Part shown: positions 1 through 64,000 of the stretch, piece after piece | Numbering within the stretch: the stretch's first letter is position 1 | How the letters are laid out: each line of letters starts with the position of its first letter | NCBI GenBank assembly: GCA_963807605.1 | Contig: CAWECG010000001.1 | Span: forward strand, 352,001-416,000 | Reading direction: 5' to 3' | DNA length: 64,000 nt | Source: Candidatus Bathyarchaeota archaeon | GTDB taxonomy: Archaea; Thermoproteota; Bathyarchaeia; 40CM-2-53-6; RBG-13-38-9 | Position numbers and translations under genes: made by a program | The notes under the pieces: model-generated | Seen by the model: the letters and a program-made list of their open reading frames with translations, nothing else | Databases searched by the model: none | Told to the model about the DNA's origin: nothing

Positions 1-145
1 CAATTTCCAGAGCTCGCACCAGTAGTACCACACACAAAGAAATTGTTAGAACGACGGTTCAAATTCAGGCGCTCGCACCATTGATGCCACACACACCACA
101 TTTTTCGACCGAACGACGACGGCTCAAGTTCACTCGTCTACACCA
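1..145 (+). repeat. Three tandem tRNA-3'-like CACCA sites (1-21 cut by window edge, 56-80, 121-145) with CA-rich tails
   Basis: GGTTCAAATTCAGGCGCTCGCACCA and GGCTCAAGTTCACTCGTCTACACCA are both 25 nt; period 59-65 bp. Confidence 0.8.
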
Positions 146-201
146 AAAATAAGACCGCAAGTCTCTTATTCGGAGCTCTCAACTTCATGACCGGTTGATC
201 T

Positions 202-738
202 GTGACCATGACCAATGTTCTAAATAATGTGGACCTTGACAAGATTGCGCAGACAGTTGCAGGCGGGAAGAAAGACAAAAGCACCCTTAGGAAGCCAGTA
301 AAACTGCAAGGTGAATGGAACCTAGATCCCGCTAAAGGCTACCAGTTCAAAACCGAGCTGTCATACGAGAAGGGCAAACAGGTTATTGAGATAGATTCTC
401 CTTCGTTTATGGGAGGATCTGGGAACAGACTCGGTCCAATGGCGTATTGCGTAGCAGGCGAAACGTCGTGTTTCATTGCCACGTTCGCAAGCGTTGCAGC
501 AGAACAAGGCATTAAACTGACCAAACTGGCAGTCGATGCTCAATGCAGCATCAATTGGGCAAAATCATTCGATGTAGCAGATGAACCAATCAATGAGGGT
601 ATTAGCTTTCAGATCGACGCGCAGAGTGATAATGCAGACAAAGAGCGACTTCAAGAGATAGTGAAGATGACAATGGAGCGATGTCCAGCAATGTACAGCA
701 TGACCCATGTGATCAAGGTTGATGCCCGAATCAAGTGA
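202..738 (+). CDS. OsmC/Ohr-like family protein
   Basis: DSPSFMGG..GP, SCF and RCPA cysteine motifs. Confidence 0.8.
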   Translation: MTMTNVLNNVDLDKIAQTVAGGKKDKSTLRKPVKLQGEWNLDPAKGYQFKTELSYEKGKQVIEIDSPSFMGGSGNRLGPMAYCVAGETSCFIATFASVAAEQGIKLTKLAVDAQCSINWAKSFDVADEPINEGISFQIDAQSDNADKERLQEIVKMTMERCPAMYSMTHVIKVDARIK

Positions 739-842
739 ATGATGTCGTTACTCTGCCACAGATCCCTCCTCTCGTCTTCAGTTTTTTTGGTTCTGTTATT
801 CCCCACGCGGGTCGAGTGGTGCGCGCACTCACGAAACTATGC

Positions 843-931
843 GGTTCAAGTTGGGTGGGCCGCACCGTTGAGAACACACACAAAATTGTAACCCAGCAGT
901 TCAAATCCGGATGCTCTCACCAAGATGGCAC
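843..931 (+). repeat. Two tandem tRNA-3'-like sites (843-867, 898-922)
   Basis: GGTTCAAGTTGGGTGGGCCGCACCG; AGTTCAAATCCGGATGCTCTCACCA. Confidence 0.85.
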
Positions 932-1123
932 TGTAAGCGAAACGCACGGCTTCGGATGTCTTGCGTCCGAACATCACGTTAAGTTTTGAAAGGCCGAAGA
1001 AAAAGGAATCATTCTTGTCGATCAGGGTAAGATCGAGGCGGTCGGGGAGCGCCCCCGACAAGATCGAGCTCACTTCCAATCCGCCGAAACCCGCACCCAG
1101 GACAACCACGCGGAGCCCATCAT
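923..1123 (-). pseudogene. N-terminal fragment of an FAD-dependent sulfide:quinone oxidoreductase/NADH dehydrogenase-2-like protein
   Basis: VVVLGAGFGGL Rossmann motif and LTLIDKND; similarity stops at the CCA end of the repeat site. Confidence 0.7.
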
Positions 1124-1435
1124 GATTTATCTCCTTTTCAGGCAAGATTCTCTTAACCGTCAGGTAAGTCTGGGTTATGTTGCAAATAAGGGCTTCCAAT
1201 AGCGGTCGATGGCAGTCACATCCCGCTTAACGAATAGTTCTGTCACCGCCTTTAGTACCAGATCTCTGTTGTTCATTTGGATTTCCTCTAGTTCAACTAT
1301 TCGGCATGTTCCTGCTGGGTCTTACTTTGGCTTGTAGGCGGGTGTGAAGATGGCGTGGGTTGGGTAGATTTCTACTTGGGGGTCCCCTTGGATCCCGATC
1401 TGTTTCATGCCTGACATAAGTCTGGTCTTGACGAA

Positions 1436-1466
1436 GTCGTCGTCGCTCACCATCTATAGCACACAC
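1436..1466 (+). repeat. CTCACCA-core site with (GTC)n left arm and GCACACAC right arm
   Basis: GTCGTCGTCGCTCACCATCTATAGCACACAC. Confidence 0.75.
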
Positions 1467-1760
1467 GCATCCGAATCTTCTATAGACGTGAAACCTGAAA
1501 ATATTTAGAACCAAAGTGGATAATGCTGAGACGCGCGCGCGATGCGAAGAGGGCCTGATACGACGTAAGTGGTGGGACAATGATGCAATATAACGCACGC
1601 TCATAGTCATATCCTAGGTTACGCTAAATTTCGACTAGCACGCGAGTGACAGGATAGACCTGAGAAAGCGGCTGAGGCTCCAGCGCTCACTAAATTTAAA
1701 TCCAGAATAGTTGTATTATAAACACCTGCAACTGTAAGCCGCCTTAGGGGGATCCACAAA

Positions 1761-2120
1761 ATGGATAAAACGAAGCACGAACCCACAGAGAAAAAGCAAC
1801 CAGAAGCTACGCGCTTGGTAATATTCTTGCCGGGAATAGAGAGATCGACTGAGAAAACACTTCGAGTCGCCGCTGTGACCGACGAGGGAAAGATCGATAC
1901 TACCAGAGATGACACCGTGGAACTCTCAATAAACAATGAGGGTCGCATGCGCTTCAAGGACTCATCAAAAAATACGCAACTCAAATTGATTAATGGAGAA
2001 GCAAATGCGACGGTTATATCAGATCAGTCACATGGAGTCTCAATCTTCAAAGCCAGGTGGATAGGTGGGAAGACACCCCTTCAGCCAATACAAGTAACTT
2101 CTATCTATGTTCCTGGATGA
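1761..2120 (+). CDS. Hypothetical protein
   Basis: 119-aa ORF, TATA-like TTATAA upstream, (GC)4 run just downstream. Confidence 0.55.
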   Translation: MDKTKHEPTEKKQPEATRLVIFLPGIERSTEKTLRVAAVTDEGKIDTTRDDTVELSINNEGRMRFKDSSKNTQLKLINGEANATVISDQSHGVSIFKARWIGGKTPLQPIQVTSIYVPG

Positions 2121-2140
2121 GTATGTTTTGCAGCGCGCGC

Positions 2141-2320
2141 TTTACGTAATTTCACATGATCTTACACAAAAAGACACAACTTTACACACATAACCCAAAG
2201 AATTTTTTTTGTATTCAAAATTGTGTGTTTTTATGCGTTTTCACATAAAACTTTCCTTACCAATACTGTGAAATTATGTGTCCAATGTTGTAAAGTTATG
2301 TGGTTTTGCGTATTGTATAG
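2141..2320. repeat. 10-bp-phased repeat array with inverted halves around an A/T centre
   Basis: AC at 2144, 2154, 2164, 2174, 2184; centre CCAAAGAATTTTTTTT; TGTG units in right half. Confidence 0.6.
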
Positions 2321-2538
2321 GTGCTGTCTTACTGTGCCATGGTCATTACCGTGGACAACATCGAGAAGACGCTATTAGTGCCATGACTCCCTGTACTGTG
2401 TGAGCGCGCGCGAAATATTTCCAATGTGTATAGAGACCCTAATGATCATGCTAGCTTATCCATAGAATGTGTGCCCTAATGGTTGCCATTCATCATTAGA
2501 AACTGATAGTTAGAGTGATTCACGCCTGAAGATCTGAG

Positions 2539-2584
2539 GCGAGCTTTAGCGAGCAATATTGTGTGTGCGCACCACTAGACACAC
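2539..2584 (+). repeat. Degenerate S-module plus CTCACCA-family site
   Basis: GCGAGCTTTAGCGAGC..GTGTGTGCGCACCACTAGACACAC. Confidence 0.65.
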
Positions 2585-2662
2585 CTTCCTTGCCCCAGAA
2601 ACTAATACCTGCCTTACGCTATGGCAACTGTTAGATATCCTTGAACCGCAGAACAGCAGTTT

Positions 2663-3859
2663 ATGAAAACTCGATTTAAAGCGGTTCTAATAATTCTCTT
2701 CATCGTCACAGTACTATCAGCTCCAGTTAAAGCCCAAAACGTAAACCCATTGACTCCGTACGACATACGGGCCGCGTATGATGTGAACCCATTACTTCAA
2801 TCCGGCTACACTGGAAAAGGAGTAACCGTCGCCATTGTTGGCGAGAACATTGATGCAACCTACTATTCAGATGTGAACACGTTCAGCAGCAAATACGGAT
2901 TGCCACCCGCCAACATAAAGGCGGTCCAACCATACGCAGGCACAGGAACCGGTAAGACAGATGAAATAGCAGCGGATACGGAGTTTGTTCACGCAATGGC
3001 TCCTGACGCGAAAATTCTGCTTGTCCTAACTGGATCACAAAGCACTCTTAGGGGATTCTCCTACGTTATAGATCATAATGCTGCTGACATAGCGACGATG
3101 AGTTTTTACTGGTATTACTGGGGTAGTGGCGCTAGGGACACGGTTCAATCCTACAATCACGAATATGCCAACTCGGTTCGCAAGAAGATTACACTGATCT
3201 CCGTATCTGGTGACTTTGGATCTAACAATACTGTTCCTTGGGATCCTTCAGGAACTTGGAAAGGCGACTTCTGGGCGTCGCACCTGCCTAACGCGTATCT
3301 GATGCCTCAGTATAGTCCGTACGTCACGATTGTTGGAGGCACTGCTCTAACCTCACAGTCCAGTAATTATTCAGAAGTGGGGTGGAGTCAAAGCGGTGGA
3401 GGCCCAAGCAATCTATTTGCTGAACCAAGCTGGCAGAAGGGTCCCGGAGTTCCGCAGAACCACAGGCGCAATATTCCAGACATAGCGCTTGACGCATCAT
3501 CTAATACTCCCTATGCGTTCGATTGGAATGCAGATCAAGAGACTGAGTTCTGTGGGACTAGTGCGGCTGCACCAATATTCGCAGGGATTATGGCAGATAT
3601 TGATCAGGCTGCTGGAGGGCGAGTGGGCTTCCTGAATCCGCTACTATACTCGATTGCTTCAACAGACCCATCTGTATACCGTGATGTTACTTCAGGGTGT
3701 AGCTTAGTACAGGTAGGGTCTACCAATCAGACTGGATACTGTGCCCAGCCTGGTTGGGATTTCGTCACTGGCTGGGGAAGTATTGACGCATCTAAACTTG
3801 CGAGGCACCTTGCTCCGCACGCCAATATCTCTTACTTCTTGTCCCCAGTTCTTATCTAA
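2663..3859 (+). CDS. Secreted S53 (sedolisin/kumamolisin) family peptidase, C-terminus probably truncated
   Basis: Signal peptide, E-x3-D (EIAAD), SGD, GTSAAAP, GWDFVTGWGS. Confidence 0.9.
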   Translation: MKTRFKAVLIILFIVTVLSAPVKAQNVNPLTPYDIRAAYDVNPLLQSGYTGKGVTVAIVGENIDATYYSDVNTFSSKYGLPPANIKAVQPYAGTGTGKTDEIAADTEFVHAMAPDAKILLVLTGSQSTLRGFSYVIDHNAADIATMSFYWYYWGSGARDTVQSYNHEYANSVRKKITLISVSGDFGSNNTVPWDPSGTWKGDFWASHLPNAYLMPQYSPYVTIVGGTALTSQSSNYSEVGWSQSGGGPSNLFAEPSWQKGPGVPQNHRRNIPDIALDASSNTPYAFDWNADQETEFCGTSAAAPIFAGIMADIDQAAGGRVGFLNPLLYSIASTDPSVYRDVTSGCSLVQVGSTNQTGYCAQPGWDFVTGWGSIDASKLARHLAPHANISYFLSPVLI

Positions 3860-4177
3860 CCACTTACTAAACGGCGCATAGAGTTGCGATTCCTCCTCCA
3901 CAATTCCAAGATCCTTAGCTAGATATTCTTGCGGCGCAGTTGATGCTTGTTTTAGCCATATGCTTCCGCCACGGCCGCGTCCGGTCTCAATTAGATTCGC
4001 CTGTTGTAGTTCGTTTACAACTTCCCAGTAAACTTCTTCAGGCCACTTCTCGTTCATGTCTTCAAGGAGGTCACGCAAATGAATGTTCCCGATGTGACCA
4101 ATCGGCGCAACTTTCCTTAGAAGCTGAAGTAGTACCTCCCCATTCCTAGAGAGTTTCCGCTCTGGCTCCGCTGCCAA
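3820..4177 (-). pseudogene. Winged-helix-like N-terminal fragment of a probable restriction-related protein
   Basis: LIETGRGRGGSI and EEESQLY motifs; collides with the S53 gene at GCACGC 3817-3822. Confidence 0.45.
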
Positions 4178-4337
4178 GATGAGTCACCACGCGGTAATAC
4201 AATGCCCCATTTCTTAGGCTTTGCCCCACCGGACTAAAATGGAACTTGCCATGAAATTGAGCATACTCAATTCCACCCGGGAATTCACGGGAGCTCATAG
4301 AAAGTAGATCTCAAATGTCACCTTGGCACATTAGCTG

Positions 4338-5348
4338 TTGGAGGCAGCTAGGATGAGTGTTGGACTAGTTCTGGAGAAATGCATACAAGTGTTCGGATCG
4401 GATGCCTTTGTGGAACATGAGAAGATATTCAGTGAACACCTCGCATATGCGCTTTGGTCTGCTTATCACCAAGGATTGCCCGAACCCTCTCTAGTCCAAA
4501 CTGTTGAGAGTGTAGTTAACCACCTCAACAACCTGACCATTACAAACATCAATCCTCATTTTGAGATATCGACAAAATCAATCTTCATTCATGGAAATAG
4601 GTCTCAGGTGAAATTTGACTACTGCGGAGAGACAATTCAAAGAGAGTTAGGGGATTTGATATTCATTGTGTCGATAATACTTGGTCACCAAAAATTCTTT
4701 GAAAAATTCACTATTAATCAATTCAAAAAAGATAACTCTAGATCAAAAGATATCTCATGGGATATTCGTAACAAAGGTCAGCTTTATTTGCTGTCGAGAT
4801 TTCCTAGATTCTCAGGAGCCACGGGGTCCCTGATTCCCCCTAGGAGATACACACTACGTAATATCTCCGGTTGCCTAGGCTCCTATGGGCTACTTCGCAG
4901 GCCGGGCGACATGGTTTTCACTAGTGCCTCCAAGCTCGATTCGATTATCGGTCTTCGAAATATTGTGAGAATAGGTGAGTTTGGTGGCTTGATCAGTGAG
5001 ACTGAATACCCACCTTGGTACATGCCATATCCATACCCTCACATCTTTCCGAATTACCATTATGCAGCAGATGTCTTCGATTTCTCACATAAACACTTGA
5101 TAATGGGCATAGGGGAGCCAACATTCATGAGACTAGGCAATTACAATTCGCAAGCTAGACACTTCCTTCATGAACTATTATTGGCAACAATAAAGAAGAC
5201 GGCCATAGAGACCGACCTAACAAAAGAATACTTCGACTATGATTATGTGGACAGCAAGGGAGAATATGGTCCCAGAGACAATTCAGAATTTGAGCCCGAA
5301 GGGGGAGATATAGGAATCATTAGTACTCTAATCAAGCTTGGAGAATAG
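4338..5348 (+). CDS. Hypothetical protein, putative PD-(D/E)XK-like nuclease
   Basis: RELGDLIFIV...INQFKK pattern; 336 aa; likely start ATG 4353. Confidence 0.5.
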   Translation: MEAARMSVGLVLEKCIQVFGSDAFVEHEKIFSEHLAYALWSAYHQGLPEPSLVQTVESVVNHLNNLTITNINPHFEISTKSIFIHGNRSQVKFDYCGETIQRELGDLIFIVSIILGHQKFFEKFTINQFKKDNSRSKDISWDIRNKGQLYLLSRFPRFSGATGSLIPPRRYTLRNISGCLGSYGLLRRPGDMVFTSASKLDSIIGLRNIVRIGEFGGLISETEYPPWYMPYPYPHIFPNYHYAADVFDFSHKHLIMGIGEPTFMRLGNYNSQARHFLHELLLATIKKTAIETDLTKEYFDYDYVDSKGEYGPRDNSEFEPEGGDIGIISTLIKLGE

Positions 5349-5514
5349 ATCGGACACATTTGGTTCGATCAGAGCATGAATGATTACCACTAAACATGCC
5401 AGAGTTACGCATACCGAAGAGCTCTAGCAAACGTGTTTAATGAGTAGAAACAGTTTGGAGAATATTTTCGCTCCGTGATAGACAGAGCAATTCTATTATC
5501 TTCCCCTTTAAACA

Positions 5515-5900
5515 GGTCATGTTTTGTATGCTATAGTTTGTTTCCTTTGCGCGATTTGCAGCTGGTTTTGTATTAGTTTTGTTTGTCTTTCTTGGGGGCA
5601 TGTCTTTACTACTGTTTATATTCCGTACAGGATTTTCTACTGGTTTTGTTTTCTTATTGATTGTAATGTTTAGGTAAGCTTGCTAGTGTGTTTTGTATTG
5701 TAGGTTTTCTGTTTGCTGTATATGGGGGTTGGTTATGCTATACCTTGTTTCTTCTTCCTGTGAGCTAGGGTAAACTAAAAACCCTGTAAACTATACATAA
5801 CATAAACCATAGAAACCATAACCCACTAACCTTCCACCTGCCGCAAACTGGCCAAACTGTTGCAGATATGCTCTGGCGGCATAGGGAGCACACTATTATG
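5515..5900 (+). repeat. Long non-coding element, copy A (T-rich arm, AAACCA-phased arm, degenerate S-module)
   Basis: Colinear with 19380-19760 (TTTTGTATTAGTTTT; AAAC-ATACATAACATAAACCA-AGAAACCA). Confidence 0.75.
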
Positions 5901-5922
5901 GTGGTGCTAACCGGCTAAGGTT

Positions 5923-6348
5923 CTATGAGGGTGTTTCAAGTTTCGTTCTTATGCTCTTTGCCAGATCAATTAGGAATTGTCTATCAAAGAAATCCTGCTT
6001 TATTGCTTCGTCTAGGAGTTGCAGCAGAGCGTTCTTTCCTATCATAGGAGCAAATTGACCGTATTTCTCCTTCCCCCCTATCTTCACCCAGTATGGAAAC
6101 CAAAACTCGTTCTTGTCTGAGGACGGGGAAATTTCCCACTCTAGCTGTACGATCGTAGGCATGAACTCAACTTCTCCTGCTTGTTTGCTATGACAGAGCA
6201 CTGGCTGTTTCAGCTTGGCAACCTTCTTGACGCAATAATTACCCCAGTATCTCGCTTTCCTTCTCTGCCCCTCAATTATCACTACAATCACCGCGCAGCT
6301 GATGCGATTCTCGACAGAGAAAAATGTTGTTAGGGGAAGTGTATTCAA
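5923..6348 (-). CDS. Hypothetical protein (true start probably near 6290)
   Basis: Globular-looking ORF (EFWFPYW..KYGQFAP) between two S-modules. Confidence 0.6.
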   Translation of the reverse strand: MNTLPLTTFFSVENRISCAVIVVIIEGQRRKARYWGNYCVKKVAKLKQPVLCHSKQAGEVEFMPTIVQLEWEISPSSDKNEFWFPYWVKIGGKEKYGQFAPMIGKNALLQLLDEAIKQDFFDRQFLIDLAKSIRTKLETPS

Positions 6349-6352
6349 TCCT

Positions 6353-6435
6353 GCGTGCGTAGCGAGCAGTTATCATTGGTGGTGGTGGGTGGTGTGTCCC
6401 TTGGTGAGAGCATCCGAAATTGAACCGTTAGGCTC
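6353..6435 (-). repeat. S-module, (GGT)n, AGGGACAC arm and tRNA-3'-like site (6402-6426)
   Basis: Minus strand reads CCTAACGGTTCAATTTCGGATGCTCTCACCAAGGGACACAC. Confidence 0.9.
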
Positions 6436-6440
6436 TACTT

Positions 6441-6767
6441 TTAGCGCGCGCTAGAACGCACGCGTCTTCTTGGGATACTCTGGTATTCTCTAGACAATTT
6501 CCTTAACTGTCTTATGAGGCTGCCAACTTTCTTTTTTCTGAGTTTGTCTTTTCCAACTGTTTGTTGGACAATCTCTTGGAGGTTGTATTTGAGGAATTTA
6601 CTTATCGAGAGGGTGGGATTTTGTTCGACAAGTGCGTGGAGAGCGCTGTCAACTATGATGAATTTAGCGTCTTTTTTGAAAAGGGGATGCATGACTGAGT
6701 CGATCATCTTGTTTAGCTGGCCTTTCGAGTAAGTTCTACCTTGTGTTTCGTCAGCCAAGAGCAACAC
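6441..6767 (-). CDS. Hypothetical protein, C-terminus runs into a (GC)n run
   Basis: 108-aa ORF ending RVRSSAR* at 6444-6451. Confidence 0.4.
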   Translation of the reverse strand: MLLLADETQGRTYSKGQLNKMIDSVMHPLFKKDAKFIIVDSALHALVEQNPTLSISKFLKYNLQEIVQQTVGKDKLRKKKVGSLIRQLRKLSREYQSIPRRRVRSSAR

Positions 6768-6810
6768 TATTACCTTGACGTTCCTGGCTCCTTTCTCTGA
6801 TTAAGCCGCC

Positions 6811-6968
6811 TTATGTCTCATTCTGTCTTGCCATGTCCTGCTATGTTCCACATGTCCCACGTGTCCCAAGTACTTTTTAGATGATTAAAAAAATCTTTTT
6901 ATGTGTAAGAGTCTCCGGTTTTCATCAGATTCTAGTGTCCCACTGTCCTCATTGTCCAGATTGTCCCT
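6811..6968 (+). repeat. 9-10-bp-phased TGTCC repeat array around an A/T centre
   Basis: TGT at 6814, 6824, 6834, 6844, 6853, 6862 and 6936, 6944, 6953, 6962. Confidence 0.65.
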
Positions 6969-7326
6969 GTGAGAGGTTATGCGCGCGCGTACGAAAACTA
7001 ATCTTCAACTTAAGAAAGAAGACGACCACAAATAGGCTAGCTACCGGCAGCTAAATCTAGAATAATGATAGGCGAATGGAGGGGCTTAGTGTGTGCTATT
7101 CTTACAGGCACGCTGAAGGTTTTGTATCCCGGCTGAGCAAGCAAGAAAGACTGCTGCAAGAAGAGAGGAGAGTCTAAGATCTTGCCCAATAGGGAATCTT
7201 TCTAATCGTATGACAGAAAGCGCTAAGTTTTGTCCTAAATTGGCAGAGCGATTTCGATAAAACTGTTAAAAACATTCAAGCCATCCGTTGAGGATCGACC
7301 GGCTGTTTCGATAGGTGGACAAGCTC

Positions 7327-7470
7327 ATGATTGGTGAAAACGTCTGTGTCGAGTGTGGAAAGCGGTTTGTGCCCCTTGCTGAAGGGCAAAGAATCTGCGA
7401 TGAGTGCACTCAAATGGACGATTACATAATGGCCCGAAGCAACAGATGGTGCAAAAACTGTCTGCCGTGA
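7327..7470 (+). CDS. Small Cys-rich zinc-finger protein (47 aa, below ORF-track cutoff)
   Basis: MIGENVCVECGKRF..ICDEC..WCKNCLP, three CxxC. Confidence 0.55.
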   Translation: MIGENVCVECGKRFVPLAEGQRICDECTQMDDYIMARSNRWCKNCLP

Positions 7471-7520
7471 ACCCAGTAACCGGATGAAATAAACGCTAAC
7501 CCCTCATCTCTCTCGCGCGC

Positions 7521-8646
7521 GAGCTTCTTGCAATATTATATTTTCTGTGTTAATTTTGTGAACTGGATTGGTGACCGCATTTTATCGATGTGTCCGTGCT
7601 TGATCGCGGATAAGGCAGTTGCCAGTAGAGCCAGCAGACAGAGAAGTACATGTGATATGACGTTTCTTAGGCCGCGTGTTCGAAGCTGAGACAATCCGAA
7701 GTGTGTCTTGAGTCTTGAGAATGTTCTCTCCACTGAGGATCGACGTTTATACAGTTGTTTCAGACGGGCAGGTCCGTGTGAGCGGAACTTCCGGTCGATT
7801 CGTAGAACCTGTTTGCCCTTCATCTGGTTTCTAGGGTAAGGTATGATTGGTTCTATGCCCATAGATCTTGCCTTGTCTCTGAAAGCTTCGCTGGAGTATT
7901 GTGAGTCTGCAGTCATGCTCTTCCACCTATGTTTCTTCTTCAATGCTTTATGGAGGAGGTGGGGTGCAACTTTTTTCTCATTTACATTTGCAGGTTCTAT
8001 GGTGACTGCCCGCGGCATCTCGCTGATGGTGTCTACAGCAAGGTGTATGCCGTAGCCTAAGATCACGTTTCTACCTTGTTTTCGTAATCTGGCTTCAGAA
8101 TCGGATAATCCACACTGGGTATTGTGAGGATCTCTTCGACTGTAAGCTTTGATGAATGTGACGTCTAACGCTAGGATTTCAGAGTCCAGAATGTCCATGT
8201 GGTCAAGCTGTTTGATCAGACGGTTCATGAGGCGGTGAAATCCTTGAGGGCCTATTCTACGTCGAAACCTCAGAAGTATTGATGGGTGATATGGATTCTC
8301 TGATTCCTTGATGTCGCAGAGTTTGCAGAGTTCACCGTCGCTCCATAGAAGTCGGTATAGTTCCTCGTAGCTTTCTATGTGTCTTAGCCGTTTGACAAGC
8401 TCTGCTTTGAACATTCCAAGTAAATTTCTATGGGGTCTGCCGACGCTGCTTCTTCTTCCATAGCTTCTTTCTAAGACTTGTTCTACAAACGTTAAATCCA
8501 AAGCCTGAAACAGATCATACAGAGCCTTACACTCGCTCACTTCTTTTTCACCAGAAACGGCATGAGTGGGTGTAAAGCTCATCGATCTTATGATCAAAAA
8601 CACGTATACATCTTCATGTTAAGCCCAAGAATATTGCAAGAGGCTA
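7521..8646 (-). mobile_element. Insertion sequence, IS5/IS1182-like, 1126 bp, copy 1
   Basis: Terminal inverted repeats AGCYTCTTGCAATATT; GCGCGC on both sides; same length and ends as 29542-30667. Confidence 0.92.
7536..8603 (-). CDS. DDE transposase (DUF772 + DDE_Tnp_1 type)
   Basis: ALDVT, ADSQY, YKRRSSVERTFSRLK motifs. Confidence 0.92.
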   Translation of the reverse strand: MFLIIRSMSFTPTHAVSGEKEVSECKALYDLFQALDLTFVEQVLERSYGRRSSVGRPHRNLLGMFKAELVKRLRHIESYEELYRLLWSDGELCKLCDIKESENPYHPSILLRFRRRIGPQGFHRLMNRLIKQLDHMDILDSEILALDVTFIKAYSRRDPHNTQCGLSDSEARLRKQGRNVILGYGIHLAVDTISEMPRAVTIEPANVNEKKVAPHLLHKALKKKHRWKSMTADSQYSSEAFRDKARSMGIEPIIPYPRNQMKGKQVLRIDRKFRSHGPARLKQLYKRRSSVERTFSRLKTHFGLSQLRTRGLRNVISHVLLCLLALLATALSAIKHGHIDKMRSPIQFTKLTQKI

Positions 8647-8688
8647 GCGCGCGATTACAGATATTTCATTGTGAAAATTGAATCCGCG

Positions 8689-9147
8689 CTAAACCGTCTC
8701 TTCACCAATTACTCTGGTCATTCCGATTTGTCTTGCTTTTCTTACTACTCGTAAGCGTCTCCACCAGTCACGCAGAAAGGTACCTTGATAATCGTATGCC
8801 TTAGCGCGCGCGTGGTCTATTCCTAGGCCACGGAATTCTGCTCGTAACTTCAGAACCGTGATAACCACCTTGAGGGCCTTGCCTCGAGCAGGCGTACCAA
8901 CCTTCTGCGCCTCATAGTTCATCCAGGCAGCGGTCAGAGCCTGATCAACCTGAAGCAGAACTTCCTCACGGACTGATGGTGTCGCAAGTGCGTGGCGGCG
9001 GGCTCGCTCAGCTTTGACCCAACGCTGGACCGTCTTTTCACTAACACCAAACCTCTCAGCTATCCTCGAGGACATCATCTTGAACAGGGCAAGATCGAAA
9101 GATTCCGCCTGCTTCGCTAGGTCAGTGCCCCACTTTGTTCTGGTCAT
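8689..9147 (-). CDS. HTH protein, possibly phage/plasmid-derived and chimeric
   Basis: SRIAERFGVSEKTVQRWVK helix-turn-helix; internal (GC)n run at 8804-8812. Confidence 0.55.
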   Translation of the reverse strand: MTRTKWGTDLAKQAESFDLALFKMMSSRIAERFGVSEKTVQRWVKAERARRHALATPSVREEVLLQVDQALTAAWMNYEAQKVGTPARGKALKVVITVLKLRAEFRGLGIDHARAKAYDYQGTFLRDWWRRLRVVRKARQIGMTRVIGEETV

Positions 9148-9355
9148 CTCTGAATTCTACCTTACAGGAGCATGCGGAATCAATTAGCGCTCCGATTCAG
9201 CTTATCGGCGCACGCTTCTACTCCCGATTCTTGGTTCGTCCGCAGATCCGATTATCGCTTAAATGACTCTGGGAGCCGAAAGCCACCAGATCGTCAAAGA
9301 CATCTATATATAAGTAGTATTCTAGTATACCACTTTGTGAAGAAGGCTCACCAGT

Positions 9356-9604
9356 ATGAGCGACAAACCACTATCCGGGATCGCTCTCAGAATCCTCCTA
9401 GTCATAGAGACCGGCGAAAGAACAACCTTCAACCAACTAAGACGAACCCCCAAGCAACCCGACGGCTTCAACCCCCGAACCCTAAGCAAACAACTCAAGG
9501 AACTCGAAAAAAAGAGGGCTCACCCAGAAAACCCCCCGAAAAGTAAGAGGAGGAAAACAATACCACTACTCCCTAACCAAAACAGGACGCAAGTGGCTAG
9601 ATGA
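9356..9604 (+). pseudogene. Winged-helix (HxlR-like) regulator, degenerate C-terminus
   Basis: TFNQLRR..FNPRTLSKQLKELEK. Confidence 0.5.
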
Positions 9605-9994
9605 ACCAATCAACATCTCCAGACCTGACTACAGCTCAATAGTAGAGATGATTGCCCGGCAAATGGTCCTGCGCCCAGATATTGAAAGCAAAATGGGGGC
9701 ATGGGACATGATCCGAGACAAAAAACCAGCTCACACTCTGGATCTTACGGTCAAGCTGAAAACACAAGTGAATATCTGGGAAATGAATGCAACCTGGATA
9801 ATGGACGGCAAAGACAATCTGAGGAGAAGCGAGCCTAAAATATCAAAATTGTCGCCATAATCAAAAACATAGCCCGAGCTCCATATCCAGAAATTATTCT
9901 CAGAAAAGGACATAATTACGGCTAGTCATGTCCCCAAAAAGACATCACAGACTGTTCAATGTGTTCAGGAGTCTACACAGAACCAAGCGCTATT

Positions 9995-10831
9995 TCAGAT
10001 TCCTTTTAGGGCCAGGACTTCTTTGGCAGGTTTTCTATCTTTGTTGCAGCTGATCAATCGCGGAGCATCCAAGAAACGCAGTTCATATCCCAAGTCCTCG
10101 TAGAGTTTGCATATTCTTGGGGTTGCCTGATTGGAGAGTACAACCGGGCCGGAATGCTCTGTCAACCAATTTGCCAGGCGCACCTGATCGTCCCAGGAGA
10201 ACCCTTCCTTAGAGTACTGGGTAAATATCACATCATAAGGCGGATCCGCATACACAAAATCATCTCGAGAAAGTGAGACCTTCTCGAAATCTCCGGTTGT
10301 AAACTCCCATTCTTGGAAAACCCGTTTGTACGGGGTAAAGTCGTGTGCGTAGTTGATCTTTTGGTATCGACCAAAGGGAACATTAAATTCCCCTGACCGG
10401 TTAAACCGGCAAAGCCCATTATAGCAGGTCCTATTAAGATAATAGAATAACTCAGCCGCTTCTTTGCTGCTGGCTTTTCCAGTCTTTACAAGTTGATTGA
10501 ATCGTCTTCGATGCTGATAGTAGAGTTTTCTATTGTTAGCCAGGGGTATGTCTGTTACAAGGCCCTTCTTGAGCCTTTGAAAGAAGTTTATGGCGTGATT
10601 GTTGATGTCATTAAGAAGAGCCTGAGCAGGCATTAGGCCTAGAACAACAGCAAGACCCCCACACAGCGGCTCAACAAGCCTACGGTCTCTGTAAGGCTCC
10701 CAGATTGGTCTCAGATAAGGAACAAGCCATCTCTTTCCACCAGCCCACTTCAACGGGGGTCTAAGCGATACACTCTCGTAATGGGAACGGTGTGAGGTCT
10801 GGCTCAAGCTTGACTCCATTACGATTGACAC
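9995..10831 (-). CDS. Dam-family (D12 class) N6-adenine DNA methyltransferase, copy 1
   Basis: LKWAGGK, LVEPLCGG, YYLNRTCYNGL.R.N, ADPPY. Confidence 0.93.
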   Translation of the reverse strand: MSIVMESSLSQTSHRSHYESVSLRPPLKWAGGKRWLVPYLRPIWEPYRDRRLVEPLCGGLAVVLGLMPAQALLNDINNHAINFFQRLKKGLVTDIPLANNRKLYYQHRRRFNQLVKTGKASSKEAAELFYYLNRTCYNGLCRFNRSGEFNVPFGRYQKINYAHDFTPYKRVFQEWEFTTGDFEKVSLSRDDFVYADPPYDVIFTQYSKEGFSWDDQVRLANWLTEHSGPVVLSNQATPRICKLYEDLGYELRFLDAPRLISCNKDRKPAKEVLALKGI

Positions 10832-10895
10832 ATCAGCCAGAGATAAAGCACGCTGGCTTTAGCACCTCACCTTAGATTGCACAAGCAGAGAATCG

Positions 10896-10920
10896 AGTAC
10901 AATTCCAGGTGCTCTCACCA
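10896..10920 (+). repeat. tRNA-3'-like site abutting a truncated gene
   Basis: AGTACAATTCCAGGTGCTCTCACCA. Confidence 0.75.
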
Positions 10921-11231
10921 GTCAGAGCCACAATGCCAAGTCTCCGCTGAACCTCTTCACTCTGCACACCCTCAGACCGTGCAAACCTGACAGCCTCACC
11001 CAAAGCACTCGTAATAGTGGAAAGATGATTCTTAGTACAGGGAATACAAGCCACATCCTTCAAGGTTGGGTAGGGATTCTTAACTACTGACACAGGCGCA
11101 ACCACCACTTTGGTATCTGTATACTCACTACGTATCTGTGAAAGCCGTTTTTCAAGCTCTTTTGAAGCAGACTCCAGCTGTCTCTCTAAAGACTCGGACA
11201 TTACGCCTTCACACAGTACCAAGGGTGCCAT
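10921..11231 (-). pseudogene. Hypothetical protein truncated at the CCA site
   Basis: Coiled-coil plus ACIPCTKNH; ORF reads into the repeat. Confidence 0.45.
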
Positions 11232-11309
11232 GGCACTAATAGCGTCTTCTCAATGTTGCCCACGATGTTACTCACTATGGAAGATGAAAAGAGTAGAAGT
11301 TACAGCGAC

Positions 11310-11495
11310 AGGCAGTAGAAAACATACGAATCCACTACACGAAAAGACACGAAAACGGTAGAAACCACTAGAAAACAGACGAATTTTACATTCAAAAAAA
11401 TTTTTTTTGGGAGGGAAACAAGTTCGTGTTTTTTCCTATCTTTTCGCCTCTTTTCTACTAAAAAAGGAAGTAAATTCGCATAAATTCGTGTTCTT
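11310..11495. repeat. Inverted 10-bp-phased GAA/TTC array around an A7/T8 centre
   Basis: GAA at 11341, 11351, 11361, 11371, 11381; TTC at 11423, 11433, 11443, 11453, 11475, 11485. Confidence 0.75.
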
Positions 11496-11543
11496 AGCAA
11501 ACCTTATTCAAGTTCCTAGGACTCAATTTGAATAGCGGTTAAA

Positions 11544-11732
11544 TTGTCAGAAGACAAGAAGAAAACTGGAAAGATAAGCAAGCGCGAGAATATCATTCAA
11601 CTCTTAAAGACTAACAAACTGTCAAATGCACAAATAGCTGCCATGCTTGGTACTGACGAGAAATATGTTTCTCAGGAGCGCGCGCTTCGTACCAGTCTCC
11701 GAATACGGAGAATCGAGTTCAATTCCGGGTAG
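11544..11732 (+). pseudogene. HTH protein N-terminus truncated at a (GC)4 run
   Basis: LSNAQIAAMLGTDEKYVSQ followed by GCGCGCGC 11678-11685. Confidence 0.55.
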
Positions 11733-11747
11733 TGGCGCTGCAAGCCT

Positions 11748-12392
11748 TTACTTGTCATAGACCGTGGGATCGGTAACATCTGCATCTTTGAAAGCCTTCT
11801 TGCGGTTCACGCATGATTCGCACATTCCACAGTGATTATTCTTGTTCAGATAGCAGCTCCATGTTAACTCGTAGGGGATGCCGAGTTTCATTCCCAGCTT
11901 GATTATTTGGAATTTCTTCATTTCGTGGAGGGGCGCGTCGATGACTATCTGGGTTTCTGTGCCTTTTCTCGCTGCTGTCTGAAAAGCCTGATAGAATTCC
12001 TCTCTGCAGTCTGGATAATAGGGGGCATCGGATGCTTGTGCTCCGTACAGGATCCTGCTGGCGCCTATTGAAATCGCATAGGCGACAGCTATCGATAGAA
12101 ATATTGCATTTCTGAATGGCACTATGACGACTGGCTTGAATATTGAAGGCATCGGAATTCGATCGTCCATAAGGGCTGTTGCTTCGCCGAAAACGTCTTT
12201 GAGGGAGGCGAGATCGATTATCTTCTGATTAATGCCTAATTTGTCAGCGATCATTTTTGCATGAAGGGTCTCTTTGGATGCGATTTGGCCATAGTTGAAT
12301 GTTATCGAATATACTTCATCCCCTTGTGATTTGGCTTGGTAGGCAACGGTTGCGCTGTCGGGTCCGCCGGAGAGAATAACTACGGTCTTCAT
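11748..12392 (-). CDS. queC: 7-cyano-7-deazaguanine synthase
   Basis: SGGPDS, VPFRN, YPDCR, TWSCY..CGMCESC. Confidence 0.95.
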   Translation of the reverse strand: MKTVVILSGGPDSATVAYQAKSQGDEVYSITFNYGQIASKETLHAKMIADKLGINQKIIDLASLKDVFGEATALMDDRIPMPSIFKPVVIVPFRNAIFLSIAVAYAISIGASRILYGAQASDAPYYPDCREEFYQAFQTAARKGTETQIVIDAPLHEMKKFQIIKLGMKLGIPYELTWSCYLNKNNHCGMCESCVNRKKAFKDADVTDPTVYDK

Positions 12393-12396
12393 GGTA

Positions 12397-12882
12397 TCAT
12401 TCTTTCCTTAACGAATTCGGTATTCTGAGTCGTAGGAGGGTTCTGTAGACGAGGTATCCCAGGCCCGTTGTAGCTATTGTCAAACCAACAAAGACATAGA
12501 CGAAGGTGATGAGGTAGGGAAGGTGGAAGACAAGACTCAACAAGAATGCCACCCAGACCGAAACAAGCGTACTGTAGACCTGCAATCCAAGAAGAACACT
12601 CACATGCTTCAACCTGTACACTGCAAGAAGACCAAGTAGCGAAGGCAACACGCTCAACAGATCGATAGGTCCGAGAGGACTGGTCAGGTTGCCAATAAAA
12701 ACTCCAAGCGTCAGTCCGTAAACCGCAGGCAATCCGAACAGAGGAACCATTCCAATCAAAGCATTCGCTATACGAATCTGGATTTGTTGAAAACTTAATG
12801 GAGCAAAAACATTTACCAAAGTAACATAAAGTGCACAACAAACAACAACGAGTGCAATATCAAGAGTTCTGATCTTATCCAA
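12397..12882 (-). CDS. queT: QueT-family (COG4708) queuosine-precursor transporter
   Basis: ALYVTL..APLSF..IQIRIANAL, LGVFIGNL.SPLG.ID; TTG start at 12882 after GGGAGG SD. Confidence 0.85.
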   Translation of the reverse strand: MDKIRTLDIALVVVCCALYVTLVNVFAPLSFQQIQIRIANALIGMVPLFGLPAVYGLTLGVFIGNLTSPLGPIDLLSVLPSLLGLLAVYRLKHVSVLLGLQVYSTLVSVWVAFLLSLVFHLPYLITFVYVFVGLTIATTGLGYLVYRTLLRLRIPNSLRKE

Positions 12883-12885
12883 ACT

Positions 12886-12950
12886 GTTTCCTCCCAACCG
12901 GGGTTTCTAAAGCGGAACGGAGGGAGGCCTCCACCCGCTCTCCACTCATT
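12886..12950 (-). promoter_or_regulatory. Structured 5' leader of queT-queC with anti-SD loop (candidate riboswitch)
   Basis: GAGCGG-GU-GGAG[GCCUCC]CUCC-GUU-CCGCUU hairpin; loop complementary to the GGAGG SD. Confidence 0.5.
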
Positions 12951-13193
12951 TAGGGACGACGAATGCTAATAAGACCTTGGAGGCTGCTTTGACCAAGTGC
13001 GCGCACCGTGATACTAGAGGTAAGTAGAAGCGCGCGCTTACGTATGACATTTTTCAAATCTATTGCAACCTAGAACGTATGTTGTTTGCTTCCGTTCTAT
13101 GATTCATCAGGGTGAAGCGAACTCGGCGCTACACTCCGCGGGGAATCTATATTTGGAAGTAGGACTAGGGCTACCGTAGTTCAACTCGGGCTT

Positions 13194-13548
13194 CTAGTCC
13201 TGTTTACTTCCGCATTTTCTGCAGAAATGTACGGTTACAGGTATGCGGGCTCCGCAGTTTAGACAGAATTTGGTTTCTTCCGCCGTAGTAACTGGTGCGG
13301 GAGACGGCCCACTCGCTTGTCCTTCTGCTGCTGTTCCACCTTTTCTCTTACCTTTCCTGCGTCGAACAAAAAAGACGACTCCAATAATTATGATTAGTCC
13401 AATAATCACGATAAAAGAGAATGCGGTTACTGAAAGACCCAATATGCTCATTGATGTCGATGCAGCCGTAGTCGTTATAGTCTCGTTCGAGGATTCTGAG
13501 GTTGTGATTTGTGAGGTTGTGGTTTGCGGGTTTGTTGGAACAGTTTGA
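13194..13548 (-). pseudogene. C-terminal fragment of a surface protein (Thr-rich linker, TM helix, zinc ribbon)
   Basis: FCLNCG..FCRKCG; open frame begins at GCGCGC 13549-13554. Confidence 0.7.
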
Positions 13549-13754
13549 GCGCGCCCGGGCGTTACAAGGTTGCGAATAATTTACCGGACAACATTAGACT
13601 TAGGCACCTCAGGGTCACACTAGCCACTCAATAAAGTGAAGGCTCCAGAACAACGGATACAAAGCAAAATATGAGTTCTCCTAAACATATGTGATCAATC
13701 AAGGAGCTCCAGTGGTGGTCCGAACCGATGGAGTAAAGAAGAGATTATGTCAGC

Positions 13755-14621
13755 ATGAAACATGTGGTTAAATTCCAAGTCTTAACTGAAAGGCAGGAGT
13801 CGAGATTGCGTCAAACCTTAGGTATAACTCGTTTCGACACTACTGTTTCACTTAGACCCCCGCTTAAATGGGCTGGTGGTAAGAGATGGCTTGTTCCTCA
13901 CCTCAGGCCAATTTGGGAACCTCATAGAAATCGTCGGCTCGTTGAACCTCTGTGCGGCGGGCTTGCTGTTACCTTGGGCTTGATGCCTACTAGCGCTCTT
14001 CTTAATGACATCAACAATCACGCCATAAACTTCTTTCAAAGGCTCAAGAAGGGACTTGTGATAACCGTTCCCATGGAGAATAATCAAAAACTCTACTATC
14101 AGCATCGAAAACGATTTAATGAGCTTATCAAGACTGGCAGAGCTAACAGTCAAGAATCTGCCGAGTTATTTTATTATCTTAATAGAACTTGTTACAATGG
14201 ACTATGTCGTTTCAACCGGTCTGGAGAATTTAACGTACCTTTTGGACGGTACAAGAAAATCAATTACGTACGCGATTTCACCCCCTATAAACAAGTTTTC
14301 AAGGAATGGCTGTTCACAACAGGAGATTTCGAGGATGTCTCTTTAGATCCGAATGATTTTGTGTACGCAGACCCACCTTACGATGTGGAATTCACCCAAT
14401 ACTCCAAAGAAGGATTCTCATGGGAGGACCAAGTGCGTCTGGCTAAGTGGCTCACAAAACATTCTGGCCCAGTTGTACTTTCCAATCAAGCCACTCAGAG
14501 GATATGTGGACTGTATGGTGAGTTGGGGTACAGCTTGCGTTTCTTGAACGCGCCTCGAATGATTAGTTGTAAGGGAGATAGAACTCCCGCTAGGGAAGTC
14601 TTGGCTCTGAGAGGTATTTGA
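13755..14621 (+). CDS. Dam-family N6-adenine DNA methyltransferase, copy 2
   Basis: Same motifs as 9995-10831; close paralogue. Confidence 0.93.
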   Translation: MKHVVKFQVLTERQESRLRQTLGITRFDTTVSLRPPLKWAGGKRWLVPHLRPIWEPHRNRRLVEPLCGGLAVTLGLMPTSALLNDINNHAINFFQRLKKGLVITVPMENNQKLYYQHRKRFNELIKTGRANSQESAELFYYLNRTCYNGLCRFNRSGEFNVPFGRYKKINYVRDFTPYKQVFKEWLFTTGDFEDVSLDPNDFVYADPPYDVEFTQYSKEGFSWEDQVRLAKWLTKHSGPVVLSNQATQRICGLYGELGYSLRFLNAPRMISCKGDRTPAREVLALRGI

Positions 14622-14794
14622 AATATGTCTCCTCGTGACCCAGGGACTGAGAGTGTGTTAGAAAAAAGATGCTTTCAGGTGAAGGCCCCTAGAGTCATAA
14701 GTTGCGTGGGTACTGGATGTGGCATGATTTCGGAGTTTGTTATTGGTAACTATTTGACACCAAAAGCCAAGCACAATCCATTGGTTGACATTGG

Positions 14795-16081
14795 TTGATG
14801 AAGATGCCTCGAAAGGTCGAGAAGTGGGCAGACATAGTCCGACAGCTTGGGCTAGACATATCAAAACCAGTCAATCCCGTGACTGCGAAACAAATCAAGG
14901 AAATCACTCACGAAGAACCTAGGCTCATGGCTAAGATGGATACTATAGAAAGCCTTCCATCGATTTTCAGAGAGAATGGGCTTTTCTTACTACCCGCAAG
15001 CAGAACCGAGTATTTAATTGTGAAAGGCAAAGGCTACCACAAGTTAGAAGATTTGCCCACCAATGTCTTGGTACATGAGACTCGTTATCTCTTTCCGTCA
15101 TCTGCATTAGGTGTTCAAAGCGAGGGAATTTACCTTGATTATGCGTACTCTTCTGGGTTGATAGGAAAGATCAGCGGTGGCGGCAACCTGATACTCGCGT
15201 TCCGCGGGAGAAGAACGACTCCAAGATTCAGTTTCAATGTAAGCGAACAGGTCATTAGGGTCGATGGGGCGCAAATCGAGGTAGATGGCGCATATGAGAG
15301 TTCTGAAGAAGTTGTGCTGGTGGAATCCAAACTCGGTATCCCCAGCTCGTTCAATATCCGACAGCTTTACTATCCCTACAGGACGTTTAACGATAGAAAA
15401 CATCCAAGGAACTTTTTCTTCTGTTTCGAGCAGATCCGAAATGAGTACTTGTTTTGGGAGTATGATTTTAGACCACATACGAGTTTCGAGTCTATCGAAC
15501 TTTTGCGCGCGTTAAGATGTCAAGTGAAAGTAACAAATCCCGTTACTGCGGATGATTACAGGGATGTAATGCCTGCCAGAAAAATCATCCCGCCTCAGGC
15601 CGACTCCGTCGATAAGATAATTGAGCTTCCATTCAGAATTTCCGAAGGATACGACACATCTGAGAAGATGACAAGAGCCTTTGGATTTGTTCAACGACAG
15701 AGTTCGTATTACCGACAAGCCGCTGAATTGTTGGGACTGGTGGAGTCAAAAGATGACAGGTACGCGCTCACTGACTCGGGAGAGCGCTATATCAAGTTGC
15801 TGCCAGAAGAAAGGAACAACTACATCTGCCGCCTGCTACTCAAGTTTCCCATTATGAATGATATATTCCTCCAATTATCTATCAAACGGGGCAGCCATGT
15901 CACCAAGCAGAAAATTATAGAGATCATTAGGGAACGTTCACAGTTGACGGGCACGACCCTCACAAGACGTGCCCAGACGATTATCTCGTGGTTTAAGTGG
16001 ATAAGAAACAATTTAGGAATCGTTGAAGTCGACAGAAAAGGCAATGTTTGGATCTCGAAGCAATTACCACAGTCTCAATGA
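14795..16081 (+). CDS. Putative type II restriction endonuclease (DUF6996/DUF6997-like)
   Basis: EPRLMAKMD, QIEVDG.YE, VESK, FNIRQLYYPYR, PQAD, RQSSYY; directly downstream of the MTase. Confidence 0.75.
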   Translation: MMKMPRKVEKWADIVRQLGLDISKPVNPVTAKQIKEITHEEPRLMAKMDTIESLPSIFRENGLFLLPASRTEYLIVKGKGYHKLEDLPTNVLVHETRYLFPSSALGVQSEGIYLDYAYSSGLIGKISGGGNLILAFRGRRTTPRFSFNVSEQVIRVDGAQIEVDGAYESSEEVVLVESKLGIPSSFNIRQLYYPYRTFNDRKHPRNFFFCFEQIRNEYLFWEYDFRPHTSFESIELLRALRCQVKVTNPVTADDYRDVMPARKIIPPQADSVDKIIELPFRISEGYDTSEKMTRAFGFVQRQSSYYRQAAELLGLVESKDDRYALTDSGERYIKLLPEERNNYICRLLLKFPIMNDIFLQLSIKRGSHVTKQKIIEIIRERSQLTGTTLTRRAQTIISWFKWIRNNLGIVEVDRKGNVWISKQLPQSQ

Positions 16082-16192
16082 AATAACGCCCTTATGGTAT
16101 AGGAAGTCTCAGACTCGGGCAGTCCATCGTGTCAGCTCTGAGGAAGTGGTTGAATGAAATCCCTCCACATCGCATTCGCGGTCTCTAGCGGC

Positions 16193-16240
16193 TGTATGTG
16201 CTCACCATGTATCGCACACATAATAGATATGGCTCGCTGT
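16193..16240 (+). repeat. Degenerate CTCACCA site plus partial S-module
   Basis: TGTATGTGCTCACCATGTATCGCACACA..GGCTCGCT. Confidence 0.7.
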
Positions 16241-16290
16241 CACTCATCTCACCCGAAATGATCCATTAGAAACCTACTTGGGGTCGCGGT

Positions 16291-16821
16291 ATGACGAATC
16301 TTGACGACGGCAGAAGATCCACTGAGTTAGAGATCAAGTTTCAATCGGACAAGTGGTCAAAGAGATGGACAAAAATTGGACGCGTTATTTTCGGGTACAT
16401 GCCCGATCGGTCATTTGAGTATTGGTCTGAAGCCACCTTTTGCTACGTTCACGGTCTCTTTAATGGGTGCATAATACTTTCAGGTATGGCCATCGAAACA
16501 GCCCTTAAGCAGGTTCTTGAAAAAAAAGGGAAGAAATTGAGACACTTCTCCCGCATGGAAATACTGGCCAAACAGATGAATTTAGTGAGTAGAGAATCTC
16601 TGGAGAGAATCAGTTGGATTAGAGAATGCAGAAATATGTATGTTCACTCTGACATTGGGCAAATTATCAAGAATATTGAGGGGCTTGTTGAAATTCCCAA
16701 GAGAGCTTTGGAGACACCTGAACAAAGTTGGGCGATTGCATCTCTGGAAGCAGAGGATACCGCATACAGAGCGCTATCAAAGGCAAAGGAAGTTCTTCTG
16801 GAAATGTTTCCTCCGAAGTAG
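16291..16821 (+). CDS. HEPN-superfamily (DUF4145-like) protein
   Basis: AIETALK and RNMYVH (Rx4H). Confidence 0.65.
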   Translation: MTNLDDGRRSTELEIKFQSDKWSKRWTKIGRVIFGYMPDRSFEYWSEATFCYVHGLFNGCIILSGMAIETALKQVLEKKGKKLRHFSRMEILAKQMNLVSRESLERISWIRECRNMYVHSDIGQIIKNIEGLVEIPKRALETPEQSWAIASLEAEDTAYRALSKAKEVLLEMFPPK

Positions 16822-16856
16822 GTTCTTAAGATCACTCTCTATTACATGGGTTTCCT

Positions 16857-16880
16857 CGTCGCTCACCAGCTATGGCTCAC
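16857..16880 (+). repeat. CTCACCA site between convergent genes
   Basis: CGTCGCTCACCAGCTATGGCTCAC. Confidence 0.75.
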
Positions 16881-16893
16881 ATCAACTAGCGAA

Positions 16894-18093
16894 CTAAACG
16901 ATCTTTGAAATATGGCTCATGCTCCACACATCTCCTTGCGGAAACCGAGAATCCAGAAACCTTCTGATATTCGGATCTGCCTCGTCCTTGTCGATCCGTG
17001 CGTAGAAGGATTGAAGGGTTATGCCTTTGTCTTCGAACGCTTTCCAAGCATAAGTAAAGTACAACATGCTTTGGAAGGTGCTTGAGTTGACGTGTTCTTT
17101 TAGAGGGGGCAATGCTTTGTCTTTGTCTGCTAAGAACTTAGTGCAAGCCTCGTGACCCTCGTGAAAAAGCAGATTGGAAACATCTATCGCTAGGATGTTG
17201 CTTGCAGTTTTGTACTTGAAATCTGTCTTCTCGTCTATTGCGCGGATTACCTTGTACACAACTTGGCTTGGCTCGGTAGTGTTTTGTAGGCTCAAATGTG
17301 CGCTTGTGCATTCAATCTCAGTGCTTTGTAAGTCGGTGAGAATAAAATCCGGAGTCTCTGCTTTGCGAAATGCAGTGTTACTAGAGATTAGCGAGGCGGC
17401 AATCCTAATCTCTAGACGAAGCCCGTAATAGTTGTCAACGGAAGTGCGCCGCAATTCTTTCTTGAAATGTTTGAACAAATCGATTTTCCTTTTCCGGACG
17501 ACTTCGAGATCTTCGATCGCGAATTTTACGTAAGCGGCTTCAGCGGAACCGAGTAGCCTATTGCTACTGTAATTCTGCTCAGCAGAAATCAGGTGACTGA
17601 CTAGTGGATGGGCAGTATCTTTCAGTGTTAGCCCTGTTTGCGTCTTAAGCTGATCGAGTAATTTTTGGAGATTTCTCTTGAACGCTGCCTCGCTTTCGGC
17701 TGTTGCAGTTCGTAAGGGGCTGTTCACGTCGGTTCCTGTTGCCGTTTGCGATCTGGTCGGGTTTTCCGCGTCAACTACACCTAGCCCAATTGTCTCTGGA
17801 GACCATATCAAAGTGATCCTCAGCGCAGCACTTCCAACAAAGTGACTTAATTCTATTGTAGCCACACGTGTTCCGTACTTGGAGGAAGAATGGATGAGGT
17901 GTAGACGCGATTTCGAGTCTCGGACTAGCTTTAAGAGGACACTATCTGAGATTGCTTGGACCAACACACCGGAAGGAATACTGGTGTCGAATAGTTCTGG
18001 AGATCTGTATCGAAACTCAATTGTCCCTTCAGGAAGACGCAGAGCTTCCTTCGCTTGTTCAATTTGATCTTTATTGAGATCAGGAAGAAACAT
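16894..18093 (-). CDS. Hypothetical protein with a C-terminal PD-(D/E)XK-like motif
   Basis: LEIRIAA..TPDFIL..EIECTS; 399 aa. Confidence 0.55.
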   Translation of the reverse strand: MFLPDLNKDQIEQAKEALRLPEGTIEFRYRSPELFDTSIPSGVLVQAISDSVLLKLVRDSKSRLHLIHSSSKYGTRVATIELSHFVGSAALRITLIWSPETIGLGVVDAENPTRSQTATGTDVNSPLRTATAESEAAFKRNLQKLLDQLKTQTGLTLKDTAHPLVSHLISAEQNYSSNRLLGSAEAAYVKFAIEDLEVVRKRKIDLFKHFKKELRRTSVDNYYGLRLEIRIAASLISSNTAFRKAETPDFILTDLQSTEIECTSAHLSLQNTTEPSQVVYKVIRAIDEKTDFKYKTASNILAIDVSNLLFHEGHEACTKFLADKDKALPPLKEHVNSSTFQSMLYFTYAWKAFEDKGITLQSFYARIDKDEADPNIRRFLDSRFPQGDVWSMSHISKIV

Positions 18094-18148
18094 AGACCTT
18101 CCCGCGAGGCGCCACCTTTCTCATCTAACAACCGTGTCTCATTCATTT

Positions 18149-18177
18149 TGTGGTGGAGGTGCTCACCAAGGGACACA
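18149..18177 (+). repeat. CTCACCA site with (GGT)n left arm and AGGGACAC right arm
   Basis: TGGTGGAGGTGCTCACCAAGGGACAC. Confidence 0.85.
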
Positions 18178-18227
18178 TAGCGAAGAACCTAAGGGAATCC
18201 GGCAATGCCGTCATAACATCCAGCCTA

Positions 18228-19151
18228 CTAGTCAAGTAACCTAGTCAGTTTCTGAAGGCTGAACTTCAGATTTAGGTCCTCCAAGGATTTCTTTCTTTCT
18301 CTAAGGTTTTCTTTTGGCTGAACTTTCTCAATCCAGTCAGCCAAAATGTTCAATTCGACAACTATTCCTATGTCAATTATATTATGTAGAATTCTCAGTA
18401 GCTCATCAAGTTCCGCATAAATGATGTTAGTCTTGAAGAGATTATTTTCCTGTAGAAGCCTTCTACCGATATCAGTCCTATCAGGAATTACATGAACGTC
18501 CTTAGATAGTTTGTTGTACAAACCTGCATACACGACCTGGTATGCTTCGGGGATGTCTATAATCTTCCAGTCTATCAATTGCTTAATGAGCACAGAGAAT
18601 GCTGGCATCCGTATGTATTCTCTCTGAAAATCTGCGTCTTCAAAAAGCACCGATGTTTTGTCAAAGATTGATGCGGATGTCTCTTCTAGATCTTTCACTA
18701 TTGATGGATCTCTTGCTATCAGATCTTCTATCCAATTCTTTACCGATTTACGGTTATGCTTGTCTGAGTCTTGCTCAATTATGCCAGCATTGTCTCTAAA
18801 CCTCTTGTGTGCCAAGCACTCCCAGAAAGCCCCTCTTACCAATAGCTCCAGCGTATTCCTGGAGAGACTATATGCGGAATTGTAGAAACCAGCGAGTCCT
18901 TCCAGAAGTGCTCTATGAGCCGAGTTAAAAGTTTCCCAATGATAAAGGAGAAAGGCAGACTTTTGCTTCCAAGATGCCTCTTTTGGGTATGAAAGCGAAG
19001 CCAAAAGCATAAACTCATGGATAGAGTCATGAGTTTTGACTGTTTCTGGATACGCTATTTTCAGGGATTCTAGTATGTTTAATATTTCAAGCTCTTTGAG
19101 AGTGTAATAGAATGTGTTGCTTATCTCTTCTCCACGTTCCGAACCCGTCAA
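18228..19151 (-). CDS. Hypothetical all-alpha protein, HEPN/Abi-like
   Basis: SAYSLSRNTLEL and LYNKLSKDVH patterns. Confidence 0.5.
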   Translation of the reverse strand: MTGSERGEEISNTFYYTLKELEILNILESLKIAYPETVKTHDSIHEFMLLASLSYPKEASWKQKSAFLLYHWETFNSAHRALLEGLAGFYNSAYSLSRNTLELLVRGAFWECLAHKRFRDNAGIIEQDSDKHNRKSVKNWIEDLIARDPSIVKDLEETSASIFDKTSVLFEDADFQREYIRMPAFSVLIKQLIDWKIIDIPEAYQVVYAGLYNKLSKDVHVIPDRTDIGRRLLQENNLFKTNIIYAELDELLRILHNIIDIGIVVELNILADWIEKVQPKENLRERKKSLEDLNLKFSLQKLTRLLD

Positions 19152-19379
19152 TGATAGTCATTATTCTCTAGATGCTAATCACATATATCGGCTTTTGCAG
19201 TTCTACGCACGCGTAGTAAGAGTAGCCAGAGTTTATCAACAGTTGTACGGGTTAAGAGAACAAGTTAGCTTATACGAACTCTTCTCCGGTATCCTTGCCT
19301 TAATCATCCTGGGTCTGTTTCCGTTAGTAAAGTAATTATACAACTCATGGTTCTGCTATGCGAAAACTGTTAACATCCT

Positions 19380-19875
19380 CCATATTTTGTATGTTGCAGT
19401 TTATTGTTTGTTACTTTCTATGCTGCTTACTGCCAGTTTTGTATTAGTTTTAATTGTTTTTTAGGTCAAGTTATGTCTTTCTTTATGTCTTTGTTTGTTT
19501 TGTTCTAAGTTGGTTTGTATTGTTTAGGTTCAAGTTTCCCAGCATGTTTGGTATTGTGGATTTTCCGGTTTTTCCATGTGTTGATTTAGGTTTGAAATAA
19601 GGCATTGTCTATTCCTGTATTGTATGGTAAACCAAAAACCCCGCAAACCATACATAACATAAACCACAGAAACCAGGAACCGGTAAACTTCCAACTATCA
19701 CTGCTATACCATGCTGCTGCTGGTATGTTCTGCGAGCGTAGCGAGCAGTTATTTTGGTGGTGGTGGTGGTGTGTCCCTTGGTGAGAGCATCGTGATTTGA
19801 ACCGTTAGAGCAGACTATTTTTTTGTGTGTGTGTGCCATAGCTGGTGAGCACCACCACCACCACCACCACCAAGG
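19380..19875 (+). repeat. Long non-coding element, fullest copy B
   Basis: T-rich arm, phased AAACCA arm, S-module 19732-19746, tRNA-like site 19779-19803 (-), second core 19843-19849, (ACC)7; homologous to 5515-5900 and inverted 42985-43093. Confidence 0.85.
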
Positions 19876-19939
19876 AAAGGCGCGGAACACTAAGACAAAA
19901 CCCCTCACATCCCGCCTCTAATGGGGAAGCCTTCGTGCT

Positions 19940-20176
19940 TTCAGATCTTTTGCATACTGGAATCTTACTGTATCCGCTGTTCAAGATTGTGTTGAGGATA
20001 CGCGTATGGGCTCAGCGACTGGGATTACGCAAGGCATAGCAACTATGAGTGGAGCAGCAGCACCTACTGTTTCAGGTTTCATGATAACAAATTACGGCTT
20101 TAATTTGGCGTTAATCTTGTCGATAGCTTTGCCTGAGCTGATTTACGTTGCTCTAGCTTGGAAAGCTACACAATGA
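19940..20176 (+). pseudogene. C-terminal fragment of an MFS transporter
   Basis: Frame reads RMGSATGITQGIATMSGAAAPTVSGFMITNYGF..; no start codon. Confidence 0.6.
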
Positions 20177-20189
20177 GTGCGTGTGCGCA

Positions 20190-20858
20190 TTATTCTTTCG
20201 GATACCCAACTGCTTGAGCAAAAACGATTGGTTGATCTTCCCCCAGTTTCAAGCTGTCTTTCAGTGAAGCTCGGTCAATGTTAGCATAGAAGTGGGCGCC
20301 TAGCCCTTCGGAGGCGCAGTACAGGTACACATTCTGGCCGATAAACCCCGTGTGAGCGGCAGAATAAAGCTCCTTCTGGGACTGAGGAATCATTCCAAAT
20401 TTGGCGTAGTCCGCAACAAAGAGTAGATGTACCGGCGCTTCTTTCAAAAATTCCTCATTCGTCGCCTTTGTCCGAAGGTCTTCAGCCAGCACGGGTGTTA
20501 GCTGATTCCCTTTCGCATCATACAGATAAACCCCTTCAGGGAGGAGGACATAAATGTCAATCGCTTGAGTATTCATGGCTGTTGGAGCAGTACGCTTACC
20601 TGAATCCTGACGATTAATACCCCACGCTGCCCATAGCAGATCCAGAAGTTTTTCATTGGACAGTGGTTGCGGTTGAAACGCGTTTGTTGACTTTCTGTTT
20701 CTTAATGCTTCCGATAAGGTAGCAACCTTGGCTACCTGTCCGGAGGGCTGCCCATAGTATTGGTAAGCTTCATATCCAGCAATGGCTACAGCGCCTGCAG
20801 CAACAGCAGCGCCAGCATATTTCAGATACTTGCGACGACTAATCTTACGCTCACTCAA
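20190..20858 (-). CDS. SagB/ThcOx-type nitroreductase with twin-arginine signal
   Basis: SRRKYLK signal; LLWAAWGINR..GKRTAPTA; GQNVYL.C.SEGL. Confidence 0.85.
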   Translation of the reverse strand: MSERKISRRKYLKYAGAAVAAGAVAIAGYEAYQYYGQPSGQVAKVATLSEALRNRKSTNAFQPQPLSNEKLLDLLWAAWGINRQDSGKRTAPTAMNTQAIDIYVLLPEGVYLYDAKGNQLTPVLAEDLRTKATNEEFLKEAPVHLLFVADYAKFGMIPQSQKELYSAAHTGFIGQNVYLYCASEGLGAHFYANIDRASLKDSLKLGEDQPIVFAQAVGYPKE

Positions 20859-21034
20859 TTAACATAACCTCATGTCTGGTTAGTCCATCTCTGGGGCTTA
20901 TTTAGCTTGATTGAATTCTTCTGGTTTCAGCTTAGGATGGGTTCTCTTTTCTATTCTTCCCATGATACTTCTATTTGGGGGGGCTTTCTTCGCTCCCAGT
21001 GGCTAGCGGAGCGTATTCCAGCTTCTTCTCGCCG

Positions 21035-21117
21035 GCGAGCGTAGCGAGCCATTAGATTATGTTGTGTGTGTGTGTGTGTGTGTGTGTGTGCTCACCAAGG
21101 GACACGATGCGCGCGCG
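21035..21117 (+). repeat. S-module, (TG)14, CTCACCA-AGGGACAC site and (GC)n run
   Basis: Read directly from sequence. Confidence 0.9.
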
Positions 21118-21732
21118 TGATAGACCAGATAAAACCACCTTTGAACAAAATGTGCAAACCATGGAATCACAATCACCTTCCCAAATATCGATCGTTGCTA
21201 GCTAAGCTCTTGGAGTCACCAATGCTGGTCGTAGATCAAATGGACAGCAAACAAACCGGACCGGGCGTCTACGTCTTCTATCATCAACAAAGGCCTTCTC
21301 ATTCACATCTTGATCACTGAATCTTGACAACCAAGTCTGAGACATGCGCGTGCATTGCTGAAGCTGGTTCTGAAGGTTTTCTAGTCTCTTCAATTTCTCC
21401 AGCAAATTAGGTCTGCACCTGCAAGGCTGCTCAATCTCACGATGAGTTGCGAATAGACTACAATAATCACAATACATTATCTCAATATCCACACCCTTCA
21501 ATCTCGTAATCTTGTGTGACGGATGAGGATTCATCAAGACAACCTCCGGCGTAACTATCAACTGAGAGATCATAGGGAATAAAAGATAGAGAGAACAGCG
21601 AAAAGCCTCCAGCCAGTTTTCGACCGACTCAACATCAAAAAGGTGATTTCCTAGCTGGACAAGGGGAGAAATCGTCATGCACAAGCTAGACAAGACCACT
21701 GCAAAGCGCAAGATATGACGGATTCAAAAGTT

Positions 21733-21936
21733 CTATAGCGAGGGCGTGTGCGCGTGTCTTTCTGAATGCAATTGTCCACCCGTTGCCCAATTGCTCTTTG
21801 GCGCCTCATAAATGACGATCTCGACTGCTTCCTTGGGAACCCCTAAATCTTCAAAAACTTTAGTTATCCCTTCGACTGTTTTCTTCTTGTTCTCAGGGCG
21901 AATGCCCTCCCAAACAGAAACTTGAACTATTGGCAT
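21733..21936 (-). CDS. 4-oxalocrotonate tautomerase family protein
   Basis: N-terminal MP, NWATGG. Confidence 0.9.
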   Translation of the reverse strand: MPIVQVSVWEGIRPENKKKTVEGITKVFEDLGVPKEAVEIVIYEAPKSNWATGGQLHSERHAHTPSL

Positions 21937-22108
21937 TTCATTTTCACCTAAAATAACACTTTGCTATTTGGCCTAATCAATATGTTCCCTCAATAAAGCG
22001 CACGCGTAGACGGAGAGATCATCATGCACAAACTAGACAAGACCACAGCGAGCGCTCAACAAATATAAGTATGCGAAGTAAAAGCTGTAAAAATAGAAGG
22101 CTGATAGA

Positions 22109-23083
22109 ATGGAAACAAAACGTCCTGAACATGTGCGAACCATTAGTATTGAAGAGCATTTCTTTTCCACAGCGTTCAGTAGCACCATTAATAGTAGCAC
22201 GCCCATTGGATTACCATGGGCGCAGCTGACCGACTTGGGTGCTGGCCGCTTGAAAGACATGGATGCGGGTGGAATCGATCTCCAGGTCGTTTCCCATAAT
22301 GTGTTTTCTTTTGAGGGGGGCGACATCGTGCAGCGTGTTCAGGAAACAAATGATCAACTGGCTGCCGCGGTTAGAAAATATCCGACTCGTTTCGCAGGTT
22401 TTGCCACCCTGCCTATGACCAACCCGGAGGATGCGGCCAATGAACTGGAAAGGACAGTACGCTCGTTTGGATTTAAAGGCGCTATGATTAACGGCATAAC
22501 GAATGGACTTTTTCTAGATGATCCTTCATTCCTGCCTATTTTTGAGCGCGCCATCGCACTAAGCGTACCAATTTACCTGCATCCTGGTTTTCCACCCGCG
22601 CCAGTACGAGAGGTATACTATGCAGGTCCATTTGATCCTAGTGTGAACTTCATCTTATCGAGGCAAGGCTGGGGCTGGCATTCCGAGGTCGGACTGCATG
22701 CACTGCGGCTGATCATATCAGGTATCTTTGACCGCTTGCCAACATTGCAGATCATTATCGGACACATGGGAGAGATGATTCCTTTTATGCTCAGTCGTAT
22801 TGATGATACCCTTACACCAGTCGCTAAGCATCTGAAACACAAGGTATCAGAATACATCCACGGGAATTTTTATATCACGACCAGCGGTTTCTTTACGAAT
22901 CCGCCACTCTTGACTGCTCTACAAACTATAGGCTCCGATCGCATAATCTTCTCAGTTGATTATCCTTATAGCTCCAATGAGCAAGGGCGAGCGTTCCTGG
23001 ATAATGCTCCAATCAGTCCGGACGATAAGGCGAAAATCAGTCATCTCAATGCAGAGCGACTTCTGGGGCTCGCGAGAGAATAA
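22109..23083 (+). CDS. Amidohydrolase-2 family (aromatic decarboxylase/ACMSD-like)
   Basis: EEH, IYLHP, GHMGE, SVDYPY. Confidence 0.9.
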   Translation: METKRPEHVRTISIEEHFFSTAFSSTINSSTPIGLPWAQLTDLGAGRLKDMDAGGIDLQVVSHNVFSFEGGDIVQRVQETNDQLAAAVRKYPTRFAGFATLPMTNPEDAANELERTVRSFGFKGAMINGITNGLFLDDPSFLPIFERAIALSVPIYLHPGFPPAPVREVYYAGPFDPSVNFILSRQGWGWHSEVGLHALRLIISGIFDRLPTLQIIIGHMGEMIPFMLSRIDDTLTPVAKHLKHKVSEYIHGNFYITTSGFFTNPPLLTALQTIGSDRIIFSVDYPYSSNEQGRAFLDNAPISPDDKAKISHLNAERLLGLARE

Positions 23084-23228
23084 TTGGACCAACGTGAGGA
23101 TTCGAACAGCGCGCGCTAGCCGTATTGGGCGCTGACGCCCGCGGGACAGAAGGAGTAGGCGTTCACCCTATGAAGAATATTCTTCTGAACCCTGACAGCG
23201 CGCGCTCACCCATTTTTATTCTCTATCT

Positions 23229-23879
23229 TTAAGGCCCACCTGTGAAATATGCCATGACAGTGTGATCATAGTTCATCACGATTGTAACCGAGGCAGAGGG
23301 GGCGTAATTAACACCGTCAATAGTCCAGTAGCTTAAGGCATAGCCGTTATTGGGGTAGGCGGTTACCGTCACAACTGATCCAGCAGAATACGAGTAAGTC
23401 CCAATTGATGGAGAGGTAACACCCTGTCCGCTAGTGTATATCGTAAGCTGAGCCGTTACCATTAAGCCGTTGTTATAGAGGTTCCAATTGTAAGGGTGAT
23501 GAGTAACGCGCGTGCGCGCTAAACTGGGGGTAGCCCCGCCAATTGTTGCTTGGGCCTGCGTCGGAGTCGTTATCACGTTCCAAGACTTGGTCCCGCTCAA
23601 AGACTTGGTTCCGCTCCAATGTGTGGGTGCGGAGAAGTTTCCATGCGTGGGATAGGTCGTGTTAAGGATTCTACCCTCGTTTGGTTTCGTTTTATCTGGC
23701 GCTGCATTTACTGTCGCTACAAGTGTGGCGCTCGTCGCTAGCGCCGAACCTATAACTACTACGATCATCACTGCTACCGTAAGTGGGGCGATCTTAATTT
23801 TTGCTCTCATTTTTCCCACCATACTGTAATAATAATGGATATCTAGGTATGTGGGTTGTGGAACTTTGTGAGTGAACAA
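23229..23879 (-). CDS. Secreted protein with C-terminal InlB B-repeat-like domain, copy 1 (true start probably ~23810-23822)
   Basis: Signal peptide; VTVTAYP..GY.LSYW; paralogue of 55445-56173. Confidence 0.7.
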   Translation of the reverse strand: MFTHKVPQPTYLDIHYYYSMVGKMRAKIKIAPLTVAVMIVVVIGSALATSATLVATVNAAPDKTKPNEGRILNTTYPTHGNFSAPTHWSGTKSLSGTKSWNVITTPTQAQATIGGATPSLARTRVTHHPYNWNLYNNGLMVTAQLTIYTSGQGVTSPSIGTYSYSAGSVVTVTAYPNNGYALSYWTIDGVNYAPSASVTIVMNYDHTVMAYFTGGP

Positions 23880-23980
23880 TGTTAACTTACTAGTTATGTA
23901 AGAGTGCGCGCGTCCACAAAGAACCGGCGTCTCCTAGACTTCTTATGGGTCTTTCCGGTATCCTTTCGATCTTCTTGATT

Positions 23981-24036
23981 GTGTGTGCCTTAGCTGGTGA
24001 GCACACACACTAAAACGACTGGCTCGCTACACTCGC
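23981..24036 (-). repeat. CTCACCA site plus S-module at the end of a duplicated segment
   Basis: GTGTGTGCCTTAGCTGGTGAGCACACACAC..GGCTCGCTACACTCGC. Confidence 0.9.
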
Positions 24037-24090
24037 CGTCGATACTCAGACAAAGAACAGACTCTGAAGTTTTTCTAATAAGCCCCAAGC

Positions 24091-25606
24091 TTATCCAGTT
24101 TGTTTTGTGCCACATTGACTGCAGAATTCAGAGCCAGGAGATAATTCGGCTCCACACTTGACGCAGGAAGTGGGAACTTCTACAAACTGCTGACTTAGCG
24201 TCGCTTGTTTGGGTCTATGCGTGATTCTTGATTCTCGTCTCCGAAGGAAAACCAAAACGACAACAGCAGCTACAACTACTCCCACGATTCCATAAATGTA
24301 TAAGTTGTCAATCACGAACCCCCCAATCGCTACGGCAGGAACATCCTCTCCGTTAGCGATTGCTTCTTGTGACAGTTTGATGTACCTGTCCGCGTAAGGG
24401 CTGCCAGGATACAGTGTCTGGACCTCTTGAAATTGCTGGATCGCTAGTGAGTAGTGCTGATTCCAGTAGTAATTGAGCCCCTGCGCCCAGTAAGTATCTA
24501 TTGGTCCTCTGGTATTCTGCACGTTTACCTGGCTCATGAAGATTTTTGCAACATTTATTGGTATTAAAAAGTTCACGTTGCTCAGTTCGCCCCCTCCCAC
24601 AGGGTTTCCCGTTCCAAGGGTAGCTATTCCGATAACGTTTCCTTGAGCGTCGATTACCGGTCCGCCGCTGTTCCCATGATGGATTGATGCGTCAGTCTGA
24701 ATGAAGGTGATTTGGCCCTGACTCGTCTGGGCTGGCTTCAATGCGCTGACGGTTCCCTGAGTTATCGTCGGTTCAAGGCTCTCCAGCGAATTTCCTGAAG
24801 ATTGGGCTTGAGACACTATGCCGGGGTATCCGATGACCACTAATGGTTCTCCAACTTGGACTGTTTCCGAGTCTCCGAGACGTATAGTCGGCAAGCTGTA
24901 ATCTACATTTACCTTGATAATGGCTACATCCATCGCACCGACTTGGCCGTTGGTTACTACATTCGCGATAGCTGCATTAGCTACGATCTTTGTAATGGGC
25001 CCGTTGGATTGGGAAAGCGGGAACACGACAGCGTCGAGCACCTGCTCGTTGGTGAATTTCCCATTTGTAAGAAAGTACTGTTCAAAGGCTGCTTCAATGT
25101 TGTTGTACTGGTCTTGAGTAATCTGCCCGTTCGTCACAAGAGACTGGTAATTCTGGGCACATTGTTGGGCGAGAGAACTTATGTACTCTGCCTGGCTTTC
25201 TTGGGAGGTTGCAACATGGGCGTTTGTTACTATGTAACCGTCTGGCGTGACTATGAAGCCTGACCCCCAGGCCCCCCGTTTGAGACTGGGAGGTTAAATA
25301 CTTCAGCTGGTGAATATGGTTTCACAACATAATTACCCTGGCTGTCCGTACTGAGGGCGGTGTCATATTTGGGACCTGTGAAGTTGGCTGTATACTGATT
25401 GTAGATTAGGACCACAGCCGGTTCGTTCAGATTGGCAATCATCTCCGTGGTCGTAGGCTCGGAGCGGTTTTGGGCAGAGACTTGCCCGACCGCTGAGAAA
25501 TACGTGAGCGTTAAACCCAGCAGTACTATTAATGCAACTTTCAGTCTTAGCGTATCGAGACGATCCTTTGAAGATTTAGTTTGATATTTGTACTTAACCT
25601 TCCCAT
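24091..25606 (-). pseudogene. Trypsin-like (S1C) serine protease with TM helix and zinc ribbon, frameshifted
   Basis: SGFIVTPDGYIVTNAHV, DVAII, GNSGGP; frameshifts near 25265 and near the start. Confidence 0.8.
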
Positions 25607-25870
25607 GAAATTAGTATTATGTTTTATCCCCAACATCTTTCAGTATGTTTAGGTCTTTGAAGTATACGTCAGCTGGGTAGAGATAACCTACCCCTTGGCG
25701 TGGTCGCTGGTAGTTCCAGTAGTTCACGAACTGTTGATGGGTCGGATACATCCAGGCTTCGTATTGGTAGGCTTTGGAAGGCTTCTATCTTTCCTATGGT
25801 TGATGGCGCGCGCGTAAAGACTATAATACGCGTCAAGGGCGAATCACAGCCACAAGGAAGTAAAAGCAAG

Positions 25871-26712
25871 ATGAACTGGAAAATCCATGTCTTGTATTTA
25901 GGAGAGCTAACCACTCCTAAAGGGCTTTTCACACCAGGCCTCGACGCGAACCTACTTCTTAAAGTGCCATACCTTGGATATCTACTAGTTTCCGGGTCGA
26001 GAAAGAATTCCTTGTGGACACCGGTATCAACTCGCGTTTCGTCATCGAAAAAGCATGGGCCGGAGCTCCTGCAAAAGGGGGAGAGAAATTTCTCCTCGAT
26101 GCATTGGAGAAAAATGTTGCCCGCACTGAAGAGATCGAGGCAGTAATCTACACTCATCTACACAACGATCATGCGGGGAACTGCCATCTCTTCCCTATGG
26201 CCCGACATGTTTTTCATTACGACGAATGGGGTGAATTAGTAGACCCACTTCCCTCGATGCGGATCCGAAAACTCTTCGACCCCGACGTCATTCCTGTTCT
26301 TCAAAAATCTCGCTGCCTCAAAATAACTGATGACGGCGAGTTTACAGAAGGTATTCGACTTTACCACACCCCCGGTCACACCATCGGGGGACTGACCGTA
26401 GCAGTGGATACTTCCAATGGGACATACATCATCCCCGGAGATATCGTGAATATCTATCAGAATCTCTTCCCCAAAATGTCGTGGATGTTAGATCTTCAAG
26501 CAAAACGCATCAAGACAACACCCGCTCCAGAACCTTACGGCCCATTAGGCGTCCCCTCTGGGCTTGTGTACGATCACTATGCATGGTATCGGAGTATCTG
26601 GAAAATCCGCGGTATGCTCAAAAGCCCAAAGCACCTGTTGCCCTGCCACGAACCCGCAATATCAGGCAAAACCTTCCCAGGCGATTCAATAGACCTCGAG
26701 ATTCCTGAATGA
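25871..26712 (+). pseudogene. MBL-fold hydrolase (AHL lactonase-like), frameshift near 26005
   Basis: MNWKIHVL..PYLGYLL then VDTG, THLHNDHAG, TPGHT. Confidence 0.8.
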
Positions 26713-26856
26713 GAGAAAACATAGGGAGCGCTGAATTAATCATCAACACGATCAGTTTCAAGATTCCATATCGTTTGAAGCCTGAAGATCTATGGTGCAT
26801 TTGAATTAGCTTCTGCGTGAGAGCAGCGCGCGCTACGCTAAGAAATAGTGGAATCA

Positions 26857-26877
26857 GTCCCTTGGTGGGCACACACC
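26857..26877 (-). repeat. Degenerate CTCACCA site
   Basis: GTCCCTTGGTGGGCACACAC. Confidence 0.7.
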
Positions 26878-26957
26878 AACTAATCCAATCTGTCGCTAGT
26901 GCTTATTACGCGCACAAGTTTGTTCTCACCGACATGGCAGCAAAGACACGAATACTC

Positions 26958-27833
26958 TCATAGGCCATCAGAACGCCCACCGTTTAATGGGATTACTGAG
27001 CCATTCATGTATGATGATTCTTCGCTGCATAAGAATAATATGACATTGGCAACATCTTTCGGCTTACCAATTCCTAGTGGGATGCGTGATTCATAGTACT
27101 TCATCCATTTTCCATCATCTTTGAGGCGCAAATCATCATTCATAGGGGTATCAATTATAGTAGGCATCACCACATGTGTTTTTACGTTGTATTGAATCAG
27201 TTCTTTCGCAGCGGTCTTAGCCATTCCTATAACTCCTGCTTTTGATGCGCTGTATGCAATTTGACCTATATTTCCCTCGGCAGCTGTACTGCTAATACAG
27301 ATAATGCGTTTGTCAGGAAATGTTCGCGGAGGCGGAACTGGTTTTCCACTAGCCTTTGAGGTTTTTATCTGAGCGTCAGGCTCCTTGATCCACTTCTTCA
27401 CACACGTTTGCATGAACAAGAAGAGACCTTTAAGATTTGTATCGACCACATCACCAAAAGTCTCTTCCGAAATCTTGGCAATCATACCATCCTTCCTGAT
27501 GCCAGCACAGGCGACAAGATAATCAAGGTCACCAAACCTATCAAATACCTTATCCACACAAGCTTCAACATCGTCTTTTTTCCTTACGTCACCAGTAAAT
27601 GCGATGCATTCGCTGCAGTGTTTTTTTATTTCTCTGCGGGCTGATTCAACAGTTTCACCATTTACATCAAATATGGCAACTTTCGCTCCTCTCATCGCAA
27701 ACTGGATAGCTGTCTCTTTTCCTATGCCGCTGGCCCCACCTGTGATTAGAACAACTTTATTCTCAAAGCCCATTGGTTTGGCCTCCCGTCTTAATGCATC
27801 GATTGAAGTATGCTTATCCGTATTTATTATCAC
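26958..27833 (-). CDS. Short-chain dehydrogenase/reductase, FabG-like (likely start MGFEN ~27773)
   Basis: TGGASGIG, YSASK. Confidence 0.9.
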   Translation of the reverse strand: MIINTDKHTSIDALRREAKPMGFENKVVLITGGASGIGKETAIQFAMRGAKVAIFDVNGETVESARREIKKHCSECIAFTGDVRKKDDVEACVDKVFDRFGDLDYLVACAGIRKDGMIAKISEETFGDVVDTNLKGLFLFMQTCVKKWIKEPDAQIKTSKASGKPVPPPRTFPDKRIICISSTAAEGNIGQIAYSASKAGVIGMAKTAAKELIQYNVKTHVVMPTIIDTPMNDDLRLKDDGKWMKYYESRIPLGIGKPKDVANVILFLCSEESSYMNGSVIPLNGGRSDGL

Positions 27834-27880
27834 TCTTTCACTCGTCTCTCTCGTTTATGCTGGAAGGATGCTGTTCTTCA

Positions 27881-27905
27881 GTGTTTGTCCCATAGCTGGT
27901 GCGAC
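27881..27905 (-). repeat. Degenerate CTCACCA-family site
   Basis: GTGTTTGTCCCATAGCTGGTGCG. Confidence 0.55.
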
Positions 27906-28134
27906 TAGAAACTTTCAGGTAAATGTTTACGATTTCAAGAAGAAATACTATGGGAGAACTGCAAGGCCCTAGAAGTTAGTTTGACGAACTATCCCACTGT
28001 GTTATGAATCACCAGAAGCAAACCAAGGAATCGCACATCTAATCTCATAATGTAGAGAGGAGAGAGGGGTTTCAGGAGATTCTTCCCTGACATGCATGAG
28101 AGGGATACCTGAGCAGGATAGGGATAGGATATTC

Positions 28135-28185
28135 TGTGTGTGTGCCTTATCTGGTGAGAGCATCCGGATTTGAACCTTTAGAGCA
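28135..28185 (-). repeat. tRNA-3'-like site (28152-28176) with GGCACACACAC arm
   Basis: Minus strand reads GGTTCAAATCCGGATGCTCTCACCA-GATAAGGCACACACAC. Confidence 0.9.
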
Positions 28186-28472
28186 GGTTAATTTTCTTGT
28201 GATGCTGGAAAATAGCGCGCTCTACACCGGCCATTAAGATGGTTTTGAAGAAGCGAGGTCATCGGACTTACCCATACATGTTCTCGCTTCTCAGATTCTT
28301 AGCGCGTCGCTATGTTTTCATCGCCTTTAAGGGCTCAGGGCAAGCGTAAATCATGTCTTACAGATATTGTGTGAGTCAGCCCGCGCTGCACAAGGGATAA
28401 ATGATTGCGGGAACCTTTTGGATTTGACTAGAAAGCGCGCGTCGAGACCGTGACTTCGCTAATAGGAGGTTT

Positions 28473-29123
28473 GTGATGGAAGTTCTTGAGGCAATTAAAA
28501 AGAGAAGAACAATACGAGCGTTCACGAAAAGAGCTACCGAAGAGCAAGTGCGAAGGTTGCTACTTGCTGGTGTGCAAGCACCCTCCGGTTCGAATGTTCA
28601 GCCCTGGGAATTTATAATCATTGATGATCCCACGATTATTGAACAAATCGCGGAGGCTAAATATCAACAGACTCTAAAAATGGATATTGACGATGCGGTA
28701 CTCGAAAACCCGGCTGCCATTGAACAGATTCATCAGCAGTCTCTCAAGACTCCTCTTTCGCTAGTTAGAGCAACAAGACAGAAAAACGCTTATCAAAACT
28801 GTGCAGTGATCGCGGTCTGCAACAAAAAGGGGCACGGTATCGGACGAAAACCCTGGATGAATGTTGAGAATATAGCCAGCACGTGGATGTGCATCCAGAA
28901 TATCGCTTTGGCAGCAACCGCTGAGGGATTGGGTGTTCAGATTTCTATTCTTCGCGAGGAACACCAGATAGCCGTGGAAAAGCTCTTGGGCATCCCTGAT
29001 GACCACGAACTGGCCACTATGATAATGATAGGCGTGCCGGCAGGAATCCCCAACCGAAGAGAGTTTGGAGCGGATCGGCCGGAGTTTAGCTGGCTTCACC
29101 GGAATCGCTTCAGCACAGATTAA
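28473..29123 (+). CDS. Nitroreductase family protein
   Basis: RRTIRAF, APSGSNVQPW, QNIALAATAEGLG. Confidence 0.9.
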   Translation: MMEVLEAIKKRRTIRAFTKRATEEQVRRLLLAGVQAPSGSNVQPWEFIIIDDPTIIEQIAEAKYQQTLKMDIDDAVLENPAAIEQIHQQSLKTPLSLVRATRQKNAYQNCAVIAVCNKKGHGIGRKPWMNVENIASTWMCIQNIALAATAEGLGVQISILREEHQIAVEKLLGIPDDHELATMIMIGVPAGIPNRREFGADRPEFSWLHRNRFSTD

Positions 29124-29541
29124 AGTTTACCTGCGTCAATGGTTTAGGTGAAAATCTGACGGCATGCTTGACGCAGTATTTCTTAAGCTCTCTACCATTA
29201 AGCCTGTTTTCAAACCTGTTCAGCTTAACCCACAGGTGATTCAAAGTTTCAAGCCGGAAGTGCTTTCTTGAGAAATTCCAGATTTTCCCCCTAAACATCA
29301 TTTTCCTGTAGAACGCCCGGATCTCTGAAGTCTGCACTTCCAGCTCAGACCATCATGGATCCTTCCTCGAATAAGAAACAGAGAGGAGAATGAATGTCCA
29401 GAGAGGGAAAAGTGTACGTCTACTCTCAGCTGGCGGTTTGACGGTCAAAACTGCTGGATGCTAGGTGTTCAAGCGGCCATTCTTAGGGCATTTGCAAATC
29501 GAGGATGTCGGCGAGGTTGTAATGCCAACAAGTAAGCGCGC

Positions 29542-30667
29542 TAGCCTCTTGCAATATTCTTGGGCTTAACATGAAGATGTATACGTGTTTTTGATCATAA
29601 GATCGATGAGCTTTACACCCACTCATGCCGTTTCTGGTGAAAAAGAAGTGAGCGAGTGTAAGGCTCTGTATGATCTGTTTCAGGCTTTGGATTTAACGTT
29701 TGTAGAACAAGTCTTAGAAAGAAGCTATGGAAGAAGAAGCAGCGTCGGCAGACCCCATAGAAATTTACTTGGAATGTTCAAAGCAGAGCTTGTCAAACGG
29801 CTAAGACACATAGAAAGCTACGAGGAACTATACCGACTTCTATGGAGCGACGGTGAACTCTGCAAACTCTGCGACATCAAGGAATCAGAGAATCCATATC
29901 ACCCATCAATACTTCTGAGGTTTCGACGTAGAATAGGCCCTCAAGGATTTCACCGCCTCATGAACCGTCTGATCAAACAGCTTGACCACATGGACATTCT
30001 GGACTCTGAAATCCTAGCGTTAGACGTCACATTCATCAAAGCTTACAGTCGAAGAGATCCTCACAATACCCAGTGTGGATTATCCGATTCTGAAGCCAGA
30101 TTACGAAAACAAGGTAGAAACGTGATCTTAGGCTACGGCATACACCTTGCTGTAGACACCATCAGCGAGATGCCGCGGGCAGTCACCATAGAACCTGCAA
30201 ATGTAAATGAGAAAAAAGTTGCACCCCACCTCCTCCATAAAGCATTGAAGAAGAAACATAGGTGGAAGAGCATGACTGCAGACTCACAATACTCCAGCGA
30301 AGCTTTCAGAGACAAGGCAAGATCTATGGGCATAGAACCAATCATACCTTACCCTAGAAACCAGATGAAGGGCAAACAGGTTCTACGAATCGACCGGAAG
30401 TTCCGCTCACACGGACCTGCCCGTCTGAAACAACTGTATAAACGTCGATCCTCAGTGGAGAGAACATTCTCAAGACTCAAGACACACTTCGGATTGTCTC
30501 AGCTTCGAACACGCGGCCTAAGAAACGTCATATCACATGTACTTCTCTGTCTGCTGGCTCTACTGGCAACTGCCTTATCCGCGATCAAGCACGGACACAT
30601 CGATAAAATGCGGTCACCAATCCAGTTCACAAAATTAACACAGAAAATATAATATTGCAAGAAGCTC
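29542..30667 (+). mobile_element. Insertion sequence, IS5/IS1182-like, 1126 bp, copy 2
   Basis: Same TIRs; flanks GCGCGC and ACGCGC. Confidence 0.92.
29585..30652 (+). CDS. DDE transposase
   Basis: Protein identical to 7536-8603. Confidence 0.92.
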   Translation: MFLIIRSMSFTPTHAVSGEKEVSECKALYDLFQALDLTFVEQVLERSYGRRSSVGRPHRNLLGMFKAELVKRLRHIESYEELYRLLWSDGELCKLCDIKESENPYHPSILLRFRRRIGPQGFHRLMNRLIKQLDHMDILDSEILALDVTFIKAYSRRDPHNTQCGLSDSEARLRKQGRNVILGYGIHLAVDTISEMPRAVTIEPANVNEKKVAPHLLHKALKKKHRWKSMTADSQYSSEAFRDKARSMGIEPIIPYPRNQMKGKQVLRIDRKFRSHGPARLKQLYKRRSSVERTFSRLKTHFGLSQLRTRGLRNVISHVLLCLLALLATALSAIKHGHIDKMRSPIQFTKLTQKI

Positions 30668-31073
30668 ACGCGCGTTCGCTTCGGATTTTCGTGGTGCATT
30701 GTTCAGAGGAGAACATCATGGTTTCTATTTGAGCGATATCTGGGTGTGGCTTCGTAGGCCACTCGAAGAAACTTGTCTCTTTGAGGAAGGCTCCCATCAA
30801 CATAATGCCCATCAGGAAGAGTATTACATTGAAGCTTGCAAACCAAGGAATTTTTCTTATTCAGTATGTTTGCGCCTACGAGTAGAACGGTGAGGGCAAG
30901 GACGAAGAAAAGTCTGAAACGTCAGAATGGTATGGTACCATAGACGATAGATAGAAGGCTGCGGTCGCAACCGCCTGGAGTACGTAGCCCAAGCAGTGAT
31001 AGCAGAGCGCGAGGCACCATGAGGAAAACGAATGTTGCCGCAGCTCTCCTTTCGGTCGAGGTCTTCGACAACA

Positions 31074-31427
31074 CTATATGGCCTGTATATTTCTTTCGTT
31101 GGTTCTTATTTTGATTATGTCTTCTATTGGATATACAATGATCTTGCCGTCGCCAACTTCTCCTGTCAATGTTGCCTCACGTATAGCCGTGCAGACTTTT
31201 TCCGTGTCCTTATCCTCGAGGTAGAGTTCTATCTTGATCTTTGGAAGAAAGTCCACCTTTATGACTGATCCGTCATGTCTTTGAAGCAAACCTTTCTGTC
31301 GGCCTCTGCCCTCAACTCTTGTGACTGTCATTCCGATTACGCCAATCTTCTCAAGTTCGGCGCTGGCAAGCCCAAGCATCTCTGGCCGGATTATGGCCTC
31401 AATTTTTCTCAGGTTAGACTCAGACAT
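31074..31427 (-). CDS. glnK: P-II nitrogen regulatory protein
   Basis: IEAIIRPE, GRGRQKG, LPKIKIE, TGEVGDGKI. Confidence 0.88.
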   Translation of the reverse strand: MSESNLRKIEAIIRPEMLGLASAELEKIGVIGMTVTRVEGRGRQKGLLQRHDGSVIKVDFLPKIKIELYLEDKDTEKVCTAIREATLTGEVGDGKIIVYPIEDIIKIRTNERNIQAI

Positions 31428-31494
31428 TTCTTTTACCTCTCATCACCTGCAAAGAAAAACAGGAAACGCAGTTAGCCAAGTACGGTCCTCGCCT

Positions 31495-31524
31495 TAATAT
31501 ATCATAATTACACCTGGAAACGAT
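31495..31524 (-). promoter_or_regulatory. TATA box plus 17-bp upstream motif shared with the amt promoter
   Basis: ATCGTTTCCAGGTGTAA-N6-TATATTA. Confidence 0.6.
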
Positions 31525-32096
31525 TTCTGGTTACAGCAAAGATATGTTTTACAGATATTCTGCTCACAAATATCAAAAATCATAGTTTCTGTTCACAGCT
31601 ATGTCATGAAATAGTGGATTCGTGGCCGAAGATTAGTGCTGCCAAGAGATGTACGTTTCGCGCCTAAAGGTTGCTAGGCTGCAAAGAACGGTGAGAAGAA
31701 ACGGATGGATTCGCATGCCAGCTGGATCCCTAGCAACGGTGGAACCAATCTTGAAGCCCATGAATTGAGGATTGGCCGGCGTTTAGTAGAGAGCAAATTT
31801 TGTAAACATTTGTAAGTGGCTAATCATAAGGTTGGATCTGCTAGCGAAAAGCAAGTATATGTTATAAAAATGAATTATAGGGCAGATTTTTCTATTATTT
31901 CTAACATTTTTTCCCTACCTCTGTTATAAAGATGATATATATTGTAGATACCTCACTACTTGCGAACATTAATGATGAGAATGACGAAAATAACTAACAA
32001 AATGAAAACCTTCAAAATGAGGTAGAACAACTGCAATACAGAAAGTCTGACGCCAGCGTTGTAGTAAGTGAGTTACCAGAATCCTCTAAGATTCAG

Positions 32097-34179
32097 ATGA
32101 AAAAGACACTTGGTTTGTGGGGGCTTGCGGTGAACGCAATGGCGCTTATTGCGCCAGGTGCGTTCTTGTGGACGACGTTTCAGGTTCAAGCTGCGCAGAC
32201 TAATGGTGGTGTGACCACTGCGGGCGAGATGTGGACTGGCTTAGGAGCCGCACTTATACTTGCCTTCTTAACGGCATTTTCGTATTCGGAGCTCTCCAAC
32301 ATTTACCCAAGTGCAGGTACTGGGTCTTCTTACTTCTTTGCCGGGGCAGCGTTCTTGGATGGGAAGAAAGCGTCTCTTCGGCAGTGGGCGCGAATCGTAA
32401 AGTTCGTTGTGGGCTGGGTGTCGCACTTGTACTACTGGATCTACCCAGGCATCATGGTAGCCTTCTCAGCTACGTTAGTTGTGTACATCTTCGGCCTGTT
32501 CAACATTGTCTTGTTGGCGTGGCAGCAGATCGCGATAGCTGCGGTTTTTGCCTTAGTCAACGGGTACGTTGCCTATCGAGGCATGCACGGCTCCACTATG
32601 ACCGCTGTGGCGATTAACGTCATTCAGATCGTCTCGCTCGGGGCGTTCTCGATCCTCGCAATCTTGTACCGCCTGACACATCCGGGAGTGGCGTATGCGA
32701 CCTCTGTGAGCTCCATTCTCTTGCCACATAACTTCACGAACATTCTTTTCCAGTCCACGATAGCGATCCTGCTTCTCGTTGGGTTTGAGTCGGTGACCTC
32801 CTTCGGTGACGAGGCTGTGAACCCGAAGCGGCATATGAGAACGGCCGTCATCCTCTCACTTGCCATCCAAGGATTGTTCGCATACCTTTTCGAGTACTTT
32901 GCTGCGAACTACTTTGTTGGCAGTCAGCTGACTGCGACCGATGCAACTGGCAAAGTTGTTACGGGTTATGACGCGGCGGCGGCGTCTGGGGCGCCGATCG
33001 GGGACATGATACGCGTTATTGGGAATACGATGCTCGGCGGCACGGGGCAAGATTCTTACGTTGATTGTAGCGGCCACGGTTATGTTAGCTCTGGTCGGGA
33101 CGACGTTGGCCTGTTTGAATACGGCGGTGCGTGTCACTCACGCCATGGCTAAGGATCGGGAGATGCCAACAGTTCTCAGCCTTCTGCATGGCAAGTATGC
33201 GACACCTCACTGGGGCATCTGGACACTGGTTGCCGTGTCTGCTGTGATTGGGAGTTACGGCGTCTTGAGCGTGGATAACCTGACCCAAATCACCTTGGCC
33301 TCCAACACTGGCACGTTTCTGGTGTATGGAGCTACGAACCTGATTGCCTTGCTGGCTTTCTATGGGCGCGTGGGTTCCCGGTTCCTCCAACATAAACTAG
33401 TGCCCTTCCTTGGCTTGGTGGCGAATCTGTTCATGCTTGGGGCGCTGGTTTACTTGAGTTTCGTGGCGGGGGGTTCGACATCTACTGACACTGTGATAGC
33501 GCTGGCCATAGTGATTGTGTGGATCGTCGTTGGCGGTGTGTGGTTTGCCAGTAACACTCATGGATTTTGGCCGTTTCGTAAGAATGGTCATCCCCTGCTC
33601 ATGAATGGGGATGACCTACCCGCAACTCTCGCGTGTGGTTGTGACCGAGCGCAGGGATGCTTTTGCTTCCCGTTAAGGGAACTGGATGGTTTCACTGATA
33701 CAGTAAGTGACCTAACTAAGGACCACAAGCTGAGCAACGCACAAGTCCACCAGTTGATAGACAGAGCCCAGGCAGTACTGAACACGAGACGACCAACAAA
33801 GGGTAACTATGACGATGCTAAGGAACTATACACTCGGAGTCTAGAGGTTAGTAAGAAGCTTGGTGACCAGAAAGGAATAGCTGCAACACTGCACCAACTA
33901 GGCATGATAGAGCAGAAAAAGGGCAACTATGACGACGCGAAGAAGATCTATAACCGGAGCCTAGAGACTAGCCAGAAGCTTGGTGACCAGAAAGGAATAG
34001 CCATAACACTTCGTGTGCTTGGACGACTTGCTGAGGAACAAGGTGATCTAGATTCTGCCGAAAGATACTATCAAGAGGCACTTGCTTTTTTTGAGAAGCT
34101 GCAAGCTAAACCGTACCTAGAATTAGCAAAGAACGATCTGGATCGAGCTAAGTCAAAGAAAACAATTTGGCATCTATGA
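32097..34179 (+). pseudogene. APC-family amino acid permease, frameshift near 33045, second frame fused to TPR repeats
   Basis: LIAPGAF, SYSEL...PSAG, VGFES; tail has DQKGIA.TL..LG repeats. Confidence 0.75.
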
Positions 34180-34261
34180 TGTCTGGGTCTCCACCTTGTT
34201 CTTCTTTTGAGAGAATCTTTGAATACTGCCGCAACGATCCCAACTGCAGCTTGCGCAGAGA

Positions 34262-34462
34262 GGCGCGGGAAAGAATACCGTGTCGATGTGCTTCCGAAAG
34301 TTATGGTCACAGTAGTTGTTCCAGATGAGCAAGTTGAGATTGATCGAGATTATCATGAAAGTTACGTACACCGGAAGTATAGGAGACGGCAGGATATTCG
34401 TTCTACCAGTAGGAGAAACCATCCGAATTCGAACTGGAGAACGGAATAAGAAAGCTCTCTGA
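34262..34462 (+). pseudogene. P-II protein C-terminal fragment
   Basis: RGKEYRVDVLPKV and TGSIGDGRIFVLPV..IRIRTGE in two frames. Confidence 0.75.
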
Positions 34463-34699
34463 TAAGACGATCAAGCGCACCTTCACATCAAGAAACACGT
34501 GCGCTTATCGCCATTTTTCGACAAGAAAAGGCTGATGATTCACATTCCAAAGGAAAGCATCAAAGACAGGACATGGTCTCTAGAGTGGCACGATAAGACA
34601 TTGAACACCCTTCATTTCGGTAAATGAGAGAGTAAACTAAAAGCGCACACTTAAATTGATGACACTATCTTTGGGTCATTTTTCAGCAGGCGGGCCCTC

Positions 34700-37432
34700 T
34701 TGAAGGATATTGCTAAGTTATCAGCCGAGGATGTTTTCAAAGCGTTAGACACCTCGCCGGACGGATTGACAAATGAGACTGCTAAAAAGAGGCTTGAGGA
34801 ATATGGCCTCAACGTTTTGATCGAAAAAAAGAGAGGCTCCACCCTAGGTAAATTTGTTCATAATCTACTCGACTTCTTCAGTCTCTTGCTGATATTGGCT
34901 GCAGTACTTGCTGCCTTGAGCAGTATGATGCAGCTAAGCCTCCTCATATTTCTCATAGTATTGATTAACGCGGTTTTCAGTCTCTTCCAAGAATGGCGTG
35001 CAGAACAGGCCATGGCGAAATTGAAAAGCTGGATGCCTGAATACGCCAAAGTCATCAGAGACAAAACACTTTGTAAGATTCAAGTCAGAGATATCGTTTC
35101 AGGCGACGTGATAGTATTAGACGAGGGCGATAGAGTACCCGCAGATGCCCGCCTAATTGAATCTTATGAGTTATGGACTAATAATGTCCCATTAACAGGT
35201 GAATCGGCACCTCAATCTAGAACCGCAAAAATCGTAACAGAAGAACTCGGATCCCCATTAGAAGCACCTAATATTGTTTTCATGAGCACCAGCGTAGCAA
35301 GAGGGCATGGAAAAGCCGTAGTCTTTGCAACAGGCATGCAGTCAAATTTCGGTAAGATTGCAGGGCTAACTCAAGAGATAAAAGACACAGAAAGCCCGCT
35401 TCAAAAGGAGATCGCCCACACAGCTAGATACGACTTCGCCCTAGCAATTGCAGTAGGCGTCATCTTTTTCCTTATCAGTACTCTTTGGCTTGGCCTTAAC
35501 ATTTTCAGCAGTATGCTTTTCATGATAGGTGTAATGGTTGCTCTTGTTCCAGAAGGACTACAAGTCACTGTGTCAAGCGCTTTAGCAATCAACGTATTGA
35601 AGATGGTTAAAGAAAACGTATTGATTAGACGCTTATCTTCTGTCCAAACACTTGGCAGCGTCACTGAAATTTGTACAGACAAGACTGGAACGATTACAAA
35701 AGGCGAAATGACAGCTACAAAGATATGGTTATACAATAAAGTCATAGACGTTTCCGGAATTGGCTATGAACCCATAGGCAAATTCACATCCAAAGGACAA
35801 ACCCTCGAAACAAAAGACTTCATCTCGCTCGAAAGATTGATTGAAATCTGCGCTTTATGTAACACCTCGAAAGTTGAGCCGCCATCGGATAGAAATAAAA
35901 CCTGGAACATAATAGGCGATCCAACCGACGGAGCCCTACTTGTAGCTGCCCTAAAATATGGACTGGATACTCAGCGCATTCTCACAAACAAACTGATCAC
36001 TGACATTTTGCCTTTCAATTCCGAGAGAAAACGTATGACCACAGTCCATAAGGATGGACAACGCTTAGTCGCCTATACGAAGGGCGCTCCAAGAAGCATC
36101 CTTTCAATAAGCACAAAAATAGCTGTCAACGACCACGTAGAATCTCTAGTTAATGAATATTTGCGCCAAGTCGAAGCGAAATTACATGAATTTGCTGAGG
36201 AAGGATTACGATTAATAGCGGTCGCTTTCAAAGAACTACCTGGAACGATATCTGATTCTTCAGAAAGCCTCGAGAGTGAAATGACTCTTGTGGGTCTAGT
36301 GGCGATGAAGGATCCGCCACGACCAGAAGTCAAAGAAGCTGTCGCAGTGACTAAGCGGGCACATATAAGAACCACCATCATAACTGGCGATTATGGGCCC
36401 ACAGCGAAGGCTATTGCCAAAGAAGTTGGAATTGTTGAGACAGACAATTGCAAGGTAATTCGAGGCGTTGACCTGGAGAAGATGAGTGAGAACGAGCTTT
36501 CAACTGAGCTCGACTGTCAAGAAGTCATATTTGCCCGTGTTTCACCAGAACAGAAACTGCGGATCGTGCGCATGCTAAAAAAGAAGGGTGAAGTGGTCGC
36601 TGTTACAGGAGATGGGGTTAACGATGCACCTTCCTTGAAGGAGGCAGACATCGGTGTAGCCATGGGGCTCTCTGGCACGGACGTCGCTAAAGAAGCAGCC
36701 GATATGGTTCTGCTCGACGACAGCTATGCCTCCATTGTAAAGGCCGTGGAAGCTGGAAGAACAATATATGATAACATAAGAAAATTCATAGTTTATGTGT
36801 TCTCACACAATTGGGCCGAGCTTATTCCATACATTTTGTATATTGTGCTGGGAATACCGTTTCCTCTACTTGTTGTTCAAGTCTTAGCCATTGACCTTGG
36901 CATAGACGTCTTGCCATCGCTGGCGCTGAGCCGTGAACCTCCGGAGCCAGGAATAATGGATGAGCCGCCACGCAGCAAGAAAGAGAGGCTCTTCAACTCA
37001 AGAGTCTTGCTCCGCTCACTCTACATAGGCATAATCATAGCGGCAGGTGCGATGCTTGGATGTTTCAGAGCATGGTCTGCAGGCGGGTGGACGCTGGGAA
37101 TGCAACTTGATCCAAATAGTCTGGTCTACATTAAGGGCGTCACCATGACATTTTCGGGCATAGTTGTCGCTCAGATGGGCAATTTATTGGCCTGTCGAAC
37201 CAGTAAAGCGTCTCTCTTCAAAACTAGCTGGACAAGCAACAAATGGATTTGGTTAGGCATGCTCTGGCAGATATCTATACTCTCAATTCTGGTTTACCTT
37301 CCACCCCTACAGAGAGCATTTGGGACAACTGCCTTAGAGATAACCGATTGGATTTTCTTACTGACGCTTGCTGGCATTGTTGTCCTCGCTGAGGAAATAC
37401 GCAAGTTCCTTACAAGACGTTTGACTTCCTAA
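34700..37432 (+). CDS. Cation-transporting P-type ATPase (P2 type)
   Basis: TGES, PEGL, DKTGT, KGAP, TGDGVNDAP. Confidence 0.95.
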   Translation: MKDIAKLSAEDVFKALDTSPDGLTNETAKKRLEEYGLNVLIEKKRGSTLGKFVHNLLDFFSLLLILAAVLAALSSMMQLSLLIFLIVLINAVFSLFQEWRAEQAMAKLKSWMPEYAKVIRDKTLCKIQVRDIVSGDVIVLDEGDRVPADARLIESYELWTNNVPLTGESAPQSRTAKIVTEELGSPLEAPNIVFMSTSVARGHGKAVVFATGMQSNFGKIAGLTQEIKDTESPLQKEIAHTARYDFALAIAVGVIFFLISTLWLGLNIFSSMLFMIGVMVALVPEGLQVTVSSALAINVLKMVKENVLIRRLSSVQTLGSVTEICTDKTGTITKGEMTATKIWLYNKVIDVSGIGYEPIGKFTSKGQTLETKDFISLERLIEICALCNTSKVEPPSDRNKTWNIIGDPTDGALLVAALKYGLDTQRILTNKLITDILPFNSERKRMTTVHKDGQRLVAYTKGAPRSILSISTKIAVNDHVESLVNEYLRQVEAKLHEFAEEGLRLIAVAFKELPGTISDSSESLESEMTLVGLVAMKDPPRPEVKEAVAVTKRAHIRTTIITGDYGPTAKAIAKEVGIVETDNCKVIRGVDLEKMSENELSTELDCQEVIFARVSPEQKLRIVRMLKKKGEVVAVTGDGVNDAPSLKEADIGVAMGLSGTDVAKEAADMVLLDDSYASIVKAVEAGRTIYDNIRKFIVYVFSHNWAELIPYILYIVLGIPFPLLVVQVLAIDLGIDVLPSLALSREPPEPGIMDEPPRSKKERLFNSRVLLRSLYIGIIIAAGAMLGCFRAWSAGGWTLGMQLDPNSLVYIKGVTMTFSGIVVAQMGNLLACRTSKASLFKTSWTSNKWIWLGMLWQISILSILVYLPPLQRAFGTTALEITDWIFLLTLAGIVVLAEEIRKFLTRRLTS

Positions 37433-37529
37433 TACATGCCCAGCTTGTGTCTGCTCGTCAAGTGGGGCACCAGTTCTTGAAGACAATGATACTTAGCTAG
37501 CCCTTTTGATGTCATTTCGGCCATAAAAT

Positions 37530-37560
37530 ATCGGTTCCTGGTGTAAGTACGCTATATATA
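37530..37560 (+). promoter_or_regulatory. 17-bp motif plus TATA box upstream of amt-glnK
   Basis: ATCGGTTCCTGGTGTAA-N6-TATATATA. Confidence 0.6.
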
Positions 37561-37592
37561 TCATCGAAAGTTAAGCACGCAAGTGAAGAGCT

Positions 37593-39059
37593 TTGACCAA
37601 AAATGATGAACATAAGCGAATCTTCTTGTCTCCACGGCCACACACATGTTCAAAATTACTCCAAAACTCGGAAGAAATAGGTGAAGACACACGTATTGGC
37701 AACGATCGCGGGAGAGGCTATGTTTCGAGAATTCGGATGACGATCCTTGGATTTGTCATATTCACTGCGGGAATAAAGGCTGTGGCAGCTGAGTCTGCGG
37801 GAGCAGTCAACAGCGGCGATACAACATGGATTCTGATATCAGCCGCACTAGTGATGCTGATGACACCGGCAGTGGGTCTCTTTTATGGTGGAATGGTCAG
37901 AAAAAAGAATGTCCTAGGGATAATCACTCAGAGCTTCGTCGTCCTAGCCCTTGTGAGCATCCAGTGGGTCGTGTTGGGATACAGCCTCGCGTTTGGTCCT
38001 AACGTTGAAGGATTTTTCGGCGGAATAATTGGCAGTCTAAAATGGGCCGGGCTCGAAGGAGTAGGCGCCATACCAAATGCTAGTTACGCCCCCACGATCC
38101 CGCACCTCACCTTTGCGATATACGAGGCCATGTTTGCAATAATCACTCCAGCATTAGTCATTGGTGCGTTTGCCGATCGAGTGAAGTTCAGTTCTTTCAT
38201 TGTCTTCACCATTCTTTGGTCCACATTGGTCTACGATCCAATCGCTCACTGGGTGTGGGGAACGGGGGGATGGATCAAGGCTCTTGGTGCCCTCGACTTT
38301 GCAGGAGGAACCGTGGTGCATGTGTCCGCGGGCGTTTCAGCATTGGTAGCGGCGCTTTTGGTTGGAAAACGATATGGTTTTGGATTCCAAACCGAGATGC
38401 GTCCTCATAACATAACGATGAGTGTGCTCGGCGCTTCTCTATTGTGGTTTGGATGGTTCGGGTTCAACGCCGGCAGCGCACTGAGCGCTGGAGCTTTGGC
38501 AACTCGAGCCTTTGTGAATACAAACACGGCCGCCGCTGCTGCAGGATTGTCCTGGATGACCATCTCATGGGCGCATAGTGGGAAACCCAGTAGCTTGGGA
38601 ATTGTAACCGGTGCCGTCTGTGGACTTGTGGCCATAACTCCTGCTGCAGGATTCGTTAATACCATCTCAGCCATAATTATAGGAATTATTGCAGCTCTGA
38701 TCTGCTTCACAGCGATGGTCTTTCGAACAACCAAGACAGGGATCGACGACTCACTCGACGTCTTCTCCTGTCACGGTGTGGGAGGAATAATAGGTTCCAT
38801 AGCTACGGGAATCTTCGCTCAGAGACTCATCAATCCAAATGGAGCAGACGGACTATTGGCTGGAAACCCATCACTGTTGGTAAGCCAACTGATAGCTGTG
38901 GGTGCTACAGCACTCTACGCCGGTGTAATGACCGCGCTGATACTCATAGCTTTGAAGACTGTAAGAGGCATCCGAGTGAAGCCAGAAGAAGAAATAATTG
39001 GTCTGGACATTTCACAACACGGTGAAGAAGCATACCCAGACATGGACGTGCCAGCCTAG
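37593..39059 (+). CDS. amtB: Ammonium transporter (true start probably ~37737)
   Basis: FYGGMVRKKN, DFAGGTVVH, WFGWFGFNAGS, HGE.AY. Confidence 0.95.
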   Translation: MTKNDEHKRIFLSPRPHTCSKLLQNSEEIGEDTRIGNDRGRGYVSRIRMTILGFVIFTAGIKAVAAESAGAVNSGDTTWILISAALVMLMTPAVGLFYGGMVRKKNVLGIITQSFVVLALVSIQWVVLGYSLAFGPNVEGFFGGIIGSLKWAGLEGVGAIPNASYAPTIPHLTFAIYEAMFAIITPALVIGAFADRVKFSSFIVFTILWSTLVYDPIAHWVWGTGGWIKALGALDFAGGTVVHVSAGVSALVAALLVGKRYGFGFQTEMRPHNITMSVLGASLLWFGWFGFNAGSALSAGALATRAFVNTNTAAAAAGLSWMTISWAHSGKPSSLGIVTGAVCGLVAITPAAGFVNTISAIIIGIIAALICFTAMVFRTTKTGIDDSLDVFSCHGVGGIIGSIATGIFAQRLINPNGADGLLAGNPSLLVSQLIAVGATALYAGVMTALILIALKTVRGIRVKPEEEIIGLDISQHGEEAYPDMDVPA

Positions 39060-39077
39060 AAGCGGTGGAAGGACAAG

Positions 39078-39419
39078 ATGAAGCTAATCATAGCATACGT
39101 CAAGCCGGAGAGATTCAAACTGGTCAAGAAGGAACTCTACAAGGCTGAAGTATTCAAGATGTCAGTCACCGCAGCAAGGGGCTGTGGAACCCAGAAAGGC
39201 TTCGTCGAGGTGCTGAGGGGAACGGTTGAGGAGGTAAACCTACTTCAAAAGATGAGAATTGAGATCGCGGTAAATGATGATTTTGTTCAGCCAACGATAG
39301 AAGCGATAGTAAGAGGTGCCAAGACCGGAAGCCTTGGAGACGGAAAGATATTCGTCCTGCCCTTGGAACAGTGTATCAGAATCAGGACCGGCGAGACGGG
39401 AAACGAAGCCATAGGCTAA
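39078..39419 (+). CDS. glnK: P-II nitrogen regulatory protein
   Basis: P-II motifs; directly downstream of amt. Confidence 0.92.
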   Translation: MKLIIAYVKPERFKLVKKELYKAEVFKMSVTAARGCGTQKGFVEVLRGTVEEVNLLQKMRIEIAVNDDFVQPTIEAIVRGAKTGSLGDGKIFVLPLEQCIRIRTGETGNEAIG

Positions 39420-39632
39420 GCACACACTAAATAAACGCGCTCTGCAAACGCGTTTGGCCCACCAGCGCGCGTAGGTCACTAATGCAAGTACTTGGCGCAC
39501 TCGGTCAACTTGTCGAATATGCGGTGATGAAAAGGATGGTATTGAGCCATTTTTAGGTATACATTTGTACATATCATACTTTCATACTTTAACGCTTTTA
39601 CGCCTTTTTTATCTGGATCTATAATCGTACCT

Positions 39633-39791
39633 TTAGTCTGTGAAAGGGTAGCCACAATATGGGCAATATAGTTCTTCTTTGCCTACGTCATTAGGCTTGG
39701 GTACTGTTGTTCCACCAGTCTGTGGAGCTGGTGCTGGCATCACATTCTTCTCACAGTTAGGGCAATACCTAAAATTATATGGATTTTCCAA
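39633..39791 (-). CDS. Small zinc-ribbon protein (52 aa)
   Basis: GAGGTG SD, TTG start, CPNC..CPYCG. Confidence 0.6.
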   Translation of the reverse strand: MENPYNFRYCPNCEKNVMPAPAPQTGGTTVPKPNDVGKEELYCPYCGYPFTD

Positions 39792-39864
39792 AGCCCTACA
39801 CCTCTGCCTTTTTAATAGCCATTCTCAGCGGTTTCCTACGCGAGCCCTAATGTAGGAAACTTCG

Positions 39865-40116
39865 TCATTCCAAGCTCTTCTTGACCTTCTCGACATAAGT
39901 TTCATATTCTTTGACAAGTTCTTTATATGGAAAATCCCTCGGATTCCTCTTCACTGTTCGTAAGAATTTCTCTTGCACGCGAATATTCTTCTTTTGCTCT
40001 TTACGCCAAGCCTCGATCTCGCTCTGATCGAACACTACCTGACGGGCATTTTTCTTAATAGGTCTCTTAGAGTCAGAGACTGTAACAAGAAAGCTCTGAG
40101 GAAACTTCTTAGCCAT
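39865..40116 (-). CDS. Hypothetical protein
   Basis: 83-aa charged ORF. Confidence 0.5.
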   Translation of the reverse strand: MAKKFPQSFLVTVSDSKRPIKKNARQVVFDQSEIEAWRKEQKKNIRVQEKFLRTVKRNPRDFPYKELVKEYETYVEKVKKSLE

Positions 40117-40437
40117 ACTTCATCACTGCGTTTTCAGGTCTGCTTGAGGTTCTACTATTTGGACCCGTTCAGTATAAAATTTCAGTAGTTGTTGATTCTA
40201 CGCAGTATTTCAAGCTTCCTTCACTGATCAGGCGTGGTCAATCTTGTTGTTCGCTTTTAGGAAGAGGGTGATTGCCGTAACGAAGCCTAACCCCTTGAAT
40301 GAGCCGACGGTTAACAGCCCCAACAACCGAAAGAAAGCCGATGAATGAGCCTTCAACTTAACAGAACCTCCGTCCGCTTTGTTTATATATAATACGTTGT
40401 GCTCTGAATCGAAAAGTGAGTCTAGGAAGTTATTTTT

Positions 40438-41460
40438 TTGAAAGAGAGGATTTTGGGCAGAACAAATCTCAAAGTAAGAATCATAGGCTTTGGAGGTATT
40501 CCAATTCAGAGGGTGTCTGAGCGAGAGGGTGTTAAAGTCGTTAGACGATGCTATGAGCGGGGCATCAACTACTTCGACACGGCAAGAAGGTACACTGTTA
40601 GCGAGGAAAGGGTAGGCAAAGCTCTCGAAGACGTTAGAGACAAGATTTTCCTGGCAACAAAGACTATTTGTCGAACAAAGAGTGAAGTTCTTGATGAACT
40701 TGAGATCAGTCTGAAAAACCTTAGAACAGACTGGATTGACGTCTACCAACTGCACAACGTATCTTCTGATGAGACATGGAAACAAGTGAAAGCGCCAGGC
40801 GGCGCGCTGGAAGCTCTTTACGAAGCACGTAAGAAGGATAAGATACGATTTCTAGGGGTCACGGGTCATAACCCATCAATTATGACGGAAGTTGTGAAGG
40901 AAAACATATTTGATACTGTAATGATTCCGTACAACTATCTCACGCCAACAGACGAGTTGCTCTCCCTATGCCACAAGATGAATGTGGGCACAGTTATAAT
41001 GAAAGCCTTTGGCGGAGGAGCCTTCACAAATGCCAAAGCGGCGCTGAAATTTGTTCTTAAGAATGAGAATGCTGACGTGGTAATTCCAGGCGTGATGAAT
41101 GTATCTGAAGTGGACGAGAATATCGCTGTAGCCAAGGGGCCATATGATCTATCTGCTAAAGATTTGAAAATCATAGATAAAGACAAAGCTGAGCTTGGAA
41201 ATCAGTTCTGCCACTCTTGCGATTACTGTCAGCCTTGCCAGCAGAAGATAAACATCTCCTTCGTACTGAATGCTGAAAATATGCTTAAACGTATAGGATG
41301 GACACCTATGGTCGAAGGAGGGTATCAAGAAGCCAAAACAAAGGTTCCCACCTGCATTAAATGCGGTGATTGCGAGTCTAGATGCCCATACCATCTCCCC
41401 ATCAGAGAGTTGTTGCCAGTTAGGCTGGCATACTTGCAGAAAAAACATGCCATGAAATAA
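40438..41460 (+). CDS. Aldo/keto reductase with C-terminal 4Fe-4S domain
   Basis: GINYFDTAR.Y, LATK, YQLH; CHSCDYCQPC, CIKCGDCESRCP. Confidence 0.92.
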   Translation: MKERILGRTNLKVRIIGFGGIPIQRVSEREGVKVVRRCYERGINYFDTARRYTVSEERVGKALEDVRDKIFLATKTICRTKSEVLDELEISLKNLRTDWIDVYQLHNVSSDETWKQVKAPGGALEALYEARKKDKIRFLGVTGHNPSIMTEVVKENIFDTVMIPYNYLTPTDELLSLCHKMNVGTVIMKAFGGGAFTNAKAALKFVLKNENADVVIPGVMNVSEVDENIAVAKGPYDLSAKDLKIIDKDKAELGNQFCHSCDYCQPCQQKINISFVLNAENMLKRIGWTPMVEGGYQEAKTKVPTCIKCGDCESRCPYHLPIRELLPVRLAYLQKKHAMK

Positions 41461-41552
41461 ATATCGTTTAGCGCGTGCGCTTTAATGATATTTTCCAAAT
41501 ATTGCCTTTGGTTACCTTACTGATTCTCAGTCGATCTTATCAAATGGTCGCA

Positions 41553-41819
41553 TCAACGTACTACCTCATCCCGTGATTCTTTTTTCTCCACAACATTTGC
41601 TCTTGAAATAACTGTTACCAATATTGTGTTCTGTAGAGGAGTAGTCACGATGTGGGCAACTTTAAAATCTCGGTTCTTTGGCTCTTTTTCAAAATCCTCT
41701 CTACTCTTGATTACTAGTCTACTAATAGCCGCATCTATAGAACTACTCAATGTCTCGCTTACCATCTTAGGTTTGATATCCACTTCTTCAGTCAAAGACA
41801 TATAATACAAATATTGCAT
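41553..41819 (-). CDS. Hypothetical protein
   Basis: 88-aa ORF. Confidence 0.45.
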   Translation of the reverse strand: MQYLYYMSLTEEVDIKPKMVSETLSSSIDAAISRLVIKSREDFEKEPKNRDFKVAHIVTTPLQNTILVTVISRANVVEKKESRDEVVR

Positions 41820-41918
41820 CTTACAACACCAACAACCTAATTGGTAGAAGCCTATTATTATGCTTCTTTAATCGCGCCTTTCTGTTTCTCGTAGAGGTCT
41901 AAGAGTTTCCGTATTATG

Positions 41919-42641
41919 TCATCGTAGGACCCGTTTTTCCTTCCGATCTCTCGATGGATCTTGCGGTTCTGTTAAGCTCGTGGAGGTTGCTTTTCGCTGT
42001 TGTGTCGGGTGCTCATGCCTGAACCTTGGGATGAATCGTGGGGTTCGTTTCATGTATTCACGATATTCGTCGCCGAACCTATCAATCAGCATAAGCTCCT
42101 CCTTACCTATCTGCGCGTAGATTATCGTGATTAGGACAAGTGCAGGCAAAAGGATAAGCCAATTAGCGGCCACAAGCGCCAAGGCCATTATGAATGTGAA
42201 GGCCCCCAAATAAATCGGATTCCTAACATAGCGGTACGGCCCGCTCGTAACCAGTGTCTCCTTCTTTCTCCGCAGGAACTTTGACGGGTCTAGGGTGTGA
42301 ACCCAATTCTTACCAAGCGTCCGATAACCCCAAAGCGTGAATGGAATGCTCAGAGCGGTTACACCGACCATGATTAACCGGAACCAATCAGGCAACGGAA
42401 TCGAGAGAAACACTATCCAACTGGGAAGTATGGCGTAGAGTATTATTCCTCCAAACCAGAAGGGAGCAAACAAGGCAAGGGCTACGATATGCAACTGTCC
42501 TTCATGTCGAGCCGTCTGGTCAATCGATGATTTACTCGTAGACTCCCTTGATGAGTATCTTATCCATGTTATGTTAGCAATGAAGATAAGCCATAGAGTA
42601 GAGAAGATAACTCTGAAAAACAGTTCATTTGTCACGTTCAC
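41919..42641 (-). CDS. Isoprenylcysteine carboxylmethyltransferase/PEMT family membrane protein
   Basis: LVTSGPYRYVRNPIY, EE..L..RFG.EY..Y. Confidence 0.9.
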   Translation of the reverse strand: MNVTNELFFRVIFSTLWLIFIANITWIRYSSRESTSKSSIDQTARHEGQLHIVALALFAPFWFGGIILYAILPSWIVFLSIPLPDWFRLIMVGVTALSIPFTLWGYRTLGKNWVHTLDPSKFLRRKKETLVTSGPYRYVRNPIYLGAFTFIMALALVAANWLILLPALVLITIIYAQIGKEELMLIDRFGDEYREYMKRTPRFIPRFRHEHPTQQRKATSTSLTEPQDPSRDRKEKRVLR

Positions 42642-42763
42642 GACCCCCCATTATCTCAACCACCATCCTTGAGTTCAACCTATCTCAACCTACGTGCTCT
42701 TGCAATCACCCGAAGATTAACAAGGATGAGCAGCACCCGTCAACTTAACGGAACCTGCCCTGC

Positions 42764-42806
42764 GGTTCTGTCAAGTCTATGTTGGACTTTCAATTCTACC
42801 ATAGAT
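42764..42806 (+). repeat. 43-bp repeat, probable solo IS end (second copy 49466-49508)
   Basis: GGTTCTGTCAAGTCT..; 40/43 identical. Confidence 0.6.
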
Positions 42807-42907
42807 TTAGGGTGTCGGAATATTCAGACTTTACATTCAGGATGCCAATTCGCTTAGGTTTTAAAGTCTTGAATTTTAGGTTGTCTAGGGTCTAAGATTA
42901 TGAATCG

Positions 42908-43077
<170 letters not shown>

Positions 43078-43093
<16 letters not shown>

Positions 43094-44319
43094 CACGCTG
43101 AACGTGGAGTGCGCCTTGAGTATCGATGAGGTCTTCTTTCGAAAGCGTGTCGAGTTTCATCGCTGGATCTGCTCGATCCTTCTCTCCTAGCAGTGAATGC
43201 GTCCGGGCCAGAGCTGAAGTTAAGTCGCTCAATCCGGTCGTCTGCCATCGATTGTATTGCCCGAAAGTCGACATTTTGCTCCGCGGATACTATCGTCACT
43301 GCGGTTCCCGTCTTGCCAGCTCGTCCGGTTCGACCAATCCTGTGGAAGTAAGTATACGGATTCTCAGGAACGTCATAGTTGATAATGTGTGTAACTCCGT
43401 CAATATCCAAGCCTCTTCCGGCCAGGTCAGTGGCAACCAGTATACGACTCTGACCGCTTCGAAATGCCTTCATTGCTCTATCGCGTTGATGTTGGGTAAG
43501 GTCACCGTTTAGTGCTATGGCGTCTTGATTTCTTCTCCCGAGTGATTGGTTCAGCCAGAATGTGCTGCGTTTGGTTCGACAGAAAACTATGGCACGTTGT
43601 ACTTCTTTGTCCTGCAGGATTCTTAAGAGCGCATCAAGTTTTCTTTCATGATCCACTTGGCAGTAGTATTGGCTAATCTGCTTGACATTGAGATCCTCCG
43701 GTTCGATCAGGACTTCGCGAGGGTTCTTCATATGCCTACGGGCAAGTTTCAGTACTTCCTTGGGCATCGTAGCGGAGAAGAACGCGATTTGACGTTTACT
43801 CCTAGTCTTAGTTAGAATATGCTCAACGTCATCAATGAAACCCATGTCCAGCAACCTGTCAGCCTCATCCAGAACAACACACTGGACTTTTTCAAGGTGA
43901 AGGGATCCACGTTCTATATGGTCGATGACTCGTCCCGGTGTTCCAACTATGATCTGCGGGCAATCTTCTAAGGCGCGTATTTGCACATTAATTGATTGGC
44001 CACCATAGATTGCAAGAGCGTGCTTGCGAGTGAATCTGCCATACGAGTTGATATCGCTGGCTACTTGCACTGCAAGCTCGCGTGTCGGAACGAGCACCAG
44101 CGCCTGAATGTTCAGGTTCTTTTCGTCAACGATCTCCAAGAGCGGTAGGCCGAAGGCAGCGGTCTTTCCAGTTCCGGTATGTGCTTGACCAATGACATCG
44201 CTTCCGTGCCGCAGAAGCGGAATAATTGCTTCTTGGATCGGAAACTGTCTCTCGAATCCAAGTGCCTTGATAGCGTCCAATATTTCTGAGCTTAAGCCCA
44301 GTTTCTCGAAATTACTCAT
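43078..44319 (-). CDS. DEAD-box RNA helicase (CshA/DeaD-like), extreme C-terminus derived from repeat
   Basis: TGTGKT, PTRELA, DEAD, SAT, HRIGRTGR. Confidence 0.95.
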
Positions 44320-44949
44320 TGATTATCTCTCCTTATCCTCCATTAACGTCGCAGGTCTGAAATGAAGGCCGAAAACTGATTCCATCTCGGTCTTTGACCC
44401 ATTGTGGAAACGAGACTTCGGTTGTTTCCTCGGACTTCCGCGACTTCGGTCAGTTGCAACAAGAAGAAGAATATGCGGGCAATCGTTGTAAATGACTCGC
44501 GTCTCTCGTTCTCGACAACTAACTTCGTGTATTCTCGCCGTCGTTCTATATAAGGATAGAAAGACAAGTTTCGTGAGTAATCTTAGTTAGAAGATGAAAT
44601 CGTCTATCTTCTCAGCAACAGGAAATAGTACATCAGTTAACAGAATAATGTTCCACGGCACACTGTTTCCCGAATAGCTACCTGTTATTAAAGGAAAAAA
44701 GCCACGTTGGACTTGATGATGCGGACTGGCTGGTGTGACTCATGGAACCTGTCTGACCGGGCCTCCCCTTCTTATGTGTCAGTGATAAGAGTGTTTAGAG
44801 TATGAAACACATATTGGATCTTTTGATTTGATGGCACCTACAATTCGCAGCTTTTGCTCCTATTGTTCGGCACTGATGGATCCAACGAATCCTCGATAGC
44901 GGTTGCGGAACAGGGATCTTCATTGAACAGGTGGCAGGCAAAGTCGAGT

Positions 44950-45074
44950 TCGTCGTCGTCGCCATAGCTGGTGAGCACACACACGAAATCAATACCAAGC
45001 GGTTCAATTCTAGATGCTCTCACCAACTAAGATGGGATATAGATAACTGGCTGTTTTGTGTGGTCACGTGGATG
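44950..45074. repeat. Divergent pair of sites (core 44969-44975 on -, tRNA-like 45001-45025 on +) plus extension shared with 59278-59318
   Basis: Read directly from sequence. Confidence 0.88.
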
Positions 45075-45150
45075 CTGTTTTTTTGACGTGAACATCCACA
45101 TAGACATTTCTAGGAAGAAATTGGGTTTAGCGCGCGCAAAAACAGATGCT

Positions 45151-46251
45151 TCAGACAGTCCCCCAGGTGTGCTCGCAGTTGCAATAGCTTTTGCCGAAGT
45201 CATCGTTGCTTACCCTGCGAGTGCCGCTCTTGAATTCGAAATCCGTGACCCTTGCAGGGTACTCGTTGTACAATATTCCATGCCAAATCGGTCCTATGAG
45301 GGGTTGCGATATGTTCCAGCAGCACCTTGCATAGGTTGCCATCTCTATGCTGAGCTCGCCTTCATCGGAGAATGCGTTCACACTGAATATCGGCAGGTCA
45401 TTCTCGTAACGTTTAGTCATTCTAACATCCTCCATGAAATATTCCTTCCCCTCCTCAGGGTCGTAAAAGTTGAGAGTCTTTGAAACTATCTTTTCCCCCC
45501 AGTCCATCAGGCTTTTGTGTGATGTTGAGCGCCTGAGCATTGGTATTCCGATATGCGGCAGGAAGTACTGCAGGTAAGCACCATTATCCCACTGTACTGT
45601 ACCCCAGTACCAGCAGGGGGTTATCGAGGCTATCCGTACTTTCTGGAAATAAGACCTGCCCTTTACGGGAGTCTCGGTTTCGCCTACTCGGATTTTTCCA
45701 GATGACAAGAGCGCCCTGTATTTCAGCATAGAATACCCCATGTTTCCGATGAAGTTCTTTCCTGTTGGCATCAGTTCCGCCATCGTGTCTTTCCACCACT
45801 GCATCGATAGTTCGATTCCAACGTTCTCATTGTTTATGTCCAGCCAGAAATCCGCAGGGCTCCCACCGAAGGAATAGACGCCCTCATCGCTTTCCATTCT
45901 GATTCGTCCAGAGTGGTCATCCCACTCGGTTTCAGTCTTCCCGTGGTCGAGGACAAAAGGGTCATGCATCTTATCTCCGTCATAATACCAGGAGGCGACA
46001 ACTGATTCGAAAGCAGTGCGGTTTTCCTTGTTCTCCATTGGGATTCTTGGCTCCCAGTAAAAATCGTTCACACGAACCTTTCTGCAGTTCCTGGTGGCCC
46101 AAAGGACCATGAGCTGCCTGGGGTGTTCTTGGTTGTCTGGGTTTTCGAAAAAATAAATCCACCACCACCAGTGCCAAGTGCGGTTCCTAAGCATGTTTTC
46201 GGGATAAATCTTCCATATGTCATTGAAGACCTTATGCATGCGTAATCGCAA
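45151..46251 (-). CDS. Hypothetical Trp-rich protein, possibly tocopherol-cyclase/CrtC-like beta fold
   Basis: WHWWWWIYFF, GRSYFQKV, WYWG. Confidence 0.55.
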   Translation of the reverse strand: MRLRMHKVFNDIWKIYPENMLRNRTWHWWWWIYFFENPDNQEHPRQLMVLWATRNCRKVRVNDFYWEPRIPMENKENRTAFESVVASWYYDGDKMHDPFVLDHGKTETEWDDHSGRIRMESDEGVYSFGGSPADFWLDINNENVGIELSMQWWKDTMAELMPTGKNFIGNMGYSMLKYRALLSSGKIRVGETETPVKGRSYFQKVRIASITPCWYWGTVQWDNGAYLQYFLPHIGIPMLRRSTSHKSLMDWGEKIVSKTLNFYDPEEGKEYFMEDVRMTKRYENDLPIFSVNAFSDEGELSIEMATYARCCWNISQPLIGPIWHGILYNEYPARVTDFEFKSGTRRVSNDDFGKSYCNCEHTWGTV

Positions 46252-46628
46252 ATCATATAGCTTCCACTTGCACTAGACATTTTCCCCTTGCACAACGCTC
46301 GCGCTACACCACTTGATCACAACTTCATACTGCGCTAAACATAACACCCGTAGTCATGACTGTCATAGGACTATGAGCTGGTTACAATGCTACGCGCACG
46401 CGAAAAGAAGAGGATGCAACCATAAGCATCGACATTGATTTAGACGAGTTGATGAATTCAGTTAACGATGACCTATCGCTCAACCCGATGAGAACATTTG
46501 TTTTCTTACTGGAATCTGCTGGAAGCATAAAAGGCATCTAGAATATGCTAAGATTATTTACCGCATCATCAATCGAGCTTGGCCACACGTATCTGAAAAG
46601 GTGAAATAAATGACAGTGTGATAAACTG

Positions 46629-47681
46629 ATGATTCACCAATTCCACAAAAAGATATGGAAGGTCGGAGAAACCTATTCTCTGATTAGGAAACTTTCATGT
46701 ATAGACGGCTCAAACTTGGATGCGCCGGTCTTAGATAGAGTATTGTATAATGCTGAAACGCTGCCTCCTCTAGGAAAGGAATATTGGTGGCTTCACTTCA
46801 TCGGTCGCGATGGAGAGAGACCGATGCAGTTTATGTTACTGATATTCAGGAAACATGGAAGAAGGGTGCGGTTCAACGATAGGGAGATGGCGCTTAGGGA
46901 GTTAAAAGAAAACAAGTTTCAAGCAGTTACCGCTGGCTGGGTATATAATGGAGGCAAGCTTAGCGACTTAGGAGATACGAATGCCGTTACAGAGGTGGAT
47001 TCTGAAAGAAAGACGATAGTTTCAACTATTTCAGGGCGAAAAATGATGCTTAACGGCAGTTTTCCAAGTTATAGACTAAATGTGGATAACACCATTTACG
47101 TAGACATCGGTGAGTTAAATGGCATTGCGGACAAGGACGCCCACGGCGTCTTTATACCACCATTTGGCGTGGGTTGGGTGGATGTGTTTCTGGAAGCTCA
47201 AGGTTCTGTGCTGGGAAAACGATTCAGAGGGATAGCCCACTTACAGAAGGTCGTTGGGGTTACAACGTTCGGCTCCTTTCATTGGGGGAGAATAGTCTTT
47301 CAGAGGGGTTTTTCAATTTCGTTTTTCTGCCTAAAAGCTGGGAAGGATTCAAAGAGATATTTTCATAGATACATGAATTTTCAGGATTGTAAGAATAATA
47401 TGATTATCGAATTTGAGGATCCAAAACTGCAAATACAGAAGAAGGATGATGGAAAGCAATGGATTATTGAAGGATATGATGATGATAAAGAAGTTAGGAT
47501 AGTCTTGGCAAGTTATGCGAAGAAACGTTATATCATGAAGGGCGGAGGTTCACAAGTTTACATCGAGTATGCGGTTATAACTGAGGAATTTGATCTGGAA
47601 ACTGAAAATGAAGTTATCAGTTTAGACGATTTAGGGAAGGGCGTGGGGACATTTGAAGATGCATACGGTTCACCAATTTGA
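46629..47681 (+). CDS. Hypothetical protein, apparent distant paralogue of 45151-46251
   Basis: EYWWLHF, GIAHLQKV, FHWG, YIEY, FEDAYG. Confidence 0.55.
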   Translation: MIHQFHKKIWKVGETYSLIRKLSCIDGSNLDAPVLDRVLYNAETLPPLGKEYWWLHFIGRDGERPMQFMLLIFRKHGRRVRFNDREMALRELKENKFQAVTAGWVYNGGKLSDLGDTNAVTEVDSERKTIVSTISGRKMMLNGSFPSYRLNVDNTIYVDIGELNGIADKDAHGVFIPPFGVGWVDVFLEAQGSVLGKRFRGIAHLQKVVGVTTFGSFHWGRIVFQRGFSISFFCLKAGKDSKRYFHRYMNFQDCKNNMIIEFEDPKLQIQKKDDGKQWIIEGYDDDKEVRIVLASYAKKRYIMKGGGSQVYIEYAVITEEFDLETENEVISLDDLGKGVGTFEDAYGSPI

Positions 47682-48106
47682 AAGAGTGTAAAATTTGTCT
47701 AAAGAACCACGCACGTAACTGGTCAAGAGAAATTCACGCGCTCAATCTAGGAGCAAGCCATACCCTTGTCTAGGAGCTTTCAAGCAACAGCATTCCCAAT
47801 TGAATATCGATGTTTCAACCATAGGCGTCTTTCGCGTGGAAGTATGTAGTACCGGGCCCTCTCTCCAGATCCTTCACGTTGAACCATGCATTCAAAGCCC
47901 CTTAACGTCAAACCTATCGTTTTATTCGACGCGCTCGAATACGTGTCACCGAACGCCTCGAGACACTTTCTTACATCATGTATCTTGAACGGTTGCTTTA
48001 CTAGCGCGCGCTTGTTGGTTTTCGTGCGGGGTCTGTCGTTGGAAGTCTTTCGGAACAAACTGGTTCGGTGGCCCTGTGAGTTCAATCAAATCCCCTGCGA
48101 GTCCCG

Positions 48107-48220
48107 GTGTGTGTGCTCACCAAGGGATACTCCCAACATGAGGTGGTGGATAATAGTGTCGTCGTCACTCACCAGCTAGGCACACACACAAATCATAATC
48201 TAATGGCTCGCTACCCTCGC
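48107..48220 (+). repeat. Two tandem CTCACCA sites (48116-48122, 48168-48174) plus S-module
   Basis: GTGTGTGTGCTCACCAAGGGATAC; GTCGTCACTCACCAGCTAGGCACACACAC. Confidence 0.9.
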
Positions 48221-48350
48221 CAGCCATCTTACCCTTCTCCTAACATCACAAACAATTCTGACTGTCACATGTCAAATCAGACCGTAAGGATTTGCCGAGC
48301 ACATCTAGGGATTGAACTTCGATTTAGTTTAGGGCATAACTCATCGAAGC

Positions 48351-49408
48351 TTAACCAAGATCCTTTACGTATTGTGTGATTCTCCCGTCCAGAATTGCGA
48401 AGTGAGTCTCGTCAATCTTGCCTTTCTTGAGCATCTGAAGGACGTCATCCTTCATATGTCCAAGTTGACTCTTACACTCCTCACGATTCGAAGCATATTC
48501 ATTGTATGTAGAGTCAATCTTTGTCATATAGCTCGAAAGGAAACGCCGCTTTCGCGTCTTAAACAACCATCCTAAAACTACCGACCCTCCTGTCCCAGCT
48601 GCACCTAGGATCTGCTGTAGAGTGTTGAGCGGTATGAGGCCGCCGAGGACTCCTGGGGTTGTTTGACTACTCTCCGCTGCTTGGGTTGTTTGACTGCTCT
48701 CCGCTCCTGAGATGCTTGTTGTTTGGCGACGAGTTTCCAAGAAAAGTTGTTGTGAGATTGACCAACCGCTGAGAAGGTTACGTAGGCACGCCCGTCCTGC
48801 GTACTGATCTGGGGGGCGCTAGATGGCGAAGAAGTAACCGTAGCAGCGGAATATTCCACTGGAAGCCATAAATGATAGGTCTCCGGATGCGGCCCAGGAA
48901 ACAGCCTCTGCACATGAGTCCATTCCGCTTCGAGTTGATCGCCCACTATCCTTGGCATTTCTGAGTCAAGCCACTTTACGTAAAAAGCGAACCCATCCGA
49001 TTTGTTTCCGCCGAATGAAATCGAAAGAATGGTAGCCGTCTGATTCTTTACAATTCGGAAGTTCAGCGTTTGATTTGTGTCAGCAGCATAAGCTTGAACA
49101 TTATCTACTGCAGTGAAAGAAGGAAAGTTGAATTTCCAACCACTCCCGAAATTTGGTAGCTGTCGATCATATGGTGAATGATGAATTGTCACTCTAACTG
49201 TAATCCAAGTCTGTGTTCTTGAAAAGTCGAAAACCCAATCATACTCAGCCGGGCAGTTGCTTGATTGTGCATTAACGGAGGGAATCAGCATCAAACCCGC
49301 ACAAACAACGACAAGCAAAATGCACTTGTAACGAGAGACACCTCTGCTAAAAGCGCACAAGCCCAAAGACCTGAGAGGGTAAATCACACATTCCCAGTTT
49401 ATGAACAT
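48351..49408 (-). pseudogene. Membrane-anchored surface protein, frameshift near 48715
   Basis: Signal peptide and beta domain in one frame; ESSQTT linker, TM helix and basic tail in the next. Confidence 0.6.
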
Positions 49409-49465
49409 TCATGCTCGCCTCCCCTAACGGCTAGGGCGGGTACATGCTCACTGTGTAGCGCGCGT

Positions 49466-49508
49466 GGTTCTGTCAAGTCTGTGTTGGACTTTCTATTCTA
49501 CCCTAGAT
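49466..49508 (+). repeat. Second copy of the 43-bp probable IS end, immediately after a (GC)n run
   Basis: Matches 42764-42806. Confidence 0.6.
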
Positions 49509-50195
49509 CGATTGCCTACGGATGCCGTGCCCTAGTTAGCTTCTGGTGACTTACTTTTTTTCACATTCTTGTACATGGCTATTGGTTCTTTGATTCTCTA
49601 TCTTGGGAGATCAATCGTACTTTCATGGTTTGATGCTGTTTCTTATTTGGGTGAATCTCTCATTGGGCTTTCGGATCGTTTGATTATCTCGCTGTTCCAG
49701 ATCTTGGTTCTTGACTCTCTTTGATCATCTGCAGGGATCCGGTGTACCTAATGTTCTTCTCGGTATCTTAGGCTCCAGAGGATGAGTCGAGTGGCGCATT
49801 CATTCAACGTGGTATTTTACGTGTATTTCCCTTAGCATAACAGATCGATCGTCTACAGTCTCCGTAGTCGTTTTAGTGTCAACCACCGCTCCCTCAAAAG
49901 ACCCTAGAATAGCTCGAGAGAACGCACTGACTGTTTCTTCATCCGCAATCATGAGAAAGCGCATAGAAATAATAGTTCCTTCATGTATTAGTTCGAGTAG
50001 GCCTCGGCACCCATATTCATAGCGTTGATATAGCTTCCTTTTGAAAGAGAAGTACGGTCCCTCTACCTACGCATAGATCAGCTTTTCAAGAACACCGGGA
50101 ACACCAGTCTGCGCGAAAAACTCTAGCACCATACCTATCCATCCTAAGAAAAAAAGGAAAAAGAAAAGGGAAAAAGAGGAAAGGAGATCTGTGGT

Positions 50196-50935
50196 TTAGA
50201 GTGTAGACCACTTTGCCATTGGATATCTCACTGGCGCCTTCGCGACCTTGTCTGGGTAGACGCAGACTGGTTTACCATCCTGCCACTGCAGCGCTGACAT
50301 CTGGTGGCCGGTCTGCCAGCCAGTGACCGGATCGAATGCTATATCCCCGAAGAAACCAGTGAAGTTTACATTGCCGACAGTCTGTCTCATCGCGTCGGAG
50401 TCTAGTGGGTTACTGCATTTCTCCATCGCGGCTTGCAGGATGAGGCCTTGCGTGAAACCTGTCCCTGCCGGGTATCCTGGATTTGTAACGTTGTAGTCAT
50501 TCTTTAATTGTGTCATGAACCAGTCTTCTGTTGGTCCATAGTTGGATGGGTAGTCCTCTCCCGGAACCCACTGGGTTATAGAGACTATGTCTTCGCCGTA
50601 CTTGGGGCCGAGTCCGTCGTAGAACTGCTTGTAAACTCCGTAGGTACCGGGGTAGAATAGTTTCAGGTCTAGCCCGAGCTCGCGAACATTCTTTGCAGCC
50701 AGCGATGACTTAGAACTGGCTTCGAATAGGAGTATCGATGGATTGGCTTGCTTGACCCTTGTGAGTACCGGGGTGAAATCTGTTGAATCAAAAGCTACCT
50801 TCTCATAGTAGACTATGTTCAGTTGAGGCTGCTGCTTTGCCCACTGATAGCCATATGTTCCAGCTATGATTCCAAATCCATCATCGGTGTGGACTATCGC
50901 TATGTTCTTTGCATCTGGATCTTGGGGTATAATCT
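50196..50935 (-). pseudogene. C-terminal part of a branched-chain amino acid ABC substrate-binding protein
   Basis: KNIAIVHTDDGFG, DFTPVLTRVK, FTGFFG.I.FD, QWQDGK; begins at (GC)n run 50937-50945. Confidence 0.75.
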
Positions 50936-51206
50936 ACGCGCGCGCTTCTCCCTTCAACGCCTTCTTCTTGATCTTTGTGATATCTCGTGCCAGTGTGTAT
51001 TCACCGAGGGCTTTGATCCATTTTTCAAAATCATCCCTATTCATATGGAATTTGATGGATCTGATATCCACCTCGGCAAGGATTTTATAGAAGCTTTGTA
51101 GATCGGCGGCCAACTTGTCTGCGTAGACACCTACATCGGTGTAGAAGTAGAAAGGATTTGGAGTCGCAGTAGCAGCCTGAAGAGTTTCGCTTCTGTACAA
51201 GCTCAT
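50934..51206 (-). pseudogene. DUF5752-like protein truncated at a (GC)n run
   Basis: FYFYT..G, SIKFHM.R.DFEKWI; ends GEARA*. Confidence 0.65.
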
Positions 51207-51341
51207 TCACCACTAAGGTTCGGCAAGAACTCTCACTTAAGGATGAGTTAGTCACGAACGTTACTGACTGCCTGTGCTAGCTAAAAGCATGTGCGGAGAG
51301 TTATGATTGCTGGAGGCATTTTACTCGCTTGTTCTTGAAGA

Positions 51342-51842
51342 TTATTCTATGAAACGTCCATCATCCGTTGTCTTAGGAAGCTTGTCCAGTCTTCCCTCAA
51401 GCCATCCTATTCGGTCTGCCTTACGACAATCGAATTCTGGAACATAGGGTTTAATATCTAATAGGGGGGTCCCATCCACGATATCCACATCTTGAATGTG
51501 GAGCTCTGCCTTTTCAACTCCGACCAGACGTACTACAGAGATTCCGATTGGGTTTGGTCGAGCTGGTGCCCTTGTAGCAAAGACCCCGTGAAGCGGATCA
51601 TCAAGAAATGGTTTCACCTTTAAGGAAAATCTCTTGCATAGATGAAAATGATATAACAGAATAACATGTGAGAATCCCTCAAGATCCTTCAGCCCTTCAA
51701 CATACGGCGGAAACACCTCGACAGTCCCTTCAACGTTCTGAGCGGAAGCTGCCTGTATAGGCGTTCCATATGGTTCCTTAAACGGCGAGTGAATAATTCC
51801 TATCGGCCTGTAAATTATTTCGCTTTCGATCCGATTCCTCAA
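51342..51842 (-). CDS. tsaA: tRNA m6t6A37 methyltransferase TrmO/TsaA family
   Basis: PIGIIHSPF, GVFATRAP.RPNPIG, DGTPLLDIKPY. Confidence 0.9.
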   Translation of the reverse strand: MRNRIESEIIYRPIGIIHSPFKEPYGTPIQAASAQNVEGTVEVFPPYVEGLKDLEGFSHVILLYHFHLCKRFSLKVKPFLDDPLHGVFATRAPARPNPIGISVVRLVGVEKAELHIQDVDIVDGTPLLDIKPYVPEFDCRKADRIGWLEGRLDKLPKTTDDGRFIE

Positions 51843-52153
51843 TAGCCACGATTCCCCAAGCCTTGTGATTGATGCAAACTTGATGAGCCTGATATATTCC
51901 TATCTACGGATGGCCGGCATCAGTTCTCTGTTCGTGAGATGTGACTGCGAGGAATAGGGAGGGTTCCATTTCGACTGATAATACCTCTCGCTTAGATCTG
52001 TAATCTCCAACAATTCTTTTTTGTGACTCCGTCGGCAAGTCTTGATGTTGAGCATTCGATTCAATACAGCTTAAATTCGACTTCAACCATTACACGTATG
52101 TTTGGGTTCCTAACCCTTCATGCTCGGAAAGAATTCTTTCATGGTGGCTGATT

Positions 52154-52465
52154 ATGGCTGAACCTTCATGGACATTTGCAATAGAGGCTAAGTTGCTTCA
52201 AGAGAAGAGTATGCGAATTGCATTTCCCAAAGGGATATCGATCGTTCTCTTCAAGAAGGCTGGAGAAATCTATGCCCTATCGAATAAGTGTGCCCACATG
52301 GCCTGTCCGCTTGCAGCAGGCACCCTGGAAGAGTATACGATCAAATGTTCGTGCCACGATTGGAAATTCAACATAAGAACCGGCGAGTTTCTCGACGCAA
52401 AAGAGATCAAGATACCAAGTTATGAATGGAAATTAGAAGACGGGAAGATATTCGTAAAAATCTGA
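52154..52465 (+). CDS. Rieske 2Fe-2S ferredoxin
   Basis: CAH..CSCH. Confidence 0.88.
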   Translation: MAEPSWTFAIEAKLLQEKSMRIAFPKGISIVLFKKAGEIYALSNKCAHMACPLAAGTLEEYTIKCSCHDWKFNIRTGEFLDAKEIKIPSYEWKLEDGKIFVKI

Positions 52466-52477
52466 GGAGGTGCCATT

Positions 52478-52723
52478 GTGAAAAAAGTTAGAATGTACAC
52501 GCTGAGCACGTGCCCTTGGTGCAGGAAGACAAAGCAATTCTTCAAGGGTAAGAACGTCCCCTTCGAGTATGTGGACTATGACCTCGCAAGTGAGGAAGAA
52601 CAGGGTCGAATAATGGAAGAGATGAACAAGTACGGCGGCAGTGCCTTTCCGTTCGTAATGATCGGTGACGACGTCGTCGTAGGGTACAACCCTGAGAAGT
52701 ACTCAAAACTGCTAGGAGTATAG
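52478..52723 (+). CDS. Glutaredoxin/NrdH-like redoxin
   Basis: CPWC, cis-Pro loop AFP. Confidence 0.9.
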   Translation: MKKVRMYTLSTCPWCRKTKQFFKGKNVPFEYVDYDLASEEEQGRIMEEMNKYGGSAFPFVMIGDDVVVGYNPEKYSKLLGV

Positions 52724-52734
52724 AAGGGATACGC

Positions 52735-53082
52735 ATGAATGTGCAGGCGAGGAAGAAGGCCCTCCGATACTTCTTTCAAAAGGTCGTGGATCCTCTTGGC
52801 TACAAGTTCAGTCCTGATGAGGATCTGGTCGATTTTCTCCTAGAGCAGGAGGTTTTGCTGGAACAGAAACACGGGATCCCCTACTGCCCATGCCAGGGCC
52901 TTACGAAGAGCCGGGAAGAGAATATGAAGATAGTCTGCCCCTGCATACCCTTCCACAGAGAACACTTTGACGCCATGAGACGTTGCTGGTGTGGACTCTA
53001 CGTGCACAAAGACGTGACCAACCCCGACGAGCTTCGACAGATACCACTATACGAACTAAAAGGTGGTAAGAATGTTAGTTGA
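52735..53082 (+). CDS. Ferredoxin:thioredoxin reductase catalytic subunit-like
   Basis: YCPC..VCPC..CWCGLY. Confidence 0.88.
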   Translation: MNVQARKKALRYFFQKVVDPLGYKFSPDEDLVDFLLEQEVLLEQKHGIPYCPCQGLTKSREENMKIVCPCIPFHREHFDAMRRCWCGLYVHKDVTNPDELRQIPLYELKGGKNVS

Positions 53083-53467
53083 GGTAGCAAAGAAGAGTGA
53101 CATAGCTCCTGGTGGGATGAAAGCGGTTGAGGTTAATGGAAAAGAGATTGTTCTGTGCAACTGCGAATCCGATGGAAGAATATATGCTCTTGAACGAAGA
53201 TGTGGACATGAGAATGGCCCGCTTGAAATGGGAACTCTCGATGGGTACATCCTAACCTGCCCCATGCACAGCGTGCAGTTTGACATAGCCACAGGCGAAG
53301 CGCTGAGCAAACCAATCTATCACATCTCCAAAGACAAGCCTGAGAAAGAAGAGGAACCCGACACCTTCGCCCAGTATTTCAGTGAGCTCAGATCCCGTAT
53401 CAAGGTGCATGACTTGAAGACGTACCCTGTTAAGGTAGAAGGAGACTCGATAAAGGTCGAGGTCTAG
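53072..53467 (+). CDS. Rieske 2Fe-2S protein
   Basis: CGH..CPMH. Confidence 0.88.
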   Translation: MLVEVAKKSDIAPGGMKAVEVNGKEIVLCNCESDGRIYALERRCGHENGPLEMGTLDGYILTCPMHSVQFDIATGEALSKPIYHISKDKPEKEEEPDTFAQYFSELRSRIKVHDLKTYPVKVEGDSIKVEV

Positions 53468-53566
53468 GCGGAATACCCCACATATCCAGAATAGACGAAA
53501 ACGGAGTCCGGGGAGAGAGGCATTCCATTCTAAGGAGCCTTTTCCTACGGAAATATACGCTCTTGT

Positions 53567-53941
53567 CTATTTGGTTTTCTTCAGGTATTTTTTGACCTCA
53601 TCTAAGAGATCTTCGGGGGTAAACGGCTTAAGAAAGTAGCCGTCACATCCAGACTCCTCAGCGAGTCTCTGATCAACATCACGGCCGAGAACAGTGAACA
53701 TAACGAGCGGAATGGACCTCGTCTTGGCCTGCGACTTCAGAATCCTACAGACTTCTACTCCACTGATGCCAGGCAGGACCACATCGAGGAGAACTAGATC
53801 AGGTGTCTCCCTTTCCGCCTTTTGTAGGGCCTCTACTCCATTCTCGGCGGTAATGACATGATAACCTTTATTTTCAAGAATCATCTGGGTTAATTCGCGA
53901 ATTCCAGGTTCGTCGTCGACGACCAGAATTGTATCCACCAA
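53567..53941 (-). CDS. Stand-alone response regulator receiver
   Basis: ILVVDDE, LLD, KPF. Confidence 0.92.
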   Translation of the reverse strand: MVDTILVVDDEPGIRELTQMILENKGYHVITAENGVEALQKAERETPDLVLLDVVLPGISGVEVCRILKSQAKTRSIPLVMFTVLGRDVDQRLAEESGCDGYFLKPFTPEDLLDEVKKYLKKTK

Positions 53942-54337
53942 ACCTAACGCGCCTCTCTCTCCATTATTGTAGAAATGACGAGAGTGAAGGTTAACCCCTC
54001 TTCAGCAGTCTTGCCAAGCTTGCGCGTGACCTTAGATCGAAGCCTTCCTTACAAATAGCTTCGTCCAACCTAATAGACCTGCTTGATCCCAGATGCTCTA
54101 CAGATCCGATTACACATATGGCGCGTAAGATTGGATTCCTTTACCTGGGCGTGTGCCATAATTAGACTAGTTGCCCTGCGTGCATGTGAGCGATTGCCCT
54201 CATCAGCAGAGAATCCGCCAAAACCGTGGCCAAGCAAGGAATAGCATAGATAATTTGAGATTCGGGCTAGTGCAAACGCTACGTCGAATTATAGTGCGGC
54301 CCTACTATCCATTTTCTTGCACATCGGCCGGGGCCGG

Positions 54338-54799
54338 TCATCTCACTATTGTGACGGGACAGGAAGCGTGCCGCGCCACCTTGTCTGTGACGCTGCCGAA
54401 TAGAAACTGTTCTGCCCTTCCGAAGCCTGTACTTCCAATAACTATCAGGTCTGAACGAACCTTCCTCGCATACGAAATTATCTGTTCTGCGGGCTTACCA
54501 GAGACACAATAGGTTTTGAGACTTACACCCTTGACTTTACTTTTCTTACGTGCCTTCTCAAAAATATCTTTGACAGCCAATTCTTGGTATGTGTGTATAG
54601 CATCCCTAACGTGAACCCCACTGATCACGTCTTTCAGAGCCTCCTCCGTTTCTTCGACCGCACTTCTGTCTATTACATGCATTACCCACAGCTTCGCCCC
54701 ATAAGTTGCAGCCAAGTCCAAGGCAAAATCTAATGCTTTTTTCGATCGTTCTGACCCGTCCATTGGAACAAGAATTCTCTTCAACATACTACTGGACAC
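54338..54799 (-). CDS. Universal stress protein
   Basis: ILVPMDGS, GSVTDKVARHASCPV. Confidence 0.92.
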   Translation of the reverse strand: MSSSMLKRILVPMDGSERSKKALDFALDLAATYGAKLWVMHVIDRSAVEETEEALKDVISGVHVRDAIHTYQELAVKDIFEKARKKSKVKGVSLKTYCVSGKPAEQIISYARKVRSDLIVIGSTGFGRAEQFLFGSVTDKVARHASCPVTIVR

Positions 54800-55444
54800 T
54801 CCTCTTCAAGATGAAAGTTGATCCACTACGGTATTCTCTCTCATGATATTTGAGTCGTTTGTATAAGGTTAGAAATGCATTCATCGGTAGTCATGCTTCT
54901 TAGTGCACTAATGCAAATTGTGATAGCTCGTTTCGCTTCTCAACGATAGTAGTATGCCCTCTCCATGAGTGGATTCATGGGGGTTACGGAGGTTCTGACC
55001 TTCGATTCCATGGTGAGAGAGGCTTTATGAAGTCCCTGATTATTATTCATACATTCGTGCGCCGAAAAAATTCACTATCTGCCAAGAACTTGCTTGTAGG
55101 CCGAAATGCAATATGAGTGAATGTTGTGTAAAATGCCCTAAATGCGGCGAGAACAAACTCATCTTAGATCATCTGCATGGGTATTTTAAATGTAAGAATT
55201 GCGGGTACAAGGAAGTTCGGGAGAGAGGCTGAAGAGAGCTCATTCCGCGGTGTGACAGACCAGTTAAGCGTCTCAGAGACGGCCTGTATCTAAAACATAG
55301 ATAATGTTGTGTACATCGCACATGCAGGTCGGGCGACATACCGTTGCCAACATCTCGATGATAAGAAAGCTTAGTGCTCGCTGCACGTTTGCACGGAAAG
55401 TGAGCGCACGCCAGAAAATCAGAGCGCGCGCGTATTCTCTATTT

Positions 55445-56173
55445 TTAAGGCCCACCTGTGAAATATGCTGTCACAGTGTGATCATAGTTCATCACAAGTG
55501 TAACTGAGGCAGAGGGCGTGTAGTTAACACCGTCAATAGTCCAGTAGCTTAACGCATAGCCGCCATAGGGGTAGGCGGTTACTGTCACAACTGATCCAGC
55601 AGAATACGAGTAAGTCCCAATTGATGGAGAGGTAACACCCTGTCCGCTATTGTATATCGTAAGCTGAGCCGTTACCATTACGCCGCTGTTATAGAAGTTC
55701 CAATTGTAATTGTTCCAATTGTAATTGTTCCAATTGTAATGGTGATGAGTAATAATACCGCCATGTCTGTCATTACGTCCATTATGATTGCCTCCATTGG
55801 CCCCCCCGATAGTGAAACTGTGGGTAGCCCCGGCAACTGTTGCTTGGGCCTGCGTAGGAGTCGTTATCACGTTCCAAGACTTGGTCCCGCTCAAAGACTT
55901 GGTTCCGCTCCAATGTCTGGGGCCGGAGGAGTTTCCATGCGTGGAATAGGCCGTGTTAAGGATTCTGCCCTCGTTTGTGCTCGTTTTATCTGGCGCCGCA
56001 TTTGCTGTCGCTGTAAGTGTGACGCTCGTCGCTAGCGCCGAACCTATAACTACTACGATCATCACTGCTACCGTAAGTGGGTCGATCTTACTTTTTGCTC
56101 TCATTTTTCCCACCATACTGTAATGAAGATGGATATCTAGGTATGTAGGTTGTGGAACTTTGTTAGTGAACAA
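55445..56173 (-). CDS. Secreted protein with InlB B-repeat-like domain, copy 2
   Basis: Paralogue of 23229-23879; three 15-bp YNWNN repeats. Confidence 0.7.
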   Translation of the reverse strand: MFTNKVPQPTYLDIHLHYSMVGKMRAKSKIDPLTVAVMIVVVIGSALATSVTLTATANAAPDKTSTNEGRILNTAYSTHGNSSGPRHWSGTKSLSGTKSWNVITTPTQAQATVAGATHSFTIGGANGGNHNGRNDRHGGIITHHHYNWNNYNWNNYNWNFYNSGVMVTAQLTIYNSGQGVTSPSIGTYSYSAGSVVTVTAYPYGGYALSYWTIDGVNYTPSASVTLVMNYDHTVTAYFTGGP

Positions 56174-56485
56174 TGTTAACTTACTAGTTATGTAAGAGTG
56201 TGCGCGTCCACAAAGAACCGGCGTCTCCCAGACTTCTTATGGGTCTTTCCGGTGTCCTTTCGATCTTCTTGATTTTGTGTGTCCGCAAGTCTTGAATTTG
56301 GAACTCGGAAATAAGTGCACTTCGAGACGGGTGATGCTTTTGGCCTTTATTGGGCCTTGGGAGATGTTGCTTCTTGCCTTTATTGTTGTACCGGCTGCAA
56401 TAGTCAGTTTTCACTCACAAGAACACAAGGTTCCCAATAGAGGAGTATGGATTTTCATAACACTCGTAACGTCTGCTTGGCCTAA

Positions 56486-56596
56486 GCGCGCGCTAGCCTC
56501 CAGATTTGAACCGTTAGAGGAGAGTGTGTGTGCTCACCAGCTAATGCACATACACATGCCCCTTGGTGAGCGACGACGACGTTCACCAAGGGATAC
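56486..56596. repeat. Cluster: (GC)4 run, truncated tRNA-like site and three CACCA cores in alternating orientation
   Basis: Cores near 56533(+), 56564(-), 56583(+). Confidence 0.88.
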
Positions 56597-56657
56597 TTCT
56601 TTTTCTTGCTCAGCATCTATTCACATGGATAAAAGATTCGCTAAATGGAGAACATAA

Positions 56658-57011
56658 ATGAACAACTTTCCAAATTTCATGAAAAACCCGAAGAATGCCA
56701 TAGATCCATCTTCGCAAAGCAAAGGGGTGAAAGGTTACATTTACGATGGAGCTGACGGTGGCCAAATGACCTTTTGGGAATGTCATATTGATGGCAAATC
56801 TCATGAGCATGTCCACAATTTTGATGAGTACTTTGTGATTGTGCAGGGGCAATATACGCTGATACTAAATAGTCAGAAAATCCTATTGAAAACTGGTGAC
56901 GAATACTTCATACCGATGGGAATAAAACATGCCGGTGAATTCACATCTGGAACCAAAACAATACATGCTTTTGGTGGAAGGCGTGCAGAAAGAGCGGCGA
57001 CGGACAGATAA
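56658..57011 (+). CDS. Cupin domain protein
   Basis: HEHVHNFDEY..G, IP.GIKH. Confidence 0.88.
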   Translation: MNNFPNFMKNPKNAIDPSSQSKGVKGYIYDGADGGQMTFWECHIDGKSHEHVHNFDEYFVIVQGQYTLILNSQKILLKTGDEYFIPMGIKHAGEFTSGTKTIHAFGGRRAERAATDR

Positions 57012-57129
57012 CCTCGTGACTACCCGATGCTATCCAGCATAAAGCGTGCGCTGCCCATAATTATGGCTCGCTTAGCGAGCAGAGAAAAAAGAAAAGCGCC
57101 GGTGTATCTGTCTTTTGATCCAGGGCATG

Positions 57130-57528
57130 TTACTTCTTATAGAGTGTTGAGAGCACGTATCCATATGGGATCCACATGAAGAATCCTCCGTAGATGAGCC
57201 CAACCGCTATATTGGTTGCGTTGGTTGCCATGCCAACGAGGACGACGTAGGAACCGGCTGCGATGTCTTTGACGAGCCAGATCATCAGGCCGAAGTAGAG
57301 GCCTTTCATGACGCCTTTCCCAGGAATCCCATCATAGAACCTTTGGTAGAACATGCTGAATATTGCGCCCCAGATTATTGTGAGGACGATCATCACTAGA
57401 ACAAAAGTTGAGGTCGAACCTGGAGCGGCTGTCATGAGCCCTGATGAAACGCCTATGAACGCAAAAATGCTTCCCACTATGCCACCGACAAGTCCTGCAA
57501 TAGCACCCGCCGCAATAACGCTTTTCAA
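57130..57528 (-). CDS. Four-TM membrane protein
   Basis: Hydrophobic segments; GAGGTGA SD before TTG. Confidence 0.7.
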   Translation of the reverse strand: MKSVIAAGAIAGLVGGIVGSIFAFIGVSSGLMTAAPGSTSTFVLVMIVLTIIWGAIFSMFYQRFYDGIPGKGVMKGLYFGLMIWLVKDIAAGSYVVLVGMATNATNIAVGLIYGGFFMWIPYGYVLSTLYKK

Positions 57529-57639
57529 ATACTCACCTCCTATCTCGTGGATCGGTAAAAAAAGTCTTTAGATCAAGTCCGTGTCAAATAGATTTAACAC
57601 TTGTCAAAAGCGGTTCTGTAGAGTCTTCATCGTCGTTCA

Positions 57640-57710
57640 TGTCCCTTGGTGAGCACACACAAAACCCACTCTAACGGTTCAAATTTGGGTGCTCTCACGA
57701 GCTAGGACAA
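57640..57710. repeat. Divergent pair of sites (core 57647-57653 on -, tRNA-like 57676-57700 on +)
   Basis: Read directly from sequence. Confidence 0.88.
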
Positions 57711-57773
57711 ATCATAACTACTAGCAAGAAATGTTTGAAATAGTGGGCCGGTAAGGCCTGAGCTCCGAGGTGG

Positions 57774-58575
57774 TTGTTTTCAATGCCGAAAGTGGGGGTG
57801 AATGATATTCAGATTTACTATGAAGTGCATGGTGAAGGCTTTCCATTAATAATGATTCACGGGTTAGGTGCAAACACAGACTGGTGGGAGCGCTGGGTTA
57901 CAGAACTCTCCAAGAAATTCATGACAGTAATCTTCGACAACAGGGGGGCTGGACGCACCGACGTATCTGACAGAAGATACACCATCAGACTGTTTGCTGA
58001 TGACACAGCGGGTTTGATGGATAACTTGGGAATTTCTAGGGCTCACGTGCTTGGACTTTCAATGGGTGGAATGATAGCACAAGAGCTGGTGCTCAACTAC
58101 CCCCAGAAAGTCGAAAAGCTCGTCCTCTGCTCCACCAACTGTGGAGGTAGAAAGAGGGTTCCACCATCTAAGGATGTGATGGGAAGGCTCATGGCTGACA
58201 GAAGCACTTTGTCTGAGAAAGAAAAAGCCAAAATGGATTCCAACGAAAGTCTAACCGAAGATTTCGCCAAAAAGAACCCTGACTTAGTAGAGCGCATGGT
58301 AGCAACAGATCCTTAAGGCTCCAATTTCAGACGAAGCCTACAAGCGACAACTGAATGCAATAATGGAATTCGACACCTATGATAGGCTACCTCAGATTAA
58401 GGCCCCCACTCTGATATTAGCAGGTAAACAGGATATCCTCATGCCTCCTGGGAACGGTTCAATCTTGGCTGAAGCCATACCCAATGCTAAGCTTGTCTAT
58501 CTTGAAAAGTCAGCCCACGGTCTTCAAGAAGAAATGGATGAAGTAATCAACTCTGTAACAGGTTTCCTTGGCTAA
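57774..58575 (+). pseudogene. Alpha/beta hydrolase, frameshift near 58300
   Basis: HGLG, DNRGAGRT, GLSMGG; next frame PTLILAG.QD..AHG. Confidence 0.82.
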
Positions 58576-58692
58576 CCTTTGCACTATCGCACATATGATA
58601 TGGAACTCTGATGTAAACCAAGCATTAAGTCTCGCCAGTTACCGCCTGAACTCTTTTTGCCATAAGAGTTGATTGAACTCTTGAAAAGGTTA

Positions 58693-58738
58693 GCGCGCGT
58701 TTTTTTTGTGTGTGCTCACCAGCTGGGTCACACACACA
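58693..58738 (+). repeat. (GC)n run plus CTCACCA site
   Basis: GTGTGTGCTCACCAGCTGGGTCACACACAC. Confidence 0.85.
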
Positions 58739-58855
58739 AGCAAGGACGGATTCCAGGTTGACCGGCTAATTCTCAGGGATCCCTCCCTTCACTTGTCAAG
58801 TTATGAAAGCCCATATATTGTCAACCCGTTATAATTATGAGTTGGCGGAAAGAAA

Positions 58856-59149
58856 ATGCCTCACTACATTGTCTTGGTGAAACTAACTGAGAAGGGAAGA
58901 CAAAACTTCAAGCAGGGATGGATGAAGGACAGGCCGCAAGTAAAAGCGCAGGTTCAGAAGATGGGTGGAAAAATGACAGGATACATGACGTTCGGTCAAT
59001 ACGACAGTGTGGAGCTTCTAGAACTACCGGACGACAAAGCTGCTGCGCGATTCGCAATGATGGCCGGAGCAACTGGCCTGATAAGAACCGTGACTCTCAA
59101 AGCCTTCTCAGAAGACGAAGTTGACAAGATGGTCCAGGAAATTCTTTAG
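58856..59149 (+). CDS. GYD domain protein
   Basis: MP.YIVL.KLT..G, TFGQYD, TLKAF. Confidence 0.85.
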   Translation: MPHYIVLVKLTEKGRQNFKQGWMKDRPQVKAQVQKMGGKMTGYMTFGQYDSVELLELPDDKAAARFAMMAGATGLIRTVTLKAFSEDEVDKMVQEIL

Positions 59150-59199
59150 ATTCCTGACCATCTCGTTTCCTTTTTTTATCGCCTCAGCCGTCTGGCTTT

Positions 59200-59318
59200 T
59201 GTGTGTGTGCCCTAGCTGGTGAGAGCACCGTAATTTGAACCGGCAGATTCTTTGTGTGTGTGCTCACCAAGGGACAGGGGATATGGATAACTGGGTGGTT
59301 TTGGTTTCCACGTAGATG
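59200..59318. repeat. Divergent pair of sites (tRNA-like 59217-59241 on -, core 59263-59269 on +) plus extension
   Basis: Read directly from sequence. Confidence 0.9.
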
Positions 59319-59420
59319 TTAGATAAGGCTAGGTGGGATTGTCTAGCCGATTTTGTTCTTCAGGGTTTTCTGTTGATGTTCAGTTTTAACTTATATTAGC
59401 TTTCTTTTCAAGATATGTTG

Positions 59421-59996
59421 TTAATAGCTATTAATTTTTTGACTTATTAGTGAACTTATTAGTTTGGCAGTGTCGCTTTCTATTCTTTCTAGATCCGCGT
59501 CGTTAGGTCGGCCTCTTATGTCTCCCAGTCTGCCTTTTGTACTGAACTCTTCAGATCCATGAAATTCACCTATGACATACCATTCTGCTTTTACGTTGAA
59601 TCCGATATGTTCAAAGACTTGGCGCATGATTTTGCCGGCGGGGGTAGCTTCATCTATTCCAGTATGAACGCCTGAGTAAGTACAGAATATGATCGCATTT
59701 TTGCCCGGAACCTTGGGAGCGGACAGCTTAACGTATCCCTTACTCCGATAATGCATCAACTTTCGCTTGAGGAAATCCATCATAGGAGGAGCCGGCAACC
59801 TTTCATACGGAGGTGCACCGATACAGACTAGGTCATAATTGAAAAAGTCTTCTTGTTCCGCTTCATCAACCTTCTCAACAATGGGTGTTACTCCCGTCTT
59901 TCTCATACCCTTCGATATAGCTTCCTTAACCTTCTCCGTGTTTCCAGTTTTCGACCAATAAATAATCAAAGCTTTGAATTGTTCTATTTCTTTCAT
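59421..59996 (-). CDS. Flavodoxin-like protein
   Basis: YWSKTGNTEKV, IGAP, FCTYSG. Confidence 0.85.
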   Translation of the reverse strand: MKEIEQFKALIIYWSKTGNTEKVKEAISKGMRKTGVTPIVEKVDEAEQEDFFNYDLVCIGAPPYERLPAPPMMDFLKRKLMHYRSKGYVKLSAPKVPGKNAIIFCTYSGVHTGIDEATPAGKIMRQVFEHIGFNVKAEWYVIGEFHGSEEFSTKGRLGDIRGRPNDADLERIESDTAKLISSLISQKINSY

Positions 59997-60185
59997 GATT
60001 ATCGTCGCTAATGTCTTTACTCCTTCTATTTATAGAATAGGGCATTCAAATCAATTCTGACTTATAACAAGTCACATCATCGATCTGACGAATTCATAAG
60101 GTGTGTATTACTGTTATTGTTTTCCATCTCATGCCTTGCTTACTTTTCTGAAGGCAACTATGTCTTGGCTTCTTGAAGAGCGCGC

Positions 60186-60319
60186 TAGAGCCTGCCACAC
60201 TTACCAGTGAAGTATTTGGACTACCAACGAACAAGCTTGAGATCTTAACACCCTACCTAACATTAGCAGGACTAGTCGCTGCAGTATCCGCAGTAGTGGT
60301 TAGGAGAAGAAGAGCCTAA
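60186..60319 (+). pseudogene. Orphan C-terminal sorting/anchor tail
   Basis: PTNKLEILTPYLTLAGLVAAVSAVVVRRRRA*, beginning after GCGCGC 60180-60185. Confidence 0.6.
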
Positions 60320-60378
60320 CCAAATATTCCTCCTCTTTTTTCGTAAATTCCTAGGATAGTTTCTTTTTCGTCGTATAG

Positions 60379-60510
60379 GCGAGCGTAGCGAGCCAGTTGT
60401 TTTTTTGTGTGTGCCGTAGTTGGTGAGAGCACCCTAATTTGAACCATTAGGTTTTAGTTTTTTTGTGTGTGTGCATTAGCTGGTGAGCGACGACGACACG
60501 ACGACGCGAC
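60379..60510 (-). repeat. S-module plus two tandem sites (tRNA-like 60421-60445, core 60481-60487)
   Basis: Period 60 bp; same layout as 19732-19870. Confidence 0.9.
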
Positions 60511-60567
60511 ATTTTTGCAAGCTACTAGCGCGATGACTGTCGCTGTCACAAACAGACTTGGAATTGT

Positions 60568-61401
60568 TCATATTGGGAATTCCGGAATTGAAATCTTCGG
60601 GGTGAGTTTACCCCCGTTAGCCAATGAATATGTCAACCCGCCTAGTGCGCTGTTTGCATCGAGGCTTGCGTCGTAGTAGACTGTATGTCCGTTGCCGTAA
60701 ATGTTGGTTATCGTGGTTCCTGAAATCCCGCCTGTATCGGTTAGACCTATCAGAACTGAGTCAGCCGTCACATTCCAAGTGCTGGTTAAATCAAGGGTCA
60801 GTGCTGCCGAGTTGATGTAACCCGTTAAAGCCGTATTATTCTTCAGCGTGGCCATGATTGAGCTTATGCTATCAGTGATTAGATTGCCAGTTAGCGTTTC
60901 ACCATTCGCCGTGAAGGTTACGGTGCCAGCGTTCGATCCATTTTGACCCCAGTTGCCAGCACCCGCAGACAGAAGAATGCCCGAATTCGTGCTGACTTGA
61001 ACGCCCCCTTTCAACATAATCACCGCTTTCGTGTTTGTGACGTAAAAGGCAGGACCAACAGTCGCCGTGAGCGAGCCTCCAGTCATCGTGAATGTTCCAG
61101 TACCTAAAGAAGAATCTCCCGACATGCTTTGGTAAATCATTACACCCCATTTTTTCGAGCCCGACAGAACCGTATTCGTTAAAGTTATCGAGTTCAACCC
61201 TTCAATCACGCCTGCCTCAGCTCCAGTAGCTGTTATCGTTGCGCCCACAATCGTAATGGCGCCAGTCGAATAAATGCCGGGAGAGTCGGTTCCGGAGGTA
61301 ATTATTGTGCCACCCGTGGCAGTTATTGTGCCGCCGCCGCGGTTGGTTGCGATGGCGGCACCATTTGCTCCTGCAGTTGTGATGTTCACTTTAGAGTACA
61401 C
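60568..61401 (-). pseudogene. C-terminal fragment of a Gly/Thr-rich beta-helical surface protein with PEF-type tail
   Basis: Beta-helix-like repeats, YQSMSGD, IPEFP then TGA before the TM segment. Confidence 0.65.
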
Positions 61402-61527
61402 AAGATTTTCGTGTAGTTCTATAGTGCATTAGCACTCGTTTTACCGTACATTCAAGTACACTTTTGTACATATCATAGTTTCATAACGCTAAAAAAGGTG
61501 AATAAAGGTTTCTAGAGGAGTATAGAA

Positions 61528-61716
61528 TCAACTTCCACTTACACCCTTCATTATCCAGCCTATTCCGCTAAACAAGATGCCTATTGAGAGAAGAATTACA
61601 AGAATCTCAATACCTAATCTTGGGAATAGGAGAACGGCAAGAGCAACAAATAAAGTAATCAATCCGAATATTACTTCAAGAGCTCGTTTCCATGCGGCAA
61701 TCATTTTTCTTTTCAC
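61528..61716 (-). CDS. Small DUF308/HdeD-like membrane protein
   Basis: Two TM helices, WKRALEVIFG. Confidence 0.5.
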   Translation of the reverse strand: MKRKMIAAWKRALEVIFGLITLFVALAVLLFPRLGIEILVILLSIGILFSGIGWIMKGVSGS

Positions 61717-62439
61717 CTCGGTATAATACGTTTACCTCTTTATTGTTCGTCTTTTGCATAAAAGACTTAGCACTTTCGTAGTATTGCAAGAGCCTTTTTA
61801 TTACGTCATCGTATTTTTACGCTTTTACGGCTTCTAACTCATCTCTTAGACCTATTGCCTTTGCCAGTAGCAGCTCTAGACTTTGTCGCCTTGCCAAGTG
61901 TTAAATTCAGAACTTGGACAAAATGATCTCAACGAGGATTACCTTGCGTCTTAAGGTATCTCTTGTTCTTACTGTTACTGTATTGATATTTACATCTCTC
62001 TTGTCCAACGTATATGCTGCGAGTACTTTGCAGATCACGGTCAACGAGTCTGGACAAGGAAATACGGTACTCACCTATACCGGTGGGGATTTCGATATTC
62101 CGTATGACAGCTATCAGACAGTAGGAGATTCACTCTTCAAAGCAGCTATTGTTTACGCAGCATCACAGCTTGGTTTCTCGGTGCTATTTTCAAGCATAAT
62201 GATAGACATCAGTCAGTCAACGAAGACCATGACGATCACCGCCACAATCACCAACATCGCTCAGCAGATCGATGCTACGACTTGGCGAATTAATGCAACC
62301 CTAGCTAAAACCGTCTATACTTCATGGAATCAATCAGGCACCACTTTCACTTTCACAGCACCAACAAAGCCTCAGTTACCGTTCCCTCAGACATTCAACT
62401 TACAATTGCCTTCAAACGCAGTAAATATCCAATTCAATC

Positions 62440-63518
62440 TGCTGTGTTGCATGACTAGACATTTTTGTTTATGGATGTAGGTTTGAGTTTTCGGTTTATT
62501 GACGTGGAAGTGGTTGGATGATCTATATTGCCTGTGAGAGAACTATTCCACGATTGTGATTGGCTGCTAGAGATTGGAGACGCATCAATGAGGGTCTCGT
62601 GAAGCGTGGGGAGATCCTGCTTGACCCACGCATCCTTGACAGGTGGAACATTGAGCTTGAAAAGATGAATACTGGGAAGGAAGGTGGACAATACGTCTAC
62701 CCTGAGATCTTCATCAGGCTTCTAGGCTACATGCACCTGCTATTCCACCTACCCTACAGGCAGACAGAAGGATTCCTCAAAGCCCTGAGAAGATTCGACT
62801 CAAGGATCCATGTGCCTGACTATTCAACCATAGATAGACGCGTGAACAGGTTAGATGTGAAGCTGGATGAGAAAGATTATGGCGACGACATAGTCCTGGC
62901 GGTGGACGCATCAGGCATCAAGGTGGCTAACCGCGGCGAATGGATACGCCATAAATGGAAGGTGAGACGCGGATACCTCAAGATCCATATCGCCGTTGAT
63001 GTAAAGCGGAAGAAGATACTCGCCTTGAAGGTGACGGATGAGAAGACAGGTGACGGAGGGATGCTCCAGCCGCTTGTTGATGAAGCCTCCAAGAAAGGTA
63101 AGGTCGCCAAGGCAATTGGCGACGGAGCATACGATATGAAAAGCAACTTCCGCTATCTCAACGCAAAAGGGATTGAGCCAGCCATCAAGGTGCGCAAGAA
63201 CACATCCAGCAGGGCCGGAGGATGCATGCCCAGAAAGCTCGTAGCCCAAGAATACCTCAAAGACCCTGAAGCCTGGAAACACAATCATGGCTACGGGTAT
63301 AGATGGATGGCTGAATCAGCCTTCTCATCGCTGAAGCGAACCTTCGGAGAATACGTCTCAGCCAAAACGATGCAAAACATGGCACAGGAGATGATGATCA
63401 AAGCCTCACTATACAACATGCTGATAGAAACAACCACAGCAACACACGGCTAGACGAAACCTGAAGACAGCCAACAAAAGCGAAAAACATCACTGAAACC
63501 TAGTCGCGCAACACAGCA
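62440..63518 (+). mobile_element. IS5-family (IS903-like) insertion sequence
   Basis: TIR TGCTGTGTTGC..GACTAG; target duplication (A)ATTCAATC, 8-9 bp. Confidence 0.92.
62560..63453 (+). CDS. IS5-family transposase
   Basis: VPDYSTI.RR, VDASG, KIHIAVD, GDGAYD, YGYRWMAESAFS. Confidence 0.93.
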   Translation: MAARDWRRINEGLVKRGEILLDPRILDRWNIELEKMNTGKEGGQYVYPEIFIRLLGYMHLLFHLPYRQTEGFLKALRRFDSRIHVPDYSTIDRRVNRLDVKLDEKDYGDDIVLAVDASGIKVANRGEWIRHKWKVRRGYLKIHIAVDVKRKKILALKVTDEKTGDGGMLQPLVDEASKKGKVAKAIGDGAYDMKSNFRYLNAKGIEPAIKVRKNTSSRAGGCMPRKLVAQEYLKDPEAWKHNHGYGYRWMAESAFSSLKRTFGEYVSAKTMQNMAQEMMIKASLYNMLIETTTATHG

Positions 63519-64000
63519 ATTCAATCCAGACACTTACATACTTACATATCAACTATCGACACCAACTCCAACACCTACTCCTGCGCCCCGTTCAGGCTGT
63601 GTAATAGCTACGGCCACCTTCGGAAGTCCAATGGCTCCCGAAGTTGTTTACATGCGAAATGTCCGAGACAACATGATCGGTTCAAATGAAGTCGGAAAGG
63701 CAATCGTAATAGGATGGAATAGCTTCTATTACAGTTGGTCCCCGCAAGTTGCACAATTTATTGATACTTACGGTACAACAAAGCCAATCTTCAGAGTTCT
63801 TCTTTTGCCTTTAGTTGGAACAGTTCACTTGACCGCAGTAATCTATGACACAATTTCAATAGTCAATACGTCTCTCGCATCCATAGTTGCCTTTTTGATT
63901 GCAGCACTGTCCTCAATTTCTATCTACATAGTCTGTCCACTGATAACAATCAGACTTATTTACAGGAAGGCAGTTTTGTTTTGCGAAATATCTACGTGAA

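Follow-up and report, generated by a model that had tools for sequence, protein, structure and literature searches.

Repeated sites in the window, a 64,000-nucleotide stretch of a Candidatus Bathyarchaeota archaeon genome, are very probably copies of a 14-bp landing site joined to end tips from Cas1-driven elements (casposons). The window is a scrambled stack of non-autonomous, enzyme-less units with cargo. The best explanation of the array, held with high confidence, is target duplication by a family-2-type casposase acting on non-autonomous units with self-carried landing pads. The arrangement looks like a CRISPR array made of whole genes rather than a new recombinase system.

Sites and the 14-bp repeat unit

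A sequence-only reading of the window had reported about 35 sites, each with a 7-bp core (CTCACCA), a T-arm or simple repeat on the left and one of two arms on the right. The array was confirmed at a slightly lower count: 28-29 sites with arm context under a fixed rule, or 31-32 including degenerate copies. Exact cores numbered 28, whereas the genome-wide density (484 in 2.65 Mb) predicts about 12. All 19 coordinates listed in that reading (19/19) carry the left and right classes claimed; 57676 marks the start of a T-arm whose core, with one mismatch, lies at 57694, and the right arms at 28152 and 60421 are variants. Site scanning also bore out the use of both strands, the pairing at 50-65 bp and the site-free blocks at 28.2-42.9 kb and 48.3-56.4 kb. 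Among the proposed cargo, OsmC, SDR, cupin, hydrolase, GYD and flavodoxin genes were recognized by Pfam, but the HEPN gene gave only a weak DUF4145 match.

The whole-genome scan proposed in the same reading recovered 155 sites by the fixed rule, and none in the reversed genome. Sites are clustered (90/122 versus 29.7 expected), and 15% of the genome lies within 3 kb of a target copy. They were found only in Bathyarchaeia, and none was found on the viral contigs checked. When metagenome loci were fetched by Cas1 protein alone, 14/33 carried sites and reversed controls carried none. Only five soil sequencing runs share 5-8% of words, with assembled contigs of relatives; joints between sites in the soil runs had sides of 22-42 bases, were indistinguishable from repeat mis-mapping and were left out of the evidence.

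The repeat unit is 14 bp, the CTCACCA core followed by 7 nt, and both of its edges serve as junctions with arms. The two "right arms" described earlier are two versions of the 7-nt second half, and the true right arm begins beyond them. GAC tips start exactly 7 nt past the core in 11/13 cases and G-rich tips in 7/7; on the left, GAC tips end precisely at the core in 8/10 and G-rich tips in 6/6. Spacers of 12, 14 and 16 nt, arising from arms that differ by 2 nt, were considered and rejected; the AGGG type likewise has 7 nt. The T-arm, or leader, puts TCAAAT at -15, and TCAAWT occurs there in 27/31 sites defined without the leader. The same arm types are found on either side of the 14-mer in inverted orientation, the leader never being the right arm. 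One arm type terminates in TATATCCCC, as do Methanosarcina casposon ends. The four arm combinations come from a leader or element tip on the left and two sequence lineages of the duplicated target. We counted 30 tip-plus-leader modules, which are 32-60 bp long and lie in direct or divergent arrangement.

The 155 sites comprise 82 distinct 14-mers, and degenerate copies also occur. Identical 14-mers within 15 kb were not enriched (10 observed, 9.5 expected), many segments are convergent or have unmatched tips, and convergent and divergent pairs are about as common as direct ones, with both strands used. The sole matched-pair signal came from direct neighbours with matched tips (5/12 within one mismatch versus 1.7 expected, p 0.02). 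Because adjacent 14-mers are mostly unmatched, later rearrangement is needed. Flank homology between copies often begins or ends at the core, and one 0.9-kb cassette occurs at two loci, bounded at each end by a site. Similarity between duplicated cassettes is 95-98%, so movement was recent. The window also holds IS5-type insertions.

Table. Target copies, cargo genes and element ends, in window coordinates
Feature	Position	Strand	Details
Two target copies (CGCA-type core), 15-28 and 74-87	15..87	+	Separated by a 45-bp tip-plus-leader module; they belong to a run of four that begins at C1:351909
Cargo gene, OsmC-like	202..738	+	
Degenerate tRNA-like target copy (861-874) and target copy (916-929)	861..929	+	41-bp tip-plus-leader module
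14-bp target copy	1446..1459	+	GAC tip on the left and CA tip on the right; right flank recurs at C3:584338-584988 (90%), where the copy begins at the same site
14-bp target copy with leader (T-arm)	6395..6408	-	CAC tip
Degenerate 14-bp target copy with leader	10914..10927	+	
14-bp target copy	16201..16214	+	CA tips on both sides
14-bp target copy	16862..16875	+	GAC tip left, right without tip
14-bp target copy	18162..18175	+	CAC tip left, right without clear tip
Two direct 14-bp copies (19836-19849, 19772-19785)	19772..19849	-	50-bp tip-plus-leader module (internal landing pad)
Cargo gene, nitroreductase	20190..20858	-	
14-bp target copy	21091..21104	+	Long CA tip left
14-bp target copy	23988..24001	-	CA tips on both sides; flank recurs at window 55815-56281 (94%), where the copy terminates in a CA tip
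14-bp target copy (one mismatch)	26856..26869	-	CA tip left
Cargo gene, short-chain dehydrogenase	26958..27833	-	
Degenerate 14-bp target copy	27890..27903	-	
14-bp target copy with leader	28145..28158	-	CA tip
14-bp target copy, degenerate leader	42926..42939	+	Long CA tip
Cargo gene, DEAD-box RNA helicase	43078..44319	-	Likewise between sites in genome G002; its 4-kb loci in G013 and G045 are site-free
Divergent 14-bp copies (44962 minus, 45019 plus)	44962..45032	.	43-bp tip-plus-leader module; one side bears a GAC tip, the opposite one a degenerate G-rich casposon end
Two 14-bp copies (48116, 48168)	48116..48181	+	38-bp insert without leader
Convergent 14-bp copies (56533 plus, 56557 minus)	56533..56595	.	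Around a 10-bp tip remnant; degenerate copy at ~56582
Cargo gene, cupin	56658..57011	+	
Divergent 14-bp copies (57640 minus, 57694 plus)	57640..57707	.	40-bp tip-plus-leader module
Cargo gene, alpha/beta hydrolase	57774..58316	+	
14-bp target copy	58715..58728	+	CA tips on both sides
Cargo gene, GYD domain	58856..59149	+	
Divergent 14-bp copies (59210 minus, 59263 plus)	59210..59276	.	39-bp tip-plus-leader module
Canonical family-2-like casposon end	59277..59310	+	Starts GGGGATAT
Cargo gene, flavodoxin	59421..59996	-	
Two direct 14-bp copies (60474, 60414)	60414..60487	-	46-bp tip-plus-leader module

The casposase and its elements

That the responsible enzyme is encoded elsewhere, as had been suggested, proved correct: no recombinase or other site-making enzyme was found within the window, and a solo Cas1 is encoded at C3:803495-804700. 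Its best PDB match is the M. mazei casposase (6OPM, full length, E 6e-72), with which it aligns over residues 4-397, C-terminal HTH domain included. The 94% complete genome yielded no Cas2, and no CRISPR array was found near Cas1. E167 and E253 are present and His236 is replaced by Pro (a mutation or an assembly error), the position being His in 28/28 other alignment rows. This is the only full casposase in the assembly; the remaining copies are fragments.

The 9-kb Cas1 element (C3:796420-805427) has a leader, identical 14-mers and matched tips, as do the Cas1 elements at loci L130 and L076 of relatives. Its 14-mer is a rare variant with three copies in the genome. Matched ends of the three complete elements are simple repeats of about 12 nt, not terminal inverted repeats of at least 25 bp, and G-rich canonical ends occur on other units. 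At L076, L088 and L136, real tRNA 3' ends are followed by 7 nt and a tip, and the stack starts there. No tRNA gene ending in the core was found in this genome, and the island in the window is without one. Core type (CTCA or CGCA) tracks the casposase tree, with 2 changes versus a shuffled mean of 4.9, a pattern that may follow host kinship.

Autonomous elements contain Cas1, HTH, small ORFs and a P-loop ATPase. PolB was found neither in the complete 9-kb element nor in 44 Cas1 loci, and the two PolB genes of the genome lie away from the Cas1 element; the PF03175 search gave no signal in any control, so it carries no weight. No HNH nuclease was found among the ten ORFs of the complete element. 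Primase-like DxD and SxxKGxH motifs occur in a 157-aa element protein, whose best fold matches, to AEP folds, are weak (Z 5.3-6.1, E ~0.01), with weak matches to Y1 transposases as well. As the AEP-type matches are only weak, a putative primase function stays a lead.

Proposed mechanism and rival explanations

Each site would be a copy of a 14-bp casposase target, of which 7 nt mimic a tRNA 3' end up to CCA and 7 nt follow. A family-2-type casposase (solo Cas1 with C-terminal HTH) would read the tRNA-T-loop-like leader, with TCAAAT at -15, and attach the two element ends 14 nt apart, the nearer one at the leader edge, fill-in then duplicating the target. End joining and fill-in duplication are established for family 2, and we infer them here by analogy. 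The simple-repeat and G-rich arms would be element ends, with casposase supplied in trans by autonomous elements; the simple-repeat tips (3' GTG or TCG), putative casposase substrates, differ from the tested TCCCC ends. Many units appear to bear, about 45 bp in from one tip, a fresh leader and target. Each insertion would thus make the next landing site, and no tRNA gene would be required for stacks to build up into nested islands on both strands. If any two short tips are usable as ends, composite moves, inversions and deletions would separate duplicated pairs; such events would be needed to account for unmatched neighbours.

A stronger proposal, which we consider rather improbable, is a working Cas1-built cassette system, still active, in which casposase also creates units, either by joining any DNA at the leader-distal edge or once that DNA has gained a short repeat tip, and self-carried pads keep the array growing. 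Hints are a 1-kb gene 96% identical outside arrays and inside one, where it has an 8-nt tip and a 14-mer, a multi-copy sequence cut exactly at +14, and the diversity of flanks after the 14-mer. If true, such a system would stand as a living link between casposons and CRISPR adaptation and, in function, as an archaeal counterpart of integrons.

The sequence-only reading was partly supported. Enzyme-made junctions, clustered in islands, with flanks swapped at the site and bounding one- or two-gene accessory units, stood. Its mechanism, in which a tyrosine or serine recombinase swaps arms within the 7-bp core of an integron- or shufflon-like platform (reciprocal exchange, attB/attP to attL/attR), is largely refuted, and we regard it as highly unlikely. 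It accommodates the flank homology starting or stopping at the core, sites on both strands, and leader-type sites just downstream of tyrosine integrase genes (C2:57421, C4:442258, C1:288994, L044 and L045). However, tyrosine-recombinase overlaps are 6-8 bp, and junctions at both edges of 14 bp are too far apart for that; arm types inverted on either side and the T-arm's absence from the right also contradict exchange. Leader motif, end sequence, 14-bp length, tRNA register and linked enzyme are those of casposase transposition, and exchange leaves the leader register, the casposon-type ends and the matched duplications around Cas1 without explanation. No single recombinase family is linked to sites: the best IntI score was 34 bits against a cut-off of 265, and the single resolvase is unlinked. 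Tyrosine recombinases (five Pfam matches and about six more by profile) were rejected as site makers; a site lies downstream of some, but at least three families are represented among the neighbouring integrases, most of which lie behind tRNA genes, a shared hotspot. M. mazei casposons likewise share a tRNA hotspot with tyrosine-integrase elements (PMC4779613).

Compatible with casposase target duplication on the origin of sites is a decayed hotspot that no longer functions as a system, in which most scrambling came later, through homologous recombination between repeats or relaxed archaeal tyrosine integrases. We consider this possible, if somewhat doubtful. It would suit the lack of excess matched pairs, the 14-mer diversity, the IS5-type insertions, the broken casposase copies and the many integrases, which in archaea can reportedly rearrange genomes with low sequence specificity (PMC8371274). 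Against it, tips still abut the 14-mer to the base on both sides, hybrid junctions hold register, and the similarity of duplicated cassettes indicates recent movement. Mosaic repeats of REP/BIME or NIME type, spread by an HUH (Y1) or IS110-type enzyme, would make the repeats hairpin signals instead of duplications. A tip-14-mer-tip hairpin can fold, the genome has four Y1 transposase matches, and the small element protein resembles Y1 transposases weakly. Yet many sites have unlike arms, so no stem can form, IS110 transposase (PF02371) was not found in the 94% complete genome, and only one Y1 fragment (C4:76255) lies within 2 kb of a site; Y1 transposases were set aside for want of general linkage. 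With the better AEP matches and primase-like motifs of the small protein, and the matched duplications around Cas1 elements, this explanation is barely credible.

Relation to known systems

The closest relatives are family 2 casposons of Methanosarcina mazei (MetMaz1FA1A3-C2 and relatives; 6OPM; PMC6977970, PMC4779613), in which 14-bp duplications run from the tRNA-Leu CGCA onward and the element ends carry TATATCCC (PMC6977970). Shared features are Cas1 with a C-terminal HTH and full-length homology, duplication from the same tRNA position, G-rich ends, reuse of one target by tandem elements with a common duplication, targets at tRNA genes and at intergenic look-alikes, and tyrosine-integrase elements nearby. 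Here, in contrast, PolB and HNH genes were not found, a small AEP-like protein and P-loop ATPase being present instead; simple repeats of 5-12 nt make up most ends, in place of long inverted repeats; target copies number about 155 per genome, not a few; and most units are enzyme-less, with target copies carried inside units. AciBoo-C1 of Aciduliprofundum boonei (PMC5137440, PMC6614799) has the TCAAAT leader in the same register, a duplication of tRNA end plus 7 nt, and integration that needs only a few terminal bases; the motif its casposase reads is TCAAATC, located 8 bp upstream of a duplication of 14-15 bp, and the enzyme requires ends in TCCCC (PMC6614799). It is a single self-synthesizing element at an intact tRNA-Pro gene, unlike the tRNA-less island of the window.

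Integrons (IntI, attI, attC) also array one- or two-gene accessory units at a repeated site with the enzyme apart. Our arrays lack IntI, as archaeal CALINs can, and differ in having sites on both strands rather than co-oriented, two-ended units, and target duplication instead of conservative recombination. Shufflons and tyrosine invertases differ in that here junctions fall at both 14-bp edges and no dedicated recombinase is adjacent.

To our knowledge, published casposons occur in one to three copies and have their own polymerase. Our literature search, which covered few subscription papers, found no description of casposons in Bathyarchaeia, of PolB-less, non-autonomous or natural mini-casposons, or of casposase-built cassette arrays. 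The present elements show that PolB can be lost from casposons and that non-autonomous derivatives of casposons exist, and they identify a path by which accessory genes flow in a lineage of archaea abundant in sediments. Interest for site-specific integration tools lies in the very short, relaxed ends and the portable 40-bp target.

CRISPR arrays (Cas1-Cas2) share a Cas1-family enzyme, a leader, a repeat derived from target duplication, and runs spaced 50-65 bp. Here, however, there is no Cas2 and no sign of guide RNA function, the repeat is 14 bp rather than 23-50 bp, short spacers are stereotyped element ends holding the leader rather than foreign DNA, and long spacers are genes. CRISPR repeats are thought to derive from casposon target duplications (PMC6977970, PMC9939771), and the step from transposon to leader-repeat array becomes testable with one small enzyme and short oligonucleotides.

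Anatomy and distribution of the sites

The repeated unit is 14 bp, consisting of the CTCACCA core plus 7 nt, and not the 7-bp core alone as proposed in the sequence-only reading. The second half falls into two lineages, GCTANGG and AGGGAYA. All 19 positions listed in that reading have the arm classes assigned to them, and the four arm combinations it described are present but are reinterpreted as either a leader (the tRNA-T-loop-like T-arm) or an element tip on the left, combined with two target lineages. Tips were of four types (CA, GAC and CAC simple repeats, and a G-rich end beginning GGGGATAT), all of which occur on either side of a site in inverted orientation. For the two types with unambiguous register, the end began exactly 7 nt past the core in 11/13 and 7/7 cases, and on the left directly abutted the core in 8/10 and 6/6. 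T-arm spacing matches that from tRNA T-loop to CCA, with TCAAWT at -15 in 27 of 31 sites selected without using the T-arm, and the T-arm was never found on the right side of a site. Two subterminal modules, one CTCGCTACGCTCGC-like and one CCCAACATGAGG-like, were conserved after many tips in the window and in relatives, and are possible protein-binding sites. The longest CA tips may have arisen either by slippage or through synthesis by the element's putative primase.

By a fixed rule, 28-29 sites were counted in the window (31-32 once degenerate copies were included) and 155 in the whole genome (2.65 Mb on five contigs, 94% complete), compared with none in the reversed genome. The two site-free blocks of the window are as first described. 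Sites are clustered, with 90 of 122 loci having a neighbour within 3 kb versus 29.7 expected (close pairs merged). Across 185,579 species genomes, the exact T-arm-plus-core pattern occurred in 25 stretches, every one of them from Candidatus Bathyarchaeia, and viral contigs gave no match. Within the class, the strict site pattern was present in 7/14 same-family genomes and 0/286 other sampled genomes; the site pattern was additionally seen in one genome of another family. Window genes with relatives in five related genomes are dispersed there over separate contigs.

Locations of features in contigs of the source genome (C1-C4), fetched loci (L numbers) and the window
Feature	Location	Remark
Densest island of the genome	C1:351909-426344	38 sites; window (C1:352001-416000) forms its core
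Solo Cas1	C3:803495-804700 (= L046:1360-2568)	
0.9-kb segment, two copies	C1:519757; C3:454502	95% identical
Subterminal modules (examples)	window:6350-6385, 19735-19770, 60385-60410	
Long CA tips	C1:520645 onward; window:21060-21090, 42940-42970	Up to 68 nt; usual tip 6-10 nt
Convergent 14-mers	C3:49787-49823; C3:386181-386217; C1:426322-426357; window:56533-56570	Only 8-10 bp of tip sequence apart
tRNA-Leu-type 3'-end fragments	C3:765420-765660; C3:452070-452250; C4:442140-442258; C2:55941-56066	~100 bp from leader sites, facing away
Tyrosine integrases (~500 aa)	C4:439720; C2:47792; C1:8041; C2:19269; C4:65852; L044	Expanded family missed by PF00589
Casposase module of same clade	L132:1-11215	Adjoins type III CRISPR-Cas locus with own Cas1
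Dam-family adenine methyltransferases	window:9995-10831, 13755-14621	Divergent around queC/queT genes
Transposases	window:7536-8603, 29585-30652, 62560-63453	Two IS5/IS1182-like (equal family scores), one IS5; within the island
Nitroreductase	window:28397-29124	

Casposase as the probable source of the sites, and the recombinase alternative

The sites are very probably casposase target duplications and ends. They were identified as signals of a family-2 casposase because the leader motif, the 14-bp length and the end sequence agree with published ones. For the A. boonei casposase, the recognised motif is TCAAATC, located 8 bp upstream of the 14-15-bp duplication, and TCCCC is all that is required at the end (PMC6614799); the duplicated stretch consists of the end of the tRNA and a further 7 nt (PMC5137440). 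The M. mazei casposase makes 14-bp duplications from CGCA of tRNA-Leu, with ends TATATCCC (PMC6977970), and M. mazei casposons in tandem have one duplication in common (PMC4779613).

The source genome encodes a solo Cas1 inside a 9-kb element. This element has a leader and matched GAC tips, and its 14-mers are identical to each other, belonging to a variant with three occurrences genome-wide. The top solved relative of the Cas1 was 6OPM (full-length match, E 6e-72), the M. mazei casposase (PMC6977970). No Cas2 was found in this 94% complete genome, and no CRISPR array near the solo Cas1. Cas1 elements at two fetched loci, L130 and L076, have the same anatomy. Sites were present in 14/33 metagenome loci fetched by Cas1 protein alone (some redundant, many short), with none in reversed controls. 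The stacks at L076, L088 and L136 each start from a genuine tRNA end, after which come 7 nt and a tip; the core there is CGCACCA. Core type tracks the casposase tree (2 changes versus 4.9 when shuffled), although host kinship may be the cause. As none of the tRNA genes detected in the source genome ends in CTCACCA or has a tip after it, the target now resides in the islands themselves. No published description of such an arrangement was found in the searchable literature.

It is highly improbable that a recombinase made the sites, as the sequence-only reading had proposed, since the 14-bp unit, leader register, ends and Cas1 element fit a casposase. Leader-type sites do occur behind tyrosine integrase genes, but this is best explained by tRNA hotspots that both kinds of element use. 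Several of the ~500-aa tyrosine integrases lie directly behind tRNA genes, some with CCA, 7 variable nt and then a GGTTCAG-like arm. The tRNA-Leu-type fragments are relics of either integrase attachment sites or older targets.

Proposed growth of the array

In thirty segments of 32-60 bp (median 43), seven of them in the window, a tip and a leader are flanked by two 14-mers that are either direct or divergent. These may be the first 45 bp of units that insert in both orientations and bring a leader and target of their own. Such self-carried landing pads predict a leader always before the core and never at the far edge, as observed, and would yield sites on both strands, runs of three or four repeats, and clusters that need no tRNA. 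Units moved as blocks, as seen from the 0.9-kb segment present in two places with both ends at sites and differing left arms.

Identical 14-mers were not enriched within 15 kb (10 observed versus 9.5 expected), and a match signal appeared only in direct neighbours with matched tips (5/12 versus 1.7 expected, p 0.02). As neighbouring 14-mers are mostly unmatched, and convergent as well as unmatched segments are frequent, the array is not a clean series of single insertions. The duplicated pairs must have been parted by composite moves in which any two tips act as ends, by events within one molecule, or by subsequent recombination that other enzymes carried out. A 1-kb gene is found both outside any array and, at 96% identity, within an array, where it carries an 8-nt tip and a 14-mer. 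In addition, a multi-copy sequence is cut at exactly +14. These two cases hint at gene capture, with either direction of transfer; active capture by the casposase system is judged unlikely.

Departures from known casposons and accompanying genes

Unlike family-2 casposons, the complete 9-kb element lacks PolB and HNH, and no PolB was found in 44 Cas1 loci. The array works like a family-2 casposon, yet by PolB, HNH and long TIRs it is not a member. Next to Cas1 there is a recurring set of genes: a P-loop ATPase, two small ORFs and an ORF of HTH type. The ATPase is similar to virus and Bathyarchaeia proteins. For one small element protein (157 aa), 655 relatives were found; its DxD and SxxKGxH motifs are invariant, and its fold weakly matches those of AEP primase-polymerases. 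A primase-helicase replicon replacing PolB is a lead rather than a result.

The only full-length casposase of the source genome has catalytic His236 changed to Pro by one base (His in all other rows, about 28-30 compared), and is either an inactive copy or an assembly error. All further casposase copies in this genome are fragmentary, with the closest lying 11 kb ahead of the window, and no casposase or recombinase gene is encoded in the window. No 14-bp sites were detected at L132:1-11215. The annotation of a 72% identical casposase (P0138) in Candidatus Njordarchaeum, an Asgard archaeon, means that the clade may reach beyond Bathyarchaeia.

A DUF6996/6997/7226 gene comes after the Dam-family pair, one of which is 88% identical in DNA to another genome (G001); the group is a possible defence cassette. 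At the DNA level the nitroreductase gene shares 85-86% identity with its counterparts in two genomes (L118, L119) from a different genus. Most shared genes lie well below this, at 65-73%, which suggests recent transfer of the nitroreductase gene.

Follow-up and report, generated by a model that had tools for sequence, protein, structure and literature searches.

tRNA 3'-end mimics in a bathyarchaeal accessory island as probable target sites of a Cas1-family transposase

The stretch of DNA analysed here (the window) covers 64,000 nucleotides of a Candidatus Bathyarchaeota archaeon genome and contains a family of short repeats that mimic the 3' end of a tRNA, with the general form GGTTCAA-N13-CACCA. 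The exact pattern has seven matches in the window, compared with an average of 0.01 (maximum 1) over 100 dinucleotide shuffles, and 15 matches are found when up to two mismatches are allowed, against 5.4 expected. Thirteen of these 15 are full family copies (starts at 56, 121, 843, 898, 6402, 10896, 19779, 28152, 42908, 45001, 57676, 59217 and 60421); the matches at 24455 and 27148 are without any other feature of the family and are due to chance. One mimic cut by the window edge and one truncated mimic, both first noticed from the letters alone, are also real, and the 25-nt register is fixed throughout. Across the whole genome the spacing is 25 nt in 46/52 loosely matched copies. In 103 loci from other genomes, where a T-loop-like word and C(T/G)CACCA served as anchors and a gap of 0 to 30 nt was allowed, 155 copies are in the 25-nt register and 1 is elsewhere, although these loci were fetched by a fixed-spacing pattern and only the secondary copies among them are an unbiased sample. 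The repeats with invariant 25-nt spacing described in the sequence-only reading are thus confirmed, both by the shuffle test and in these larger samples. There are about 60 copies per genome, with approximately 58 here, drawn from 68 regular-expression hits of which some are chance matches.

Each full mimic spans 32 nt, composed of an 18-nt leader and a 14-bp segment that corresponds to a target-site duplication (TSD), and is referred to as occupied when an element end follows this segment. The edge-cut mimic (1..28, plus strand; start of the 25-mer at C1:351997) has its TSD at 15-28 and a (CA)4 tip from 29, and is unit 2 in a four-unit tandem array with a period of 54-65 nt. The mimic at 56..87 (plus; leader 56-73, TSD 74-87, CGCACCA type) is occupied, with a (CA)4 tip from 88, and another (CA) tip ends 19 nt upstream of it. 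The last array unit is a degenerate mimic (121..152, plus) with no element tip after it and an OsmC-like gene (202-738) next. Another degenerate copy, with CCG in place of CCA (843..874, plus), is occupied by a (CA)4 tip from 875, and an unoccupied mimic (898..929, plus) lies 15 nt inside this tip. On the minus strand, the mimic at 6395..6426 (leader 6409-6426, TSD 6395-6408) is occupied by a (CAC)n-tipped end and has a (GC)4 tract (6444-6451) just upstream. The unoccupied, degenerate mimic at 10896..10927 (plus; two mismatches) adjoins a D12 methyltransferase gene, with which it forms a module that is 88% identical in the same-genus genome G001; the G001 counterpart has the 70-bp mimic unit twice in tandem, with a (CGA)n tip after it. 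A (CAC)5 tip occupies the mimic at 19772..19803 (minus), with a (CA)6 tip and a solo 14-mer (19836-19849) upstream of it on that strand. The mimic at 28145..28176 (minus; leader 28159-28176, TSD 28145-28158) is occupied by a 4,143-bp cassette (24002..28144, minus) with (CA)n and (TG)n tips, whose flanking 14-mers (23988-24001 and 28145-28158) agree at 13/14 positions; its cargo encodes a trypsin-like peptidase, a metallo-beta-lactamase-fold protein and a short-chain dehydrogenase, and no transposition gene was found in it.

In the right half of the window, a mimic with a TCCAAAT-type loop word (42908..42939, plus; two mismatches) is occupied by a (CA)17 tip (42940-42974). The mimic at 45001..45032 (plus) lies 17 nt inside a (CA) tip and is followed, 1 nt past its TSD, by an end without a microsatellite (from 45034), like the one that terminates the Cas1-bearing element of the relative G022; the surrounding module of about 70 nt is 92% identical in G001. 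CTAAC and the first 13 nt (56500-56512) are left of the truncated mimic (56500..56517, minus), which breaks off a few nucleotides from a (GC)4 tract (56486-56493). The remaining copies all lie inside (CA) tips: an unoccupied one with CGA in place of CCA (57676..57707, plus) by 14 nt, one occupied by a (CA)5 tip (59210..59241, minus) by 11 nt, and one (60414..60445, minus) by 18 nt, the last being occupied by a (CA)4 tip followed by a sub-terminal motif common to these ends. In addition, the window has about 17 leaderless junctions with a solo 14-mer. At 21091..21104 (plus) the order is (TG)14 tip, 14-mer and (GC)4 tract; further ones start at 1446, 2568, 16201, 16862, 18162, 48116, 48168, 56533, 58715 and 59263 on the plus strand, and those on the minus strand are marked by TGGTGAG at 19843, 23995, 44969, 56564, 57647 and 60481.

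No tRNA gene was found in the window with ARAGORN or Rfam, every window mimic lacks a T stem, a 5' acceptor strand and a tRNA gene, and no real tRNA of this genome ends in the mimic sequence. The family consensus agrees with the real tRNA ends of this genome at no more than 18/25 positions, all of them generic, and so singles out no tRNA as the donor. The mimics could nevertheless act as RNA, either as 3' tags resembling a tRNA end that would serve RNA-templated copying or CCA-dependent processing, or as the 3' halves of split tRNAs, given that the CCA is encoded, that the T-loop word and the 25-nt tRNA-end register are kept, and that host tRNA genes are intron-rich, with only 9 found by ARAGORN without an intron search. 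We regard this as extremely unlikely. Pairing in the T-stem register is at the level of shuffled columns (47.7% of cells, compared with 50.9% in shuffles), RNAalifold predicts zero pairs for 13 copies, the variable columns are those that a tRNA fold would require to co-vary, and the CCA is mutated in two copies. Within 500 nt of the copies, 5' acceptor partners are limited to scattered chance 7-mers, and there is no recurrent family of 5' halves (27 hits versus 21 with a control pattern, none repeated). Neither the cloverleaf of a tRNA gene nor the T stem and partnered acceptor of a split-tRNA 3' half is therefore present. The earlier suggestions that the mimics come without a tRNA gene and that T-stem pairing is mostly lost are borne out, and the view of a sequence with tRNA 3'-end geometry that is read as DNA by a protein is supported, whereas nothing speaks for a CCA tag in RNA-templated copying.

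A candidate for such a protein is encoded elsewhere in the genome, by its one intact Cas1 gene (PF01867, E 1e-49). The 402-aa product of this gene (C3:803495-804700) matches the Methanosarcina mazei Cas1-family transposase (casposase) of PDB 6OPM, its best solved relative, from end to end, C-terminal HTH region included (E 5.7e-72). The gene lies in an element of about 9 kb with (CGA)n tips (C3:796435-805412), which is flanked by identical 14-mers starting CTCACCA (C3:796421-796434 and 805413-805426), has a mimic, that is, a leader, on one side only, and contains no internal mimic. Its nine larger ORFs besides Cas1 include a DUF5677 protein, a SIR2-like domain and an ATPase with an HTH. DNA_pol_B is absent from these nine, the two PolB genes of the genome being elsewhere, and the element is thus not a casposon in the strict, self-synthesizing sense, which requires an element-encoded family B DNA polymerase (Krupovic 2014). 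All six full-length casposase genes found (in G000, G022 and four other Bathyarchaeia MAGs) have a mimic 0.7-4.4 kb away that points into their element.

The anatomy of the mimics agrees with what is known of casposase targets. The A. boonei casposase requires the 14/15-bp TSD and 18 bp of the tRNA-Pro T-loop region, and reads TCAAATC 8 bp upstream of the TSD together with the first two TSD bases (PMC5137440, PMC6614799). In the mimics, TCAAAT(C/T) is found at -15..-9, likewise 8 bp before the TSD, in 46/52 copies of this genome and in 155/156 copies elsewhere, the latter sample being partly biased by the way it was fetched; positions -4..-1 keep TGCT, the TSD opens with C(G/T)CA, and its last 7 bp are free. 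By sequence, the mimics therefore carry a T-loop-derived word in a one-sided leader, at a fixed distance from the TSD. [quoted passage not shown] There, too, the first bases of this segment are important and its distal two thirds are unconstrained. In contrast to that site, the mimic stands alone without a tRNA gene, occurs in some 60 copies per genome and often lies inside element ends; it shares 7 nt of its duplication with the 'tRNA', the CCA being encoded, and this duplication opens with CT or CG instead of CC.

The mimics are very probably target sites of a casposase, used mostly by small cassettes without a transposase gene. An element end lies at, or 1 nt after, the end of the 14-mer in 10/14 copies in the window and in 96/118 copies in other MAGs. 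Besides the pair around the Cas1 element, six more elements, in other MAGs, lie between perfect 14-bp pairs; identity of 14-mer flanks is weak evidence because few 14-mer variants exist, except for the rare one that flanks the Cas1 element. Of eight elements compared, seven have ends that share only microsatellite tips of 8-15 nt in inverted orientation, and the eighth has 53-nt repeats; in most elements with perfect TSDs the tip is all that is common to both ends. Not all junctions are this simple: many of those in the window cannot be matched up as simple insertions, some tips are mismatched, the last 7 nt are often not the same in the two flanking 14-mers, the segment 57654-59262 has the same 14-mer inverted at its two flanks, and orthologous loci gave no clean pair of one empty and one filled site.

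Roughly one copy in two sits 5-25 nt inside an element end that has a microsatellite tip, and a tip ends within 30 nt upstream of the mimic in about 30 of the roughly 58 copies here and in 67/118 elsewhere. The complete elements L080-E2 and L116, both with perfect 14-bp duplications, have an internal mimic 32-33 nt from one tip. Such copies raise the alternative that the mimic is chiefly a sub-terminal part of element ends, where the casposase would recognize its own element, its likeness to a target being secondary and its copies passengers. Element L080-E1, with inward-facing mimic-like sequence in both of its 53-nt terminal repeats, indicates that some copies may indeed be enzyme-binding end parts rather than targets, and the orientation of the preceding 14-mer (direct in 14 copies, inverted in 9 in this genome) is roughly as expected if either kind of end can carry one. 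As a general account this seems improbable to us: the other half of the copies have unique or decayed upstream flanks, most copies are followed by a foreign end exactly after 14 bp and so are used as targets, mimics are absent from the ends of the Cas1-bearing element and of most perfect-TSD elements, and integration needs only the last 5 nt of a casposon end (PMC6614799). The two roles are compatible with each other.

Many archaeal elements integrate by tyrosine recombinases at tRNA 3' ends, and the mimics could accordingly be att cores left by such elements. An att-like arrangement does exist outside the window, where part of the 3' end of a real tRNA (C1:490645) recurs as two 26-nt copies at distances of 2.8 and 3.5 kb. 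For the mimics, however, this origin is very improbable, as the repeat at the junctions is a 14-bp duplication with inverted tips, starting inside the acceptor part, and not a 25-50-bp att core common to a circular element; the sites co-occur with casposase genes in six lineages, and their conserved bases match casposase determinants. A Pfam scan of 40 window ORFs gave no match to an integrase family. The sequence-only reading of an amplified, tRNA-derived att site was essentially right in that the mimics are an amplified integration site, but the recombinase is most likely a Cas1 casposase, with a 14-bp TSD that begins within the acceptor part, rather than a tyrosine integrase. Domestication is not borne out; the copies act like selfish landing pads, and many ride in element ends.

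A true tRNA end is used in five relatives. An intron-bearing tRNA, read as Gly-UCC, is present in 53/81 genomes of the order, and a microsatellite tip follows its 3' end in G021, G012 (two copies), G011, G008 and G080, starting exactly 14 nt after the C of CGCACCA in 4/6 junctions. The tRNA anticipated from the mimic's 3' sequence was thus not found in the host, where none has the exact end, but in relatives elements of the same class use a real tRNA-Gly whose register and CGCACCA TSD start are those of the mimic. The mimic itself probably descends from a tRNA end.

In the proposed model, the first 18 nt (GGTTCAAAT, five free positions, TGCT) would serve as a leader that positions the enzyme, and the last 7 nt, C(T/G)CACCA, would open the 14-bp segment that receives a staggered cut and is duplicated on element entry. 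The fixed 25-nt spacing would then reflect a set distance between recognition motif and cutting site, with the bases of the mimic probably read by this genome's own casposase. Incoming elements would mostly be small transposase-less cassettes tipped by (CA)n, (CAC)n or (GAC)n, presumably mobilized in trans by the sole intact casposase, and many would bring a landing site of their own, 5-25 nt inside one of the tips. As each insertion would supply the next site, tandem and nested stacks would arise, here forming the 64-kb accessory island. The M. mazei family-2 casposons, found at tRNA-Leu and at IR1 with solo-TIRs (PMC4779613, PMC6977970), resemble this system in their full-length casposase homology, in a 14-bp TSD that starts CGCA there and C(G/T)CA here, in the use of the same sequence at non-tRNA sites, in tandem insertions with one common TSD, in either element orientation and in end remnants left at sites. 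In contrast, the elements here are without PolB, end in microsatellites rather than long TIRs, are mostly cassettes of ordinary genes without Cas1, and have dozens of targets that travel with them.

It is conceivable, at somewhat less than even chances, that the landing site has become portable, with Cas1-mobilized cassettes carrying leader and TSD in one end, so that insertions chain and end stubs pile up into leader-repeat-like arrays. If so, these islands would be a natural Cas1-driven gene-capture platform in Bathyarchaeia and a living analogue of the proposed step from casposon sites with solo end repeats to CRISPR arrays. As in integron attC/attI arrays, cassettes of one or a few genes are stacked between short recurring sites into an accessory island, but here both a tyrosine recombinase and an attC fold are missing, target duplications with inverted element tips form the junctions, and the cassettes are oriented in both directions. 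At the CRISPR leader-repeat junction of Cas1-Cas2, a Cas1-family enzyme is likewise placed by an upstream leader and the adjoining segment is duplicated with each insertion, and short tandem units, with a period of 46-65 nt at several sites, occur here as well; in contrast, the leader here is also duplicated, because it arrives with the insert, and inserts have defined tips and reach kilobases. The arrays are not themselves CRISPR arrays: at most four of the 46-65-nt units stand in a row, their 'spacers' share a microsatellite and an A-rich stretch, and Rfam gives no CRISPR hit. The mimic is present in 7/12 genomes of the same family, compared with 0/8 from other families of the order, and in a search of 185,579 species genomes nearly all other matches belong to Bathyarchaeia.

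The repeated 25-nt pattern described in the sequence-only reading is real: GGTTCAA-N13-CACCA has seven exact matches in the 64-kb window, where shuffled sequence would give 0.01, and allowing up to two mismatches gives 15 matches, 13 of which form a single family of tRNA 3'-end mimics (those at 24455 and 27148 are chance matches outside it). Also genuine are two incomplete copies reported in that reading, one cut off by the window start and one truncated (56500-56512), and the spacing it called invariant is kept at exactly 25 nt in 46 of 52 copies found genome-wide with a loose pattern. For the source genome (2.65 Mb, five contigs, with the window at C1:352001-416000), we estimate around 58 family copies from 68 regex matches, some of them due to chance; the copies are grouped in islands, the densest of which is covered by the window. 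The conserved unit exceeds 25 nt and consists of a CTAAC-like word, GGTTCAAAT, five variable positions, TGCT, C(T/G)CACCA and seven further positions that come in few variants, and most copies are followed by a microsatellite, either (CA)n, (CAC)n or (GAC)n. The 14-mer beginning with C(T/G)CACCA is also found approximately 100 times in the genome without the upstream part, with (TG)n-type tracts flanking one side and (CA)n-type tracts the other. [quoted passage not shown] Tracts of (GC)4 or longer are also frequent in the window, with 19 in 64 kb (e.g. 6444-6451, 21109-21116, 45130-45137 and 56486-56493) whereas a given 8-mer would be expected about once; several of these tracts adjoin casposon junctions, and one is a few nucleotides from the break point of the truncated mimic.

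To our knowledge, only a handful of casposon target sites have been described, and those resembling tRNA ends are real tRNA genes that occur once per genome. The A. boonei casposase needs, as a minimum, a target made up of the 15-bp duplicated segment and 18 bp from the T-loop region of tRNA-Pro (PMC5137440); mutagenesis showed that the enzyme reads TCAAATC, located 8 bp upstream of the duplicated segment, together with the first two bases of the segment, the distal two thirds of which are dispensable (PMC6614799). The M. mazei casposase requires 4 bp ahead of the motif that starts the TSD and a block 12-17 bp upstream (PMC6977970, PMC4779613). In the mimic family, numbered from the leader-TSD border, TCAAAT(C/T) occupies positions -15 to -9, positions -9 to -5 are variable and TGCT lies at -4 to -1, while the TSD begins with C(G/T)CA and is highly diverse across genomes in its last seven positions. 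As in A. boonei, the TCAAAT(C) word is thus placed 8 bp before the TSD, the start of which is constrained and the distal part free. Because this register matches the published determinants, the conserved and free columns are those that would be expected for DNA recognition by a casposase, in agreement with the earlier suggestion of a protein-read DNA site with conserved ends and a free middle. The target of the same kind of enzyme here appears to be a free-standing look-alike, which retains just those bases that casposases are known to read and, in contrast to the known tRNA-gene targets, is present in dozens of copies and travels with cargo.

That the pattern lacks a tRNA gene was borne out, as neither ARAGORN nor Rfam (gathering threshold) detected one in the window, and a search of the genome for a tRNA with the family 3' end found none, the real tRNAs ending otherwise. 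The latter have introns and an encoded CCA; all pair at 5/5 positions of the T stem, and all have an acceptor stem rich in G+C, the 5' strand of which lies 65-180 nt upstream. The reported loss of T-stem pairing also stands: family copies form 0-4 of the five pairs, pairing in the T-stem register is found in 47.7% of cells compared with 50.9% in shuffles, and 5' acceptor partners are isolated chance 7-mers only. A functional RNA, including the CCA tag for RNA-templated copying that had been put forward as an alternative, is contradicted by these T-stem values and by RNAalifold, which gives no pair across 13 window copies. Split tRNAs, which would pair each mimic with a separate 5' half, are likewise contradicted, with no recurrent 5'-half family found. 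The att-site mechanism proposed earlier is contradicted in its tyrosine-integrase form, since none of the 40 window ORFs scanned matched an integrase family. These ORFs gave no match to Cas1 or PolB families either. The mimics should not be annotated as tRNA fragments or pseudo-tRNAs.

No donor tRNA can be named by similarity, as the family consensus matches the best real tRNA end of the genome at 18 of 25 positions; among 185,579 species genomes, tRNAs combining the family acceptor end with an intact T-stem start were found only in Rhizobiaceae and a few other bacteria, and these are unrelated real tRNAs. Another 25-mer that shows T-loop and CCA geometry has nine copies in the genome (e.g. 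C4:501230, C4:504495 and C3:1147919) and is unrelated to the mimics, since it sits in a multi-copy repeat with flanks conserved on both sides; read by eye, this repeat is probably a transposase-like coding sequence. The tRNA genes of this genome are unusually intron-rich, with some introns at non-canonical positions: ARAGORN finds 9 without and 31 with intron search, and Rfam 22, many of them 90-120 nt long. Outside the window, part of the 3' end of one real tRNA (C1:490645-490781) recurs as 26-nt copies at C1:487168 and C1:487844, 3.5 and 2.8 kb away; each of the two is joined to a GCGCG stretch, and they resemble the att repeats of an element that integrated through a different mechanism.

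A real tRNA gene is used in relatives. A conserved intron-bearing tRNA ending in CCCGGCGGCCGCACCA, with a putative UCC (glycine) anticodon as read from the Rfam alignment, is present in 53 of 81 genomes of the order, and a microsatellite tip (the short microsatellite at an element end) comes after its 3' end in G021, G012 (two copies), G011, G008 and G080. Of these six junctions, four have the tip starting exactly 14 nt past the C of CGCACCA, and in G021 the incoming end carries its own mimic; both copies of the tRNA in the source genome are unoccupied. The T-loop word has the same register in tRNA-Gly and mimic, and some mimics (window position 42908; L119 from another Bathyarchaeia genome) have a TCCAAAT or TCCGATT-type loop as in tRNA-Gly, which together suggest that the mimic descends from such a tRNA end.

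Casposons, the presumed evolutionary source of the CRISPR adaptation machinery, are represented in the source genome by a single intact Cas1 gene (C3:803495-804700) and fragments, one of them 11 kb ahead of the window. The encoded protein aligns along its entire length with the M. mazei casposase 6OPM (E 5.7e-72). The element carrying it (C3:796435-805412) has inverted (CGA)n tips at both ends and is bracketed by two identical 14-mers of a rare variant; a full mimic is present on one side only, and the other 14-mer is abutted by a (CA)n-tipped element. Its other ORFs encode a DUF5677 protein, a SIR2-like domain and an ATPase with HTH, with no PolB among them; the two PolB genes of the genome lie elsewhere. 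Five further full-length casposase genes, in G022 and four other Bathyarchaeia MAGs (47-81% identity), are each located 1.0-4.4 kb from a mimic pointing into their own element, and these elements are tipped by (CA)n or (CCG)n or have a non-microsatellite end. Among the six genes, casposase clade shows no clear covariation with T or G at the second TSD base.

An element end lies at, or one nucleotide after, the end of the 14-mer in 10 of 14 window copies, and a microsatellite tip ends within 30 nt upstream in 8 of 14. Genome-wide, about 30 of the approximately 58 copies sit 4-23 nt inside a tip, which is either alone or preceded by a 14-mer (direct orientation in 14, inverted in 9). Landing sites therefore arrive inside elements, which explains nesting and the tandem 46-65 nt units, such as the four that span the window start. 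Some copies may also serve as sub-terminal binding sites in element ends, a role compatible with their being casposase landing sites. In other Bathyarchaeia, 96 of 118 distinct copies from 81 loci are occupied, that is, followed by an element end after the 14-mer, and an upstream tip is present in 67. Other MAGs also contain complete elements flanked by perfect 14-bp duplications. At locus L080, the order is leader, TSD, 2.4-kb element, same TSD, 1.75-kb element and same TSD, and a mimic lies 32-33 nt from one tip in the second of these elements and in the 4.2-kb element of locus L116. A regex search returned no element with a mimic in both ends, the pattern being too strict to catch the element L080-E1, where direct alignment reveals a mimic-like sequence in both. 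In most elements the two ends have nothing but the microsatellite tip in common, consistent with the finding that the last five nucleotides of a casposon end suffice for integration (PMC6614799). Many junctions do not resolve into simple pairs, and pairing them all as simple insertions via identical 14-mers is ambiguous because the 14-mer comes in few variants. One mimic has the same 60-nt upstream flank in two genomes, the same-genus genome G001 (L005/L122/L180) and another MAG (L156), twice within one of them; read by eye, it appears to lie downstream of a ParB-like gene, and a different element, in one case Cas1-bearing, follows the 14-mer each time.

The mimic is found in 7 of 12 genomes of the same family, most of which also have casposase homologues, and in none of eight from the other families of the order. 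A scan of species genomes gave at least 103 matches, and among the matches listed almost all are from Bathyarchaeia MAGs (peat, soil and lake sediment). No paper among the top-ranked literature matches combined a casposon with a Bathyarchaeia term, a weak indication that the system is undescribed. The mimics offer a simple natural set of target variants for probing casposase recognition and a concrete case of how a leader-plus-repeat arrangement can multiply. In the widespread, uncultured Bathyarchaeia, mobile landing sites would also explain the build-up of large accessory islands, the cargo of which consists of ordinary metabolic, transport and defence-like genes.

The window ORFs include OsmC, proteases, three DDE transposases, two D12 methyltransferases, QueC, QueT, nitroreductases, an amidohydrolase, a dehydrogenase, a P-type ATPase, an ammonium transporter, a DEAD-box helicase, TrmO, flavodoxin and proteins of unknown function, and the clearest single cassette spans 24002-28144. 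Synteny with G001 yields no clean empty-versus-filled orthologous pair, since that genome matches the window only in gene-sized pieces spread over many small contigs. Two copies of one DDE transposase gene, with identical Pfam profiles (7536-8603, minus strand, and 29585-30652, plus strand), are inverted and 21 kb apart, both 91% identical to one G001 contig, and a third, different DDE transposase (62560-63453, plus strand) is located close to the end of the window. Paralogous D12 adenine methyltransferase genes (9995-10831, minus strand, and 13755-14621, plus strand), also inverted, bracket queC and queT and match the same G001 contig at 88% and 75%; one has a degenerate mimic at its upstream flank, and this gene-plus-mimic module recurs in G001. 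Adjoining a methyltransferase gene is an ORF (14795-16081, plus strand) that combines DUF6996, DUF6997, DUF7226 and an AAA-associated C-terminal domain.

Follow-up and report, generated by a model that had tools for sequence, protein, structure and literature searches.

A primase-fold enzyme with a templating RNA as the likely source of (GC)n linkers at gene junctions in a Bathyarchaeota archaeon

How short runs of alternating GC come to lie at the junctions of a gene mosaic is the question raised by this 64,000-nucleotide stretch of a Candidatus Bathyarchaeota genome, here called the window. The 19 (GC)n runs of at least 8 bp listed in a preliminary description were all found where it had placed them, and its estimate that fewer than one such locus would arise by chance holds (0.58 loci expected under a first-order Markov model), the GC content being 46% rather than the ~44% assumed. 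Genome-wide, 320 runs of at least 8 bp occur, with a length peak at 8 (198 runs of 8 versus 127 of 7) and with the GC 8-mer lying 17-fold above an order-3 model. The A described as flanking the runs stands beside 30 of the 38 half-sites in the window, and an A|G entry, found at 23 of these 38 and at 331 of 640 in the genome, defines the dominant linker. It had also been held that no long run lies inside a recognisable intact gene; genome-wide, only 10 of the 320 runs fall inside ORFs of at least 200 aa, which span 60% of the genome, and a caveat applies to the run at 8804, which is located in an ORF of 152 aa that weakly matches an HTH. The degenerate runs, words that depart from the repeat by one mismatch, are enriched ~3-fold genome-wide, consistent with decayed scars. 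The linkers are clustered in islands of the genome, and the signature is abundant in many other, independently assembled genomes. Some junctions carry no linker.

Table 1. Features of the window, by position (C1 and C3, contigs of the source genome)
Feature	Position	Strand	Evidence
Linker	1532-1541		Replaces 6 nt of one parent; both flanks ~90% to C3:584894-584900
Linker	2133-2140		Left-flank paralogue (97%) without run
Linker	2404-2412		Left-flank paralogue without run
Linker	6444-6451		Right-flank paralogue 97%; adjoining T also non-parental
Linker at gene truncation	6981-6989		Homologue aligned over residues 1-38 of 122, ending at run
Linker split by IS A	7514-7521, other half 8647-8653		Copy flanks compared
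IS5-like element A (IS A), DDE_Tnp_1, inserted in linker	7521-8646	-	Flanks of all copies
Linker	8804-8812		Parent not found; within short HTH-like ORF
Linker	11678-11685		Parent not found
Linker	13030-13037		Parent not found; 6-mer 31 nt upstream
Linker	21109-21117		Paralogue evidence weak
Linker	23109-23116		Left border of 81-nt piece between two linkers
Linker	23198-23205		Right border of 81-nt piece
Linker joining two unrelated parents	25806-25814		Parents C3:54684 and C1:578637; left border of 1-kb captured segment
Linker	26826-26833		Right border of 1-kb segment, 93% identical to C1:578634-579643
Template RNA gene	28246-28345	-	~100-nt pseudoknot; two CUGA/GAUGA motifs; three helices intact; covariance-model match 55 bits, E 8e-12
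Template CGCGCU and primer-pairing AAGAA, single-stranded	28296-28306	-	Predicts T-T-A-GCGCG tails, i.e. the dominant linker
Linker, 7 nt	28435-28441		RNA side of nitroreductase segment
Nitroreductase gene	28473-29123	+	Pfam; in place of broken gene's catalytic core, between fragment and RNA
Broken PriS-like gene, 5' leader and first ~61 codons	29155-29405	-	tblastn 74% to P0008 residues 1-61
IS A, second identical copy, inserted in GC run	29542-30667	+	
Linker	45130-45137		Common to 89%-identical paralogue; predates duplication
Linker	48004-48011		Right-flank paralogue (91%) without run
Probable linker, 7-nt run	49458-49464		
Linker	50937-50945		Joins DUF5752 fragment and C-terminal half of a second gene; adjoining T non-parental
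Linker	55424-55432		Right-hand parent is window 23217 onward, without run there
Linker at gene truncation	56486-56493		Flanking T non-parental
Probable linker, 7-nt run	58693-58699		

The comparison of flanks with their homologues that had been advised at the outset revealed that the runs are newly written, since in 70 of 83 informative flanks the paralogue lacks the run. Where both flanks derive from the same parent, the junctions carry deletions of 6, 6, 17 and 252 nt and no duplication, and the linker at 1532 is best read as a repair with a small deletion. Some linkers were carried through later duplications and then decayed, and gene tables of a separate short-read assembly give the same gene spacing across three linkers, those at 23109 and 23198 among them. 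In another genome, (GATC)n likewise avoids ORFs and is absent from the parents. On the evidence of these flanks the linkers are established as non-parental. Among the truncations named earlier, the one at 50937 was confirmed, where residues 225-462 of an ABC-type paralogue (96% identity) follow a fragment of DUF5752, whereas parent searches gave no match for those at 3817, 11678, 13549, 43091 and 60180; the label ABC is the earlier wording. From the three origins initially offered, end joining via added self-complementary tails is supported, and transposon footprints and a Z-DNA hotspot are not.

Among primase-polymerase genes, whose examination had also been suggested beforehand, the candidate is a PriS-fold family of ~270 aa with a pseudoknotted RNA at the 3' end of the gene. 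The intact gene of the source genome lies at C3:72234-73127, on a contig other than that of the window. The AlphaFold model (pLDDT 87) has archaeal PriS as its best Foldseek matches (E 6e-11, TM 0.55), and residues D96 and D98 (the DxD of motif I), H154 (motif II) and D205 (motif III) are invariant across 47 homologues; predicted fold and catalytic motifs thus place the enzyme in the archaeo-eukaryotic primase superfamily. Replicative PriS was rejected as its identity, with a score of 49 bits versus a curated cut-off of 143.5; the true PriS gene is found at C3:1004488, and the enzyme gene is present in 9 of 401 genomes of the phylum, where replicative PriS is expected to be universal and single-copy. 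A second PriS paralogue (C3:316905), which genomes without linkers conserve and which lacks an RNA motif, was discarded together with Ku, which within the family occurs only in the source genome and does not track the linkers, and with dispersed CTCACCA hairpin sites, which are present in linker-free genomes too and show no correlation with the density of linkers (rho 0.15, p 0.08). No neighbouring gene of the module is conserved, viral contigs gave no close homologue and one distant match, and neither a single-protein scan of genome contigs nor PADLOC, queried with the enzyme, returned a match. In the source genome, a conserved motif upstream of the enzyme gene does not serve as a regulon site. 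Motif scans for reverse transcriptase, PolX, PolY and nucleotidyltransferases yielded regex candidates only.

The window itself keeps an RNA copy beside a broken gene, which is 71% identical in nucleotides to the intact C3 copy over 248 nt. Of 18 pairs in the RNA helices, 16 have changed on both sides (0 of 500 shuffles), pairing reaches 90% compared with 41-55% in slid controls, and crossing helices with compensatory changes delineate a pseudoknot adjoining the template. Covariation of the RNA structure is established by these aligned loci; Rfam held no match for the RNA. The template occupies one fixed position in ~80 loci and is always followed by an A-rich stretch; it is shorter than the linker, corresponds to one linker half only, and permits realignment by 1-2 bases. 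The template of the window RNA matches the dominant linker, while that of the intact C3 enzyme matches a minor one. The window copy is the most probable source of the dominant linker, acting in trans or at a time when its gene was still whole.

Sequence comparison among genomes establishes that template and linker covary: GCGCT goes with the joint repeat A(GC)nT, CGCAT with T(GC)nA, GCGATC with (GATC)n and TAGCT with (AGCT)n. Between loci, there are 13 (AGCT)n in 19 kb beside TAGCT templates versus 4 in 206 kb, and 11 (GATC)n in 28 kb versus 5 in 206 kb; between whole genomes, 81 (GATC)3 in the GCGATC genome versus 0-1 in four others, and 21 T(GC)4A in the CGCAT genome versus 1 in the source genome. 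The base entering the run also tracks the template (A|G 71/148, T|G 20/32, A|C 8/16). On a protein tree made by quick search, and with several loci coming from related samples, the template classes cluster and GCGATC enzymes are nested within the GCGCT clade, the products (GC)n and (GATC)n belonging to proteins ~0.1 changes per site apart, a switch that the template matches letter for letter. The minor A|C linker, which the template of the intact gene predicts, is over-represented within 20 kb of that gene (19:13 versus 153:318, p=0.003), and in five genomes the dominant linker fits the RNA on a broken gene and not that of the intact one. Primers end in T at 16 of 22 sites with a non-parental flanking A versus 12 of 35 with a parental A (p=0.007), a bias predicted by pairing to the template and indirectly suggesting that the RNA directs DNA synthesis from a DNA primer. 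A blind test with three GCGCT genomes found 118, 88 and 70 linker copies; the blind prediction for a GGGCT-template genome (G136) failed, none of the three words considered for it showing specific enrichment. A CGGCCGT-template genome has only 3 matching words, and one locus with the template GCGCTGCGCT has none. Among incomplete assemblies, G003, G007, G009 and G013 contain gene fragments only, and in G002, G004, G010 and G015, with 16-44 linkers, the gene or RNA was not found. Other linker classes coexist, such as 40 A(GC)4T in the GCGATC genome, and one RNA copy (L125) carries a (TGCA)n expansion. The well-supported predicted products are all self-complementary, so that tailed ends could anneal.

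We consider it likely that the PriS-fold polymerase copies the pseudoknotted RNA encoded 3' of its own gene onto DNA ends, whose tails are then joined via annealing, and we infer that enzyme and RNA act as a ribonucleoprotein. In catalysis, a free DNA 3' end would pair through 1-3 bases with the A-rich stretch or with the U adjoining the template, and the enzyme would copy 4-6 template bases, realign and repeat once or twice, leaving tails such as A-GCGCGC. Any two tailed ends could anneal because the repeat is self-complementary, and host enzymes would fill in and ligate them to give A(GC)4T. The presumable biological purpose would be the repair of breaks with small deletions, foreign or displaced fragments being stitched in to produce mosaic islands. 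That this amounts to a primase-fold, telomerase-like ribonucleoprotein with exchangeable template RNAs, including those of broken-gene copies presumably used in trans, and thus to a programmable route of end joining and gene capture, is a reading that we favour with some reserve; no description of such a system was found in the openly available literature searched. If true, telomerase-type repeat addition would have been invented independently on another polymerase fold, and archaea, most of which to our knowledge have no Ku, would possess a way to mend breaks and to capture fragments, which would account for the mosaic islands in the genomes of abundant sediment archaea. Each linker would record the active template and make transfers traceable, and an enzyme of ~270 aa that, with an RNA of 100 nt, extends DNA ends by a short sequence of choice could serve as a tool.

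The alternative that survives best, although we judge it unlikely, shares this chemistry and differs in purpose: the module would tail mobile or invading linear DNA, in end maintenance or defence, with chromosomal linkers as by-products. A patchy, mobile distribution without conserved neighbours, the concentration of linkers in islands and the fact that DRT10 repeat synthesis serves defence would fit, but the deletions at same-parent repairs, repeats that suit joining and not capping, viral contigs without a close homologue and the protein's blank PADLOC result argue against it. It is improbable that causation runs backwards, with linkers written by some other process and the RNA's variable loop as one more scarred site. 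The module does sit within linker-rich islands, the expansion in L125 would agree, and linker-rich genomes without the gene exist; on the other hand, a template fixed in position, limited to one linker half and always next to an A-rich stretch, which moreover foretells flanking base and primer bias, speaks against it. An equally improbable idea retains the enzyme and makes its terminal transfer protein-determined or untemplated, with a regulatory RNA co-inherited with enzyme variants. Archaeal PriSL has terminal transfer, strand annealing and end joining (PMC12019639) and the template classes group on the protein tree, but the letter-for-letter switch over so short a protein distance and the five genomes obeying the broken-gene RNA speak for a template. 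Transposon footprints, or an integrase duplicating a GC target per insertion, are largely refuted and very improbable: copies of IS A and IS B have GC runs at both sides and many segments lie between two linkers, but there are only ~17 IS copies for 320 runs, other flanks are unique, the IS A transposase occurs in linker-poor genera and not in linker-rich ones, junctions with a single parent have lost bases and duplicated none, and template covariation is left unexplained. Both IS5-like families target only pre-existing runs, with IS A as a secondary parasite that does not track the signature. Finally, a pre-existing Z-DNA-prone hotspot is unsupported because the parents lack the runs and (GATC)n, which is not purine-pyrimidine alternating, behaves alike, and this or an assembly or amplification artefact is scarcely credible for a signature that recurs in independently assembled genomes, is inherited and decays through later duplications, and keeps its gene spacing in a separate short-read assembly.

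Telomerase uses an internal RNA template by a pseudoknot, short primer pairing and repeat addition via realignment. The proposed system would resemble it (TERT with telomerase RNA) in all these traits, the templating and the pseudoknot being deduced from covariation, and would differ in having a primase and not a reverse transcriptase (TERT) fold as catalyst, 1-3 repeat rounds, and self-complementary repeats inside junctions instead of at chromosome ends. Parallels with telomerase have been drawn for DRT10, where the variable template loop of an ncRNA directs a tandem repeat by A-B-A' realignment, the system being a three-part, protein-primed reverse transcriptase that makes long free cDNA in phage defence (bioRxiv 10.1101/2025.10.16.682844). 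In both cases a variable-loop ncRNA would program a tandem repeat, but here there is no RT fold and no conserved neighbour gene, priming appears to be by DNA ends, and the product becomes a fixed part of the genome. The PriSL of Saccharolobus islandicus performs microhomology end joining through terminal transfer and annealing (PMC12019639). An archaeal primase fold would thus be employed for break repair in both, though PriSL is the replicative primase, acts on existing microhomology and has no RNA partner or fixed insert, while the present enzyme is a separate, patchy paralogue below PriS cut-offs. In Ku-LigD NHEJ, a primase-superfamily polymerase adds bases at breaks, the additions being short and of no fixed sequence; Ku does not co-occur with the signature described here. 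HIP1 of cyanobacteria is an abundant short palindrome spread through coding DNA. It is tied to a methylation site (PMC6604393), and it shares with the present runs its abundance as a short palindrome, whereas these keep out of genes and arise anew at junctions.

The 19 alternating GC runs of at least 8 bases that the preliminary description had placed in the window were all found where it put them, against 0.58 expected, which upholds its estimate of fewer than one by chance. Genome-wide, the k-mer enrichment it had proposed as a check gave a 17-fold excess of the GC 8-mer, and the 320 runs found in 2.65 Mb are clustered in islands, with a length peak at 8. The most frequent form of these linkers is A(GC)4T (106 copies in the genome), followed by forms with an A-C entry into the run. 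An assembly artefact can be ruled out, because this 10-mer reaches 16-119 copies in nine of fifteen same-family genomes, with 0-5 in the remaining six.

When flanks were compared with homologues, as had also been proposed, a close paralogue without the run was found in 70 of the 83 cases where the flank has one; the GC runs are newly written sequence at junctions. For 15 runs both flanks could be assigned: in nine the two sides come from different parents (an IS flank in one case), in four a single parent was repaired with losses of 6, 6, 17 and 252 nt, and the remaining two are duplicates of the same older junction. The truncation previously noted at 50937 is indeed a junction, where a DUF5752 fragment and half of a different gene are joined by a linker. 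Moreover, the A adjoining a run is frequently absent from the parent as well, and where it is non-parental the parental sequence ends in T in 16 of 22 cases, compared with 12 of the 35 remaining ones (p=0.007). Linker writing is one route among several, and an enzyme-gene fragment ends at window 29155 in a linker-free junction.

Coordinates of the features discussed (G000, source genome; C1 and C3, its contigs)
Feature	Location	Remark
Linker	window 1532	replaces 6 nt of parent
Captured segment, 1 kb	window 25815-26825	linker at each border
Candidate PriS-like enzyme, intact gene	G000:C3:72234-73127	
Second RNA copy	window 28246-28345	model match; all helices intact
Enzyme-gene leader and first 61 codons	upstream of window RNA	
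5' leader hairpin	window 29338-29360; C3 upstream of 73127	
Second short PriS paralogue (L047)	G000:C3:316905-317681	
IS5-like families	window 7521-8646, 29542-30667; G000:C1:531285-532388	
Ku gene, LigD-type polymerase, ligase fragment (L005, L044)	G000:C1:590294-592231	
Dam-type adenine methyltransferase genes	window 9995-10831, 13755-14621	77% identical
Permease-TPR ORF	window 33019-34179	
CTCACCA-core hairpin-like sites	window 1446, 16201, 19832, 23984, 28141, 48168, 56533, 58715, 59206, 60410, 60470 and others	
15-nt repeated motif	window 19732, 21035, 42985, 60379	

Ku was rejected as the cause of the linkers, as its distribution does not follow the signature. The Ku gene set of the source genome was found in none of the other family members searched. 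The runs had also been proposed to be transposon footprints, and about 17 copies of two IS5-like families do sit in the middle of a GC run with a short duplication; however, no family A transposase was found in g3, g4 and g7, all of them linker-rich genera, and it abounds in a genome poor in linkers; the transposons are secondary to the GC runs. These families target linker centres almost exclusively, with family B nearly always choosing the TA-flanked form, and their relatives in linker-poor genomes have GC-rich targets too; they resemble parasites that have adapted to scars offering a safe, non-coding site.

Other features of the window include dispersed hairpin-like sites with swappable arms, either (TG)n, (GTC)n, (GTG)n or tRNA T-arm-like, which are present in relatives with islands as well and might serve a separate cassette or mobile system as recombination sites. 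A repeated 15-nt motif resembling the single-strand origin boxes of rolling-circle plasmids usually adjoins such a site. The two Dam-type genes face each other with queC between them and adjoin a DUF6996/6997/7226 gene, possibly as part of an island for DNA modification or defence. An ORF combining an amino-acid permease C-terminus with TPR repeats belongs to a block poor in linkers that also holds a P-type ATPase and an ammonium transporter.

The suggested search for primase-polymerase genes tracking the signature did yield a candidate, a PriS-like protein of the primase superfamily, but the tracking is incomplete: neither gene nor RNA was found in four linker-rich relatives, which requires loss, import of pre-joined DNA or assembly gaps. 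The enzyme has at least 132 homologues with invariant catalytic residues, and named records of its relatives are for the most part from Bathyarchaeia. Its structure model is confident, with archaeal PriS as top structural matches, and its score falls far under the PriS cut-offs. The spread is patchy (9 of 401 phylum genomes), and no conserved neighbour genes were found around the loci. About 100 nt 5' of the gene, most loci (L071-L149 and others) carry a conserved pyrimidine-rich motif before a TATA-like box, which was not found ahead of other genes of the source genome and is module-specific. A short leader hairpin (GAUG..CUGA), kept in both copies of the source genome, is a possible kink-loop for autoregulation. 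The second PriS paralogue is conserved across the order and has no RNA, and in another genome (L061/L066, G013:C13) a stretch of 5 kb contains four N-terminal enzyme-gene fragments, some with linkers at their borders.

In nearly all loci, an element of ~100 nt overlaps the 3' end of the enzyme gene or comes after it. This RNA, for which no Rfam match was found, forms three helices, two of them crossing, with compensatory changes in 16 of 18 pairs (0 of 500 in a shuffle control that ignores relatedness; slid controls were concordant). Its two CUGA/GAUGA motif pairs are kink-turn-like, which by analogy suggests that L7Ae may bind; between them lie a variable single strand, the template, and then an A-rich stretch.

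Template and linker covary. The commonest adjoining word is (AGCT)n at loci with a TAGCT template, (GATC)n with GCGATC, A(GC)nT with GCGCT, T(GC)nA with CGCAT and A(CG)nT with CGCGT. Whole-genome counts of (GATC)3 are 81 in the GCGATC genome versus 0-1 in four others, and those of T(GC)4A are 21 in the CGCAT genome versus one in the source genome. Since a quick tree placed the GCGATC enzymes inside the GCGCT clade, the linker change tracks the RNA rather than a remote protein. In 400 kb of the GCGATC genome, picked because hits were present, only 7 of 84 (GATC)n runs lie inside long ORFs, whose coverage is 56%, and the paralogues found are without them. A blind test on another class matched prediction, with 118, 88 and 70 copies in GCGCT genomes and 18 in a GGGCT genome. 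The linker word predicted for the latter showed no enrichment, and neither did two words guessed afterwards; one anecdotal stretch in a sister genome reads as a repeat and then 12 bases of GGGCT-template complement.

From the template of the window RNA, tails of the form T-T-A-GCGCG are expected. This linker is the dominant one in the genome and, with 23 of 38 half-sites, in the window as well. A nitroreductase segment stands in for the catalytic core of the accompanying enzyme copy, with a linker at 28435. The template of the intact gene on C3 predicts A-CGCG tails, and these are over-represented up to 20 kb from that gene (p=0.003). In G001, the intact gene is distant from its GCGCT-type RNAs, and in G049, G081 and G112 the RNA at the intact ORF is degenerate and intact GCGCT RNA lies on frameshifted copies. 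Because the dominant-linker RNA stands apart from the intact gene in the source genome and in these others, the arrangement suggests that such copies act in trans; it also fits an RNA copy that is a broken former resident.

Altogether, we consider it probable that an RNA-templated primase writes the linkers. In the chemistry we infer for enzyme and RNA, a DNA 3' end would pair next to the template, be extended and then realigned for one to three rounds, after which two self-complementary tails would anneal and host enzymes seal the joint. The well-supported products (GC, GATC, AGCT and ATGC repeats) are self-complementary without exception, and therefore suited to joining. The purpose may be either host repair or mobile-DNA biology. 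No description of such a system was found in the literature searched. Telomerase and the RNA-templated reverse-transcriptase defence system DRT10 work in a similar manner, but the different catalytic fold places the present system outside both. PriSL end joining has fold and setting in common with it, whereas a programmed sequence is added only by the present system.

What the first reader, a model, noticed from the sequence alone, without database searches (positions are those of the whole stretch)
23501..23526. A 14-bp GC-alternating insert replaces 62 bp in one gene copy and matches the joined flanks of IS copy 2
Seen: copy 1 has GAGTAA-CGCGCGTGCGCGCT-AAACTG, where copy 2 has GAGTAA-[62 bp, 55753-55814, no GC run]-AAACTG. 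The net change is 48 bp in frame (LARTRV versus 22 aa). The reverse complement, AGCGCGC-ACGCGCGTT, equals the sequence obtained by removing IS copy 2 (29535-29541 plus 30668-30676). Inference: if copy 2 is ancestral, scars are newly written at deletion junctions rather than being pre-existing targets, and they are mechanistically tied to the IS or its target.
Basis: partly seen in the sequence, partly recalled or inferred. Interest (0 to 1): 0.82.

Follow-up and report, generated by a model that had tools for sequence, protein, structure and literature searches.

The report
GC filler scar; jumping gene follows
In this uncultured archaeon (Bathyarchaeia), deleted DNA is often replaced by a short run of alternating G and C, hinting at an undescribed way of rejoining broken DNA; the 14-base patch here is one such scar, and the nearby jumping gene lands in these scars rather than making them.

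Summary
Copy 2 is ancestral: in-genome paralogues and two outside homologues carry the long allele. The scar is one of about 500 GC runs in this genome. At 69 junctions with a homologue, the run starts at or within six bases of where homology ends, and the homologue has no run there. Clean two-sided fillers are 7-8 bases.

- Two unoccupied alleles show IS copy 2 entered a run that already existed, with a 4-bp duplication (ACGC).
- Its two flanks come from different insertion sites, so the joined flanks were never a target.
- A match this long and this near has probability 0.13-0.17 over 14 IS copies.
- The IS was not found in eight run-rich relatives and is present in three run-poor ones.
- A third allele suggests the 14-mer formed in two steps.

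Best reading (0.45): microhomology-primed end joining with self-complementary (T)A(GC)n tails. No enzyme was identified, and no reads spanning the junction were obtained. The scan noted these scars before, in this genome and in others.

The parts
23507..23520 (.). GC-alternating filler (scar) in gene copy 1; probably two superimposed events (older right part shared with L184, newer left 5-8 nt)
23229..23810 (-). Gene copy 1, 193 aa: hydrophobic N-terminus, low-complexity linker holding the scar, C-terminal Flg_new_2 (PF18998) domain; frame intact, dN/dS 0.78 versus copy 2 (few changes, low power)
55445..56104 (-). Gene copy 2, 219 aa, ancestral allele
55753..55814 (.). The 62 ancestral bases missing from copy 1; no GC run
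23493..23496 (.). Separate 30-bp contraction of a tandem repeat in copy 1, with no GC filler; L184 keeps the repeat, so it is later than the shared deletion if that is shared
29542..30667 (+). IS copy 2, 1126 bp, about 17-bp terminal inverted repeats; one of five copies 99.9-100% identical
29585..30652 (+). DDE transposase, 355 aa (DUF772 + DDE_Tnp_1), IS5/IS1182-like, below NCBIfam cut-offs
29535..29541 (+). Left flank run of IS copy 2 (last four bases GCGC); not from the same original site as the right flank
30668..30675 (+). Right flank run ACGCGCGT; first four bases are the 4-bp target duplication; the run is present without the IS in L181 and L183
7521..8646 (-). IS copy 1, GCGC duplication; its right-hand run lies at a paralogue breakpoint where the paralogue has no run
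23108..23115 (.). GC run at the left border of a 5.3-kb block holding copy 1; related strains join it directly to 28434-28441 through one 8-bp run
28434..28441 (.). GC run at the right border of the same 5.3-kb block
23198..23205 (.). GC run just downstream of copy 1; L184 matches up to it and differs over its last three bases (contig ends there)
55424..55433 (.). GC run where homology of copy 2 with copy 1 ends

Best explanation
The 14-mer is a repair scar. In this lineage a broken, resected 3' end is extended with (T)A(GC)n or (T)A(CG)n. The extension is primed through 1-3 bases of microhomology on a short palindromic template, either an existing run or a fixed oligonucleotide. Because (GC)n pairs with itself in any register, two ends treated this way anneal and are sealed, leaving about 8 alternating bases in place of the lost DNA. 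At 23507 this probably happened twice: first a loss of about 54-57 bp filled by 6-9 bases, then replacement of the 5-8 bases to its left. Old runs are reused as joints and decay by CpG-type transitions. Two related IS5/IS1182-like families insert into the runs with a 4-bp duplication, so they exploit scars and do not make them. SHOWN: polarity, new runs at junctions, filler length, junction register, IS target and duplication, chimeric flanks of IS copy 2. INFERRED: the two-step history (about 0.75), breaks as trigger, templated tailing, annealing. UNKNOWN: the enzyme.
For: Polarity. Relatives of the neighbouring nitroreductase gene leave the window sequence at eight or more different positions, each with a run abutting and none in the window. 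Clean two-sided fillers: 252 bp to 8, 89 to 8, 35 to 7 and 203 to 8. Of 69 unique junctions, 46 have the run starting within -2 to +1 of the last shared base. When the run starts flush the last shared base is A in 15 of 15, and when one A is added it follows T in 8 of 12. A precedes long runs 503 times versus T 75. The commonest pure run length is 8 (197 of 517), 12 or longer only 6. Unoccupied IS site with the run already present. Precedent for primase-promoted annealing on 2-4 GC pairs in archaeal break repair: PMC12019639.
Against: No enzyme found. PriS and the accessory PolB (probably PolB2) are widespread regardless of run density. Ku and LigD are in this genome but were not found in two other run-rich ones. 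No reverse transcriptase was found in five genomes, and an accessory primase does not track the runs. One-sided junctions cannot tell a new run from an old one carried over by the partner, and only about six two-sided cases are clean. The 69 junctions were selected for having a run within a few bases, so their offsets are conditional. Not all deletions have a run (the 30-bp contraction; several). Untemplated CG repeats were rare for the archaeal B-family polymerases tested in vitro (PMC13061963). An earlier check of the same idea in another genome was reported to fall partly (e1-3351951; not retested).
Confidence: 0.45

Rival explanations
1. Runs are ends of moving DNA pieces. Fragments cut at or beside existing runs are joined into breaks by microhomology; the insert is later lost by recombination between its two end runs, leaving one run where there was none. 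No new synthesis is needed.
For: A 5.3-kb block is bounded by two direct 8-bp runs here and is a single run in related strains. The same half-run is found with three different partners at 28370 and at 29188. The microhomology register fits this as well as tailing.
Against: Needs two events for every small local deletion (35, 89, 203, 252 bp), with all cargo lost each time. No cutting enzyme is known. It does not say how hundreds of copies arose.
Confidence: 0.25
2. Untemplated tailing: a primase-polymerase or LigD-type enzyme adds A and then alternating G/C without a template, or makes a free 8-10-nt self-complementary oligonucleotide that is ligated in as a linker.
For: Tight filler length of 7-10, similar to unit-length primers of this primase family (own knowledge). 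PriSL has terminal-transfer activity (PMC12019639). Ku and LigD are present in this genome.
Against: The excess of shared A at flush junctions (15 of 15) and shared T before an added A (8 of 12) points to base pairing with a template. Ku/LigD were not found in run-rich G004 and G052.
Confidence: 0.15
3. IS-derived footprint: an excised IS carrying target bases is captured at a break and later leaves; two 4-bp duplications give the 8-bp scar, and 7+7 bases from IS copy 2 gave this 14-mer.
For: Exact 16-nt match 6 kb away, with the IS junction at the centre of the 14-mer; p = 0.016 for this copy alone. Two times 4 equals the modal 8. Three IS copies lie at paralogue breakpoints. IS insertion into breaks has been proposed in bacteria (PMC11708052).
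Against: p = 0.13-0.17 over all copies. The run predates the IS at the one site with unoccupied alleles. The right part of the scar is apparently shared with L184 (91% identical), while IS copies are 99.9-100% identical and so far younger. Joined real flanks give 10-14 alternating bases, which are rare among scars, and bare duplications would not give the A bias. No ends or transposase of this IS were found in G003, G004, G007, G009, G010, G013, G015, G050, whereas run-poor G002, G008, G012 have it. Caveat: draft genomes lose IS copies, though ends were detected at contig edges in G052.
Confidence: 0.1
4. Assembly or library artefact.
For: No read or unitig spanning 23507-23520 was obtained.
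Against: The same junction type occurs in many independent metagenomes. An independent allele shares the breakpoint. Runs show decay, avoid reading frames (19 inside versus 216 outside, frames covering 73%) and are split by IS insertions with duplications.
Confidence: 0.02

Closest known systems
Templated insertions / filler DNA at end-joining junctions (polymerase theta-mediated and synthesis-dependent MMEJ)
   Same: Deletion plus short filler; 1-3 bases of microhomology at the joint.
   Different: In those pathways the filler is copied from sequence near each break and differs from site to site (own knowledge; PMC9303309 abstract). Here it is one fixed self-complementary word at unrelated sites.
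PriSL-mediated microhomology end joining in Saccharolobus islandicus (PMC12019639)
   Same: Archaeal break repair using annealing on a few GC pairs, with terminal transfer.
   Different: Reported indels are mostly 1-2 bp with single C additions, not 8-bp alternating fillers. PriS is found across the relatives searched, while runs are patchy.
IS5 group and IS1182-family insertion sequences with palindromic targets
   Same: DUF772 + DDE_Tnp_1 transposase, short terminal repeats, 4-bp duplication in a palindrome.
   Different: Scores are below both NCBIfam cut-offs. The target is a lineage-specific scar; two families only 40% identical share it.
IS1272 inverted-repeat-replacing transposition (PMC5678879)
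   Same: Related transposase family; palindromic targets.
   Different: IS1272 removes the target repeat and makes no duplication; here the run is kept and 4 bp are duplicated.
HIP1 (GCGATCGC) of cyanobacteria (PMC4390886)
   Same: Short GC-rich palindrome, highly over-represented, patchy among lineages, linked to recombination and used as an insertion site.
   Different: HIP1 is tied to methyltransferases and proposed to arise by mismatch repair of near-matches. These runs avoid genes, vary in length and appear whole at breakpoints.

Membership tests
IS excision footprint | A target for the IS existed at the site before the event | tested here: not met
   No GCGC in the 62 ancestral bases or in the aligned outgroup alleles
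IS excision footprint | Scar equals the two flanks of one original insertion | tested here: not met
   The flanks of IS copy 2 come from two sites; the true unoccupied site joins the C3:246507 left flank to the window right flank
IS excision footprint | Scars co-occur with the IS across genomes | tested here: not met
   Not found in 8 run-rich genomes, present in 3 run-poor ones; draft assemblies limit this
IS5 / IS1182-like IS (the element at 29542-30667) | DDE transposase with DUF772 N-terminal domain | tested here: met
   PF01609 E 4.5e-29, PF05598 E 6.5e-7
IS5 / IS1182-like IS (the element at 29542-30667) | Terminal inverted repeats and a short target duplication | tested here: met
   4-bp duplication matches in 13 of 14 copies; confirmed by two unoccupied alleles
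IS5 / IS1182-like IS (the element at 29542-30667) | Reaches the curated family score | tested here: not met
   IS1182 127.7 of 270 bits; IS5_4 110 of 140 bits
IS1272-type repeat-replacing transposition | Target inverted repeat removed, no duplication | tested here: not met
   Run retained, ACGC duplicated
Theta-type / synthesis-dependent MMEJ | Short microhomology at the junction | tested here: met
   A in 15 of 15 flush joints; T before an added A in 8 of 12
Theta-type / synthesis-dependent MMEJ | Filler copied from sequence next to the break | tested here: not met
   Homologues lack a run at either end of the lost stretch
Theta-type / synthesis-dependent MMEJ | Dependence on a defined polymerase | not testable with these tools
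   Needs genetics or biochemistry
Ku/LigD non-homologous end joining | Ku and LigD polymerase genes present where scars are | tested here: inconclusive
   Present in this genome (C1:590767-592162), not found in run-rich G004 and G052, a LigD piece in run-poor G008; only 5 genomes tested
HIP1-type iterated palindrome | Strong over-representation of a short palindrome | tested here: met
   59 copies of the 12-mer pattern versus 2 of the reversed control
HIP1-type iterated palindrome | Spread over the genome, coding DNA included | tested here: not met
   19 in long frames versus 216 outside; clustered in variable regions
HIP1-type iterated palindrome | Cognate DNA methyltransferase | tested here: inconclusive
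   Only a weak C5-methylase fragment in this genome, none found in G004 or G052; other methylase classes not searched

The most novel reading that the evidence does not exclude
Some archaea have a dedicated, patchily inherited end-joining route that writes a fixed self-complementary linker, (T)A(GC)4, onto arbitrary DNA ends, making all ends compatible. The scars then serve as reusable joints for shuffling accessory genes and as landing sites to which IS families have adapted.
Probability: 0.4. Interest if true: 0.85.

Novelty: new variant of a known kind. Interest (0 to 1): 0.6.

Why it matters
How archaea without the standard Ku/LigD route rejoin double-strand breaks is an open question. A fixed, recognisable scar makes it testable: run-rich and run-poor genomes can be profiled for the responsible gene, and induced breaks have a predicted outcome. 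The scars also date and map rearrangements in accessory DNA. This site adds three things. It is an in-frame scar that writes new codons into an intact reading frame. It gives the order scar first, IS second, from unoccupied alleles. It shows that scars can be overwritten.

Tried and rejected
- Read support: no run held more than 10% of the stretch. Contigs of four runs gave strain comparisons but no listed piece spanning 23507. The unitig identical to this genome stops at 23397.
- Exact pattern searches for the right flank of IS copy 2 found nothing in genome or viral contigs.
- The original partner of the left flank was not found. Whether the first-base mismatch GCGC/ACGC against the C3 right flank is a later transition or a feature of transposition is open.
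- Candidate makers that do not track run density: PriS, accessory primase at C3:72237-73127, accessory PolB, C5 methylase, Ku, reverse transcriptase, LigD polymerase, IS200-type transposase, and the TAGCTGGTGAG repeat family. Five of these were tested in five genomes only.
- Duplications of 6 or 2 bp were rejected by the flank table.
- An inversion between the scar and IS copy 2 was rejected because both sides of the scar are collinear with the ancestral gene.
- The tree of copy 1, copy 2 and L184 is unresolved; informative sites favour copy 1 + L184 by 6 to 3 to 1.
- The automated indel survey is dominated by mis-paired repeats, so its 10 of 103 is not a rate.
- Paper searches found no description of such scars or of this IS target in the library held.

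Full report
OBSERVATION. The sequence is as described. Bases 23507-23520 form a 14-nt alternating insert between GAGTAA and AAACTG; gene copy 2 has 62 unrelated bases there (55753-55814); the net change is 48 bp in frame. The reverse complement of 23505-23520 equals the two flanks of the IS at 29542-30667 joined, and the 16-mer is unique in the genome. The window is C1:352001-416000 of a 2.65-Mb, five-contig genome. Earlier notes call it Bathyarchaeia, and the closest named relatives of one of its genes are Bathyarchaeia.

POLARITY. Two further paralogues in the genome match copy 2 through the first 15 of the 62 bases. Two outside homologues at about 80% identity carry the whole stretch. Copy 1 is therefore derived. 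The gene encodes a 193-219 aa protein with a hydrophobic N-terminus, a low-complexity linker and a Flg_new_2 domain. The scar lies in the linker; dN/dS between the copies is 0.78 on 39 changes, so selection for frame is not shown.

A THIRD ALLELE. L184, from an independent assembly, is 91% identical to copy 1 and shares six derived sites with it, against three for copy 1 + copy 2 and one for copy 2 + L184; the tree is unresolved. It has the same net 48-bp loss and the same right breakpoint with GCGCG abutting, but on the left it keeps TACTA (ancestral CACTA) and three more bases where copy 1 has alternating sequence. The simplest history is a first deletion of about 54-57 bp filled by 6-9 bases, then a second event in copy 1 replacing the 5-8 bases to the left. 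This is inference (about 0.75). It explains why this scar is long: pure runs peak at 8 bases and only 6 of 517 reach 12. The single A inside the scar is G in L184 and is the CpG-type transition seen in most of the 26 interrupted runs.

THE SCAR IS ONE OF HUNDREDS. The palindrome AGCGCGCGCT is the third commonest 10-mer of the genome, after the two CA-repeat words. Runs cluster in variable regions and avoid reading frames (19 versus 216). Ends of duplicated segments fall next to runs 80 times against 9.2 expected, IS ends included. In dozens of cases homology stops at the run and the paralogue continues without one. Independent metagenome contigs around the neighbouring nitroreductase gene leave the window sequence at eight or more positions, each with a run abutting. 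Clean two-sided cases replace 35, 89, 203 and 252 bp by 7-8 alternating bases. Among 69 unique junctions, 46 have the run within -2 to +1 of the last shared base; flush joints end in A in 15 of 15 cases and an added A follows T in 8 of 12. Host ends thus fit the register of a (T)A(GC)n template with one to three paired bases. Runs are also reused: one half-run occurs with three partners, and a 5.3-kb block holding copy 1 is bounded by two runs here and is one run in related strains. Not every deletion has a run; the 30-bp repeat contraction in copy 1 has none.

THE IS. The element is 1126 bp with a DUF772 + DDE transposase, IS5/IS1182-like but below both family cut-offs. A second family, 40% identical, has other terminal repeats and the same flanks. 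Thirteen of 14 full copies have a matching 4-bp duplication; the exception is copy 2 of this window, GCGC left and ACGC right. Two unoccupied alleles (L181, L183) explain this. The sequence right of copy 2 continues directly into the sequence left of another IS copy at C3:246507, and the site rebuilt with one ACGC aligns without a gap at the joint. Three things follow. The duplication is 4 bp. A run, ACGCGCGT with independent decay in both alleles, was there before the IS. The flanks of copy 2 come from two different insertion sites, joined by a later rearrangement between near-identical IS copies, so their concatenation was never a target.

IS THE FLANK MATCH MEANINGFUL? Joined flanks of half the IS copies have a match of 16 or more somewhere, as do 46% of cross-paired flanks. 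Shuffling scars over positions gives 0.016 for copy 2 alone within 6.5 kb and 0.13-0.17 for any copy. The right part of the scar appears older than the near-identical IS copies. Across 61 genomes the 12-mer count is 10-59 in eleven genomes and 0-2 in most others. Neither transposase nor ends of this IS were found in eight run-rich genomes, and both occur in run-poor G002, G008 and G012; draft assemblies weaken this test. I leave 0.1 for an IS-derived origin, mainly because the IS junction falls at the centre of the 14-mer.

MECHANISM. Most likely (0.45) the broken ends are extended from a short palindromic template through slight microhomology, and the self-complementary tails anneal. Rivals are run-ended moving pieces that collapse (0.25), untemplated tailing or a ligated linker (0.15), IS footprints (0.1) and artefact (0.02). 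No candidate gene tracked the runs. The nearest experimental precedent is PriSL-mediated joining on a few GC pairs (PMC12019639), which does not report such fillers.

COMPARISON AND NOVELTY. The scar works like filler at end-joining junctions but fails the test of being copied from beside the break. It resembles HIP1 in abundance (PMC4390886) but avoids genes and appears whole. The IS does not use the repeat-replacing mode of IS1272 (PMC5678879). I found no description in the papers searched. This scan noted the same scars earlier in this genome, other Bathyarchaeia, Thermofilum and an Asgard archaeon, and one later check found that part of the bold claim fell; those notes are leads, not support. 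Verdict: real feature, new variant of a known kind, interest 0.6; the dedicated-linker reading has probability 0.4 and would deserve 0.85.

Noticed in passing
window 19839, 21096 (minus), 23991, 44965, 56543 (minus), 59213, 60477; about 60-90 copies genome-wide: Dispersed repeat family with core TAGCTGGTGAG flanked by (TG)n/(CA)n or GAC/CAC runs, often as inverted pairs about 60 bp apart; REP/REPIN-like. Abundant in G000, G001, G003, G009, G013 and G045, independent of the GC runs.
   Followed up: partly
window 23108-28441: 5.3-kb block (copy 1, a trypsin/zinc-ribbon gene, a 5'-truncated metallo-beta-lactamase-fold gene) bounded by direct 8-bp GC runs; absent from two soil strains, which have one run. 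Direction (gain here or loss there) not determined.
   Followed up: partly
window 29158-29331 (minus): 5' fragment of an accessory primase-like gene, 60% identical to the 297-aa protein at G000:C3:72237-73127, just left of IS copy 2.
   Followed up: partly
G000:C1:590767-592162: Adjacent Ku and LigD primase-polymerase genes, uncommon in archaea; not found in two other run-rich genomes tested.
   Followed up: partly
window 30668 and G000:C3:246507: The P-II side of IS copy 2 and the RadA-like/PolB side of the C3 IS copy are contiguous in relatives, so a large IS-mediated rearrangement (or a mis-join at identical IS copies in the assembly) separates them in this genome.
   Followed up: partly
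IS right ends: window 30668, C3:247633, L018 (G012): Duplication mismatches affect the base next to the right IS end (ACGC, CCGC), and the outermost IS base differs among subfamilies; possibly one donor base travels with the element. Untested.
   Followed up: no
G000:C1:587492-588596: A copy of the second IS family has 14-bp perfect inverted flanks, that is, a 22-24-bp palindromic target.
   Followed up: no
L184:240-280: A second, decayed GC-rich patch and a changed start codon in the L184 allele of the same gene, leaving only a 77-aa C-terminal frame.
   Followed up: no
genome-wide 14-mer table: A repeat of about 30 bp beginning GACTGAGTATCC occurs about 25 times (CRISPR-like or tandem array); location not examined.
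   Followed up: no
L181:19566 versus G000:C3:236645-236735: An 8-bp GC filler replaces 89 bp and splits a peptidase M29 gene in a related strain.
   Followed up: yes
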